Below, piece by piece: positions 1 to 32,000 of a stretch of DNA of 32,000 nucleotides. Where the stretch lies: contig JALDRA010000001.1 of assembly GCA_031316235.1 (NCBI GenBank), positions 420,001 to 452,000 of the forward strand, read 5' to 3'. Within the stretch, counting starts at the first letter, position 1; each line of letters begins with the position of its first letter. Both the position numbers and the translations under genes were made by a program. The DNA comes from Candidatus Scalindua sp. Lineage in GTDB: Bacteria; Planctomycetota; Brocadiia; Brocadiales; Scalinduaceae. Under the pieces are notes generated by a model that was given only the letters and a program-made list of their open reading frames with translations, had not been told where the DNA came from and did not search any database.

Positions 1-728
1 GTAATATGGAGCAGCCCGTCAATTCCACCAAGATCGATAAAGGCACCAAAATCGGCAATATTTTTTACTACTCCCTTGGCAACCTGACCAATCTCTACGC
101 TTTCCAGGAACTCCCGTTTCAGTTTACTTCGCTCTTCCTCAATCAGTTTTCTGCGAGACACAATGATATTCTGCTGAACCTCATCAATCTTCAGTATTTT
201 ACAGGTCACTTCACTGCCAATATAGTCAGCAATCTCACCTGGCGGTTTCGTGTCTATCTGTGAAGCCGGCAAGAATATGGGTATGCCGACATCTACAAGC
301 AATCCTCCTTTTATTTTTCTTATAACCTTCCCGGTAACAACATCCCCTTCTTTATAGACATTTACAATTTTTTCCCATCCACGTATACGGTCTGCTTTTC
401 GCTTTGAGAGCTGTATCAGGCCGGTATCGTCCTCAAATGATTCCAATACCACCTCCAGCTCATCCCCCTTATTTACCTCCTCCACACTGTCAAACTCGGA
501 AAGCGGAATGATACCCTCAGACTTATACCCAGTATCAATTACGACATCATTCCCGATAATACCCAGGATCTCACCCTTTAATATCATGCCCAATTCGAAA
601 TTTTTGATTGAGTTGTTATATACTTCCTCAATCTTTTCGAAATCATAACTCTCAATTGATTTCGCAAATTCCTTTTCTATCTCTTCCTGTGCAATATCGT
701 ATTCCTTTAAGACATTTCTATTAACCAT
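1..728 (-). CDS. rpsA: 30S ribosomal protein S1, N-terminal part (3' end runs off the left window edge)
   Basis: Absent from the ORF track because it is open at the window edge. Reverse-strand translation from the ATG (complement of 726-728) reads MVNRNVLKEYDIAQEEIEKEF...GDVVTGKVIRKIKGGLLVDVG...GQVAKGVVKNIADFGAFIDLGGIDGLLHI, which is successive S1/OB-fold repeats. GGAG lies about 9 nt upstream. Classical cmk-rpsA gene order. The 6..263 + ORF is antisense noise. Confidence 0.9.
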   Translation of the reverse strand, partial: MVNRNVLKEYDIAQEEIEKEFAKSIESYDFEKIEEVYNNSIKNFELGMILKGEILGIIGNDVVIDTGYKSEGIIPLSEFDSVEEVNKGDELEVVLESFEDDTGLIQLSKRKADRIRGWEKIVNVYKEGDVVTGKVIRKIKGGLLVDVGIPIFLPASQIDTKPPGEIADYIGSEVTCKILKIDEVQQNIIVSRRKLIEEERSKLKREFLESVEIGQVAKGVVKNIADFGAFIDLGGIDGLLHI

Positions 729-817
729 TAAAAACAATCTCCAAAATAATAAAATGTTAAACCACAGATATTAGAACAACTTGTAAATTTTGCAAATGCC
801 ATGTACCGTAAAAGGCT

Positions 818-838
818 TCTGGATCAACCTGATCCAGA
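818..838 (-). terminator. Possible weak intrinsic terminator/attenuator hairpin between cmk and rpsA
   Basis: A perfect 9-bp stem (TCTGGATCA / TGATCCAGA) with a 3-nt loop sits about 20 nt downstream of the cmk stop. On the minus strand it is followed by AGCCTTTTAC, a short T-run only. Confidence 0.3.
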
Positions 839-858
839 CCAGGACCATCATTACTGTT

Positions 859-1521
859 TTATTTCGGAATCTTTCCAATTTCTTCAATTAAGATTCTGAC
901 AACTTCTTCTATTGTTAAGCGTGTCGTATCAAGATAAAAGGCGTCATCGACCTGTTTTAAAGGCGCCACACCCCTCGTCATATCTTTATGGTCCCTCTGC
1001 CTGAGGTCTTCGGCCACTGTAAAAAGTTTGCTTGTCCCGTTAAGACTCGCCAGTTCGGAATGACGCCGTTCTGCCCTTACGGTAATATCCGCATCGAGAT
1101 AAATCTTCATATCTGCGTCTGGAAAAACCACCGAAGCCATGTCCCTTCCTTCGGCTACAATATTCTCACCTTCAGCAAAACGTCTCTGGTGCTCAACCAT
1201 CTTTTCACGAACAAACCCGATATTTGAAACATAATGTACATTCTTTGTTACGAATGGCAGCCGTATCTCCCTGCTGACATTAACATCGTCTACATATGTC
1301 TCAAATCCATTTTTCGTGCTTTCTATTCTTATGCAGGTTCCACTCATCAATTTACAAAGCCCTTTATCATCATGGAAATCAACTCCTTCTTCAGCCGCTT
1401 TCCATGTAAGGGCCCTGTACATCGCGCCGCTATCAAGATATCTGAAAGAGAGCCGTTCAGACAGCATCTTTGCTACAGTACTTTTTCCAGACCCAGCAGG
1501 CCCATCAATTACAACGACCAC
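859..1521 (-). CDS. cmk: Cytidylate kinase
   Basis: 220 aa. N-terminal P-loop VVVIDGPAGSGKSTVAKMLSERL..YLDSGAMYRA is typical of Cmk. It lies directly upstream of rpsA. Confidence 0.92.
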   Translation of the reverse strand: MVVVIDGPAGSGKSTVAKMLSERLSFRYLDSGAMYRALTWKAAEEGVDFHDDKGLCKLMSGTCIRIESTKNGFETYVDDVNVSREIRLPFVTKNVHYVSNIGFVREKMVEHQRRFAEGENIVAEGRDMASVVFPDADMKIYLDADITVRAERRHSELASLNGTSKLFTVAEDLRQRDHKDMTRGVAPLKQVDDAFYLDTTRLTIEEVVRILIEEIGKIPK

Positions 1522-1634
1522 TAGGCTTCTCCAGGTAAAATAATAACTTTTCTCGGGTTACAGGCTTTTTTATAACAAAGCAACCCAACGAATGCAAGCT
1601 ATTTTTGTACAAAACTGCGGTCCTCAATCATCCA

Positions 1635-2216
1635 TTAACGGCACTTTTTTATTCTCGCCAATTTTCTCGTAAAAGCACGCGCAACACTTGTAGATTTTAT
1701 TAATACTGATGCCTCATGATTCTTTCTTAACGCACTGTAAGTCCAGTTAGTACTTCCAATTATGGTAATATATTCATCAATAACGAGCACTTTACTATGG
1801 GTCACCTCTCTTTCACCATCATAGAAAACGGGAACACCGTTTGTAGCCAGGAGATCATACGCATATTCGCTTTTTCTCTCCAACGCACCTTTTTTTCTCC
1901 CCTTTTCCCAGAACATGATATTCTGATCAAATATTACCTGTACATTCACCCCTCTTTTATGCGCATTGATCAGATCAAGAACTAATTGATGTTCATCACC
2001 ACCGGAATGCTTTGGGTCAAGCTTTGCAAGAAACATAACACATACTATCGATTTCCTGGCCTTGTTTAAGGCCTGGTGGACTTCCGGGTAATACTCATTG
2101 TCAATAAGAAGTATCACATCATCAGCAGGCAGAGAATATGCACCTCTTACGCCGGGTAATGCAAAAAAAACCGGAATAATACATGCGAAAACCATAAGTT
2201 TTTCAAGATGTCTCAT
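1635..2216 (-). CDS. Secreted phospholipase D/Nuc-like (single HKD) family protein
   Basis: 193 aa. Signal-peptide-like N-terminus MRHLEKLMVFACIIPVFFALPGVRGA. HKD motif HSKVLVIDEYITIIGSTNWT. The start codon overlaps the mtaB stop by 14 nt (2203-2216). Confidence 0.8.
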   Translation of the reverse strand: MRHLEKLMVFACIIPVFFALPGVRGAYSLPADDVILLIDNEYYPEVHQALNKARKSIVCVMFLAKLDPKHSGGDEHQLVLDLINAHKRGVNVQVIFDQNIMFWEKGRKKGALERKSEYAYDLLATNGVPVFYDGEREVTHSKVLVIDEYITIIGSTNWTYSALRKNHEASVLIKSTSVARAFTRKLARIKKCR

Positions 2217-3570
2217 TTTGTATCTCTTTTGTATCTCGGAGAGAAATTTTCGAAAAAAGAGCGTCAGGCAGGACTTTTTCTACTTCAACATCCACAATGG
2301 TGTTCATGAGTTCGTCAGAACCATCGAATACTACCCTGAGGTATCTATCCGAATATCCGCATAATTCCCCCGTTTCCCGCTCTTTGTTCTTTTCTACAAG
2401 TACGCCCATGCTTCTTCCCAGAAACAGAGACTTATAGTGCATGGAAGAATCGACAGCTACCAGCTCAAGCTCCTTTTTTCTTTTCTTTAATTCAGCAGAT
2501 GTGCATCGGTCCGGCATCCCGGCAGCAGGCGTACCATCACGGGGGCTAAAAGAAAAAATATGCGTCCTGCTGAAACAAACCTGCTCACAAAACCTTCGGG
2601 TATTTTCAAACTGATCAACCTCCTCACCGGGATACCCCACCATCACGTCGGTAGATATAGCCGGCAAATCTATCTTACCACGTATTTTATCCACCGTATC
2701 AAGGTACCGGAAGGTATCGTACCTTCTATTCATACTTTTCAATATGCCATCATCTCCACTCTGTAACGGCAGATGAAAGTGAGGACATATTTTCTCTGAA
2801 TTTGCGACCATATCAATTAAATTATCCGTAACTTCATTCACTTCCATTGAGCTCAATCTTATTCTCATCAATCCGGATATATCCTGCAATTTATCTAAAA
2901 CATCTAAAATAGTCCGCTGATAACCGCTTTCTTTACCATATGCACCCAGATGAATCCCCGTAAGCACGATTTCCTTATAACCATTCTGGACTACTCTTTC
3001 CGCTTCAAGAATAACATCCTCTATTTTCTTACTCCTGATCTCACCCCTCACAGAGGGAATTATGCAATACGAGCAGAAGTTATCACACCCATCTTCAATC
3101 TTTAAAAAAGCCCTTGTATGCCCCTCAAACCTACTGATGTTTAAGGGAAATCTGGATTTTTCTCTCCGCACAGTGTCAGCCTGAGGTGCTAAAAGATCAC
3201 CTGAAACAGATCGCGGATTACCTGGCAGCACAAATCGGCTCTTCACAAAATCTACTATCTTCCTATCCTGCCCTTTCCCAAAGACTCCGTCAACCCCGTC
3301 AATTCCTCTTATTTCATCTCTGTTCACCTCGGCAGAGCAGCCGGTAACAACTACTTTGGCGTCGGGGTTTCTTCTTATTACCCTCATTATCTGCTGCCGG
3401 GATTTTTCATCACTCGCAGATGTCACCGTGCAGGTATTTACCACATAGAGGTCTGCAGGAGTACCCGATGATACCTCTTCATATCCATGCGAAATGATGG
3501 CCTCCCTGAGAGCCTGTGTCTCGTATTGGTTCACCTTACACCCCAGCGTAATAAAGGCACATTTCTTCAT
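2203..3570 (-). CDS. mtaB: MiaB-family tRNA methylthiotransferase, MtaB-like (radical SAM)
   Basis: 455 aa. N-terminal TLGCKVNQYETQAL...NTCTVT...TGC cysteine triad, radical-SAM box CDNFCSYC, and a C-terminal TRAM-like segment. Collinear with B. subtilis MtaB/YqeV. Confidence 0.85.
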   Translation of the reverse strand: MKKCAFITLGCKVNQYETQALREAIISHGYEEVSSGTPADLYVVNTCTVTSASDEKSRQQIMRVIRRNPDAKVVVTGCSAEVNRDEIRGIDGVDGVFGKGQDRKIVDFVKSRFVLPGNPRSVSGDLLAPQADTVRREKSRFPLNISRFEGHTRAFLKIEDGCDNFCSYCIIPSVRGEIRSKKIEDVILEAERVVQNGYKEIVLTGIHLGAYGKESGYQRTILDVLDKLQDISGLMRIRLSSMEVNEVTDNLIDMVANSEKICPHFHLPLQSGDDGILKSMNRRYDTFRYLDTVDKIRGKIDLPAISTDVMVGYPGEEVDQFENTRRFCEQVCFSRTHIFSFSPRDGTPAAGMPDRCTSAELKKRKKELELVAVDSSMHYKSLFLGRSMGVLVEKNKERETGELCGYSDRYLRVVFDGSDELMNTIVDVEVEKVLPDALFSKISLRDTKEIQNETS

Positions 3571-3595
3571 GGTTTCTTATCTTCGTATTCATTGA

Positions 3596-3710
3596 TACAC
3601 TAAAACTGATTTGGTTTTCGGTTTTACCGGAAACCAAATCTTGGTTGCTGTTATACTCGCTCAATTTTATCTCGGATTTTATCCGAAATCCAGTATGAGA
3701 TGAGTATATA
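3596..3710 (+). repeat. Family-1 bipartite hairpin repeat, short form, copy 1 (X-then-Y orientation on + strand)
   Basis: Reads tacactaaaactgatttggttttcggttttaccggaaaccaaatcttggttgctgttatactcgctcaattttatctcggattttatccgaaatccagtatgagatgagtata. It aligns end-to-end with eight other copies. It lies 26 nt upstream of the mtaB start. Confidence 0.92.
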
Positions 3711-3742
3711 CGAAGCGGAAGCGGGTCAGGACAGCAAATTTA

Positions 3743-3771
3743 CTTGACACTATCTTACGACAGACATAGAC
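3743..3771 (+). promoter_or_regulatory. Sigma70-like promoter (TTGACA-17 nt-TAGACT)
   Basis: A perfect -35 TTGACA at 3743-3748, a 17-nt spacer, and TAGACT at 3766-3771. It faces the GC-rich segment and the Nudix gene. Pattern match only. Confidence 0.3.
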
Positions 3772-3785
3772 TTTAATTCAATCAT

Positions 3786-3982
3786 AATATTCTGACTGGT
3801 CAAGCGCATCCATTCTGCCCGGAGGTAAGCTCGCAGAATGGCACATTTTATTCAAGATTGCTGCCCTGTGTCCCAGCGCCAGGACGATTGCATCCCGCAC
3901 CCGGGTGAATCCGTCCGGCAGACCCCGTCCGAACCGGCATGGGCAGGTGACAATCATTCGGGCGATTGTGCTGATGCACGCA
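3786..3982 (+). other. GC-rich, stem-rich intergenic segment (candidate sRNA or 5' leader; class unknown)
   Basis: A sharp local rise in G+C inside AT-rich spacer. Perfect 9-bp hairpin CCATTCTGC(3810-3818)/GCAGAATGG(3833-3841). Long-range CTGCCC(3851-3856)/GGGCAG(3941-3946). ACAATC/GATTGT hairpin at about 3950-3969. Overlapping ORFs on both strands (77 aa minus, 58 aa plus) lack an RBS or any recognisable motif. Confidence 0.25.
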
Positions 3983-4079
3983 AAAAAAATGAGGTTACAA
4001 TTTATATCCATTAAAGAGTTAAAGAGAAAATCGCTGCAGGCAGTTAACTGAAAAAAACTGTTTCACACGCTCCAATACA

Positions 4080-4670
4080 ATGAAGGTGACTATAAAAAAA
4101 AAAGAAAGAGTCTACAATAACCTCTTCAAGGTTGACAAGGCCATCCTTCAACACGAGAAATTTAATGGTACCATGAGTAAGGAGATAGTGAGATTAAATT
4201 TCAACAGGGGCAACACCGTAGCAGTCTTACTCTATAATCCGACAACCGAATCCGTCATACTCGTCAAGCAATTTCGCTATCCCGCTTACGTGGACAACGG
4301 TCCGGGGTGGCTCATCGAATGTGTTGCCGGAATAATAGACAATGGTGAAATATCTGTAGCAAAAAAGGAGGTGTTAGAAGAAACAGGATTCAAGGTTGAT
4401 GCGTTACTATATTTAACACAGATTTACCCGAGCCCGGGAGGCTGCTCTGAAAAAATCAGCCTCTATCTTGCGTATGTAGGAGCTGATGACAAGGTCAAAG
4501 AGGGAAACTACATGGGTGTTGGAAATGAAGATATCTGTATAGTGGAAGTGCCTCTTGAAAAAGCACTTGATATGATTAAGAGCGGAGAAATCTGTGATGC
4601 GAAAACCATTATCAGCCTCTTTTTCCTTCGTGATAGAGTTGGGGCATGCCCGAATGAAACCATTCATTAG
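4080..4670 (+). CDS. Nudix hydrolase (nucleoside-diphosphate-sugar pyrophosphatase, NudF/NudK-like)
   Basis: 196 aa. Nudix box AGIIDNGEISVAKKEVLEETGF (GX5EX7[RK]EVXEEXG pattern). The length and N-terminal region fit ADP-ribose/GDP-mannose pyrophosphatase-type enzymes. Confidence 0.8.
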   Translation: MKVTIKKKERVYNNLFKVDKAILQHEKFNGTMSKEIVRLNFNRGNTVAVLLYNPTTESVILVKQFRYPAYVDNGPGWLIECVAGIIDNGEISVAKKEVLEETGFKVDALLYLTQIYPSPGGCSEKISLYLAYVGADDKVKEGNYMGVGNEDICIVEVPLEKALDMIKSGEICDAKTIISLFFLRDRVGACPNETIH

Positions 4671-4806
4671 CCCACCGTCTTACTGCCTTACATAGATTCC
4701 AGACACATCCTGCCCTAACTTACTTTGCTTTCCTGCCTGCTGTCGGACGGATCGAGCAGGGAGATCTGATTCATCCGGCGGGCATTTACTCCTGCAAACC
4801 GGCTGA

Positions 4807-4918
4807 TATACTCATCTCATACTGGATTTCGGATAAAATCCGAGACAAAATTGAGCGAGTATACCTTCACCCAGATTTGATTTCCGGTAAAACCGAAAAC
4901 CAAATCGGTTTTAGTATA
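4807..4918 (-). repeat. Family-1 bipartite hairpin repeat, short form, copy 2 (inverted orientation)
   Basis: Reads tatactcatctcatactggatttcggataaaatccgagacaaaattgagcgagtataccttcacccagatttgatttccggtaaaaccgaaaaccaaatcggttttagtata, the reverse complement of the copy-1 architecture. Confidence 0.92.
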
Positions 4919-4945
4919 TCATTGCACTGAGAGAGGAGTTTAAAT

Positions 4946-5551
4946 CTGAACAACAAAACCATATTTGTAGACGTTGATACCCAATTTGATTTCATGGACC
5001 CCCGGGGAACTCTTTATGTCCCTGGCGCTGTGGACATAAGAGGCAATCTTAAAAAACTTTTCGATTTTGCGAAAGAACACAAAATCAGGATCCTCTCCTC
5101 AGTTGACGCTCATAGTATCGGGGACAAGGAGTTTCAGCATTTCCCTGCCCATTGTGTAAAAGAGACCAGGGGTATTGAAAAAATCGATATCACGAAATGT
5201 GACGATTTCATTGTTATTGAAAACATCAAACAACGCATTCCTCTCTCTCTCTTGAACCCGCAGCAGATAATTATAGAAAAGCAATCACTGGACATATTTG
5301 ATAATATCAATACAGAAACTATCATTAACACCCTGAATGCCGAGAGTTACGTGATATTTGGTGTGGCAACAGACTATTGCATCAAGGCTGCCGCACTTGC
5401 TCTTCACAAACGGAATCACACCGTTTCGCTGGTCACCGATGCGGTAAAAGCAATGACACCAGGAGGGAAAAAAGAGGCTTTAACCGAAATGAAGGATGCT
5501 GGCATTATTTTTATAACCACAGAGAGTATTTTAGAGGAGAATTACCAGTAA
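4946..5551 (+). CDS. Isochorismatase/cysteine-hydrolase family protein (nicotinamidase-like), probable non-AUG (CTG) start
   Basis: The track ORF starts at ATG 4994. The in-frame codons upstream encode NNKTIFVDVDTQFDF, the conserved N-terminal VDxQxDF motif that carries the family's catalytic Asp. No ATG/GTG/TTG lies between the in-frame TGA (4928) and 4994. CTG at 4946 sits 7 nt after the strong SD GAGAGGAG (4931-4938). GVATDYCI later in the protein holds the catalytic Cys. Confidence 0.75.
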   Translation: MNNKTIFVDVDTQFDFMDPRGTLYVPGAVDIRGNLKKLFDFAKEHKIRILSSVDAHSIGDKEFQHFPAHCVKETRGIEKIDITKCDDFIVIENIKQRIPLSLLNPQQIIIEKQSLDIFDNINTETIINTLNAESYVIFGVATDYCIKAAALALHKRNHTVSLVTDAVKAMTPGGKKEALTEMKDAGIIFITTESILEENYQ

Positions 5552-5655
5552 AAATGTGTTCGAAAGCATCACAGGTTTGAAGTAAAAAAGAGCTAACATG
5601 TTATGGTGAAAAACCTGACGTTTTATCAAAACCCTTGACAGAAAAACTTTTTTAC

Positions 5656-5684
5656 TTGACGACTCCTTGATCAAATCATACAAT
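5656..5684 (+). promoter_or_regulatory. Sigma70-like promoter for rpsU (TTGACG-17 nt-TACAAT)
   Basis: TTGACG at 5656-5661, a 17-nt spacer, and TACAAT at 5679-5684. This is about 55 nt upstream of the rpsU start. Pattern match only. Confidence 0.4.
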
Positions 5685-5738
5685 ACGTACCATTTATTTT
5701 TTAGTAATTCTGTAAATTTAGAGATGGAGTCAGCATTT

Positions 5739-5933
5739 ATGGCCAAGGTTCAAATTTCCGAAAATGAGAGTTTACGCGAAGCGGTGAGAAGATTCAAGAA
5801 AATGTGCGATAAGGAAGGCATTATCAATGCATCGAAGCGCTATGCCTACTATGAAAAGCCTTCAGACAGGCGCCGCCGTGAAGCAAACAGGAGAATAAAG
5901 AACATTAAAAAGGCACAAGATGAGCTTTTCTAA
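5739..5933 (+). CDS. rpsU: 30S ribosomal protein S21
   Basis: MAKVQISENESLREAVRRFKKMCDKEGIINASKRYAYYEKPSDRRRREANRRIKNIKKA is canonical S21. The true start is ATG 5739 (SD GAGATGGAG 10 nt upstream), not the track start at 5667. Confidence 0.92.
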   Translation: MAKVQISENESLREAVRRFKKMCDKEGIINASKRYAYYEKPSDRRRREANRRIKNIKKAQDELF

Positions 5934-6152
5934 CGCTATGCATCGTATCATCATGAACCCCTGGCTATAAAAAGTGGAATTTTGCACTTAGTAATAACTT
6001 CAATACATCCAACTCATCATCTTAATATCGACATAAGTTGTTCGCGGTGTGGCTATCAAATCTCATCATTTGCCCCCTCATAATTTAAGTGAGCTGAACT
6101 CAACATCATACCTACCATCAGTACCATACCAGCTCCGCACAAACTATGCTTG

Positions 6153-6292
6153 TATACTAAAACCGATTTGGTTTTCGGTTTTAACGGAAACCAAATCTTG
6201 GTTGCTGGTATCCCCGGACAAAAAACGCCGAGGACTATACTCGCTCAATTTTGTCTCGGATTTTATCCGAAATCCAGTATGAGATGAGTATA
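6153..6292 (+). repeat. Family-1 bipartite hairpin repeat, long form (with 24-nt linker insert), copy 3
   Basis: Same X and Y modules as copy 1, plus ccccggacaaaaaacgccgaggac (6212-6235) between them. It lies 59 nt upstream of the radical SAM gene. The 6049..6282 ORF is a translation of this repeat. Confidence 0.92.
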
Positions 6293-6351
6293 TTTAAACC
6301 AACCTGTCTTTTTTTCTTTCAACAGTTCGACTTTTTCATGTTCGGTAAAAA

Positions 6352-7314
6352 ATGACTGTACCTATAACTCAAAAACCGTGGATAAAGACGCACCGGTATT
6401 ATCCATTTCGTTATTTTTTGAGAGAACTGTACCCTTTCAAAGTACACAAAATCTCTCTCCATGCCGGTTTCACATGCCCTAACAGGGACGGACTGGCAGG
6501 CTCAGGAGGCTGCACGTATTGTGACAATGAAAGTTTCAGTCCAAATGTCAAGAAAGAAGCCCTGACCATAACGGAACAGGTAGAAAATGGTGTTCAGTTT
6601 TTAAAGAGAAGATACGGTGCGGAAAAGTTTATTGCCTATTTTCAGTCATTCACAAATACCTATGCAGATGTCAAAACCTTAAAAACCCGTTATGATGAGG
6701 CATTGCTCCACAAAGACATCATTGGAATTTCAATTGGTACAAGGCCCGATTGTATTACCGATGATGCGCTGAATCTCATAGATAGCTATACAGAAAAGTA
6801 TCATGTATGGATTGAATATGGTTTACAGTCAATCCATGACCGTACATTGCAGCTGGTGAATCGTGGACACAGTTACAAGGAATTTGAAGATGCCATAGGG
6901 CGTACAAAGCAGAAGTCAAACATAAAAATCTGTGCGCACGTTATTCTTGGCCTCCCTGGTGAGGATTGGGAAGATATGATGGAGACAGCAGAGGCACTCT
7001 CTACCCTTGACATTGATGGCCTTAAGCTCCACCATCTTTATGTCGCCAGAAACACCTCAATGGCAAATGATTTTTTTACGGGTAACATCAAGACCATGAA
7101 CATGGAAGAATATGTCTCTACCGCATGTGACTTCCTTGAAAGGATCCCGCCCGGGGTAGTCATCCAGAGGTTGGTCGGTGATACCCACGGAGGCACGTTA
7201 CTCTCACCTCTCTGGCACGTGAGTAAAAACGAGGTTCTTTCCGCAATTACGGACGAATTAAGACGCCGAAATACTTATCAGGGTATAAGATGTATCCCCT
7301 GCAGTGCAAAATGA
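6352..7314 (+). CDS. Radical SAM protein, TIGR01212 (YhcC-like) family
   Basis: 320 aa. HAGFTCPNRDGLAGSGGCTYCDN plus GTRPDC...EYGLQS...NRGH...GLPGE are collinear with E. coli YhcC. Confidence 0.88.
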   Translation: MTVPITQKPWIKTHRYYPFRYFLRELYPFKVHKISLHAGFTCPNRDGLAGSGGCTYCDNESFSPNVKKEALTITEQVENGVQFLKRRYGAEKFIAYFQSFTNTYADVKTLKTRYDEALLHKDIIGISIGTRPDCITDDALNLIDSYTEKYHVWIEYGLQSIHDRTLQLVNRGHSYKEFEDAIGRTKQKSNIKICAHVILGLPGEDWEDMMETAEALSTLDIDGLKLHHLYVARNTSMANDFFTGNIKTMNMEEYVSTACDFLERIPPGVVIQRLVGDTHGGTLLSPLWHVSKNEVLSAITDELRRRNTYQGIRCIPCSAK

Positions 7315-7357
7315 GTGGTCCGGTCTGCCACGGGGCGGACAATTCCATCTCTCGCTC

Positions 7358-8287
7358 TCATTCCCTGCTTTTATCATCTGTTTCGAGGGTGATATTACCA
7401 TTGACTTGACTAAGTACCTCCTGATTGGTTTCCGGCAAAGCCGTAAACTTAGTCCTGATTAAATTGTTAATCCTGCGATCTTCCTCCTGGATGAACGACT
7501 CCACCAGGGGGATCCTCAAGACCAGCTCACGGGCAACTTCTTCACTTGCCCGGGCAGCATAGACATCTCTCAGACTCATATAGTTCTGAAACGACGCAAT
7601 GACAAAATCAAGTGGATTTGTTGCTATACGGATATCATTATCATATCGTTTATGCTCACCCTCAAAAAAGATACTTCCGTCTACCGTAGATATACACTTA
7701 ATATGTAAACCTATCCTGATCTGGGCAAAAAGTGTGTAATACGAGTTCTTATAATCCGTGATCTTTCCATAAATCAGTGCATCGGCCCCGAGTATTCTGC
7801 CCAACTCCTGGGGCGTAGTGTTGTACAAATCATTAGGGGTCTTGATATTGAGAGCGTTTAATACTTTATCGACATACATGAGTTCTACATCTTCAAATTC
7901 ACGGGCCGCGAAATGGCCAAAGAAAAACCTTCGTAATCTATTTGCATATGTCCAGTTCCAGTCACTCTCTTTATCTTTATTAAACCTGGGGATGGGAACC
8001 TCATTTAAGATATAGTTCCCCCCTACCAGGTTATCAAATGGCAGAATAGCCACTTTTTTAGGAGGGTTTTTGTAAAATGTATCCAAAATCTCAAATTCCT
8101 TATCTCCTGGATCGATTTGATAAATCCTATCTATCGTATTTTTTTTCCCATGATCTGAAACACCCTCTTCATCCAGAAAGAAGTTCTCATCTCCCGTTGT
8201 CCGCCGGTTACTGGAAGAACACCCCGTCATCAAAGATGAAAAAGCAATTACGATCATAAAACCACTCAATATCTTCCACAAAGACAT
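7358..8287 (-). CDS. Lipoprotein, DUF799/GNA1162-like
   Basis: 309 aa. Lipobox SSLMTGCSSS. KKVAILPFDN...GADALIYGKITDYKNSYY resembles the DUF799 pattern (ILVVPPVN...GADAVLYVTITEYG). The family assignment is from memory. Confidence 0.6.
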   Translation of the reverse strand: MSLWKILSGFMIVIAFSSLMTGCSSSNRRTTGDENFFLDEEGVSDHGKKNTIDRIYQIDPGDKEFEILDTFYKNPPKKVAILPFDNLVGGNYILNEVPIPRFNKDKESDWNWTYANRLRRFFFGHFAAREFEDVELMYVDKVLNALNIKTPNDLYNTTPQELGRILGADALIYGKITDYKNSYYTLFAQIRIGLHIKCISTVDGSIFFEGEHKRYDNDIRIATNPLDFVIASFQNYMSLRDVYAARASEEVARELVLRIPLVESFIQEEDRRINNLIRTKFTALPETNQEVLSQVNGNITLETDDKSRE

Positions 8288-8347
8288 ACAATTCCTCCCT
8301 TTTATAACTTTTCAGGCACGGATGCACACCCATTAAGACGTTAACCA

Positions 8348-8695
8348 TCATTCACTATCTTCAATCTTCTTCCGGAGTTTTTTCTTCACAGATCTTTTCC
8401 TCTTGCTCTGATGCACGTGCTGTTTAACGTAGCGGGGTTCTTTTGTTGGAATCCGCTCTTTCTCCTCAATATTCAGCTCTAACAATTTTACCTGCAGTCT
8501 CTTGAGGGCAAGCTCTCTGTTTCTTATCTGTGAGCGTGACTCTGTTGCAATTATCCTGATACCCGTTGGTTTATGCAGCAACCTTACGCAGGACATAGTC
8601 TTGTTCTTATGCTGCCCGCCCGGTCCGGAGCTCTTGAAACAATCTATCTCCACCTCTTTCCTCAGATTTCTTAAATCAATTGAGTATCTTTCCAT
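8348..8695 (-). CDS. arfB: Alternative ribosome-rescue factor ArfB-like (GGQ peptidyl-tRNA hydrolase domain with basic tail)
   Basis: 115 aa. SSGPGGQHKNKTMSCVRLLHKPTGI (GGQ motif) is followed by a Lys/Arg-rich C-terminal tail, as in YaeJ/ArfB. Confidence 0.78.
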   Translation of the reverse strand: MERYSIDLRNLRKEVEIDCFKSSGPGGQHKNKTMSCVRLLHKPTGIRIIATESRSQIRNRELALKRLQVKLLELNIEEKERIPTKEPRYVKQHVHQSKRKRSVKKKLRKKIEDSE

Positions 8696-9055
8696 TCACT
8701 ATCGAATTTGTGCATCCCCTGCACAGAAAAACGTGGTTCCCTGATTTATTGACATTAAGATGAAAATTCAATCTAATCAGCCCTCTTCATCAGGGCAACT
8801 CCCCCTTTAATGGGAAGGTTTTGTCTTCAGACGGAAGCCCGGGGGGCTGTTCTTCGTAATTTCTCCTCTATAGCATTTTAAAACTCTTTGACCCAGACGA
8901 AAATACTGAGTTATATTTCCTCACCATACGACAGTTTACAATTATTGTATCTCAATTCAATGAAAAACTTTCTGGCGAATACTGAAAAAAAAGTGGAAAT
9001 CTCCAAAAGTTTTGTTTACTGTCCGTCACAATGAGTTATAATCTGGATTAATGAG

Positions 9056-9114
9056 TATACTCATCTTGCAAGGGCTTTCACAAAAAATCCGAAAACCATT
9101 ATGAGATGAGTATA
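9056..9114 (+). repeat. Family-1 repeat, isolated Y-module variant (copy 4)
   Basis: Reads tatactcatcttgcaagggctttcacaaaaaatccgaaaaccattatgagatgagtata. The ends are TATACTCATCT/AGATGAGTATA. The right half matches the ..ATCCGAAAACCATTATGAGATGAGTATA variant also seen in copies 6 and 7. Confidence 0.8.
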
Positions 9115-9171
9115 TACATAATTTATCAAGAGTGCACAGCACCGAGAAACACTATTTCGAGAGGATTGAAG

Positions 9172-9591
9172 ATGCCAAAGGCTATTATGAAAACGGAAAA
9201 AGGTACCATCAATTTAGAGCTTTTTGAAAACGATGCCCCTGAAACTGTAAAAAATTTTATCAATCTGTCAAAGAAGGGATTCTATGACGGATTAACCTTC
9301 CACCGGGTAATTCCAAATTTCATGATCCAGGGAGGCTGCCCTGACGGAACGGGTATGGGAGGACCAGGCTACAAGATCAAATGTGAAATCAATACACAGC
9401 TGCATACTCCCGGCACACTCTCGATGGCGCATGCGGGCAAAGATACAGGGGGAAGTCAGTTCTTCATCACGCATGTCGACACACCTCACCTTGATGGAGT
9501 TCATACTGTCTTCGGACGTACCCGGGATATGGATGTTGTCAATCAGATTCAAGTTGGAGATACGATAGAATCGGTAACCATTGAAGATTGA
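9172..9591 (+). CDS. Peptidyl-prolyl cis-trans isomerase, cyclophilin type
   Basis: [32 protein letters not shown]...[15 protein letters not shown]...[19 protein letters not shown] is canonical cyclophilin. The start is set at ATG 9172 (SD GAGAGGA 5-6 nt upstream). The track start at 9106 lies inside the repeat (gagATGagtata). Confidence 0.9.
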
Positions 9592-9657
9592 GCTTCCGCC
9601 AATCCTGCTGGTTGTTCATGTGCAAAAAATCAAGCCCTCAGAGAAAGTCCGGGGAAA

Positions 9658-9739
9658 GTCCTCGGCGCCTGGTTGTCCGGGGATGCCATTAACCAGGCTT
9701 TGGTTTTTGAAAAATCTAACACCAGATCGGTTTTAGTAT
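9658..9739 (-). repeat. Family-1 repeat, degenerate fragment: linker insert plus X-module (copy 5)
   Basis: Reads gtcctcggcgcctggttgtccggggatgccattaaccaggctttggtttttgaaaaatctaacaccagatcggttttagtat. It matches the reverse complement of the long-form linker plus X hairpin. It is more diverged than the other copies. Confidence 0.75.
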
Positions 9740-9885
9740 CTCTTTAATAATCGAATCCATGCCAGAAAATTATTCCCACAGACTGCCATTAAGGATGCTG
9801 TCATCGGTAAGATAGCATGAAGCAATAAAAGAGCTCTTTTTTCTCCTGCCCGGCGAGAGTCCGTTCCCGTGACTTTCTCTGACCG

Positions 9886-10836
9886 TTATTCCAGGCGCAC
9901 TTCCCCAATATAGACCGTTCTCCCTGCAAAGGGTTCAAGCGTGTAGATAACAAGATACCGTACACGCCAGTCAACGATATTTCGTTGCGGAAGGAAATCA
10001 TCGATTGGGACCCGCAGAGAATTAACACCGGGACTCAATTGAAATCCCTGATAGAAATTTTCGGTACTGTGATGCTCACGGTGACGGGATTGAATGCGGG
10101 GTCTCACGCTTATGTTCAGCGGCAGACCCTGTTGTGAGTCGTTAAAGAGCTCTACCACAAGGTGTGAATAAGAACTCCAGTCCGGTAGAGGCTCCTTCAG
10201 GCTGATACCAGGCCAGGTTTGATCTGCAAACCTGATCTTCAGAACCTTCCTATCCCGGTACGCTGACCAGCTGCAGGGGGCATCAACAATCTCGACGTCG
10301 CTCTCTGTTGACATGGTAACGTAATCCAGAAACCAGTCAAAGCCTAACAGACGCGGCTGCACAGCATACACATACCCCGTAATTGTCGTAGCGATGACTA
10401 AGGGATATTGGGAAAGTGCAAGGAGAACCACTCCGGCCAGGAAAAATGCTTTGCGGGCATTCAGGAAAGAATACCGGTACCAGGCAATGAGGTGTACCGA
10501 TGCAAGTGCACCGGACATATCGAGAAAAAAGTCTTCCCAGCTTGGCTGCCGCCCGGTGAACAGCTGAAAATACTCAGTAGCTGAAGCAAGAAATCCAGCC
10601 AGGAGAAGAGTGAATAACAGCGCCGGAAAATCCCCCATACTTCTTGTGGGGATAACTGAGATAAGACGCCAGATGAGATAGGTTACGCAGGCAAACCAGG
10701 GACCATGCGCCCCATTCTGGATACCCCGTGCTATACGGCTGTCCCCACCGAAATCAATGGTCTGCTGCAAAACAAGCAGCAGAACAAAGAGGGTTACAAG
10801 GGCAAGGATCTTCTTCCTGGTTGTTATCCTGATCAT
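9886..10836 (-). CDS. VanZ-like membrane protein with unassigned C-terminal extracytoplasmic domain
   Basis: 316 aa. The N-terminal ~170 aa has several TM segments and the VanZ-type motif EYFQLFTGRQPSWEDFFLDMSGA. I do not recognise the ~140-aa soluble C-terminal part. Confidence 0.6.
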   Translation of the reverse strand: MIRITTRKKILALVTLFVLLLVLQQTIDFGGDSRIARGIQNGAHGPWFACVTYLIWRLISVIPTRSMGDFPALLFTLLLAGFLASATEYFQLFTGRQPSWEDFFLDMSGALASVHLIAWYRYSFLNARKAFFLAGVVLLALSQYPLVIATTITGYVYAVQPRLLGFDWFLDYVTMSTESDVEIVDAPCSWSAYRDRKVLKIRFADQTWPGISLKEPLPDWSSYSHLVVELFNDSQQGLPLNISVRPRIQSRHREHHSTENFYQGFQLSPGVNSLRVPIDDFLPQRNIVDWRVRYLVIYTLEPFAGRTVYIGEVRLE

Positions 10837-11524
10837 GGTTTATACCGTAATGTCCCCTCCACTGTATCCAGCAACCAATTCAGTAATCATCTTTTCTCAC
10901 TTCAGCAGGTTTTCGTAAGCTTGCCGAAAGATTTCCTGAAAGGGGTACCATTAGACAAAGATTCACGGATCCGTCTTACACTGATACAAATTTGAGCCCC
11001 TGCCTTAATGAGTTTATTGCGTATTGCGTAACAATGAGAAGTTATTTGTATACGCCCTGTTTAAATCCATAGCCTCCCACTTGTAGTATCTTGACACGTA
11101 TACCTATAGCTCCCGGTATCACAGACAGATGGATATGGCAATTTACCGGTGAGATATACGGCGAACTGGATAGACGTTAATGTTGATTTATTATACAAAA
11201 ATTTAAAATACCAACAATGAAACTGTTCTTCCTATAAAATACTGAATTCACATATCCCCCAACTCTTTATTCCATATTGACATAAAGATACCACTTTAAC
11301 CTTGAATCCTGAATTGTCAGTTAGGCAACTATTTTGCGTATACAAACTGATTCCCAGAATCCAAACAAATTCAAAGACTTACGAAAATCAGATTCTCCTC
11401 ACCCGCAGGCAGGCCTGACCTCCATTATTAAGGTTGAAGCTCTATCCATAGAGGTGTTACCACTTTAAGAGAAATAATTGCCCTGCGCAATTGTTTTCTG
11501 TCGTTTATGTAATGAGAAAATAGA

Positions 11525-12820
11525 ATGAGGATTATTATTATATTAATGGTAGTTTTTATTTTTTATACCTGCAAACCCATGATGAGTGAGGCAGACAGTC
11601 TTCCATATAGTGATTTCTCAGAAACAGAACCCTTGAAGAATATCAAGAGCCCGAAATTTCCTCCTCTCATGGGAGCATTCTGGAATAAAGGATTACTATT
11701 TAAATCTGAGGATGCAAACTTTGAGCTTAAACTGGACGGCCGTATCATGCATGAAAGGAGTTGGTTTGATGTGGACAATGATATATTGAAAAACATCGGG
11801 GATCAGGTGGAAAGTAAGGAATCCCACAGGGTAAGACTCAATCTAAACAGTGAGATTTATAAGAATACAGAATTCACGGCACAATATAACTTTGACCATG
11901 GTGGCAGTCAGAACTTCAACGATGTGTATGTGGAAGTAAAAAAAATCCCTTTCCTGGGAAATCTTCGATTTGGTCACCTGAAAGAACCTTTCAGTCTTGA
12001 AGACCAGACCCCGGGTAAATATATCACATTCATGGAACAGAGCGTAAACAGCGTTTTTGCCCAATCGAGAAACATAGGATTTATTTTATATAACCATGTA
12101 TTTAAGGATCGTATGAGATGGGCAACAAACGCATTCCGCATTACCGATGATTTTGATGATAGCAAAGGCGACAGTACTGCCGGGGACGGATATAGTTTCT
12201 CAGGTCGAATAACAGGTCTGCCAGTTTACAAAGAGAAAGGTAACAGACTGATTCATACCGGTTTTTCGTATAGTTATCAAAATGCCTTTGAAAACAAATT
12301 CAGCTTTGCATCACCTCCAGAGCGCCGCCTCGCAGATGATTTCGTAGATACCGGAGAATTTAGAGCAGAATCTGCCCATCTCTTCAACCCGGAACTGACC
12401 ATTGTCTATGGACCTTTTTCCCTGCAGTCAGAATATACGTTTGCTGATATAAAATTTGGTAGAGATACTCCAGGTCCAAACACCAGATTTACCGCATTTT
12501 ATGTATCCGTAAGCTATTTTTTAACCGGTGAGCGTAAAAAATATGATACAGAAACCGGTAAGCTTGATCGAATTAATCCGAATAAGAATTTTTATCTGGG
12601 AAAAAGTCTCGGAGCGATCGAATTAACGGCACGCTATTCAGAACTTGATTTACCCTATAAATCTGTTGCCGGTGACAAACTCAGCGACGCTACTTTAGGG
12701 ATAAACTGGTACCTTAATCCCAATACGAAGATAATCTTCAACTATGTGTATGCTGATGGAAGTAGAAGTAAAGATGGAGATGAGGACCTTGCAGCGATGC
12801 GTTTTCAATTTGATTTTTAG
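11525..12820 (+). CDS. Phosphate-selective porin O/P (OprO/OprP) family outer-membrane protein
   Basis: 431 aa. Signal peptide, alternating beta-strand pattern, GINWYLNPNTKIIFNY motif and C-terminal ...RFQFDF (terminal Phe) are typical of Porin_O_P. Confidence 0.8.
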   Translation: MRIIIILMVVFIFYTCKPMMSEADSLPYSDFSETEPLKNIKSPKFPPLMGAFWNKGLLFKSEDANFELKLDGRIMHERSWFDVDNDILKNIGDQVESKESHRVRLNLNSEIYKNTEFTAQYNFDHGGSQNFNDVYVEVKKIPFLGNLRFGHLKEPFSLEDQTPGKYITFMEQSVNSVFAQSRNIGFILYNHVFKDRMRWATNAFRITDDFDDSKGDSTAGDGYSFSGRITGLPVYKEKGNRLIHTGFSYSYQNAFENKFSFASPPERRLADDFVDTGEFRAESAHLFNPELTIVYGPFSLQSEYTFADIKFGRDTPGPNTRFTAFYVSVSYFLTGERKKYDTETGKLDRINPNKNFYLGKSLGAIELTARYSELDLPYKSVAGDKLSDATLGINWYLNPNTKIIFNYVYADGSRSKDGDEDLAAMRFQFDF

Positions 12821-13296
12821 TTCACTGCAAACCCGGAAACCCGCTCGGCGGTTCCCGCTGAGGTACTTTAGTTGCCGCGGCTAAACACAGGTATCATTAC
12901 GGTGACCCCCCTGTTACCGGCACCCTGCACCTTTTCAACCTTACATGACAACCCACCCTCAATACCGGCTTGATGGCAAGAAATTGCTTTTCAGTTTGAT
13001 ATGATGATACACAGAGAGAAAGACGAATGATTATATCAATTTATGGTAAGGGTCTGTAAGCTTTCCCCTTGTCATATCACCTGAATTAAAAAAGCACATA
13101 GCTATCTAAGAATTTTTAAGCTAGAATCAGTAAAAAGCATATTGAATGTACTATAGCCGGATTATAGTCAATCCCAGCCGAAGCAGCCGGAATCAACAGG
13201 AAAAGTAATAAGTTTTGAACTCCTTTAAAATAAATTGACAGCAGCATGACAGGCATAGTATCAGGCACGTATCGTTACGTAAAAACCCTTTAAATT

Positions 13297-14022
13297 ATGA
13301 TAGACATCCATGCACATATCCTCCCCTCTCTGGATGATGGGCCGATTACGTTTGAGGAATCAATCGAGATGTGTAAGATTGCAGCAAATGACGGCATTTC
13401 GACAATCATTGCAACACCGCATTCAAAAGATGGTGTGTATGAAGCACAGGGTAAAAATATCCTTAAATCGGTTGAGGAGCTTAATCTCCGGTTACAAGAA
13501 GCCCGCATCCATTTGAAAATACTCCCCGGAGCAGAGCTGCACATTAATGAGAGATTGCTGGAAGACATCAGAAACGGTGACGCCCTGACGATGAACAATA
13601 ACAGAAAGCATATCCTTCTCGAACTCCCCTTCTTCTTCATACCGCCAGGGACTGAAAAACTCATATTCAACCTTCAAGCGTTGGGTATTATTTCAATCAT
13701 TGCTCATGCTGAAAGGATAACCTTTTTTCAGAAGAACCCTAAATCATTACAGAAACTGGTTGATTCCGGTATAATGGTCCAGGTGACAGCCCAGAGCCTG
13801 ACCGGGTTTTTCGGTTCAAGAGAGAAGAAGTGCGCCGAACGGTTTTTAAAACAGAAGATGGTACACTTCATTGCCTCAGATGCACACTCACCCCACGACA
13901 GGCCTCCAATTCTATCGAAGGCTGTGGAAAAAGCATCCCGGATTATAGGAAAAGAAGAGGCGGAAGCCCTTGTCTTCAAAAACCCCGGACAGATTATCAC
14001 CGTGCCAGCGGAAACCAATTAA
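13297..14022 (+). CDS. PHP-family tyrosine-protein phosphatase, CpsB/YwqE-like (capsule/EPS regulation)
   Basis: 241 aa. MIDIHAHILPSLDDGP...IIATPH...IIAHAER...IASDAH are the metal-binding His/Asp motifs of CpsB-type PHP phosphatases. Confidence 0.85.
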   Translation: MIDIHAHILPSLDDGPITFEESIEMCKIAANDGISTIIATPHSKDGVYEAQGKNILKSVEELNLRLQEARIHLKILPGAELHINERLLEDIRNGDALTMNNNRKHILLELPFFFIPPGTEKLIFNLQALGIISIIAHAERITFFQKNPKSLQKLVDSGIMVQVTAQSLTGFFGSREKKCAERFLKQKMVHFIASDAHSPHDRPPILSKAVEKASRIIGKEEAEALVFKNPGQIITVPAETN

Positions 14023-14351
14023 GAGCACCAAATGGCCATGCGTAGGTTAATAAATTACAAATCTCAAATCCCGGATCGTAAATCATAATTCGGAATTTTC
14101 TGTCTTCATTGGTCAATAAATTTTTATCCCGTTCGGATCTGTTCACTGTCAGCGAAACCTGCTCAGGTTCTGAGCTGGTCTGGATGAAGGAATTTGTTTG
14201 CGTTCAATTTGTTATCATGATAGCATTTCTCCTGTTTTTCCCCTTGAATCGAGTACCTTTTGTATTCATTAGACAATTCGGGTACCGTATACTCTCTATC
14301 CCTCTTTTTCTCCAGGAGAAAAGCCGGTATTCCTGACAGTTCAGCAGTAAT

Positions 14352-15266
14352 ATGCACAAGAAAATGAAATACATAGATTGTAACTTATGCAATAGTAACG
14401 AAACGACTCTCCTGTTTGTCAAAGATGGCTTCAACCACGTAAAATGTAATTCGTGCGGTCTAATCTATGTCAACCCACGTCTGGAGGATTCCCAGGAGAC
14501 CCTGGATAGTTTTTACACATCCGGTGCGGATGCTGATAGTTTTATAAAAGATCTTCTCAAAAGAGCCTATTCTCCCAAAAGACAGAAAATATTTTCTGCT
14601 GAAATAAAAAAGATGGAAAGATACAGAAGGCTGAACAGGATTCTCGATATTGGATGTTCATTCGGGGGATTTTTATATGCGGCAAGGAATTGTGGTTGGG
14701 AAATAAAAGGGATTGAGACTGTTCAGGAAGTCGGCAACTATGGTAAAGAGCTGTACGATCTCGATATTTTCCTTGGAAAGCTGGAGGATTCGAATCTGCC
14801 ACCCTCTTCGTTTGACGTAATCAGGCTGAACAATATCATAGAGCACATACCGGATCCCTCTGAATTCCTTTCAAGAACATACCTCCTTCTCAGGAAAGGA
14901 GGGCTCTTAACCGTTTCAACAACAAATTTCGACAGCTTTTCTGTCTCACTCTGCGGGAAGGAGTGGATTTACTTTGATGGACAGCATCATATCGTCCTCT
15001 TTACTCCGGCAACCTTAAAACGGCTCCTTGAAAAGAGTGGTTTTACCACTATTGACCTCTATACAAAAGGTTTTCATATAAAGATAAAAGACCACCATGC
15101 CGGATTGATAAAAGACATGCTGTTGAAGATATCGGAAAAGATCGTGTCTCAACTTATCCCCTTTACCAAAAAAGGCCACAGGCTGAGAGTCCTGGCGGAA
15201 AAGAGATACTGTTTACCAGGACAGGCAGAGACAGATTTTGACAAAAAAATACCAGAAAAGGAGTAA
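14352..15266 (+). CDS. Class I SAM-dependent methyltransferase with N-terminal Cys4 zinc-ribbon
   Basis: 304 aa. CNLCNS...CNSCGL ribbon and SAM motif I ILDIGCSFGGF. The stop is 3 nt before the carbamoyltransferase start. The start could instead be ATG 14364. Confidence 0.8.
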   Translation: MHKKMKYIDCNLCNSNETTLLFVKDGFNHVKCNSCGLIYVNPRLEDSQETLDSFYTSGADADSFIKDLLKRAYSPKRQKIFSAEIKKMERYRRLNRILDIGCSFGGFLYAARNCGWEIKGIETVQEVGNYGKELYDLDIFLGKLEDSNLPPSSFDVIRLNNIIEHIPDPSEFLSRTYLLLRKGGLLTVSTTNFDSFSVSLCGKEWIYFDGQHHIVLFTPATLKRLLEKSGFTTIDLYTKGFHIKIKDHHAGLIKDMLLKISEKIVSQLIPFTKKGHRLRVLAEKRYCLPGQAETDFDKKIPEKE

Positions 15267-15269
15267 TAA

Positions 15270-16844
15270 ATGATTATTTTGGGAGTAACTCATCCAATTT
15301 CGTGGAACAATGGAGCATGTATCCTCGTTGACGGCCAGTTGGTTGCCATGGCAGAGGAAGAGAGGTTTAATCGTTTTAAGCATTCACCGAGGGTGCCTGC
15401 TGACTTGTCTATAGAATTTTGTCTCAACAGGGCAGGAGTGACACTCGATGATGTTGATTATATTGCCGTAGGATGGGAATCTTCGAAATTTAAAAGCAGC
15501 AAAAAAAGATTTGTGTGGGATTTCCTCCTGAAACAACTGCCATTCAGTCATAAAAATAACAAGATAAGGTTTGTAAATCATCATGTTGCCCATGCATTAA
15601 GCTCTTATTATGTCTCTGGATATGATCATTCAAATATCATATCACTGGATGGTTATGGCGGCAGCGAATCAGGTATCCTGGCAATTGGAGAGGGTGATAA
15701 ACTCAGGGTAGTCAAGTCAATACCGAACAAAAACAGCTGGGGTCACCTGTACGGTGAAATCACAAGAGTGCTGGGTTTCCAATCTCACAGCGATGAAGGA
15801 AAGGTTATGGGACTTGCAGCATACGGGCAACCGATTGAAAATGAATTTACCTTCATCGACTGGGATAACGATATACCCGTAATCGATAAAAAAGGTTTCA
15901 AGAAATACCTCTCCGGTATCGAACCAAGGAAGAAGGAGGAAGCCTTGAACCAGCATCATAAAGACATGGCTGCAACGGTACAGCATACACTTGAGAGGGC
16001 GGTTTTGCAGATGAGTTCCTATCTCCTTGACATATCGAAGTCTAAAAACCTGTGTCTGTCGGGTGGATGCGCCTTAAACTGCTCAATGAATGGCGTACTT
16101 TTACGGTCAGAATATGTCGATAATATATTTGTCCAGCCTGCGGCCCATGATATAGGTACGGCATTAGGAGCTGCCCTCAGCGTATATAAAGATGTAGTTG
16201 GACACAGGCCTGATATTGTCCTTGAACATCCCTATTACGGGCCGGATTACTCCAATAAAGAAGTTGAACACGATTTAAAGAAGTACAAGCTGAATAATTA
16301 CAAGTATTGTAATACTATCGCGGAAGAGACTGCCGCATTGATTGCGGAGAATAAGACGGTAGGCTGGTTTCAGGGCAGGATGGAGTTTGGCCCAAGAGCA
16401 CTGGGAGGGAGAAGCATCCTTGCAAATCCAAAGAACAGGGATATGAAGGACATTGTAAACAAAAGCATAAAGGGAAGAGAACCATGGCGGCCCTTCGCCC
16501 CGTCATTTCTGGCAGAAGATTGCAGTGATTACGTAAAAAATCCTTACAATTCGCCATTCATGATCATCGCTTTTGAGGCCAGAGAGGAAAAAGTTTCTGA
16601 TATAGCATCAGCCGCACATGTGGATAATACCATAAGAGTGCAGACAGTAAGAAAAGAGGTCTCTCCAAAGTATTGGGACTTGATACATGAATTCAAAAAG
16701 ATTACGGGAGTTCCTGCACTCCTTAATACCAGTTTCAATGTGGCTGGTCAGCCGATAGTCTGCTCACCCCGCGATGCAATAATGACATTTTTCGGCTGCG
16801 GTCTTGACTATCTTGCGATAGAAGACTATCTCGTCTGGAAGTAG
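15270..16844 (+). CDS. Carbamoyltransferase, NodU/CmcH family
   Basis: 524 aa. MIILGVTH..NGACILVDGQLVAMAEEERFNRFKH, ...VNHHVAHALSSYY and ...LNTSFN are hallmark motifs of NodU/CmcH O-carbamoyltransferases. Confidence 0.88.
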   Translation: MIILGVTHPISWNNGACILVDGQLVAMAEEERFNRFKHSPRVPADLSIEFCLNRAGVTLDDVDYIAVGWESSKFKSSKKRFVWDFLLKQLPFSHKNNKIRFVNHHVAHALSSYYVSGYDHSNIISLDGYGGSESGILAIGEGDKLRVVKSIPNKNSWGHLYGEITRVLGFQSHSDEGKVMGLAAYGQPIENEFTFIDWDNDIPVIDKKGFKKYLSGIEPRKKEEALNQHHKDMAATVQHTLERAVLQMSSYLLDISKSKNLCLSGGCALNCSMNGVLLRSEYVDNIFVQPAAHDIGTALGAALSVYKDVVGHRPDIVLEHPYYGPDYSNKEVEHDLKKYKLNNYKYCNTIAEETAALIAENKTVGWFQGRMEFGPRALGGRSILANPKNRDMKDIVNKSIKGREPWRPFAPSFLAEDCSDYVKNPYNSPFMIIAFEAREEKVSDIASAAHVDNTIRVQTVRKEVSPKYWDLIHEFKKITGVPALLNTSFNVAGQPIVCSPRDAIMTFFGCGLDYLAIEDYLVWK

Positions 16845-17202
16845 CAGTTCTTTAGTGAACCCGAGAAACTATTTGTAAATCATTAGTGTTCACGGGTTCA
16901 CCTTAGGATTATGGAATTCGGATTGCAGAATAAGAAATAATAGTTCACCCAAGAGATTAAAAAAGAAAAGGCGATAGAAAGTATAAAAAAGAATTGGACT
17001 ATTAATTTCCTTTAAAATTTTCGTTCTGGTGAATTCTTACGACTGGAAAACAAAATTTGTCAGGAAAACAGTTTTTTTTTCTACAGACTTTTGAGTATCT
17101 TTAGCGGTACACCCTGATCTTCTGCTCCATAGAATCCTTTCATTGCTTTTCCTCTTCGATAACCATGTTCTCTCATAACAGTAACAACTGAAAACGTATT
17201 AT

Positions 17203-17315
17203 TATACTCATCTCATAATGGTTTTCGGATAAAATCCAAGCTAAAACGAAGCGAATATAACTGCTACCAAGATTTGGTTTTTCAAAAAGCCTGAAACCAA
17301 ATCGGTTTTAGTATA
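17203..17315 (-). repeat. Family-1 bipartite hairpin repeat, short form, divergent copy 6
   Basis: Reads tatactcatctcataatggttttcggataaaatccaagctaaaacgaagcgaatataactgctaccaagatttggtttttcaaaaagcctgaaaccaaatcggttttagtata. The X hairpin keeps a 10-bp core with a remodelled apex. Confidence 0.88.
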
Positions 17316-17342
17316 ACGTACTCTGGAGGAACCGTAAACAGT

Positions 17343-17464
17343 GGTTGAACGCAAACTGCCCAGATACAAGGCGCGTAAGAATTTCGTTACCGGAGCGTAC
17401 TCAAGTACGTGAGGATCACGAATTTCTTACAGCAACGCAGCAGCTGGATAGTTTGCGTTCAACC
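17343..17464 (+). repeat. Family-2 122-bp long-hairpin element, copy 1
   Basis: Perfect 15-bp terminal inverted repeat ggttgaacgcaaact/agtttgcgttcaacc. Inner 13-bp stem gtaagaatttcgt/acgaatttcttac. Conserved apex accggagcgtactcaagtacgtgaggat. About 80% identical (97/122 by hand alignment) to 29440-29561. Confidence 0.88.
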
Positions 17465-18112
17465 AGAGGGTTTCCGTGCCACCACAATGACCGACTTCGT
17501 ATAATCAACCCCTATCATTCGATGGAAAGGTGCGATAAATATACGTTTGAGAAAAAATTTCACTCTTGAAGCGTTATAGGTGCGGTATATTTCCTGGACC
17601 TCAAGACCGGCACGCAGGCACAATCCGCCAAGCTCCTCATAGCTGTAGGGAGTGCGGTGTGTAGAATCCATGAGATAGCAGGATGGATTAAATATATTGG
17701 GTGTGCTCATAACCAGGCATGCACCGGACTGCAGAACCCTCGCACACTCCCTGATCAGATCCTCCCCCTCCTGAAGCGTAAGGTGTTCGATAACTTCCCA
17801 CGAAATAATAAGGTCGAAGTGCTCCTCAACTTCATGCAGGCTTCCGTAATCAGGTGAAAGAGCCGGATCTACATCCACCGTCTTGAATATAATATCCGCA
17901 TAAATTCTCTTCAAACGCCGGCCCCACTCCGAATTACCGGCTCCGACGTCTAATATCCGTGCACCATCTTTCATTAACGATCGAACAAGCTCAAGACGTT
18001 TCCGTAAAACGGGAACCTTCCAGATTGAATTATACCGCTTATGAATCTCGTCACGATTACGGAACACATTGGACCATGAAATTCTCGTATCGGTTTGTTG
18101 TGCATTTGACAT
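17459..18112 (-). CDS. Class I SAM-dependent methyltransferase
   Basis: 217 aa. Motif I ILDVGAGNSEWG and post-I/II motifs (DLIISWEVIEHL). The last two sense codons and the stop lie inside the family-2 element. Confidence 0.8.
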   Translation of the reverse strand: MSNAQQTDTRISWSNVFRNRDEIHKRYNSIWKVPVLRKRLELVRSLMKDGARILDVGAGNSEWGRRLKRIYADIIFKTVDVDPALSPDYGSLHEVEEHFDLIISWEVIEHLTLQEGEDLIRECARVLQSGACLVMSTPNIFNPSCYLMDSTHRTPYSYEELGGLCLRAGLEVQEIYRTYNASRVKFFLKRIFIAPFHRMIGVDYTKSVIVVARKPSG

Positions 18113-18164
18113 CTTCTTATTTAGTACTTAAAAAAACCGAGAGGTTAAATCGAAACTACCCTGA

Positions 18165-18276
18165 TATACAAAAACCGATCTGGTTTTCGGTTTTACCGGA
18201 AACCAGATCTTGGTGAAGGTATACTCGCTCAATTTTATCTCGGATTTTATCCGAAAACCATTGTAAGATGAGTACA
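18165..18276 (+). repeat. Family-1 bipartite hairpin repeat, short form, copy 7
   Basis: Reads tatacaaaaaccgatctggttttcggttttaccggaaaccagatcttggtgaaggtatactcgctcaattttatctcggattttatccgaaaaccattgtaagatgagtaca. It carries a compensatory T-A to C-G change in the X stem. It lies 53 nt upstream of the methyltransferase start. Confidence 0.9.
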
Positions 18277-18539
18277 TTACCGCAACTCGGCAGATGGGCA
18301 GTATTCTTTCCGGCACCATTTAAACGCATGGAAGGGTGAGGAGTCAAGCCTATTTTAACTCTCGGCCAAACCTTTACAAGGGATACTTATCGTTCCAGGG
18401 ATGTCATCCCCGCATGTTTTCTGGCAGGAATCGAGAGTAAGTTCACTGCGAAAGAAGAGCTAATCAGCCGTAACCCCTCTATAAAACAATGGTTAAGCAT
18501 GGCCATAATTCCTGAACTGAACACCTCGTTAATAATTAC

Positions 18540-18567
18540 TTGATATTTTCTCGTATAAAATCATAAT
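18540..18567 (+). promoter_or_regulatory. Sigma70-like promoter (TTGATA-16 nt-CATAAT) reading through repeat copy 8 into the glycosyltransferase gene
   Basis: TTGATA at 18540-18545, a 16-nt spacer, and CATAAT at 18562-18567. Pattern match only. Confidence 0.3.
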
Positions 18568-18608
18568 ACTACCTTACCAAGAGCATGATCTCTGTCAGCT
18601 TTGCAGCG

Positions 18609-18748
18609 TATACTGAAACCGCTTTGGTTTTCGATTTTACCGGAAACCAGATCTTGGTTAATGGTATCCCCGGACAAAAAGCGCCGAGGACCTTACTCGC
18701 TCAATTTTATCTCGGATTTTATCCGAAATCCAGTATGAGATGAGTATA
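18609..18748 (+). repeat. Family-1 bipartite hairpin repeat, long form, copy 8
   Basis: 140 bp, with 138/140 identity to copy 9 by direct comparison. Contains the 25-nt linker insert ccccggacaaaaagcgccgaggacc. Confidence 0.93.
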
Positions 18749-18795
18749 TTGAGAAAATAATGAGTGTAAATAATGAGTGTATAGAGCCGCGTTTT

Positions 18796-19992
18796 ATGAA
18801 AATAGCCCTGATAATCTACAAATTTTTACCCTCAAAAGGTGGCGGAGAGGGGTATCTCTCATGCCTTGCAAACCAACTGGTGAAAAGAGGCCATGAAGTA
18901 CATGTTTTTGCCCACGATTGGGAAAATAATAATAGCCTCATACAGTTCCATACCATACCGGCCATACGATTTCCAAAATTTCTCAAAGAGGTTTCGTTTG
19001 TGATAAACAGCCGGAGAGCTCTGCATGGAGAGGATTTTGACATAGTACAGGTTGTTGGAAGAGCACTGGGAATGAATATTTTTAATCCTCACTGTGGTGT
19101 GGAAAAGGCATGGCTGAAACAGGACTTTCAGTCAATCAGAAATCCCTTTTACCGATCACTGAAACAGGTTACAAGATTTTTCAGCCTGAGACAGAATTTT
19201 ATTCTGTGGCTCGATAAAAAACAGTATACGGATGAAAAAATATCCAGAATTATTGCCATCTCCGACATGATAAAGAACGACATGATACACTACCATCATG
19301 TTGATCCGCAAAAGATAACCGTAATCTACAACGGTGTGGATACCGGGAGATTCAATCCGTCCAGGAGAGACGATTTCAGAAAAGTAATCAGAAAAAAACT
19401 GTCTATTGGTGAAGAATTTGTGTTACTATATGTCAGCAATAATTTCAGATTAAAGGGCCTTGCCACACTCATACGGGCTCTTGGAGTACTGAAGCAGACC
19501 CATCCGGATTTCAAGGCGCTGATAATCGGGAGAGGGAAAAAGAGTCCATACGGTAAATTGGCAAAGAAACTCGGTTGTCTCGATAACGTACTCTTCTTAG
19601 GTCAGGTTAATGATATTGAAAAATACTATGCAGCATCTGACTTATATGTCCACCCCACTCTTTACGATTCCTGTTCACTGGTGGTCACGGAAGCCCTGGC
19701 AAGCGGCCTCCCGGTTATTACAACACAATATGACGGGGCAAGCGGTTTAATCGATGACGGCAAAGACGGTTTTGTCATGAAGGATCCCCTGGATTACCAG
19801 AATTTAGCGGAAAAGATAGCGGTTTTTTTTGATGAGGAAGTGAGACAGAAGGCCTCGATCGCGGCACGAAAAAAGGCAGAAAAATACCCCGAAGAGGAAA
19901 ACTGTGAGAAAATTATTGCGGTATTTAAAGAAGCAGCAGGTGACTTTTCTGAAGTGCTGCCGGAAACCCGCCGGCCACATGTCATTACCTGA
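18796..19992 (+). CDS. Glycosyltransferase family 4 (GT-B, group 1)
   Basis: MKIALIIYKFLPSKGGGEGY... is a typical GT4 N-terminus, and the C-terminal part has the ...YVHPTLYDSCSLVVTEALASGLPVITT EX7E-type motif. The track start at 18760 lies inside a 13-bp tandem duplication next to the repeat, so ATG 18796 is preferred. 18760 remains possible. Confidence 0.85.
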   Translation: MKIALIIYKFLPSKGGGEGYLSCLANQLVKRGHEVHVFAHDWENNNSLIQFHTIPAIRFPKFLKEVSFVINSRRALHGEDFDIVQVVGRALGMNIFNPHCGVEKAWLKQDFQSIRNPFYRSLKQVTRFFSLRQNFILWLDKKQYTDEKISRIIAISDMIKNDMIHYHHVDPQKITVIYNGVDTGRFNPSRRDDFRKVIRKKLSIGEEFVLLYVSNNFRLKGLATLIRALGVLKQTHPDFKALIIGRGKKSPYGKLAKKLGCLDNVLFLGQVNDIEKYYAASDLYVHPTLYDSCSLVVTEALASGLPVITTQYDGASGLIDDGKDGFVMKDPLDYQNLAEKIAVFFDEEVRQKASIAARKKAEKYPEEENCEKIIAVFKEAAGDFSEVLPETRRPHVIT

Positions 19993-20047
19993 ACCTTTAT
20001 CCTGCTGAAAGGGTATTCGGAAAGATTATCGGGCTGGCAGAAGGAGA

Positions 20048-20187
20048 TATACTTAAACCGATTTGGTTTTCGATTTTACCGGAAACCAGATCTTGGTTAA
20101 TGGTATCCCCGGACAAAAAGCGCCGAGGACCTTACTCGCTCAATTTTATCTCGGATTTTATCCGAAATCCAGTATGAGATGAGTATA
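20048..20187 (+). repeat. Family-1 bipartite hairpin repeat, long form, copy 9
   Basis: 140 bp, differing from copy 8 at only 2 positions. A direct repeat of copy 8 located 1,439 bp downstream. The 20097..20357 minus-strand ORF is a translation of it. Confidence 0.93.
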
Positions 20188-20239
20188 TACGGGTTTATTG
20201 AGTGCAGGAGAAATACAATTAACGGGATGTAATACCTAT

Positions 20240-21259
20240 ATGAGAGTACTGTTCTTAGTCCAGGGAATGGAGGTAGCCGCAAGCAGGTATCGGGTCCTTC
20301 AATATCTGCCTTTTTTAAAGGAACATGGAGTACAGCCAACTGTCCTCCCCTTTCCAAAAGGGTTCTTCGAAAAGATACGGGTATTTAAGAGCATCCGCCA
20401 CTATGACATCCTGTTTATCCAGAGGAAAAGATTTTCCTTCCCCTGGCTCCAGTACATAAGGAGGAATGCAAAACAGATAGTCTTTGACTTTGATGACTCA
20501 ATAATGAACCGTAATTCGAAGGCAGACCGGCCTGAATCAAGGACACGGGAAAGAAAATTCGGGAATATGGTCGCCTCCTCAGACTACATAACGGCCGGCA
20601 ACGCGTTCCTGGTGGAGAAGACAAGACCCTACACGAAAAATGTTATGGCTATTCCTTCACCAATAGATATGTCCCGATATTCACAGAAAAACTATCCGGA
20701 AAAAAATCATACCGTTACATTGGGCTGGATAGGTGCGCATGGAAGCATACATTACATGAAAAAGATGAAGCCTCTCTTTGAAGCCCTGGGGAAAAAATAT
20801 GACAATGTGAAACTCAAGGTTGTGTGTGATGTTTTTTTCGACTGTGAAAATATGGTGGTTGAAAAGAAGCTCTGGAACGAACAGGATGAAGTCAGGGATA
20901 TCCAGAGTTTCGATATCGGATTAATGCCGCTGATCAATGATCCCTGGTCGCATGGCAAGTGCGGCCTGAAAATACTCCAGTGCCTGGCAGCAGGTGTTCC
21001 CGTGGTATGCAGTCCCTTTGGCATTAACAAGGAGATCGTTGAGGATGGGGTGCATGGCCTCTGGGCAGACACAGAAGAAGAGTGGTCAGAAAAGCTGGAG
21101 ATATTGATCAATGACAAGGCTCTGCGCGAAAGGATGGGAAGGGAAGGACGCAGAAAAGTTGCCAGGGACTACTCGCTTGAGACACACGCACCGAGGATGC
21201 TCAATCTCTTCAAAAGACTGGCAGATGATTTCAGAGATAGTGATACAATGCGCAATTGA
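20240..21259 (+). CDS. Glycosyltransferase (GT-B fold, group 1-like)
   Basis: MRVLFLVQGMEVAASRYRVLQYLPFL... and the C-terminal GKCGLKILQCLAAGVPVVCSPFGINKEIVEDGVHG are a GT-B nucleotide-sugar binding region. The start is set at ATG 20240. The track TTG at 20198 follows directly after the repeat. Confidence 0.8.
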   Translation: MRVLFLVQGMEVAASRYRVLQYLPFLKEHGVQPTVLPFPKGFFEKIRVFKSIRHYDILFIQRKRFSFPWLQYIRRNAKQIVFDFDDSIMNRNSKADRPESRTRERKFGNMVASSDYITAGNAFLVEKTRPYTKNVMAIPSPIDMSRYSQKNYPEKNHTVTLGWIGAHGSIHYMKKMKPLFEALGKKYDNVKLKVVCDVFFDCENMVVEKKLWNEQDEVRDIQSFDIGLMPLINDPWSHGKCGLKILQCLAAGVPVVCSPFGINKEIVEDGVHGLWADTEEEWSEKLEILINDKALRERMGREGRRKVARDYSLETHAPRMLNLFKRLADDFRDSDTMRN

Positions 21260-21343
21260 TTCTTTAACCATTATTCGGCACCAGAGGTACAGGTCAGAGA
21301 GTGAAATTTAGCAATTAAAAATGAACACAACTGGTCAAGACTT

Positions 21344-22852
21344 ATGAGAATTCTTTTTATCTATCCAAATATCAATGCTCAGGTCGGGTTTAATTTCGGG
21401 ATCGTCTTCATCTCTGCCCTCCTCAAAAAGCACGGACATGAGACCAAACTCTTAAACCTGAATGAGAAATTGTCAAAGTTACCGGATAATGAGGAAATTC
21501 AGAAAATAATCGAAGAGTACGACCCACAGCTGATTGGATTTTCTGTTGTCACCCCGCAATATCACTATGCCTTGAAAATAGCAAAACAGATCAAGAGCTT
21601 CTGTGATACCCCTATTGTCTGCGGAGGAATTCACGCTACCATGGTCCCCGAGGAGGTGGTCAGGGAAGATTGTATCGATTATGTCTGTGTCGGAGAAGGA
21701 GAGGAGACGGTTCTTGAATTAGCCAACAACCTTGAAAAGCAGATGGATACAAAACAGATTGCTAATTTATGGACAATGGATGGAGAAAAAATAATCTCAA
21801 ACAAGGTCAGGGCCCTGCCCGATCTTACAAAATTACCAAGAAAAGACTATGAGCTCTTTGATTTTCAACATATGATTGATGCTGAAAGCGGTTGGGTACG
21901 TATGATGACGTCAAGAGGCTGCCCTTTCAGATGTACCTACTGCTTCAATCACTCTATCGTAGAGCGGTATAAAAGCGAAACCGGCGCTGCAGCAAAGGAC
22001 CTTAACTATATAAGAAGGCACAGCGTTGACGACGTAATGGATGAAATCAACTATCTGCTCGCCAGCTATAAAAATATTACAACATTCATTTTCGATGATG
22101 ATATCTTTACTTCCAACAAGACATATCTGAAGGAATTCTGTAACAAGTATAAAAAATCGGTAAAGGTTCCTTTTGTTGCAAACGCACATATCAGGGCGTT
22201 TGATGACGAAAGGGCCAGATTACTCAAGGAAGCGGGATGTATCATTGTCAAGTTTGGCCTGGAAAGCGGAAGCGAACGGATCAGACGGGAGATACTCCAT
22301 CGCCCGATGACAAATGAAGAGATCACCCATGCCTTCGAATGCGCCCACAGGTATGATCTGCACTCTTCAGCATTTGTCATGTTTGGACTTCCGTATGAAA
22401 CCAGGGATGATATTTTCGAAACTATCAGGCTTCTCGGCAAAATAAAACCGGGCCGCTTCAGGTGGTCTATTTTCTACCCATTCCCCAGAACAACGGCCTA
22501 TGATATCAGCAAGAAAGGGAATTTCATAAATTTCAATAAGATGAAGACCCTTGATAACTTCACCGATGATACCTGTCTCGATTTCGGGGAGGAGCATAAT
22601 CTCTTTCTTGCAAGGCTGCAGCGAACCTTCCCATGGTATGTCAACGTACATTGCAATAATTCATCAAATGGAGTATTTTCTGCACTCACAGAGATGATAG
22701 AAAAAACCTCTTCCCGGGGATGGGAAGAGATGAAAGAATCCATCATCCCCTGTGATCGGGAGATTTCAAAACTGTTAAAACTGGCAAACGTGGAACACTA
22801 CGCTATTAAATATAACACTTTCACCGCAGTAAATTCGAAATGGGACAGATAA
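21344..22852 (+). CDS. B12-binding-domain radical SAM enzyme (class B-like)
   Basis: 502 aa. N-terminal Rossmann-like cobalamin-binding region (MRILFIYPNINAQ...LIGFSVVTPQY...PIVCGGIHAT). Radical-SAM box SRGCPFRCTYC. Overlaps the heptosyltransferase start by 13 nt. Confidence 0.85.
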   Translation: MRILFIYPNINAQVGFNFGIVFISALLKKHGHETKLLNLNEKLSKLPDNEEIQKIIEEYDPQLIGFSVVTPQYHYALKIAKQIKSFCDTPIVCGGIHATMVPEEVVREDCIDYVCVGEGEETVLELANNLEKQMDTKQIANLWTMDGEKIISNKVRALPDLTKLPRKDYELFDFQHMIDAESGWVRMMTSRGCPFRCTYCFNHSIVERYKSETGAAAKDLNYIRRHSVDDVMDEINYLLASYKNITTFIFDDDIFTSNKTYLKEFCNKYKKSVKVPFVANAHIRAFDDERARLLKEAGCIIVKFGLESGSERIRREILHRPMTNEEITHAFECAHRYDLHSSAFVMFGLPYETRDDIFETIRLLGKIKPGRFRWSIFYPFPRTTAYDISKKGNFINFNKMKTLDNFTDDTCLDFGEEHNLFLARLQRTFPWYVNVHCNNSSNGVFSALTEMIEKTSSRGWEEMKESIIPCDREISKLLKLANVEHYAIKYNTFTAVNSKWDR

Positions 22853-23961
22853 TCAAGGCAAAGAAAATCCTGGTCAGGGCGCCAAACTGGGTAGGTGATG
22901 TTGTCATGGCAACCCCCTCTTTCAGATGCATCCGGGAAAATTTTAAAGATTCACACATAACACTGCTGATAAAGAGAAATTTACAGGACATGATCAAGGG
23001 TTCTCAGTGGTTTGATGAATTGATAGCATTAGAACCCATTGAGAGAAGAAATACCCATGGTATTACGATACCAATCCTGAAATACCTTACCGGCATAACA
23101 AATTTCTTTTCACTGATATACCGGCTGAGACAGGAAAAATACGAGATTTGTTTTCTCTTCCCGAACTCCTTCAGCTCCGCCCTGTCAGCATGGTTAAGCG
23201 GGATTAAGATACGCGTCGGATACAAACGGGATGCACGCTCTTTTCTCTTAACGGACGGTTTGGAACGAAGGTATGAAAACGGAAGTTTCCGTCCATCCTA
23301 CATGGTAGATTATTATCTGCGCCTGTGCACGCACGTTGGGTGTAAAATAGACTCTAAAGAGCTGGAACTCTTCATCAGCAAGGCAAGTGAAGAGACGGCA
23401 AATCATCTATTCAGAAAATATCATATCGGTAAAAAACCTTTTGTCTTGATCAATCCGGGGGCATCCTATGGTTCTTCAAAGTGCTGGTATCCAAAGGAAT
23501 TTGCCAGGAGTGCGGATTTATTGAAGGAAAAGATGGATTGTGATATTGTACTTGTCTGCGGACCGGGTGAAACCAGGCTGACAGATGAAATTGAGCAGTT
23601 TTCTCAAAGAGGTGTAATCAATCTTTCCGAGGACCTGATCCCCCTTGATGTCCTTAAGGTCTTTGTAAAGAGATGTATGCTCCTTATCACCGTAGATTCC
23701 GGCCCGCGCCATTTTGCCGTAGCGCTGAGAAGGCCGGTTGTCGTATTGATGGGGCCGACAGACCCTCGATACACCCAGACAGAACATGAAATAGGCGACG
23801 TTATCAGAGCAGAGGCTGATTGTTCTCCATGCCATCTCAAGACCTGTCCGACAGATCACCGATGCATGGTACAGATATCGCCGGAAAAGGTTGTTCATAC
23901 CTGTATGAGCATATTAGAAAATCGACCCTCCGGGGCCAGGTGCAGTCAGGTGGTGTCCTGA
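22840..23961 (+). CDS. waaF: ADP-heptose:LPS heptosyltransferase (GT9), WaaF-like
   Basis: 373 aa. ILVRAPNWVGDVVMATPSFRCIRENF, NPGASYGSSKCWYPKEF and ITVDSGPRHFAVAL are GT9 heptosyltransferase motifs. Heptosyltransferase type II is an inference. Confidence 0.8.
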   Translation: MGQIIKAKKILVRAPNWVGDVVMATPSFRCIRENFKDSHITLLIKRNLQDMIKGSQWFDELIALEPIERRNTHGITIPILKYLTGITNFFSLIYRLRQEKYEICFLFPNSFSSALSAWLSGIKIRVGYKRDARSFLLTDGLERRYENGSFRPSYMVDYYLRLCTHVGCKIDSKELELFISKASEETANHLFRKYHIGKKPFVLINPGASYGSSKCWYPKEFARSADLLKEKMDCDIVLVCGPGETRLTDEIEQFSQRGVINLSEDLIPLDVLKVFVKRCMLLITVDSGPRHFAVALRRPVVVLMGPTDPRYTQTEHEIGDVIRAEADCSPCHLKTCPTDHRCMVQISPEKVVHTCMSILENRPSGARCSQVVS

Positions 23962-24035
23962 TTGAGGAAATTCTATTTTAAGGTTTCCGGCTTAAGTGTG
24001 ATGTGACATAGTATCAGTCAGTTATAAAGAGAGAG

Positions 24036-25055
24036 ATGAAAATGGTTCGAAAAAACATGGAGAAGGAAAAAGAGTCGTACAAGGCACTTATTGAAAATTT
24101 TCACAACGTCAATGTTGCCGTAATTGGTGACCTGGTTGCTGACGAATATGTCTACGGAAGACAATTTAAACTTTCGCGCGAGGCACCCGTAATTGTTGCA
24201 AAGTATGAAAATGAGGAAGTTCTCCCTGGAGGAGCCGGAAATATTATTAATAATATTGTCTCATTAGGAGCCACAGCCTTCCCGATTGGCCTGATTGGAA
24301 ACGACCAGAATGGAAAAAGTCTCTTAAACTATTTCACGAATCATGGAGTCGGCACTGAAGGAATTTTCACCTGCAGCTCCCGAATAACCATAACCAAGAC
24401 CCGCTTCCTGGTCGGAGATTCACACACCACAAAAAGACAGGTAGTACGCTTCGACAGGGAACCTGATACGACTATGGACAAAAGAACTGAACAGAGTGTC
24501 ATTGATTTTATTGATGGTATCGAGGATAAGGTGGACATCTGGATAATATCTGATTACAACTATGACATCATCACACCATCCATAATTCAGCGTATAAGGG
24601 AACTGGCAAAGAAAAAAACAGTAGTCGCAGATTCCCGGCATAGAATTAAAAAGTTTGAGGGAGTTACCATTATCACGCCGAACGAATCGGAAGCAGAAGA
24701 GGCAACAGGGAGGAAGATAGAGAATCAGGACCATTTATATGAGATAGGTGCACAGCTGCTGAGAGAGGTGAATACAAAGGCTGTACTCATTACCCAGGGC
24801 AATCAGGGAATGACGCTCTTCGAAGACGATGGAACAATTGAAAAGGTTCCCGTCTACGGGAAAAATGACGTTATTGACGTAACAGGTGCGGGAGATACCG
24901 TTGCAAGTGTACTTTCACTAAGCATCGCTTCCGGAGCCACTCTGGTACAAGCTGCTCGACTATCCAATTACGGTGCATCGGTTACCGTCATGAAGAATGG
25001 ACCTGCTACTGCCACCAAGTCAGAACTCCTTAAGGCTATAAATAACCATCCGTAA
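24036..25055 (+). CDS. rfaE1: D-glycero-beta-D-manno-heptose-7-phosphate kinase (RfaE domain I, PfkB family)
   Basis: 339 aa. VAVIGDLVADEYVYG..SREAPV...PGGAGN... and DVTGAGDTV are collinear with the N-terminal half of E. coli HldE. Confidence 0.85.
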   Translation: MKMVRKNMEKEKESYKALIENFHNVNVAVIGDLVADEYVYGRQFKLSREAPVIVAKYENEEVLPGGAGNIINNIVSLGATAFPIGLIGNDQNGKSLLNYFTNHGVGTEGIFTCSSRITITKTRFLVGDSHTTKRQVVRFDREPDTTMDKRTEQSVIDFIDGIEDKVDIWIISDYNYDIITPSIIQRIRELAKKKTVVADSRHRIKKFEGVTIITPNESEAEEATGRKIENQDHLYEIGAQLLREVNTKAVLITQGNQGMTLFEDDGTIEKVPVYGKNDVIDVTGAGDTVASVLSLSIASGATLVQAARLSNYGASVTVMKNGPATATKSELLKAINNHP

Positions 25056-25165
25056 CACGTTGAACAAAACTGCCTGCCTGCTGTGTTGCTGCACTAATAG
25101 ATTACTTTACAGATATAACAATTACTGCCTGAAAACTTTTATCTGGAGACAAATGAGGAAATAAC

Positions 25166-26491
25166 ATGTGGAAACAATTATTATCAAAAAAAAGGTATTA
25201 TACCACTACTAAGATAGAAGAAGATGATAATGAAGATGAGTATAGAAGCAGTTTTCACAAAGATTATGACAGACTGATTTTTTCAAACTCATTTAGAAGG
25301 TTATCAAGAAAAACTCAAGTCCATCCTCTATCGAAAAATGACCATGTACATAACAGACTTACCCATAGCTTAGAAGTGGCTAGTGTAGGAAGAAGTTTAG
25401 GGCTTAAAGCGGGAGAAATGTTAAAAAATAACCATGATAACAGTATTAATCCCTATGATGTTGCATACATCATACAAACAGCGTGTTTAGCCCATGACAT
25501 TGGTAATCCTCCATTCGGACATGCAGGAGAAGAAGTCATTAAAGAATGGTTTAAAAAAGATAAAGAACCGTTAAAAGAATTGACACAAGAGGAAAAAGAT
25601 GACTTTCAATACCTCGATGGAAATGCACAAAGTTTCAGGATAGTCAGCCAACTTGAAAATAATTTATTTGCTGGTGGGATGCGCCTTACATTTGCAACTT
25701 TAGGTTCACTTGTAAAATATCCATACTCTTCAAACAATTGCAAAAATACTGGAGAATCAAAATTTAACTACTTTCAAAGTGAAAAAGATTTCTTTGAGCT
25801 TTTATTCAGCGAACTTGGTTTAAAGCTACACAATGGCTTATACAAAAGACATCCATTATCTTATCTAATGGAAGCTGCAGATGATATCTGTTACGGATTA
25901 CTTGACCTTCAGGATGCATTTGAACTTCAAATAATATCGTTAGAAGACATGGAACCTATTTTTAATTTTCTTTGTGGCAAGAATAAAACAGAAGAAGTAT
26001 ATAATACAAGGTGTCACCATGGTATTCAGATTGTTTCAAAACTTGTGGCCATTTCAATTAACAGATTAGCTATACATACAATGGAAGTATTTGAAGGCAA
26101 TTTTGAACAAATTACTGGTGATAAACAGCCCGGACATTTAATCAATTTATTTAAGGACGAACAGCTAAAAAATGGAATTACAGAAGCTAAAAAATTGGGA
26201 ATTGATAAAATATTTAATGAAAAAAGGAAAATTGAAATAGAACTCGGTGCATACAATATTATTGAAACAATTCTTGATAATTTGATTCCTGCAACATTTG
26301 AATTATACCAAAAAGATGAAGAATCACTCTCTTTCAGAAACAAAAGAGCCTTGGAACTAATGGATAATAATAAACCAGAAAGAGGGGAAAGCCTATTTAG
26401 AATGTATCAAAGAGTAGTTGATTATCTTTTTGGAATGACAGATAATTATGCAAAATATATCGCAAATCAATTAAATGGCATGGGAGCATGA
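25166..26491 (+). CDS. dgt: dGTP triphosphohydrolase-like HD-domain protein (Dgt family)
   Basis: 441 aa. FHKDYDRLIFSNSFRRLSRKTQVHPL...HNRLTHSLEVASVGRSLG...LAHDIGNPPFGHAGE is the Dgt signature. Strong SD GAGGAAATAAC-ATG. The gene is visibly more AT-rich than its flanks. Confidence 0.88.
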   Translation: MWKQLLSKKRYYTTTKIEEDDNEDEYRSSFHKDYDRLIFSNSFRRLSRKTQVHPLSKNDHVHNRLTHSLEVASVGRSLGLKAGEMLKNNHDNSINPYDVAYIIQTACLAHDIGNPPFGHAGEEVIKEWFKKDKEPLKELTQEEKDDFQYLDGNAQSFRIVSQLENNLFAGGMRLTFATLGSLVKYPYSSNNCKNTGESKFNYFQSEKDFFELLFSELGLKLHNGLYKRHPLSYLMEAADDICYGLLDLQDAFELQIISLEDMEPIFNFLCGKNKTEEVYNTRCHHGIQIVSKLVAISINRLAIHTMEVFEGNFEQITGDKQPGHLINLFKDEQLKNGITEAKKLGIDKIFNEKRKIEIELGAYNIIETILDNLIPATFELYQKDEESLSFRNKRALELMDNNKPERGESLFRMYQRVVDYLFGMTDNYAKYIANQLNGMGA

Positions 26492-26699
26492 TTTAAAGGA
26501 CGGGTATGTTCTCGTAAACAAAAAAAAGGCGGAAGTATGCCTTCATTGTGGGGAGCGGTTGTATGCTGAGGAGATTGTGAGGTCATTTGAGGAAATCAGG
26601 AAAAAGCTTAAAAGCCAGGAACTCTCTGATTTTAAACCGCTTGTACAATCAGTTACTGTTTCGGAAAATTGGCCTAACAAAAGTATACAGCCAACATAA
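26475..26699 (+). pseudogene. 5'-truncated YgiT-type zinc-finger (MqsA-N-like antitoxin) gene remnant
   Basis: DLKDGYVLVNKKKAEVCLHCGERLYAEEIVRSFEEIRKKL matches only the C-terminal half of YgiT-type zinc-finger proteins (second CxxC pair). The first CxxC half is missing. The frame opens right after a TAA inside the 3' end of dgt. Confidence 0.55.
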
Positions 26700-26794
26700 A
26701 ACTGCGATGTTTTGTATCGTAAGTGGTTTTGGCTATCAAAGTTTAATTGTTCACAAATGATTTCTGTCTTATTCGGCTGATACTCAAACGTACA

Positions 26795-27064
26795 ATGAAC
26801 AAAGAATGCAAAGATATATACAATAGATTACATAAGATTTACAAAAAACATCTTAAAAGATATAGAAATCCTGATTCGAAACAGATTTGCTGTATGTGGT
26901 CTACTTTTAATCCACCAGACGAAATATATGAGTGTCAACAAATATATGACATTGAAGAAGAATTTGATATCGAACTCACACTAGATGATGCATTAGAAAT
27001 ATATGATATGATGCTTGAAGAAGCGTCTGAATCTATTTTGAAAATTATAAATAAAACAAAATAA
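26795..27064 (+). CDS. Hypothetical small acidic protein (89 aa)
   Basis: MNKECKDIYNRLHKIYKKHLKRY...IYDIEEEFDIELTLDDALEIYDMMLEEASESILKIINKTK, with a basic N-terminus and an acidic helical C-terminus. AT-rich like dgt. No family recognised. The track start at 26747 is TTG; ATG 26795 is preferred. Confidence 0.45.
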   Translation: MNKECKDIYNRLHKIYKKHLKRYRNPDSKQICCMWSTFNPPDEIYECQQIYDIEEEFDIELTLDDALEIYDMMLEEASESILKIINKTK

Positions 27065-27221
27065 AAACAAGCGGAATGTGTCAATAGGGATTACACACTT
27101 TTTTAAAAAATTTATTAAACGAATAGGAGACTAATTAGTGCGTGAACAAAAAACCCTGTGTATGAGCAAAAATAACTTTACCTTTTCGCCTCTCATTTTG
27201 AGGGGCTGATCAGAAGGGCTG

Positions 27222-27345
27222 TTGGCTCGTTACTTTCGCCTCACCGATTTACTACTTGAATTTGACCCTGATTCAGGCATACCTCATACAAGATCACTGA
27301 ATAACGGTTTATTTGAATTACGTCTAAAAGGAAAAGAGGGCATTG
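27222..27345 (+). pseudogene. Internal fragment of a Gp49-like/RelE-HigB-family toxin gene (DUF891-type)
   Basis: ..[37 protein letters not shown] matches the central ..LLEEFGPNLGMPYVKKL.DGLWELRIK... region of phage Gp49-like toxins. The N-terminus is cut by an in-frame TGA upstream. The C-terminal half is replaced by the kinase gene. Confidence 0.55.
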
Positions 27346-27354
27346 CACTCAAGT

Positions 27355-28338
27355 ATGAACGAAAATTTTCAAGAGATTACTCGGAGAGCGGTTGGAACCG
27401 ATATCTTCAAGATAGAAGATATCCAGACACTCTGGAGTGGGTACGGCAAGATCATGCGCTATGGCCTGAAGGACGGTAAGAGAAAAAGTGTTGTGATCAA
27501 ATATGTCAAGCTGCCAGAACAAAGTCTGCATCCACGTGGTTGGAATACCGACCTTTCTCATGAGCGTAAGATCCGGTCCTACCAGGTTGAAACAGCCTGG
27601 TACCGCTACTGGGCTGAACTCTGTGATGACAGCTGCCCCATCCCCCATTGCCTTCTCCTTGAATCATCTAAGGATGAGTTTCTTATGGTACTTGAGGATC
27701 TGGATGCCAGTGGTTTTCCGACCCGTAAAGATTCAGCTTCCACGATCGAGCTGCAGGTCTGCCTGAAATGGCTGGCGAACCTGCATGCCATCTTTATGGG
27801 CAAAGAGCCCGCAGGGCTTTGGCCGGTGGGTACTTATTGGCACCTGGATACCCGTCCCGATGAACTCGATGTGATGGAGGATCCTGCTCTCAAACAGGCT
27901 GCGACCCGGATTGACCAGAAACTTCGTGCGAGTCCTTATCAAACCTTCGTGCATGGTGATGCTAAGCTGGCTAACTTCTGTTTTTCTTCAGATGGGCAGC
28001 AGGTTGCGGCAGTGGATTTTCAATACGTCGGTGGTGGATGCGGCATGAAAGATGTGGCCTATTTTATTGGCAGCTGTCTCGATGAAAACGATTGCGAACG
28101 CTATGAAGAGGAATTATTGGATTGGTATTTTGCTCAGCTTAAAGAGGCGCTGAAAAAGTGTAAGTCACCTATCGACCCGGCAGCTATCGAGGAAGATTGG
28201 CGTGCCTTATTCCCGGTTGCCTGGGCCGATTTTCACCGTTTCATGAAAGGATGGAGTCCGGGCCACTGGAAGATTCATGGCTATAGTGAACGTATTACGC
28301 ATGATGTGGTCGCACAATTGAATTCAGAAAATCTCTAA
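27355..28338 (+). CDS. Protein-kinase-like phosphotransferase (APH/choline kinase/EcKL, DUF1679-like)
   Basis: About 327 aa. Brenner-type catalytic motif [13 protein letters not shown] followed by [10 protein letters not shown]. The overall layout matches the ecdysteroid-kinase-like/APH fold. G+C is visibly higher than in neighbouring genes. ATG 27355 is preferred over the track TTG at 27343. Confidence 0.75.
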
Positions 28339-28472
28339 AATAACAGTGGCGATTCTTTGTTTTTGACATCTACTTGCAACTTCCCAAAAAGATAGTAATG
28401 ATTAAATGCCTGAGAGTCCCCTTGATACTATTTTACAGTAGACTTATTCACCAAACTTGACTATATTTCATT

Positions 28473-28648
28473 GTCCGGTCAGGTTTTCGGGTGGGCGGCT
28501 ATTGTCATACCTGAAGGCTTTTTATCAGGTATCCAGAAGTACGTTCATCCTGGATTCCCGCTAAAAACCTGCCTGCCCGAACAGGTACAGGCAAGCGGGA
28601 ATGACAGCTTTGCGGCAATAAATAAAACAGCCAAAAACCTGACCGGAC
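28473..28648. repeat. Family-3 nested-palindrome element (MITE/REP-like, ~176 bp)
   Basis: Terminal inverted repeats gtccggtcaggttttcgg (28473-28490) / ccaaaaacctgaccggac (28631-28648) match at 17/18. Inner imperfect palindromes include gtcatacc..ggtatccag..ctggattcccgc..gcgggaatgac. The 61-aa ORF 28471..28656 (..VIPEGFLSGIQ..SGND..) is a translation of the palindrome. Confidence 0.8.
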
Positions 28649-28717
28649 GTTATTGAATTATACTCTAATTTGAGAAAAAAACAAAAACTGATAATTCAGC
28701 ACTTTTTAAGGAAAAAT

Positions 28718-29200
28718 ATGACTGCAGAAATTATACGGGACCATACAATACTGCAAACCACTATCGCGAATCTCAGAAAAACAGGAAAGAAGGTTATATT
28801 CGCCAACGGCTGTTTTGATATCCTCCATGTAGGCCATATCCGGTATTTACAGGAAGCAAAGACACTCGGTGACGTGCTTGTGGTTGCCGTGAATAGTGAT
28901 GCATCAATGAGAGCCATAAAGGGTGAAGGTCATCCATACATTCCGGAAGATGAAAGGCTTGAGATATTGGCGGCCCTGCGCTGCATCGATTATCTTACCC
29001 TTTTTTCTGAAAAAACGGTAGATAGCCTGCTCTTACAGTTAAAGCCTGATGTCCAGGCAAAGGGAACTGATTATACAAAAGAGACGGTTCCTGAAAGAGA
29101 AACGGTAATATCTTACGGTGGTGAAATTGCAATCACGGGAGATAAAAAAACCCACTCAAGTTCATGGATAAAGAGTGATTTGTCATACAGTAAAAAATAG
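28718..29200 (+). CDS. rfaE2: D-glycero-beta-D-manno-heptose-1-phosphate adenylyltransferase (RfaE domain II, cytidylyltransferase fold)
   Basis: VIFANGCFDILHVGHIRYLQEAKTLGDVLVVAVNSDASMRAIKG is nearly identical in pattern to the C-terminal domain of E. coli HldE. ATG 28718 (SD AAGGAAAAA) is preferred over the track TTG at 28670. Confidence 0.88.
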   Translation: MTAEIIRDHTILQTTIANLRKTGKKVIFANGCFDILHVGHIRYLQEAKTLGDVLVVAVNSDASMRAIKGEGHPYIPEDERLEILAALRCIDYLTLFSEKTVDSLLLQLKPDVQAKGTDYTKETVPERETVISYGGEIAITGDKKTHSSSWIKSDLSYSKK

Positions 29201-29439
29201 ATGATTTCCCAGACAGGAGAAGATGGATACAAATTGGCACGATACCTCCGTAAAAACCTGTCTCTCTCAAGTAAAAACAATAGAGGGGCCATTTCGGGCG
29301 GTAACAAAAATGGTATTATATAATATGAGAATTAGTAGAGCATTAAACAATGGGAAATGACATCCCCATAATCACCCTTCAAACGGGGACTTTAATAGAG
29401 TAAAGAATCCGGCAACAATTTAGAAAAAGATCAAATAGC

Positions 29440-29561
29440 GTTTGAACGAAAACTGACCGGATGCAAGGCGCGTTAAAATTCCGGAACCGGAGCGTAATCA
29501 GGTACGTGAGGATTACGGAATGTTAACAGCAACGCCGTAGATGGGTAGTTTTCGATCAAAC
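29440..29561 (+). repeat. Family-2 122-bp long-hairpin element, copy 2
   Basis: Terminal inverted repeat gtttgaacgaaaact/agttttcgatcaaac (14/15). Inner stem gttaaaattccg/cggaatgttaac. Same apex accggagcgtaatcaggtacgtgaggat. Same length and register as copy 1. Confidence 0.88.
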
Positions 29562-29562
29562 A

Positions 29563-30477
29563 CTAAATACCGCTTACAATACGATTGGCAAGATCAAAGG
29601 GAAGCGCGGCTTCAAGGATTTTCTTCCTCACCGCGTGTGTGTTGTACTCCGATTTTTCCAGAAATACTTTCTGTGTTTCAGTATCGTAGATCTTATAAGA
29701 GGCCATGGGGATACCGTCTCTCGGCTGGCCAACGGAGCCGGGATTTATGTAGTAACGCTGGACAGGGCTCAGGTGAACATCGAATGACTCCAGCCTCTCT
29801 GCCGATCCTCTTTCAGCCAGCATAAGTTTTTTATCAATTTGGTCTGTCGGGACAAATACTGAAGCAGAAACATCTCTTCCTTGCCTGGTATAGAGATACG
29901 CAGCTGGTTTGTGTGTATGGCCGGCAAACGTTATCTTTGCATAGAGTAAATCATACTGTAACATTTTCGAATTCATTACATATGCATAATCTTCAGGGCA
30001 ATCGGGTGTACTGTGAACCAATTCGATTCCTAATTTCCATATCCTTTTTCTCATAACGAGAGTTTTGAGAAAAGAAATATTATCATCCCGGATAACTTTC
30101 TTTGTCCAGTTTATGGATATACCTGCCGAAGATGCCATTACCGTATTAAGCTGGCCGATAACCCGTTGATCATGATTACCCGCTATTACGGTGGCCGTTT
30201 TTCCAAGAGCACAAATAGAGTCAATGCTATCTCTTTTATCAGCAGCATCAATGTCAATTGTATCGATAATCTCTCTTATTTCACTCTTCAGGAAAGAGTC
30301 TCCGTCTCTGAGAAATCTTACGATAGTGCAGCATTCATTGGGGTTTACACCGTAGCCAACGATATCACCCAGGATAAAAACTCTCTCTATCTTCTCATTA
30401 TTTCTGTGAAGTTCCAAAAAAACAGAGATCAGGGCTTCAATATTGCTGTGGATGTCTGAAATAACCAGGAATCTCAT
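29563..30477 (-). CDS. Calcineurin-like metallophosphoesterase
   Basis: 304 aa. MRFLVISDIHSN (DxH), ILGDIVGYG (GDxxxxG), AGNHD and GHTH motifs. Confidence 0.82.
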   Translation of the reverse strand: MRFLVISDIHSNIEALISVFLELHRNNEKIERVFILGDIVGYGVNPNECCTIVRFLRDGDSFLKSEIREIIDTIDIDAADKRDSIDSICALGKTATVIAGNHDQRVIGQLNTVMASSAGISINWTKKVIRDDNISFLKTLVMRKRIWKLGIELVHSTPDCPEDYAYVMNSKMLQYDLLYAKITFAGHTHKPAAYLYTRQGRDVSASVFVPTDQIDKKLMLAERGSAERLESFDVHLSPVQRYYINPGSVGQPRDGIPMASYKIYDTETQKVFLEKSEYNTHAVRKKILEAALPFDLANRIVSGI

Positions 30478-30833
30478 TTTTATACCTTTGCCTGTTGTTT
30501 TTTATCGTCGAAATGATGAGTAAGCTGTTTATGATACCAATGTGGCTATTAAAGCAAAACAGCTCAAAATTTCAACATTTTTCCTGACCAGAACGAATTG
30601 AAGAAGGATTTGAGCGTTACAAACTTCGGTTTTTTTCCGTCTCTCATGCCGCATAAATAGAAAGAAACAGATAAACCTCTATCTTGACTGAACAGGTATG
30701 CAATATTACCATATCTACATCTTTCCTTCATCGTATCTTAATGATTGCTTTGTTATATTAATGACAACTCATTACCAGCAGGCTTTTATTGTTTACCGGA
30801 ATCTTTTACCGGTGAACTTCCGTCAACACAGGC

Positions 30834-32000
30834 ATGTGCAAGCGAACAGTATACAATATTCTGGTTTTTTTATCTGTATTGATTTCAACAGGCTGTGCAT
30901 CGCACTATCCGCATGATCATGCATACGTATCTGATTCAATAAACGACCGGACCGGACACAATCTTGGATCAGACAATGAGATGGATGGTTTCAGACTGCC
31001 TGACGATGTTTCTCTCGCAGGCGGTCTGACAGAATATGAAGCGGTTGCAATCGCTTTATGGAATAATGCCAGATTCCAAGCAGACCTTACTGATCTCGGC
31101 TTTTCACGGGCAGATCTGATAGAAGCGGGTATGATCAGTAATCCTGAATTTACAACGCTTCTTTCGACGGGGCCGAAACAGATGGAAGCTTTCGTATTTT
31201 TGCCGCTTGTGTCGCTATGGCAGAGACCATATCAGGTATCTGCGGCAAAACTCAGCGCTGAACGCGTGGCTGAAAACCTGGTCCAGAATGGTCTCAACCT
31301 CGTTCGTGACGTTATCATGACCTACAGCGATCTTCTCTTTGCACAGAAGCGGGTAACTATTGCCGAAGAAGAAAAATATCTTGCTGAAGAAATAGCAGTT
31401 ATTGTACAGGCTCAGCTGCGGGCCGGTGACATAAGCGAGCTGGAGGAGACTACCTTTCAACTTGAAGCAGCTCAAAAACAGAGGGATCTGGTCGGTTACC
31501 GGCGTGATGCCGCTCTTTTAGGTGCGAAGTTGAAAACACTCATGGGTATGGAGCAGGAAGAAAATACCCTTACGCTAACGCCTGCTCAGATTGATGATAG
31601 CCGGACCCTCAATCTTGATGAACTCCTCACTTTAGCATATGCGGCACGGCCTGATTTACGTGCGGCAGAGATTGCTATTGAAGAAGCTGGCAAGCGTCTG
31701 GGATGGGAACGCTCAAAAATTTTCAATTTTACTGCCGTTGCGGATTATAATGAGAGGGGTACAAGCGGCCCGGAATTCGGGCCGGGCTTCAGGTTTGAAC
31801 TACCTGTCTTTAACCAGAATAATGGAAAGGTCGCACGTTCTCACGCGCAACTGGAGCTGGCAATAAGAGAGTACCTTGTTGTTAAACATGAAATAGCACT
31901 CAGGGTTCGTGAGGCCTATACAAATTATCGTGCTGCCCAGAAAGCATTGATGATACTGCGAACCAGGATATTGCGCATGGCGGCAACTGAAACACGCAAA
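30834..32000 (+). CDS. TolC-family outer-membrane efflux lipoprotein (OEP; CzcC/NodT-like), 3' end beyond the window
   Basis: Absent from the ORF track because it is open at the right edge. The frame opens after TGA at 30813. The first ATG, 30834, gives MCKRTVYNILVFLSVLISTGCAS (lipobox STGC). The frame continues ..LTEYEAVAIALWNNARFQADL..RAGDISELEE..AARPDLRAAEIAIEEAG.., typical OEP repeats. Confidence 0.85.
   Translation, partial: MCKRTVYNILVFLSVLISTGCASHYPHDHAYVSDSINDRTGHNLGSDNEMDGFRLPDDVSLAGGLTEYEAVAIALWNNARFQADLTDLGFSRADLIEAGMISNPEFTTLLSTGPKQMEAFVFLPLVSLWQRPYQVSAAKLSAERVAENLVQNGLNLVRDVIMTYSDLLFAQKRVTIAEEEKYLAEEIAVIVQAQLRAGDISELEETTFQLEAAQKQRDLVGYRRDAALLGAKLKTLMGMEQEENTLTLTPAQIDDSRTLNLDELLTLAYAARPDLRAAEIAIEEAGKRLGWERSKIFNFTAVADYNERGTSGPEFGPGFRFELPVFNQNNGKVARSHAQLELAIREYLVVKHEIALRVREAYTNYRAAQKALMILRTRILRMAATETRK

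Follow-up and report, generated by a model that had tools for sequence, protein, structure and literature searches.

A bipartite hairpin repeat of Candidatus Scalindua is probably a non-autonomous, TA-duplicating transposable element

Nine copies of a hairpin repeat

The stretch of Candidatus Scalindua DNA analysed here (the window, 32,000 nucleotides) carries nine copies of a hairpin repeat among genes that include a MiaB-like gene, a GT1 gene and a further glycosyltransferase ORF (Table 1). The preliminary description had listed nine copies, and all of them were found again, with the same coordinates and strands, by a repeat search, by alignment and by nhmmer with models of the three modules X, I and Y. 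A 37-nt Y pattern (≤3 mismatches) matches the window seven times and a 50-nt X pattern five times; in 100 dinucleotide-preserving shuffles the chance expectation is 0.00 for either pattern. No copies were found by nhmmer with the X, I and Y models in the two outer parts of the window (1–3595 and 20188–32000). An extra weak X match at 7425–7448 (E = 0.0075) lies within a gene and is best read as chance. None of the supported genes in the window contains any of the nine copies, and a Pfam search of the window's ORFs found no transposase, in agreement with the earlier observation.

Table 1. Copies of the X/Y repeat in the window
Copy	Position	Strand	Composition and remarks
c1	3596–3708	+	XY; X 3596–3645, Y 3652–3708; window-specific Y subfamily
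c2	4807–4918	-	XY; Y 4807–4862, X 4869–4918
c3	6153–6292	+	X-I-Y; X 6153–6202, I 6203–6235, Y 6236–6292
c4	9056–9114	+	Solitary 59-bp Y-type unit
c5	9658–9739	-	Degenerate X+I fragment, without Y
c6	17203–17315	-	XY; X apex remodelled (TTTCA/TGAAA), pairing kept
c7	18165–18276	+	XY; single T-A to C-G double change in X stem
c8	18609–18748	+	X-I-Y; between a conserved promoter-like site (18540–18567) and the GT1 gene start (18760)
c9	20048–20187	+	X-I-Y; 11 nt upstream of the next glycosyltransferase ORF

Two lengths prevail among the copies in the window: the XY copies (c1, c2, c6 and c7) are 112–113 nt long and the X-I-Y copies (c3, c8 and c9) 140 nt. The solitary unit c4 is bounded by perfect terminal inverted repeats of 11 bp (TATACTCATCT...AGATGAGTATA), and the left part of its interior is divergent; in c5, the I module has a variant centre (GGACAACCAGGCGCC). 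The start of the divergent MiaB-like gene is 26 nt from c1, and a copy of an unrelated hairpin repeat (17336–17465) directly adjoins c6.

Architecture, spread and genomic setting of the family

The polarity of the element is fixed: an X hairpin is followed by an optional insert I of ~27 nt and then by a Y hairpin. The short 'linker' noted earlier (28 nt) is a discrete optional module. X and Y are paralogous halves, diverged versions of a single palindromic unit of ~57 bp, which consists of two ~26-bp arms reading TATAC(T/C)...TGGTTT(T/C)CGG. The four arms of X and Y are all mutually related, and 57-nt hybrid and perfect-palindrome units occur. In the consensus, 18 of 26 positions agree between the outer arms of X and Y (TATACTAAAACCGATTTGGTTTTCGG and TATACTCATCTCATAATGGTTTTCGG), with the six terminal bases and an inner block of ten in common. 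In its common mobile form, the element joins X and Y head to tail, and I may or may not be present at their junction; the two outer arms serve as its terminal inverted repeats. Y alone has terminal inverted repeats of 12–13 bp. The elements are 57 to 194 bp long, mostly 112–113 or 137–141 bp, and consist almost wholly of hairpin arms; they lack coding capacity and fall within the size class of MITEs (below ~300 bp). Both hairpins are predicted to fold strongly; for c1 the predicted energy as RNA is -41.5 kcal/mol (z = -7.8), and the z-score as DNA is -6.4.

The Y core was found in at least 120 eight-kb blocks from four Scalindua-group MAGs. A profile scan (nhmmer) of ~970 kb of sampled DNA, about 5% of the genomes concerned, yielded ~207 elements, including 76 XY, 66 XIY, 29 solo Y and 17 solo X forms, and the rarer XXY, XYY and XIYY; strands are never mixed inside one element in this sample. 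The frequency, a rough estimate corrected for ascertainment, is ~1 per 10–25 kb. The general Y core also occurs in metagenomes (five JGI contigs), and the metagenome scan returned nothing for the window-specific Y variant. At least three other hairpin repeat families exist alongside this one. Rfam gave 0 matches over the whole window at the gathering threshold and 0 matches at E ≤ 1 in a part of it that includes four copies, collections of viral contigs, plasmids and phages held nothing similar, and the searchable literature contained no description of the X/Y family. The initial impression that this is neither a named Rfam family nor one described before therefore holds.

Of 140 full copies, 137 lie between genes, even though coding sequence makes up ~71% of the DNA. 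Element boundaries are sharp (TATACT...AGTATA) and the flanks unconserved. Alignment and profile searches hence bear out the original picture of a dispersed intergenic family, present in both orientations, with two hairpin modules bounded by TATACT/AGTATA. On the 5' side of the adjacent gene, copies share its orientation in 62 cases and oppose it in 69; on the 3' side the numbers are 48 and 55. Tandem, divergent and convergent spacers are occupied in proportion to their length. Copies prefer neither an orientation nor one side of the genes (5' or 3'), and in this they behave like selfish DNA. Several copies lie 11–60 nt from start codons. A consensus scan for terminators gave no consistent call on the elements, and their only promoter-like match is the terminal TATACT as a -10 hexamer, which faces inward. 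Copies would persist only where they are harmless, i.e. in intergenic DNA; some (e.g. c8) would end up in UTRs and may incidentally provide mRNAs with stable hairpins.

Target duplication, sequence conservation and the search for a transposase

The element inserts at a TA dinucleotide, which becomes duplicated. Two independent comparisons of filled and empty X/Y sites are base-precise, the others being blurred by intergenic divergence. An XIY copy within another repeat reads TTAA-TA-[TACT..AGTA]-TA-AATTAC, where the uninterrupted repeat has TTAA-TA-AATTAC, and an XY copy within a D5-family repeat reads CCTTA-TA-[..]-TA-TCTGGG, where six empty copies have CCTTG-TA-TCTGGG. The third case of duplication is a 182-bp element, Z, which lies inside a Y module together with one extra TA; Z is a related MITE, and its terminal architecture is common to the X/Y element. 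Orthologous sites differ in occupancy: c3 is absent from the corresponding intergenic region of SCAELEC01, c7 and c9 are absent from those of RBC_AMX3 (L058), and several more sites are unshared between species. Other sites are shared. The c1 intergenic region of SCAELEC01 is occupied by an X-I-Y copy, as is the orthologous c2 site (L087), in the same orientation, and the c8-equivalent site in RBC_AMX3 (L058) holds an X-I-Y copy of ~93% identity between diverged flanks. The family thus has the terminal inverted repeats, target-site duplication and dispersed, polymorphic copies of a MITE, and the TA insertion with a 2-bp TA duplication that characterises IS630/Tc1-mariner elements.

Consensus sequences built per genome differ at only 0–4 of 107 positions. 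Copies at shared sites are 93–98% identical, whereas identity at four-fold degenerate sites of the neighbouring genes is only 41–57%, synonymous sites between these species being near saturation. Because of this disparity, neutral decay of old insertions fails to explain the identity at shared sites, and re-insertion, gene conversion or selection is needed. Each genome also has its own diagnostic subfamily. Y38T/Y42G occurs in 5 of 7 window copies, while among 113 copies elsewhere T at position 38 was found in one and G at position 42 in none; CBDCUS has a variant of its own. The copies at shared sites (c1, c2 and c8) carry the window-specific variant. The genome-specific subfamilies and the near identity of c8 and c9 (99%) point to recent activity. 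The near-invariance of the consensus probably reflects that nearly every base sits in one of four transposase-arm-like segments, so that only near-consensus copies would be able to propagate and the family consensus would stay almost unchanged between species.

The preliminary description had proposed conservation of the fold in addition to that of the sequence. The compensatory T-A to C-G change in c7 is real, but it represents one event only; the remodelled X apex of c6 still pairs. Among 47 XY copies both sides changed in only two pairs, a result that 297 of 500 shuffles equalled or exceeded; the copies are too alike to show any covariation. Conservation of the fold beyond sequence is therefore unsupported. 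Separate pair counts gave the same picture, with pairing evident and a covariation signal absent.

The ~970 kb sample (~5% of the genomes concerned) contained no autonomous element whose ends match. In this sample, clustering of all ORFs of at least 150 aa returned only orthologues as multi-copy proteins, no repeat-flanked ORF recurred among ORFs of that size, and isolated termini paired in inverted orientation led to no parent. Neither a six-frame regular-expression search for the Tc1/IS630 catalytic signature DE[ST]..DN..H..NP[IV]E nor tblastn with an approximate Mos1 probe gave a match in the same ~970 kb. The evidence for an IS630 assignment is thus the TA duplication, and the absence of a transposase carries little weight because only ~5% of the genomes was sampled. 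Two kinds of candidates were rejected. X and Y lie 0.2–5 kb apart on one strand in four cases, which are two IS110-family insertions, one group II intron and one coincidence; inverted repeats of at least 14 bp that enclose an ORF comprise only D5-repeat-flanked genes and one unrelated IS4/IS5-like ORF.

The I module is a site-specific target of an IS110-family element, much as REPs are of IS621 and ISPpu9/10. The Scalindua repeat thus provides, outside the Proteobacteria, a case in which such an element inserts into a multi-copy repeat module. A simple search found no match of 7 nt or more between the non-coding ends of the IS110 element and its I-module target; a guide could escape such a search, since these guides are split into short segments.

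Interpretation and relation to known systems

We consider it likely that the nine repeats belong to a MITE family, i.e. a DNA transposon that is non-autonomous, and that this family is confined to the lineage of Candidatus Scalindua, which are marine anammox bacteria. The family is previously undescribed, yet it is a new example of well-known selfish DNA and not a new kind of system. By analogy, it is Correia/RUP/Stowaway-like and probably moved in trans by an IS630/Tc1-mariner-type transposase. Such a DDE enzyme would most likely cut and paste the element in trans, on the model of all characterised TA-duplicating systems. ISY100, a member of the IS630 family, inserts at TA, duplicates TA and binds its inverted repeats via two helix-turn-helix motifs (PMC2170065), and the two helix-turn-helix domains of a transposase of this type could read the two conserved blocks of each Scalindua arm.

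A more far-reaching version, to which we give a low probability, is that X, Y and Z constitute an orphan superfamily of TA-duplicating MITEs for which none of the Scalindua genomes encodes a conventional autonomous partner, a puzzle similar to that of Correia. Its near-invariance across species with saturated synonymous sites would then be due to an unrecognised or domesticated enzyme, or to host-level selection or gene conversion acting on the hairpins, and I would be a landing pad for a guide-RNA-directed recombinase of the IS110 family.

Somewhat less probable is that the repeats were once mobile and are now DNA sites maintained by the host (e.g. for binding of a nucleoid protein or topoisomerase), and that their uniformity is due to selection or gene conversion instead of ongoing transposition. 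Such maintenance would agree with a near-invariant consensus in the face of near-saturated synonymous sites, with shared copies that stay alike between diverged flanks, and with the window-specific variant in c1, c2 and c8, as gene conversion would yield. The lack of a transposase in the ~970 kb sample fits as well, but is weak evidence for the reason given above. However, unshared insertions between species are frequent, the young pair c8/c9 and the nested copies point to recent movement, and degenerate, truncated and interrupted copies are tolerated.

An origin as palindromic mosaics of the REP/BIME type known from Enterobacteria and pseudomonads, spread by a REP-associated tyrosine (Y1/HUH) transposase via single-stranded hairpin intermediates, is improbable. 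The mosaic of palindromic units with optional linker motifs is BIME-like, and G.T mismatches on the + strand of X exceed A.C mismatches (84 versus 26). IS110-family elements also favour REPs for insertion, as one of them does the I module here. REPs are 20–40 nt long, carry the GTAG or CGTC tags that define their two superfamilies, lack a target duplication and occur in association with RAYT genes (PMC3733652). The Scalindua units, in contrast, are 57 bp long (112–140 bp as composites), have TATAC at both ends and duplicate TA, which Y1 transposition does not do, and no small repeat-flanked ORF recurs in the sample.

Slightly less probable again are cis-acting structured RNAs (UTR hairpins, attenuators or small RNAs) with a fold that selection maintains. 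The stability of the hairpins, the proximity of several copies to start codons, the position of c8 between a promoter-like site and a gene, the X-apex variants that keep their pairing and the uniform consensus across species favour this reading, but the orientation is unbiased relative to flanking genes in every spacer class, covariation does not exceed that in shuffled controls, presence varies at orthologous sites, insertion duplicates the target, copies are nested in other repeats, and Rfam has no match even at E ≤ 1. Finally, a local duplication or assembly artefact limited to the window, which the preliminary description would have inferred from an absence of copies elsewhere and which only the clustering of nine copies in 16.6 kb suggests, is refuted by the hundreds of copies in related genomes, by their occurrence in four independent MAGs and five JGI metagenome contigs, by the unrelated flanks of the copies, and by a short-read Logan contig of the locus that ends inside c8 and c9, as it would at a true multi-copy repeat.

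As a MITE family, the X/Y repeat leaves the principles known for such elements unchanged. Anammox bacteria are not available in pure culture, and their genomes come mostly from fragmented MAGs; the X/Y repeat and at least three other hairpin families help explain the breaks in short-read anammox assemblies. The family can readily serve as a marker to type strains and to track how genomes change in Scalindua populations. With its 26-bp bipartite arm, TA target and lineage-specific subfamilies, it also offers a compact natural system in which to hunt for the responsible transposase.

Among bacterial MITEs, Correia, RUP and ERIC have TA termini and a target duplication (PMC2229807). ERIC/IRU and YPAL of Enterobacteria resemble the Scalindua element in being imperfect palindromes (~127–170 bp) that are intergenic and flanked by target duplications; TA termini are found in ERIC and not in YPAL, and both are co-transcribed with neighbouring genes (PMC2229807, PMC10969869). 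Their sequences are unrelated to the Scalindua element, and they are single units, whereas the latter is bipartite. RUP of Streptococcus pneumoniae (moved by IS630-Spn1) and the Stowaway MITEs of eukaryotes (Tc1/mariner) are likewise short, non-autonomous and TA-duplicating, and IS630/Tc1-mariner transposases are credited with moving them in trans (PMC2229807, PMC2170065). For both, a parent with matching inverted repeats is known, in contrast to the ~970 kb of Scalindua DNA, in which none was found. The Correia repeat presumably reads differently from the Scalindua arms, and it is treated as an analogue of the Scalindua element, not as a member of the same family. It also belongs to a different phylum, and it is one unit with a core instead of a dimer of diverged units with an optional insert. 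The likeness to Correia/NEMIS (CREE) of Neisseria, whose mobilising enzyme has never been identified, nevertheless extends to non-coding palindromic MITEs of ~100–155 bp in high copy number, mostly intergenic and often near gene starts, with ~24–26-bp terminal inverted repeats that start with TATA-, a duplicated TA target, length variants due to internal indels and strong hairpins when transcribed, which are predicted for the Scalindua element (PMC2649163, PMC2229807, PMC10969869).

Modular architecture of the X/Y element

The hairpin repeat of the window belongs to a bipartite MITE family of Candidatus Scalindua. Its members are short, lack coding capacity, carry inverted terminal arms, insert at TA with duplication, are polymorphic between species and are tolerated only outside genes. 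All nine copies of the preliminary description (c1–c9, see table) were recovered by a repeat finder on the same strands, and their alignment displays a common plan: a hairpin module X (~50 nt) is followed by a second hairpin module Y (57 nt), either directly (XY) or after an optional insert I of ~27 nt (XIY; the HMM used for I spans 33 nt). Degenerate consensus patterns have seven (Y, 37 nt) and five (X, 50 nt) window matches at ≤3 mismatches, with a chance expectation of 0.00 for each. Profile HMMs trained on the window copies, from which the forms in the table were assigned, detect no copies outside positions 3596–20187 of the window, save one chance-level 24-nt intragenic match. Both modules form strong hairpins whichever strand is folded; for c1, the RNA fold has an energy of -41.5 kcal/mol (z = -7.8; opposite strand, z = -7.2) and the DNA fold a z of -6.4. 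The window ORFs encode housekeeping and envelope-glycan functions (MiaB-like, NUDIX, isochorismatase, radical SAM enzymes, cyclophilin, porin O/P, CpsB/CapC, methyltransferases, carbamoyltransferase, GT1 and GT9, among others) and, as originally noted, include no transposase.

An nhmmer census of the window and 120 related loci (~970 kb; the loci, given as L numbers, are eight-kb blocks of four Scalindua-group MAGs) yields ~207 elements, which removes the earlier concern that a lack of copies elsewhere might betray a local duplication artefact. They comprise 76 XY, 66 XIY, 29 solo Y, 17 solo X and 8 IY elements, and a few each of XXY, XYY, XIYY, XI and XXIY. No cluster has mixed strands, and the order X, I, Y is therefore fixed. 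The ends are sharp (TATACT at the start and AGTATA at the end in >90% of copies), and the flanks are not conserved except for a weak A at -1 and T/A at +1. Modularity beyond that of the window copies is apparent from the length classes: 57-nt units join the X left arm to the Y right arm, 131–133-nt forms have a shortened I, and in 162–194-nt forms the loop of X holds one or two nested GC-rich hairpins. Such GC-rich modules (~27–30 nt, e.g. CCTGTCTGCGTGCATCGCACAGGCAGG and CCCGTCCGAACGGCTGACAGGCCGGGCGGG) are also found outside X/Y elements, in other repeats or alone, and may represent a further small mobile palindrome family.

Read side by side, the X left arm (TATACTAAAACC-GATTTGGTTTTCGG), the reverse complement of the X right arm (TATACCTTCACCAAGATTTGGTTTCCGG), the Y left arm (TATACTCGCTCAATTTTATCTCGGAT) and the reverse complement of the Y right arm (TATACTCATCTCATAATGGTTTTCGGAT) are related; X and Y are thus two copies, now diverged, of a single palindromic unit of ~57 bp. 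Between its two outer arms the composite has 18 matching positions out of 26, made up of the terminal TATACT and the inner TGGTTTTCGG.

Coordinates of repeat copies and associated features (plain numbers, window; L numbers, sampled loci)
Feature	Location	Strand	Form or remark
c1	3596-3708	+	XY
c2	4807-4918	-	XY
c3	6153-6292	+	XIY
c4	9056-9114	+	solitary Y-type unit
c5	9658-9739	-	X+I
c6	17203-17315	-	XY
c7	18165-18276	+	XY
c8	18609-18748	+	XIY
c9	20048-20187	+	XIY
D5 hairpin repeat	17336-17465, 29433-29562		~130 nt, MFE -58.8 kcal/mol, unrelated to X/Y
Inverted repeat bracketing c5	9638-9663 / 9857-9882		26-nt arms, 193 nt between arms
Cyclophilin ORF	9106-9591		mechanically listed
Carbamoyltransferase gene	15270-16844		524 aa
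Promoter-like site	18540-18567		upstream of c8, region 18530-18608
Logan contig	18722-20084		1363 bp, run SRR28338161
57-nt unit	L102:5038-5094		perfect palindrome
GC-rich hairpins	L018:531-694, L028:6573-6741, L036:6376-6566, L120:4894-5087, L078:7137-7161, L012:1793-1819		examples
Empty-site case 1	L108:3582-3721		XIY, duplicated as L048:5565-5704
Empty-site case 2	L059:515-656		XY
Z element	L008:4156-4337, L033:2295-2476, L046:6545-6726, L086:5204-5384		examples
IS110-family element	L067:4511-6209, L112:3246-4941, L125:233-1931		99.6-99.7% identical
Group II intron	L062:~503-2400	-	RT + maturase ORF 580-1827
F2 repeat	L061:5780-6040		at least 24 related places (L119, L068, L094, L104, L115, L090 and others)

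Distribution, TA duplication and insertion polymorphism

In a scan of one genome per species, the Y core (ATCCGAAANCCANTNTNAGATGAGTA) occurs in at least 120 eight-kb blocks. Among the matches listed, all come from Candidatus Scalindua sp. SCAELEC01, Ca. Scalindua sp. RBC_AMX3, the Scalinduaceae MAG CBDCUS01 and one Planctomycetota MAG. The window itself belongs to none of these genomes, as its segments are 79–88% identical to their orthologous counterparts. In JGI metagenomes the Y core is present in only five contigs and the window-specific Y variant in none; viral contigs, plasmids and phages contain no matches to the X/Y element. The sole exact match to the window GT1 protein is a Logan contig that ends inside c8 and inside c9, the kind of assembly break expected of a genuinely multi-copy repeat.

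Joining the flanks of each element and searching for uninterrupted matches gave two base-precise empty sites. In case 1, a second dispersed repeat, F2, is interrupted by an XIY copy; the filled site reads TTAA-TA-[TACT...AGTA]-TA-AATTAC and the intact repeats (L061, L068) TTAA-TA-AATTAC. In case 2, an XY copy splits a D5-family repeat; the filled site reads CCTTA-TA-[TACT...AGTA]-TA-TCTGGG, and six intact D5 copies, including both window ones, read CCTTG-TA(T/C)-CTGGG. With symmetric ends, a 2-bp TA duplication alone fits both cases, as target duplications of 3 bp and 4 bp each fail in one.

Occupancy of orthologous sites differs between species. Copy c3 is absent from SCAELEC01, c7 and c9 are absent from RBC_AMX3, and several insertions are unshared among the other genomes; the sites of c2, c8, L021/L119 and possibly c1 are filled in both genomes. 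At the c1 and c2 sites, XY in the window faces X-I-Y in the same orientation in SCAELEC01 (L087), which suggests either that the I module was gained or lost in place or that these sites were occupied independently.

Layered mobile elements in Scalindua intergenic DNA

Nested insertions, together with the D5, F2 and GC-rich hairpin families, show that Scalindua intergenic DNA holds several layers of small mobile elements. Z, a palindromic element of 182 bp distinct from X/Y, is represented in the sample by ~11 full copies, none of them in the window. Its 26-bp arms (TATACCCATYRCAAAWTGGTTTTCGG) have the same design, with terminal and inner blocks common to the X/Y arms; the two elements are probably served by the same transposase. 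A Z copy nested in a Y module (L062) likewise duplicated TA, converting TTT-TA-TA-CCGG into TTT-TA-[TACCC...GGGTA]-TA-TA-CCGG. A group II intron (RF01999 and RF00029; RVT_1 and GIIM domains) is in turn inserted at position 108/109, the apex, of this Z element, so that L062 has three layers: the intron in Z, and Z in the Y module of an X-I-Y element.

An IS110-family element of 1699 bp (PF01548 and PF02371, i.e. DEDD_Tnp_IS110 and Transposase_20), with an ORF split in all copies, occupies the identical I-module position three times, twice in RBC_AMX3 (in different XIY copies) and once in a metagenome contig. At its junctions the IS is preceded by CCCCGGACAAAAG and followed by GCGCCGAGGAC, with AG on either side, and circularisation would bring together TTGACT, a 17-nt spacer and TATATT at the junction. 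A putative guide RNA could be encoded in the right end (~330 nt); a simple search for matches of ≥7 nt between element and target found none. For D5, the Scalindua DNA sampled contains at least 62 copies, of which SCAELEC01 contributes 52; the window copies are 79% identical to each other, and D5 copies often lie on both sides of ordinary genes. F2 (~125–260 nt, ~82% identity between copies) is found mostly in RBC_AMX3 and was not found in the window.

Several features of the window adjoin its copies. A promoter-like site upstream of c8 (TTGATA, 16-nt spacer, CATAAT) is conserved in RBC_AMX3 (L058) within a diverged spacer, and would place c8 within the 5' UTR of the GT1 glycosyltransferase gene. 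The degenerate c5 is bracketed by an inverted repeat (81% complementary), which suggests that a further element either contains or has truncated it. The cyclophilin ORF has its first ATG at 9106, within the right arm of c4 (AGATGAGTATA), and the true start is probably downstream, since similarity to the SCAELEC01 orthologue begins only at ~9132. The syntenic region of RBC_AMX3 (L058) contains no equivalent of the carbamoyltransferase gene, and the methyltransferase genes next to it are only ~320 bp apart there; gene content of the glycan-biosynthesis cluster (~13–24 kb) thus differs between species.

Conservation, mobilisation and relation to known families

According to a rough greedy ORF call (coding fraction 0.71), 137 of 140 full elements are intergenic. 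Same-strand and opposite-strand counts are 62 and 69 on the 5' side of the adjacent gene, 48 and 55 on its 3' side, and 32 and 39 in tandem spacers. Tandem, divergent and convergent spacers, which total 132, 60 and 34 kb, are used 71:30:16, in step with their lengths. A riboswitch, attenuator, terminator, sRNA or other strand-specific RNA element is disfavoured, as the orientation bias expected of it is not present.

The hairpins are real and carry no covariation signal. In 47 XY copies, 93.7% of cells are paired, versus 24–43% with partners slid, and only two pairs have changed on both sides, a result equalled or bettered by 297 of 500 shuffles. The proposal that the fold is conserved beyond the sequence is thus not borne out; the T-A to C-G change in c7, on which it drew, is real but is a single event. 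Remodelled apices (TTTTCGG/CCGGAAA, TTTTAG/CTAAAA, TTTCA/TGAAA) do keep pairing, as had been observed for c6. Template switching in a palindrome can yield pairing-preserving changes without selection. On the + strand of X, G.T outnumbers A.C (84 vs 26), and the excess is focused on a few subfamily-specific positions.

Pairwise identity of copies is 0.88–0.93 within genomes and 0.81–0.93 between them, nearest neighbours are ~0.97 identical within and between genomes alike, and per-genome consensuses differ at 0–4 of 107 positions. Copies at shared sites are much more alike than four-fold degenerate sites of adjacent orthologous genes, which are only 41–57% identical: c8 and its L058 counterpart are ~93% identical, and the L021 and L119 copies nearly identical (92% on average when aligned with flanks). 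Static purifying selection does not explain this identity pattern. A window-diagnostic Y variant (T at position 38, G at position 42) marks five of seven window copies, at window-only sites (c3, c9) and 'shared' sites (c1, c2, c8); among 113 copies elsewhere, one has the T and none the G, and CBDCUS has a different diagnostic variant of its own. The simplest reading is that near-consensus source copies continue to amplify within each lineage and that some sites are re-used or undergo gene conversion. Because almost every base lies within a transposase-arm-like segment, the consensus would stay fixed. A less likely rival account is that host selection acting on the hairpins keeps the element conserved. 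That the family is an orphan MITE superfamily, maintained by host selection or with no conventional transposase, seems to us unlikely.

We infer that an IS630/Tc1-mariner-type DDE transposase acting in trans would move the element. Members of the IS630 family target TA and duplicate it, as 34 of 39 ISY100 insertions did in vitro, and the ISY100 transposase binds its inverted repeats via two HTH motifs (PMC2170065); the two HTH motifs of such an enzyme would fit the two conserved blocks per arm. RUP was attributed to IS630-Spn1 on like evidence (PMC2229807). An ORF-carrying element with X/Y ends, a multi-copy transposase and a Tc1/IS630 catalytic signature were not found in ~970 kb, a weak negative because this sample is ~5% of four genomes. 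The Correia element likewise lacks an assigned mobilising enzyme (PMC2649163).

By its sequence, the element appears to belong to no named family; MITEs as a kind are already known. Rfam gives no match at the gathering threshold over the whole window or at E ≤ 1 over a stretch with four copies, in agreement with the preliminary description, whose reading of an unnamed interspersed hairpin repeat was correct as to kind, and neither repeats nor MITEs of Scalindua, or of other anammox bacteria, are described in the searchable literature. The testable structural features of a bacterial MITE are all present, except that no cognate IS was identified in the ~970 kb sampled. REP/BIME is rejected, as the Scalindua element is of the wrong size, lacks the GTAG/CGTC tag and has a target duplication (PMC3733652). 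With BIMEs it nevertheless has in common a mosaic organisation and the attraction of an IS110-family element, and in the way it works it resembles Correia/NEMIS, RUP, ERIC and the eukaryotic Stowaway MITEs.

Follow-up and report, generated by a model that had tools for sequence, protein, structure and literature searches.

The window, by which we mean the whole 32,000-nucleotide stretch of Candidatus Scalindua DNA that was analysed, contains two copies (A and B) of a nearly palindromic element of 122–126 bp. The copies lie beside ordinary genes of the sugar or polysaccharide type: carbamoyltransferase and methyltransferase genes neighbour copy A, and cytidylyltransferase and metallophosphoesterase genes neighbour copy B (Table 1). 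No transposase or integrase was found among these neighbouring genes. A repeat of another family (family 1) ends at position 17315, 27 nt upstream of copy A, in keeping with a preliminary description of this DNA that had placed the element in a second repeat family within a pile-up of structured repeats. A terminator-like hairpin, picked out by a consensus scan only, is found about 70 nt past copy B on the metallophosphoesterase strand; if it is a terminator, copy B would be part of the 3′ UTR, with the stop codon on one side and the terminator on the other.

Table 1. Positions of the two element copies, their conserved parts and the adjoining features in the window
Feature	Position	Strand	Remarks
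Copy A, probable ERIC-like MITE	17340..17467	+ (purine-rich top strand on +)	R1 134.6 bits, R2 101.4 bits, both full-length
Copy B, probable ERIC-like MITE	29438..29563	+	R1 121.6 bits, R2 90.4 bits; TA flanks
Conserved apex of copy A, ACCGGAGCGTACTCAAGTACGTGAGGAT	17389..17416	+	core identical in at least 120 loci, 8 phyla
Conserved apex of copy B, ACCGGAGCGTAATCAGGTACGTGAGGAT	29486..29513	+	
Internal loop, 5′ half, of copy A, AAGG	17368..17371	+	ERIC has AAGGCG there
Internal loop, 3′ half, of copy A, AACGCA	17434..17439	+	ERIC has AACGCAGCA at the matching position
Family-1 repeat, outside the element	17203..17315		context
SAM-methyltransferase gene	17459..18112	-	stop TGA at 17459-17461; this and the last codon fall within the terminal repeat GGTTGAAC of the element
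Metallophosphoesterase gene	29563..30477	-	TAG stop formed by flanking TA and the complement of the element's last base, C29563
Terminator-like hairpin	29350..29369	-	consensus scan only; downstream of copy B on the gene's strand

The two copies form long hairpins related by compensatory changes

The copies align without gaps (17343–17464 with 29440–29561) and are identical at 97 of 122 positions, which agrees with the equal length, common register and roughly 80% identity given for them earlier. Their differences include five double compensatory changes, each at the pair originally proposed: in the terminal stem, G-C to T-A at 2/121 and C-G to A-T at 10/113; in the inner stem, A-T to T-A at 35/86, G-C to A-T at 37/84 and T-A to C-G at 42/79. 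When 25 random substitutions were placed on copy A by simulation, five or more compensated pairs arose in 19 of 100,000 runs (P ~2e-4). Both copies are predicted to fold into a long hairpin, copy A at -57.0 kcal/mol (z -8.4) and copy B at -46.6 kcal/mol (z -5.8), and in neither case did any of 200 shuffled sequences fold equally well.

The 28-nt apex of the hairpin occurs exactly twice in the window, against an expectation of 0. The preliminary description had taken it to be unpaired and to suggest a ligand- or protein-binding site. Instead, most of it is predicted to pair: from the base upward it comprises a CC/GG step, a bulged A, a loop of a G and tandem G.A (an internal loop able to form tandem G.A pairs beside a bulged G), a 6-bp helix, GCGUAC/GUACGU, and a 4-nt loop. 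Ligand or protein binding there would be a candidate idea only.

The termini of the window copies read GTG(G/T)TTGAAC...GTTCAA(A/C)CAC. The covariance models described below extend the element by a few bases, to 17340–17467 (copy A) and 29437–29564 (copy B); two other ways of setting the boundary, by the outermost pair and by permissive extension of the arms, ran too far into the flanks and were dropped. Copy B is flanked by TA at 29436–29437 and 29564–29565, such that the sequence runs TA, then GCGTTTGAAC...GATCAAACAC, then TA. The ends of copy A have decayed, with CA...AG in place of the expected TA...TA.

The apex and the fold recur in at least eight phyla

A genome collection was scanned with 20 specified apex bases, a pattern for which about one chance match was expected, and the same apex was found in at least 120 loci of at least eight phyla. 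Besides Planctomycetota, the core is present in Thermodesulfobacteriota, Myxococcota, Bacteroidota, Bacillota, Bdellovibrionota, Spirochaetota and Alpha-, Beta- and Gammaproteobacteria. Beyond Scalindua and Desulfobacterales, the matches come from Enterobacterales, Aeromonas, Pseudomonas, Polaromonas, Curvibacter, Mitsuaria, Devosia, Lacibacterium, Myxococcota, Bacteroidales, Bacillaceae, Listeria, Clostridia, Silvanigrellales and one spirochaete. Clearly homologous full-length copies occur in Desulfobacter, Desulfospira and Desulfobacula, and Ca. Scalindua genomes hold full-length copies 80–92% identical to those of the window, together with the family-1 repeat at up to 96% identity. In the other lineages the apex always sits at the tip of a hairpin of ~100–130 nt, whose stems are lineage-specific in sequence and G+C (34–79%) and have diverged completely yet still pair.

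The invariance of the apex is partly a product of ascertainment, because the scan demanded these bases. Conservation in the non-Scalindua lineages nevertheless extends to positions that the search pattern did not specify: those of the 5′ loop half AAGG (74–83%), its AGG included, the AAC on the 3′ side and the bulged A.

Two covariance models were built, R1 from Scalindua/Desulfobacterales copies only and R2 without these copies and without canonical ERICs. R1 yielded 41 non-overlapping matches in 31 Scalindua/Desulfobacterales loci (~8 kb each), 32 of which, in 24 loci, were also recovered by BLAST with copy A, and it gave full-length matches in other phyla at up to 78 bits. R2 scored the window copies at 101 (A) and 90 bits (B) and had no matches in a 50-kb E. 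coli control. Rfam 15 at the gathering threshold matched neither the window nor 18 loci of other lineages, ERIC among them; over the window and 27 loci it returned only rRNA and tRNA, with noise alone at E values up to 10.

The hairpin had been proposed to be kept by compensatory change, and the wider family bears this out. Double compensatory changes occur at 25 of 40 predicted pairs in the 33-sequence Scalindua/Desulfobacterales family; in the lineages from which the structure was not derived, 36 of the 40 pairs covary and 88.6% of cells are paired, compared with 53.7% in shuffles and ~35% with slid partners, although the alignments were fitted to the model structure and the figures for pairing and covariation are somewhat inflated.

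Folding and conservation favour one strand

The top strand, which is 58.6% purine, folds better in 94 of 105 copies, by 9.4 kcal/mol with RNA parameters and by 4.1 kcal/mol with DNA parameters. Among the annotated pairs, G.U is more frequent than A.C (87:28 and 100:17). Purine-purine mismatches stand to pyrimidine-pyrimidine mismatches as 140:25 in the non-Scalindua lineages (A6) and as 31:30 in the Scalindua/Desulfobacterales set (A5). The data show that the structure is kept by covariation and that its conservation is specific to one strand.

These asymmetries bear on whether the palindrome might be kept purely at the DNA level, by hairpin-templated correction or by symmetric transposase sites, in which case neither the compensatory changes nor the conserved centre would be informative on a folded single strand. 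Inverted-repeat elements covary anyway, and the apex holds a true palindrome, CGTAC-N4-GTACG. We give such an origin hardly any credence, since GGAG versus GUGAGGA and AAGG versus AACGC are non-complementary yet kept across phyla, and since double-strand symmetry would lead one to expect neither the folding advantage of one strand, nor the excess of G.U over A.C, nor, outside the Scalindua/Desulfobacterales set, the asymmetry between the two mismatch types. Selection on the folded structure, as first argued from the five paired changes, is plausible because folding and mismatch types differ between the strands; compensatory change in inverted-repeat DNA is also possible at the DNA level, and therefore the five changes alone are no proof of RNA function.

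Two resemblances of the core may be recorded here. The conserved purine motifs have a Shine-Dalgarno-like look. The apex resembles the sarcin-ricin loop of 23S rRNA, AGUACGAGAGGACCGGAG; the sarcin-ricin-like string is absent from ERIC proper and from one Desulfospira copy, which has a GCAACC...GGUUGU helix.

The element abuts stop codons in a preferred orientation

The window metallophosphoesterase ends in ...DLANRIVSGI, followed by TAG and TGTTTGATCG... We compared the site of copy B with 19 metagenomic loci carrying orthologues of this gene (66–75% amino-acid identity), and the element was present in 0 of the 19. The orthologues have the same or nearly the same C-terminus, ...DLANRIVSGI, followed by TAA, TGA or, in one locus, TAG; in five of them the last 20 residues are identical to those of the window protein. 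The C-terminus is thus the same or nearly so with and without the element, and the insertion site of copy B is therefore the stop codon itself, in a gene with element-free orthologues. In both copies the terminal repeat regenerates the stop, as TA+G (TAG) in copy B and as the TGA of GGTTGAAC in copy A. With its stop rebuilt by the end of the element, the protein at copy B is intact when set against its orthologues; at copy A, judged from the window sequence alone, the methyltransferase was changed in its last codon at most.

We then counted stop codons within 12 nt of 108 full-length copies, considering ORFs of at least 90 codons. An opposite-strand stop lay near the right end of the top strand in 42 copies, including both window copies and a canonical ERIC (L054:5772), whereas a same-strand stop near the left end was seen in 3; a binomial estimate for this imbalance is ~1e-9, with some of the loci being orthologous. 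Copies away from stop codons lean to the other orientation, as a weak trend (p ~0.08). A replication-strand bias was considered as the cause and rejected: GC skew on the top strand was positive for 46 and negative for 53 of all copies (11 and 31, respectively, for stop-adjacent copies; 35 and 21 for the others). Since orientation is not tied to local GC skew overall, the rule follows gene context and not replication direction.

With the right end set against an opposite-strand stop, the mRNA of the abutting gene would carry the pyrimidine-rich, weaker-folding strand right after its stop codon; in that strand an open CUCA/CUCC internal loop takes the place of the G.A pairs of the top strand. 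The best-conserved and best-folding strand is antisense to the abutting gene, which a simple 3′-UTR element serving that gene fails to explain. The rule might have arisen because selection disfavours a very stable hairpin that begins at the stop codon, or it could be a real property of the insertion mechanism. In Yersinia, ERICs at stop codons are reported (De Gregorio 2005) to share one orientation, and the cross-phylum rule matches this.

The copies are probably mobile DNA

TA stands on both sides of copy B, as it does in most of its relatives of the short and long forms and in many Scalindua/Desulfobacterales copies; many relatives read TA/GTG...CAC/TA at their borders. These flanks suggest a TA duplication; the single comparison of a filled with an empty site, made between diverged species, was one base off a clean TA duplication. 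Copies are also nested, family 1 having inserted into family 2 in two loci (L053 and L084), and a tandem array of four copies is present in another (L071). The genes that neighbour the copies are mutually unrelated across loci. When 1984 ORFs from 120 loci were clustered, no linked transposase or recurrent neighbour emerged, only generic families (histidine kinases, ABC ATPases, AspRS and GyrB). Phages as carriers found no support in 0 viral contigs and 0 phage records with the element. Plasmids as vectors between phyla were rejected, the matches being apex-only and most of them lying in E. coli records of very large size, up to 4.9 Mb. An intrinsic terminator or promoter inside the element was likewise rejected, as nothing consistent was found.

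Could the element be a free-standing structured RNA, whether an sRNA, a riboswitch-like element or a protein-binding cis-regulatory RNA, that is kept by the host and is not mobile DNA at all? Such an RNA would be in line with the strong covariation, the conserved asymmetric loops, the strand-specific folding advantage and the G.U excess. It would also suit the Bacillaceae copies, which lie inside rRNA operons with the top strand co-oriented and end a few nt 5′ of 23S, 16S or 5S; from this position, the top strand would be co-transcribed with the rRNA genes. We nonetheless regard this explanation as unlikely, given the multi-copy scatter among unrelated neighbours, the TA flanks, the nested and tandem copies, the absence of the element from 19 of 19 orthologous loci, and the lack of a conserved internal promoter or terminator and of an Rfam match. 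A mobile element and a functional RNA module are moreover compatible, as a MITE can carry such a module.

The manner of movement was also weighed. In a single-stranded DNA element of the REPIN/PATE type, an HUH (Y1) transposase, either RAYT or IS200/IS605 TnpA, would recognize the folded top strand. This would account for one strand alone having the conserved non-canonical features and the good fold, with DNA parameters too, for an insertion orientation fixed relative to an asymmetric neighbour, and for the hairpin interior, not the termini, being most conserved. It is a quite improbable account in our judgement: the TA on either side suits a duplication, whereas HUH enzymes produce none; the element has no overall GC-skew bias; crude ORF clustering revealed no Y1 gene in any of the 120 loci; the ~125-nt length is three to five times that of a REP, and the GTAG/CGTC tag is missing (cf. 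PMC3733652); and reviews describe ERIC as a TIR/TSD element (PMC3184786). By general prokaryotic MITE criteria, the element is short, non-coding and multi-copy, has TIRs and empty orthologous sites, and has no transposase of its own.

Core and architecture point to a probable relationship with ERIC

The apex resembles the core of the ERIC-PCR primers, GTGAATCCCCAGGAGCTTACATAAGTAAGTGACTGGGGTGAGCG, a string that is present in E. coli. For an alignment with copy A we used the canonical E. coli ERIC that lies between ybhJ and ybhI. ERIC, like the window copies, has a 5′ AAGGCG, an apex of the form GGAGC-N-TAC-N4-GTA-N-GTGA and a 3′ AACGCAGCA, in the same order and at similar spacing, with a swap of G-C to U-A inside the apical helix. 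It is of similar length (127 versus 122–126 bp), forms one long imperfect hairpin, is likewise prone to insertions at an internal site directly 3′ of the apex, and has TA on both flanks, as copy B does; one canonical ERIC is also among the copies that lie at stop codons in the one orientation. By contrast, the termini are unrelated (TATACTC.../...GAGTATA in ERIC, GTGTTTGAAC... in the window family), overall identity to the window copies is only 36–46%, and the apex is flanked by CCCCAG/CUGGGG in ERIC and by CC/GG with a bulged A in the window element, which does not share the GTGAAT/TGAGCG flanks of ERIC. About half of the window family, unlike ERIC, has an extra 21-nt direct repeat of the left end.

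The covariance models link the two groups. Several canonical ERICs without the exact apex are picked up by R1, L054:5772-5900 at 43 bits (E ~1e-7) and L054:3736, L095:4452 and L122 at 22–31 bits; R2 scores five canonical ERICs at 27–49 bits. These cross-matches, at 22–49 bits, are significant but modest.

Discussion

We conclude that the window element is probably a non-autonomous mobile element, a MITE, of a superfamily that includes the enterobacterial ERIC/IRU. The preliminary description did not recognize the element and had reckoned with its matching a known REP/IS end or an Rfam family; the first of these holds in part, as the element matches the ERIC/IRU MITE family in core and architecture, and no Rfam family matches it. 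Reviews place ERIC only in Enterobacteriaceae and Vibrionaceae (PMC10969869; PMC3184786), whereas the host here is an anammox planctomycete. Because ERIC in the literature is limited to those two families, the element is a distant relative of ERIC with other termini in a new phylum and not a member in the strict sense. In the literature accessible to us we found no description of an ERIC core that is shared, together with its behaviour in orientation and at stop codons, by at least eight phyla.

ERIC is ~127 bp long, has TIRs with TA at both termini and is co-transcribed, with an orientation-dependent effect on mRNA stability via RNase E (PMC2229807; PMC3184786; PMC10969869). For the Yersinia ERIC, a ribosome at the stop codon melts the outer stem and exposes the RNase E site (PMC2229807; PMC10969869; PMC3184786). 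We propose that the element would be moved in trans by a transposase encoded elsewhere, for which the TA flanks make a TA-duplicating DDE enzyme of the IS630/Tc1 type the textbook candidate. By analogy, it may be co-transcribed with the neighbouring gene, so that the 3′ UTR would contain a long interrupted hairpin, and there it might modulate mRNA decay, as for the Yersinia ERIC. The core (AAGG/AACGC loop, bulged A, CC/GG, G plus tandem G.A, and apical helix) would serve as a recognition module for a conserved partner. That partner, which would act on the purine-rich strand in its folded form, could be the mobilizing enzyme or a host RNA/ssDNA-binding factor.

A core that is near-invariant while the termini change freely is the opposite of what is ordinarily expected of a transposase and its TIRs. 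A bolder proposal, which we advance tentatively and would not yet favour, treats the ERIC core as a structured module, pan-bacterial and specific to one strand, consisting of the AAGG/AACGC loop, the bulged A, the loop of G and tandem G.A and the apical helix on the purine-rich strand, that rides on MITEs with lineage-specific termini and is read by a universally conserved partner. If so, the near-invariance of the module in at least eight phyla would mean a universally conserved reader, either the machinery that moves ERIC-type elements via the hairpin interior or a host RNA/ssDNA-binding factor, and the rule on stop codons and orientation would reflect the mechanism by which that partner works and not merely the outcome of selection after insertion.

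ERIC repeats have been used as typing targets for three decades. Here the architecture and core of ERIC are seen in a planctomycete, and an enterobacterial curiosity becomes a workable comparative problem, in which phyletic profiling could find the partner protein. Covariation defines the fold, and concrete, testable predictions follow from the rule on stop codons and orientation, taken with the unequal folding of the strands. There are also consequences for annotation, as RefSeq E. coli leaves these elements without annotation, as no model from Rfam or elsewhere covers them, and as they create or replace stop codons of real genes.

Several other systems invite comparison. Integron attC sites came into question by eye, as the ends GTTGAAC...GTTCAAC match the attC consensus RYYYAAC...GTTRRRY at 6 of 7 positions each. 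We rejected this identity: the copies are solitary and 12 kb apart, with no arrays and no integrase, and the assignment is also contradicted by the lineage-specific ends and by the conserved centre, which is no feature of attC. REP/BIME and REPIN-RAYT sequences are, like the ERIC-like element, intergenic, often in 3′ UTRs and asymmetric between strands, and REP hairpins are recognized single-stranded. They differ in being 20–40 nt long, in having no TA duplication and in their GTAG or CGTC tag, which is absent from the 122–126-nt window element.

The MITEs Correia/NEMIS of Neisseria and RUP of pneumococcus are 100–150 bp long, duplicate TA, form co-transcribed hairpins and exert RNase-mediated effects on mRNA (PMC2229807, PMC10969869). 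They share with the ERIC-like element the 100–150-bp size class, the TA and the hairpins. They have no similarity to it in sequence or core motifs, and they are TIR-defined (with an IHF site in Correia) and restricted to a genus.

Unnamed enterobacterial "GCGTAC-apex" elements, such as the intergenic E. coli rlmL-ycbX repeat, have an identical 25-nt apex and the same architecture, with 53–59% identity to the window copies over 103 aligned positions and R2 scores of 44–60 bits. Their outer and inner stems are different, and the AAGG/AACGC loop is less clear in them. Delihas's RU-3 was considered as the identity of the E. coli copy and rejected, as RU-3 is a REP/BIME sequence. The rlmL-ycbX copy is fixed among E. 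coli genomes (5122 of 5426), is unannotated and occupies a divergent promoter region.

Copies in rRNA operons and in Escherichia coli

Copies of the family-2 element lying within rRNA operons were found in Bacillaceae and in one Bacillota MAG, upstream of the 23S, 16S or 5S rRNA (see table). In these copies the top strand, which is the purine-rich and better-folding one, has the same orientation as the rRNA, and 1-10 nt separate the right end of the element from the mature rRNA 5′ end. Four further loci (L007, L018, L036, and L079) are short contigs of high coverage, which fits the presence of a copy in each rrn operon.

The E. coli K-12 locus contains an element with an identical apex, for which RefSeq gives no annotation. 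Among complete E. coli genomes, 5122 of 5426 have this element, with 2-4 near-identical copies per genome. A 381-nt contig assigned to Rhodococcus sp. WS4 (L022; coverage 0.98) differs from the E. coli copy in L095 at only 2 positions over the 125 nt compared (apex plus 50-nt flanks), and this E. coli-like sequence probably represents contamination of the Rhodococcus assembly.

Locations of the elements and segments described here
Feature	Position	Setting
Family-2 element 5′ of 23S	L016, L020, L032, L086, L112	rRNA operon
Family-2 element 5′ of 16S	L001	rRNA operon
Family-2 element 5′ of 5S	L070	rRNA operon
Element with identical apex, 125 bp	L121:2501-2625	E. coli K-12, rlmL-ycbX intergenic region
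Family-2 apex	17389-17416, 29486-29513	Window
Family-2 copy with changed apical helix	L108:4242-4369	Desulfospira
Short insert in family-2 copy	L080:6524-6620, L100:2510-2600, L059:4903-5044, L078:5158-5298	Pluralibacter, Salmonella, Desulfobacter
Four family-2 copies, head-to-tail tandem array, period ~131 nt	L071:6335-6853	Clostridia MAG
Family-1 sequence in place of family-2 left outer arm	L053:6839-6957, L084:995-1110	Two Scalindua loci, among the matches listed
Family-1 repeats	3596-3709, 4806-4921, 6153-6293, 17203-17315, 18165-18277, 18609-18749, 20048-20188	Window
Family-1 repeats, partial	9056-9128, 9673-9740	Window
137-nt segment, 91% identical to Scalindua locus L117:7777-7913	27210-27346	Window

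Variation of the apex and rearrangement of copies

In one Desulfospira copy the apical helix is GCAACC/GGUUGU instead of GCGUAC/GUACGU, and GGAGC...GUGAGGA is kept; the otherwise invariant helix has here been exchanged as a whole, with base pairing preserved by compensatory changes. A Scalindua subfamily has the apex GGAAC...GUACUUGAGG, with AAUU or CCUU loops. Conserved top-strand purine motifs in the window copies (AAGG, GGAG, and GAGGA) look Shine-Dalgarno-like, and their complements (CCUCA and GCUCC) anti-Shine-Dalgarno-like; read circularly, the apex string resembles the 23S sarcin-ricin loop sequence. Either resemblance may be coincidental.

Four copies carry inserts, different in sequence, directly 3′ of the apex GTGAGG(AT), a site that is an internal insertion hot spot. 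It is reminiscent of the internal insertions of ~70 bp reported in E. coli ERICs. Besides the four-copy array, head-to-tail tandem pairs occur in three loci (L072, L075, and L101), and the two Scalindua composites are one MITE nested in the other.

Family 1 and its possibly ERIC-like ends

Family-1 repeats are 113-141 nt long with two hairpin modules, and those of the window are up to 96% identical to copies in Ca. Scalindua genomes. The only strongly matching non-repeat segment of the window, among the matches listed, is the 137-nt one. The family-1 ends, TATACTCATCTCATA.../...TAGTATA, are similar to the ERIC terminal repeat (family-1 TATGAGATGAGTATA versus ERIC TAT--GACGAGTATA); the match is short and the likeness may be due to chance. 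If the likeness is real, two repeat families of the window's genome would each resemble ERIC in a different part, one at its ends and the other in its interior.

Follow-up and report, generated by a model that had tools for sequence, protein, structure and literature searches.

Flexible genomic islets in the LPS/O-antigen clusters of marine bacteria, and recombinase-free hotspots between core genes, are an established concept. The rfaE1-rfaE2 interval described here lies in a 32,000-nt stretch of DNA (the window), whose source was identified as Candidatus Scalindua, a marine anammox bacterium, by protein comparison with Scalindua orthologues. It resembles such islets: it occupies a fixed site between conserved genes, its content varies, its composition is atypical, it lacks a dedicated integrase, and its cargo is enriched in toxin-antitoxin (TA) and defence-type genes. 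In contrast to these islets, it is very small (3.7-8.7 kb in the genomes that carry it), it lies inside a metabolic gene pair whose members are elsewhere fused or next to each other, short palindromic repeats mark its outer and inner block borders, and much of its pattern appears to come from deletion. We interpret the interval, with a probability of about three in four, as a flexible genomic islet at a recombination hotspot in the LPS-core cluster of one Scalindua clade. The hotspot is an ordinary but well-documented case of gene gain and loss.

The N- and C-terminal halves of the bifunctional ADP-heptose synthase HldE/RfaE (NF008454, E. coli type) align with the RfaE1 and RfaE2 products of the window, respectively. 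In contrast to HldE, rfaE1 and rfaE2 are separate genes throughout the lineage and are distant from each other in this clade; the split RfaE1 and RfaE2 (HldA/HldC) arrangement, with the two genes adjacent, is found in four related Scalindua genomes. Both genes are intact in the window. The conserved left border of the islet is rfaE1 (24057-25055, plus strand), encoding a probable D-glycero-beta-D-manno-heptose-7-phosphate kinase of the PfkB family (PF00294, 2e-35), and the conserved right border is rfaE2 (28718-29200, plus strand), encoding a probable D-glycero-beta-D-manno-heptose-1-phosphate adenylyltransferase (PF01467, 3.7e-17). The two are 3.66 kb apart, as the first-pass annotation had stated in describing a split of about 3.6 kb. 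The top profile of RfaE1, by a wide margin, was TIGR02198 (294.3 bits, below the curated equivalog cut-off of 345; model positions 2-314 of 315), and that of RfaE2 was TIGR02199 (166.6 bits, below the curated cut-off of 181.5; positions 3-138 of 144). The assignment of rfaE1, which is 73-88% identical to its Scalindua orthologues and whose start at 24057 is also called in an independent assembly, is supported by gene order in relatives, where heptosyltransferase II and rfaE2 are its neighbours. Likewise, rfaE2 is 71-90% identical to outgroup orthologues located directly 3' of rfaE1, and profile searches placed a heptosyltransferase II gene immediately before the rfaE1/rfaE2 genes. Since rfaE1 and rfaE2 are both intact, ADP-heptose synthesis is presumably not affected by the split.

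The comparison with related genomes, which covered about 10 kb of flank per relative, confirmed that the two genes are normally adjacent in this lineage: the rfaE1-rfaE2 spacers in four outgroup Scalindua are 17 bp (L007), 296 bp (L008), 218 bp (L010) and 160 bp (L101/L102). The split is found only in the clade formed by the window, AMX11 (L003) and the ENA genome ERZ25072999 (L006), with gaps of 3.7, 7.5 and 8.7 kb. These three genomes formed one clade in a neighbor-joining tree of concatenated rSAM, WaaF, RfaE1 and RfaE2, a midpoint-rooted tree of four proteins that carries no support values. All three have an F2 palindromic repeat and a kinase gene in common; otherwise, their cargo differs. 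AMX11 carries genes for an Rsm22-like methyltransferase and a PIN-domain protein, the latter preceded by a small ORF in a VapBC-like arrangement, a zinc-ribbon gene and orf89, while ERZ25072999 carries a WD40-ankyrin gene and others. In both sister genomes, a 153-aa gene and a thioredoxin-like gene precede the kinase, and both are missing from the window. Thus, the relatives that carry the interval hold different content, not the same interval with uniform composition; the flanks are the same, and the site is empty in the others. The comparison shows an ancestral order of rSAM, heptosyltransferase II, rfaE1 and rfaE2, with the rfaE genes adjacent. Parsimony on the four-protein tree favors a single ancestral split, after which each lineage underwent insertions and deletions of its own; independent splits in the three genomes are less likely. 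A large rearrangement, rather than an insertion, may also have put the kinase and rfaE2 near rfaE1; in line with this, gene content downstream of rfaE2 in the window differs from that in both sister genomes.

The interval contains, in order, an F2 stump, dgt, a zinc-ribbon remnant, orf89, a HigB/Gp49 fragment, a kinase gene and an F3 element; profile searches, composition and folding uphold this list of blocks, which apart from the F2 stump is that of the first-pass annotation. Every gene is co-oriented with the operon, and therefore the cargo is probably transcribed by read-through from it. Against a baseline of the 22 other window ORFs of at least 100 aa (GC 0.434 +/- 0.024), the interval is measurably mosaic, ranging from 0.270 to 0.490. 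The GC content of dgt is 0.321 (z = -4.7) and that of orf89 is 0.270 (z = -6.8), and the AT content of either block is not reached by any segment of equal size in the rest of the window. The kinase (0.490, z = +2.3) is only a marginal outlier, because 3.9% of the segments outside the interval reach this value. Homology to relatives breaks at 25091/2, about 26500, 26707/8, 27070/1, 27350/1, 28411/2 and 28651/2, and the truncated genes are located exactly at such breakpoints. The shifts in composition first seen by eye coincide in position with these breakpoints, and dgt and orf89 are genuine outliers. At 28.4 kb, GC changes only slightly, from 0.48 to 0.46.

Three blocks in the middle of the interval comprise two gene fragments and one small gene. 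The YgiT/MqsA-type zinc-ribbon remnant (26475-26699, plus strand, 74 aa) is truncated at its 5' end and overlaps the 3' end of dgt. It retains only the second of the two CxxC motifs (CLHC), and profile searches placed it in no family above threshold. Its segment 26513-26580 is homologous to a 59-aa ORF of AMX11 (L003 14485-14664), which has both motifs (CPIC and CLHC) and a weak match to MqsA_antitoxin (16.7 bits; cut-off 30). The orf89 block (26708-27070, plus strand) is shared with AMX11, with 92.6% nucleotide identity to L003 14650-15011, above the approximately 85% of core genes. The product of the gene itself (26795-27064) is acidic and helical, has 89 aa, and gave no Pfam, NCBIfam, PADLOC or PHROG match; its relatives comprise 93 representative clusters at E<=1e-3 and 186 metagenome loci, and its AlphaFold2 model has a pLDDT of 94.9. 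orf89 belongs to a real but unannotated protein family. The HigB/Gp49-like toxin pseudogene fragment (27222-27350, plus strand, 43 codons) is cut at both ends. It covers positions 12-52 of 90 in PF05973 (24.0 bits; cut-off 23.9), matches phrog_2523 (2.9e-6), is preceded by an in-frame TGA (27204-27206), and has no counterpart in the intervals of AMX11 and ERZ25072999. It stops 4 bp short of the kinase ATG, and the kinase gene replaces its 3' half. Homology to the known HigB/Gp49 and YgiT/MqsA families is recognizable in the two window copies, but both are fragments (43 codons; one of two CxxC motifs). A complete toxin with HigA is absent, as no antitoxin ORF is present in the interval. Since both TA-type genes are fragments without partner genes, there is no functional TA module.

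Proteins of the PRK01096/NF002205 type of dGTP triphosphohydrolase have solved relatives in Pseudomonas syringae (2PGS) and Leeuwenhoekiella (3BG2 and 7TU0), and the intact dgt gene of the window (25166-26491, plus strand) matches this type over its full length. Residues 1-440 align to positions 2-442 of 444 in NF002205 with 533.1 bits against a cut-off of 439, which places the protein in this equivalog; the HD domain (PF01966) and the metal-binding motifs HNRLTHSLEV and AHDIGNPPFGH are present in the translation, and the closest PDB entry is 2PGS (4e-99). The dGTPase is probably active. In contrast to known dgt genes, it is isolated and compositionally foreign, in an anammox planctomycete, and it falls outside the curated anti-phage dGTPase clade. 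It is missing from the AMX11 and ERZ25072999 intervals. The gene was probably imported from a low-GC donor in this lineage alone, because its DNA is closest (87.6% and 83.6% identity) to genes whose contigs have a GC content near 34% (0.33-0.35). The assemblies of these closest relatives (GCA_021777055 and GCA_021777075) are of low GC and lack the Scalindua repeats, and the nearest named Dgt proteins, with 69-74% identity, are from Campylobacterales, Sulfurospirillaceae and Methylococcaceae.

A dGTPase could serve either dNTP housekeeping or phage defence via dGTP depletion. The interval might be a selected defence/TA islet, in which the dGTPase would act against phage by depleting dNTPs and the TA remnants would stem from the clustering of defence genes that is usual at hotspots. 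The recent import of an intact dgt is consistent with this, as are its full-length match to the PADLOC dGTPase model (2.1e-71), the recurrence of TA-type genes at this site (the HigB fragment and zinc-ribbon remnant here, the VapBC-like pair in AMX11), the PDC-M72A/ankyrin match of PADLOC in the ERZ25072999 cargo, and an 88%-identical dgt relative in contig L012 that adjoins a HicB antitoxin gene inside a polysaccharide cluster. However, the PADLOC model comes without a curated cut-off and matches the Dgt family broadly, and it gave the only defence match in the window interval. The protein belongs to the housekeeping-type NF002205 and scores well below the curated anti-phage models NF041026 (184.6 versus 400 bits) and NF003701 (158 versus 383). 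Furthermore, another close dgt relative (L013) adjoins pta-ackA, a housekeeping setting, and all TA genes in the window are broken. We consider selection for defence unlikely. Since it concerns the purpose of the islet and not its origin, it is compatible with a recombination hotspot.

Short palindromic repeats sit at the block borders of the interval and belong to three families, F1 (113-141 bp), F2 (about 130 bp) and F3 (176 bp), all non-coding, multi-copy and intergenic. The first-pass annotation had noticed a nested-palindrome element, which is indeed present as F3, but had not recognized the border repeat families. The F2 repeat directly follows rfaE1 and is full in ERZ25072999, truncated at its right end in AMX11, and reduced in the window to a stump of its first 34 nt (25060-25093, plus strand). 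This stump, which aligns with the F2 copies of both sister genomes and with the window copies at 17336-17465 and 29433-29562, is broken after GTTGCTG, the point at which window-specific DNA takes over on the left side; homology to AMX11 left of dgt ends at 25091. The full F2 copy at 29433-29562 lies just downstream of rfaE2, where synteny with the sister genomes stops, and is 79% identical to the copy at 17336-17465 and 83-87% identical to the copies after rfaE1 in the sister genomes. F3 (28473-28648) is a MITE-like nested palindrome whose terminal inverted repeats are 21 nt long; it folds with a minimum free energy of -82.2 kcal/mol (z = -7.7) and has no Rfam match. Its termini (GTCCGGTCAGGTTTT) recur twice in Scalindua SI037_bin72 (contig L020) with different interiors, in a scan for further copies that was restricted to exact matches. 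At this site F3 is specific to the window, and AMX11 has an F1 repeat at the equivalent position. F1 copies also lie between blocks within the AMX11 and ERZ25072999 intervals; none is present in the outgroup rfaE1-rfaE2 spacers. Like MITEs and REP/BIME repeats, F1-F3 are short, strongly self-complementary intergenic sequences with conserved termini. In contrast to MITEs, they show neither a target-site duplication (none is clear at the ends of F3, as read from the sequence) nor a parent transposase, and F3 copies share their termini only.

The conserved termini of the F2 and F3 repeats at the borders would also fit delivery of the cargo by a discrete mobile element that later decayed, such as an integrative islet, an integron cassette or an IS200/IS605-type element with a passenger gene. 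In L014, only 450 bp separate a close dgt relative from a gene for a Y1 (IS200-like) transposase, and duplicated Y1_Tnp and DnaA_C genes are found in other Scalindua genomes. However, profile searches detected no recombinase domain in any interval ORF and no recombinase or transposase ORF between 24 and 30 kb in the window. The 32 kb contain neither a tRNA nor a tmRNA gene, and apart from short ones at chance level, no direct repeats flank the interval or the dgt block. The interval thus lacks the integrase, tRNA/att target and flanking direct repeats of an integrase-mediated genomic island, in agreement with the initial reading that no integrase or clear att repeats are visible. In addition, dgt homology among the four genomes compared extends about 25 bp upstream of the start codon and about 10 bp past the stop codon, with no terminal hairpins common to their dgt blocks, and the blocks of the interval differ in phyletic age. 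A decayed mobile element is quite improbable.

The intact kinase gene (27355-28338, plus strand) encodes an EcKL/APH-fold protein that belongs to PF02958 (6.5e-20; 72.1 bits, gathering threshold 22) and PF01636 (2.1e-9; 38 bits, threshold 23.2) and has no sequence match in the PDB. Its homology to the sister genomes begins at 27351, with nucleotide identities of 87.7% (AMX11) and 87.4% (ERZ25072999), and the gene adjoins rfaE2 in all three split genomes. These features indicate that the kinase is inherited within the split clade and is not a recent insert. Pairing of an APH-fold kinase with a nucleotidyltransferase is a known sugar-activation motif. The interval genes could accordingly be functional additions to the ADP-heptose/LPS-core pathway by operon growth instead of neutral turnover, with the EcKL kinase acting, for example, on heptose or a core sugar. 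The co-orientation of the genes, the retention of the kinase beside rfaE2 in three of three split genomes, and the fact that in the outgroups rfaE2 is directly followed by another kinase gene, of the Kdo/WaaP type, point in this direction. In contrast, a homologue with approximately 87-88% nucleotide identity, as close as the copies in the sister genomes, lies in another Scalindua between chorismate mutase and VWA protein genes with no LPS genes nearby, and further homologues of 70-77% identity are found in Desulfobulbaceae and Gammaproteobacteria. Moreover, nothing connects dgt, orf89 or the TA remnants with LPS, and the cargo varies among the sister genomes. Expansion of the pathway is very improbable.

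We favor a flexible islet formed by one split and subsequent turnover, not five independent arrivals, because the clade members inherited the kinase and F2, and probably also the zinc-ribbon/orf89 pair. The repeated insertion and replacement proposed initially holds insofar as content differs among relatives; however, the kinase is not a fresh insert, and part of the pattern was apparently made by deletion. Block-by-block comparison shows later changes of content in each lineage. In the ancestor of the split clade, the spacer would have been opened once and received the F2 repeat and a block ending in the thioredoxin-like gene and the EcKL kinase. The window lineage then retained the zinc-ribbon and orf89 genes and acquired a HigB-like toxin gene. 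A deletion apparently removed the 153-aa and thioredoxin-like genes together with the 3' half of higB, leaving a junction 4 bp before the kinase start. Uptake of the single dGTPase gene from a low-GC donor would have cut F2 after 34 nt and taken away the 5' half of the zinc-ribbon gene, and F3, a separate MITE-like element, would have inserted between the kinase and rfaE2. We infer that these changes involved no integrase or transposase and came about through deletion and through illegitimate or short-homology recombination in a tolerant spacer. The F1-F3 repeats, which are scattered through Scalindua intergenic DNA, probably favor such recombination, a relationship that is correlative.

That a chimeric join at repeats, an assembly or binning artefact, produced the apparent islet is scarcely credible: the region is rich in dispersed repeats able to mislead assemblers and in composition the dgt block looks like DNA from a different organism, but the junctions lie inside truncated genes and not at full-length repeats, and the record of the dgt protein places it on a 4.15-Mb contig. 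The Logan assembly of SRR28338161 is 100% identical to the window over 20162-32000, all junctions included, and that of a second run, SRR28338162, is 100% identical over 22135-25200, spanning the rfaE1-dgt junction.

Our analysis confirmed the proposal of the first-pass annotation that a mosaic islet splits rfaE1 and rfaE2 in the window: the dgt and orf89 blocks are AT-rich outliers, and genes are truncated at the junctions. A recombinase-free flexible islet is the account with the most support. The genome is that of a Candidatus Scalindua (anammox, Brocadiales): the 24057-25055 product shares 88% identity with a protein of Ca. Scalindua sp. AMX11, its next-best matches being Scalindua and Planctomycetota MAGs. 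The islet is not an assembly artefact. Over 20162-32000 the window agrees at 100% identity with a Logan assembly of run SRR28338161; over 22135-25200, which spans the rfaE1/dgt junction, it agrees at 100% also with a contig from another run, SRR28338162.

The interval is found at the end of a gene cluster for LPS core and polysaccharide, whose members include glycosyltransferases, the B12-radical-SAM enzyme at 21344-22852 and heptosyltransferase II at 22840-23961. The best matches of rfaE1 (24057-25055) are TIGR02198 and one half of HldE, and those of rfaE2 (28718-29200) are TIGR02199 and the other half. Both scores fall below the NCBIfam curated cut-offs (294 bits versus 345 and 167 bits versus 181.5, respectively); the assignments were accepted because the alignments are full-length and the place after heptosyltransferase II is conserved in seven genomes. 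We placed the rfaE1 start at the ATG at 24057, and an exact look-up of a 339-aa version of this ORF gave no match. A second small variable spot is located between heptosyltransferase II and rfaE1 (23925-24039). Here the sister genomes add an 86-87-aa 23S_rRNA_IVP (four-helix-bundle) gene that the window does not carry (9438-9984 in L003 and 9591-9854 in L004, the AMX11 loci; 9700-9960 in L006, from the ENA genome ERZ25072999).

We compared the rfaE1 neighbourhoods of seven further genomes. In four outgroup Scalindua genomes, rfaE2 directly follows rfaE1, with spacers of 17 bp (L007; rfaE1 83% identical to that of the window), 160 bp (L101/L102; 86%), 296 bp (L008; 76%) and 218 bp (L010; 73%). 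The gap is 7.5 kb in AMX11 and 8.7 kb in the ENA genome. A simple neighbour-joining tree of concatenated rSAM, WaaF, RfaE1 and RfaE2 proteins, built without support values, had the topology ((L008,L010),(L007,(L101,(window,(L003,L006))))). The split genomes thus form one clade, and the adjacent state is found in every outgroup. The site is empty in four relatives and filled in three genomes with shared and private blocks, so that synteny bears out the earlier view of a pair that has been separated: adjacent in the outgroups, split with differing content in the sisters.

Within the interval, rfaE1 is followed by a 34-nt initial piece of an F2 palindromic repeat (25060-25093) and by an intact dGTP triphosphohydrolase gene, dgt (25166-26491; NF002205 at 533 bits, cut-off 439), whose closest solved relative is 2PGS. 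A 74-codon zinc-ribbon ORF of the YgiT/MqsA type (26475-26699), with the second CxxC only, overlaps the dgt stop. Next are orf89 (26795-27064; 89 codons), which has no match in any library, and a 43-codon HigB/Gp49 toxin fragment (27222-27350) that covers profile positions 12-52 of 90, scores 24.0 bits (gathering score, 23.9) and has an in-frame stop immediately upstream. An intact EcKL/APH-fold kinase gene (27355-28338) begins with an ATG 4 bp past this fragment, and the last element before rfaE2 is F3 (28473-28648), whose 176 bp form a nested palindrome bounded by terminal inverted repeats of 21 nt. The fold of F3 has an MFE of -82 kcal/mol and a z-score of -7.7 versus shuffles. A 61-aa ORF at 28471-28656 was treated as spurious, as it coincides with the palindrome and matches no family. 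The small ORFs of the interval are pseudogene fragments, orf89 excepted. Rfam yielded nothing relevant at gathering scores across the window or at E<=1 over 24.9-29.7 kb, indicating that F3 is not a known RNA, and a search of the whole window found no tRNA gene. The earlier remark that clear att repeats are absent agrees with our finding that no direct repeats bracket the interval. A promoter scan was at chance level (15 found, 16.3 expected), and a surplus of terminator-like matches lay mostly on the minus strand within F3.

Measured against the 22 other window ORFs of >=100 aa (GC 0.434 +/- 0.024, GC3 0.450 +/- 0.047), dgt (GC 0.321, GC3 0.231; z = -4.7) and orf89 (GC 0.270; z = -6.8) are outliers; the AT-richness of their blocks is unmatched by any equal-length window outside the interval, and both blocks are also tetranucleotide outliers. 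In contrast, the kinase is mild (GC 0.490; z = +2.3; matched by 3.9% of windows outside the interval), and the step at 28.4 kb is weak. The by-eye boundaries coincide with homology breakpoints.

These breakpoints divide the interval into blocks shared with AMX11 and blocks private to the window. Shared are rfaE1 plus 36 bp, as far as 25091; a segment within the zinc-ribbon gene (26513-26580); the orf89 block (26708-27070; 92.6% identity, core genes being at ~85%); the kinase segment (27351-28411; 87.7%); and rfaE2, from 28652 onward. Three blocks are private: that of dgt (25092 to about 26500), that of the HigB fragment (27071-27350) and the spacer holding F3 (28412-28651). The zinc-ribbon gene is broken at different ends: that of AMX11 has both CxxC motifs and has lost its C-terminus, and that of the window keeps the C-terminus, its first CxxC having given way to the dgt block. 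Besides the kinase, AMX11 and the ENA genome have in common an ORF of 153/154 aa and a thioredoxin-like gene. The window lacks these two and has thus undergone a deletion, whose right edge lies 4 bp upstream of the kinase start and whose left edge cut higB; tblastx of 27071-27350 detected nothing left of the thioredoxin-like or 153-aa genes. The remaining cargo of the sisters is unrelated. In AMX11 it includes a gene for an Rsm22-like methyltransferase and a PIN-domain gene preceded by a small ORF, an arrangement that resembles VapBC; in the ENA genome it includes a gene for a WD40-ankyrin protein matching PADLOC PDC-M72A and several ORFs without assignment.

The rfaE1-rfaE2 spacer would have opened once, in the common ancestor of the three sampled genomes. 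In this account, lineage-specific gain came next, of dgt and higB in the window lineage and of other genes in the sisters; deletion left truncated pseudogenes, and short palindromic elements that landed repeatedly completed the pattern. Direct observation covers the empty and filled states with their placement on the tree, the positions of the block boundaries, the composition, the foreign affinity of dgt and the truncations at the junctions; the mechanism of recombination, a role for the repeats, read-through transcription and any defence function of the dGTPase are inferred. The hotspot of repeated insertion and replacement that had been suggested is supported, but it required correction on the kinase and on the deletions. 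Such gene turnover is a well-known kind of genome plasticity; the islet is a new instance of it and does not overturn current understanding. It offers a clean and dated case of the separation of a conserved pair of metabolic genes, in an anammox lineage that is uncultivated, and its value lies chiefly in anammox genome annotation and in the dense palindromic repeat families of the region.

The foreign affinity of dgt is evident in its sequence relatives. The closest named proteins among the best 120 matches are 69-74% identical and come from Campylobacterales, Sulfurospirillaceae, Sulfurimonas, Sulfurovum, Methylococcaceae and Ca. Endonucleobacter; no Scalindua or Planctomycetota name occurs among these 120. 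The closest DNA is 87.6% identical (L012, GCA_021777055) and 83.6% identical (L013/L014), on contigs of GC 0.33-0.35 without Scalindua repeats. Because the composition of dgt matches these genomes and not Scalindua, import into Scalindua is the likely direction. The islet also points to exchange of single genes between Scalindua and low-GC marine bacteria, with no mobile-element machinery visible. Similarity across the four genomes extends from ~25 bp before the ATG to ~10 bp past the stop, and no terminal structure is common to the four loci. The relative in L012 (8001-9332, in a ~35% GC genome) appears disrupted into 392-aa and 43-aa ORFs; it lies in a polysaccharide-biosynthesis cluster beside a HicB-type antitoxin, a setting that parallels that in the window. 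The relative in L013 adjoins pta-ackA, and that in L014 adjoins an IS200-like Y1 transposase. The evidence for a defence role is mixed: dgt has a PADLOC dGTPase match (2e-71) and satisfies the equivalog model for dGTPases in general, but it fails the curated anti-phage dGTPase models. The PADLOC match is no more than a lead, and in annotation it does not by itself make a defence system.

The orf89 product represents a real, widespread family of small proteins (~90 aa) without annotation. An exhaustive HMMER search gave 93 representative clusters at E<=1e-3, and 186 metagenome loci were confirmed, with the motif DSxQMCxMWS..DPPD...DIE..F.I.I.EDDA.E.YDM.L.EA. AMX11 has one full copy (L003 14650-15011) and two degenerate partial copies (11871-11932 and 12112-12186) in its interval. 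The AlphaFold2 model is a confident helical bundle (pLDDT 94.9); it was not assigned to the ACP family, as a fold search returned ACP-like matches only, all non-significant (best E = 0.68, TM 0.55-0.62). A conserved two-gene module with the zinc-ribbon gene was likewise dropped, since 80 metagenome loci showed no recurrent neighbour (largest cluster, 5 of ~140 ORFs).

The EcKL/DUF1679 kinase is also widespread, with unusually high conservation between phyla. Many Scalindua contigs encode homologues of 78-88% identity, and identities of 70-77% are still reached in MAGs of Desulfobulbaceae, Thermodesulfobacteriota and Gammaproteobacteria. No sequence relatives were found in the PDB. Its genomic context varies even within Scalindua; another abundant species has an 88%-identical kinase between chorismate mutase and a VWA protein, indicating that the gene is not tied to rfaE2 in general. 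Homology between the window and L015, one such Scalindua locus, covers the coding sequence only, and no repeats were found flanking the L015 gene. We see no basis for placing the kinase in the heptose pathway, and in annotation its position adjoining rfaE2 is not to be read as membership of the ADP-heptose pathway.

Three palindromic repeat families occur in the window. F1 is dispersed and intergenic, with at least 8 copies in the window (3593-3709, 4806-4921, 6153-6293, 9655-9739, 17203-17315, 18162-18277, 18609-18749 and 20048-20188) and more in all close Scalindua loci (L003, L006 and L007). Its copies are 113-141 bp long with a 28-bp indel variant, are 72-99% identical in pairs and have ends TATACT...AGTATA and internal hairpins; F1 looks MITE- or REP-like and has no Rfam match. 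F2 has two full copies of ~130 bp, perfect hairpins of -65 (17336-17465) and -51 kcal/mol (29433-29562). In L003 and L006, F2 stands immediately past the rfaE1 stop; the window keeps its first 34 nt there and diverges following GTTGCTG. F1 copies separate cargo blocks within the L003 and L006 intervals, and L003 has F1 in the kinase-rfaE2 spacer where the window carries F3. When GTDB species representatives were scanned for the exact pattern, termini of the F3 type turned up in Ca. Scalindua sp. SI037_bin72, where two elements on a 2.8-kb contig have identical termini and differing palindromic interiors. The outgroup rfaE1-rfaE2 spacers contain none of the three families. The repeats are thus associated with the hotspot and with block borders, and the association is correlative.

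A more far-reaching reading would make the spacer a repeat-seeded, recombinase-free capture site, in which F1, F2 and F3, possibly moved by Y1/RAYT-like transposases such as other Scalindua genomes have, would time and again open the way for single foreign genes to enter; one of these would be a recently imported dGTPase that serves as a nucleotide-depletion phage defence in an anammox bacterium, and orf89 would belong to a widespread, unannotated ACP-fold-like small-protein family travelling in such islets. We consider this combination improbable. In other Scalindua loci with the kinase (L015-L018; 4614-7228), one or two copies of a 320-aa Y1_Tnp + DnaA_C protein, IS200/RAYT-like, sit a few kb from the kinase gene; this protein is a candidate for mobilising the families of palindromic repeats.

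For the flexible islet itself, synteny with the sisters ends just past rfaE2, exactly at the F2 copy at 29433-29562, so that variable DNA lies on both sides of rfaE2. Beyond that point, genes for a metallophosphoesterase and an RND efflux system, the latter in an operon, lie in the window; the sister loci L003 and L006 have instead a gene encoding 111 aa and one for an ACT-domain protein (acetolactate synthase small-subunit-like). AMX11 also has a DDE_3 transposase (IS element) just downstream of rfaE2 (L003 19677-20708), a further sign of an insertion-tolerant neighbourhood.
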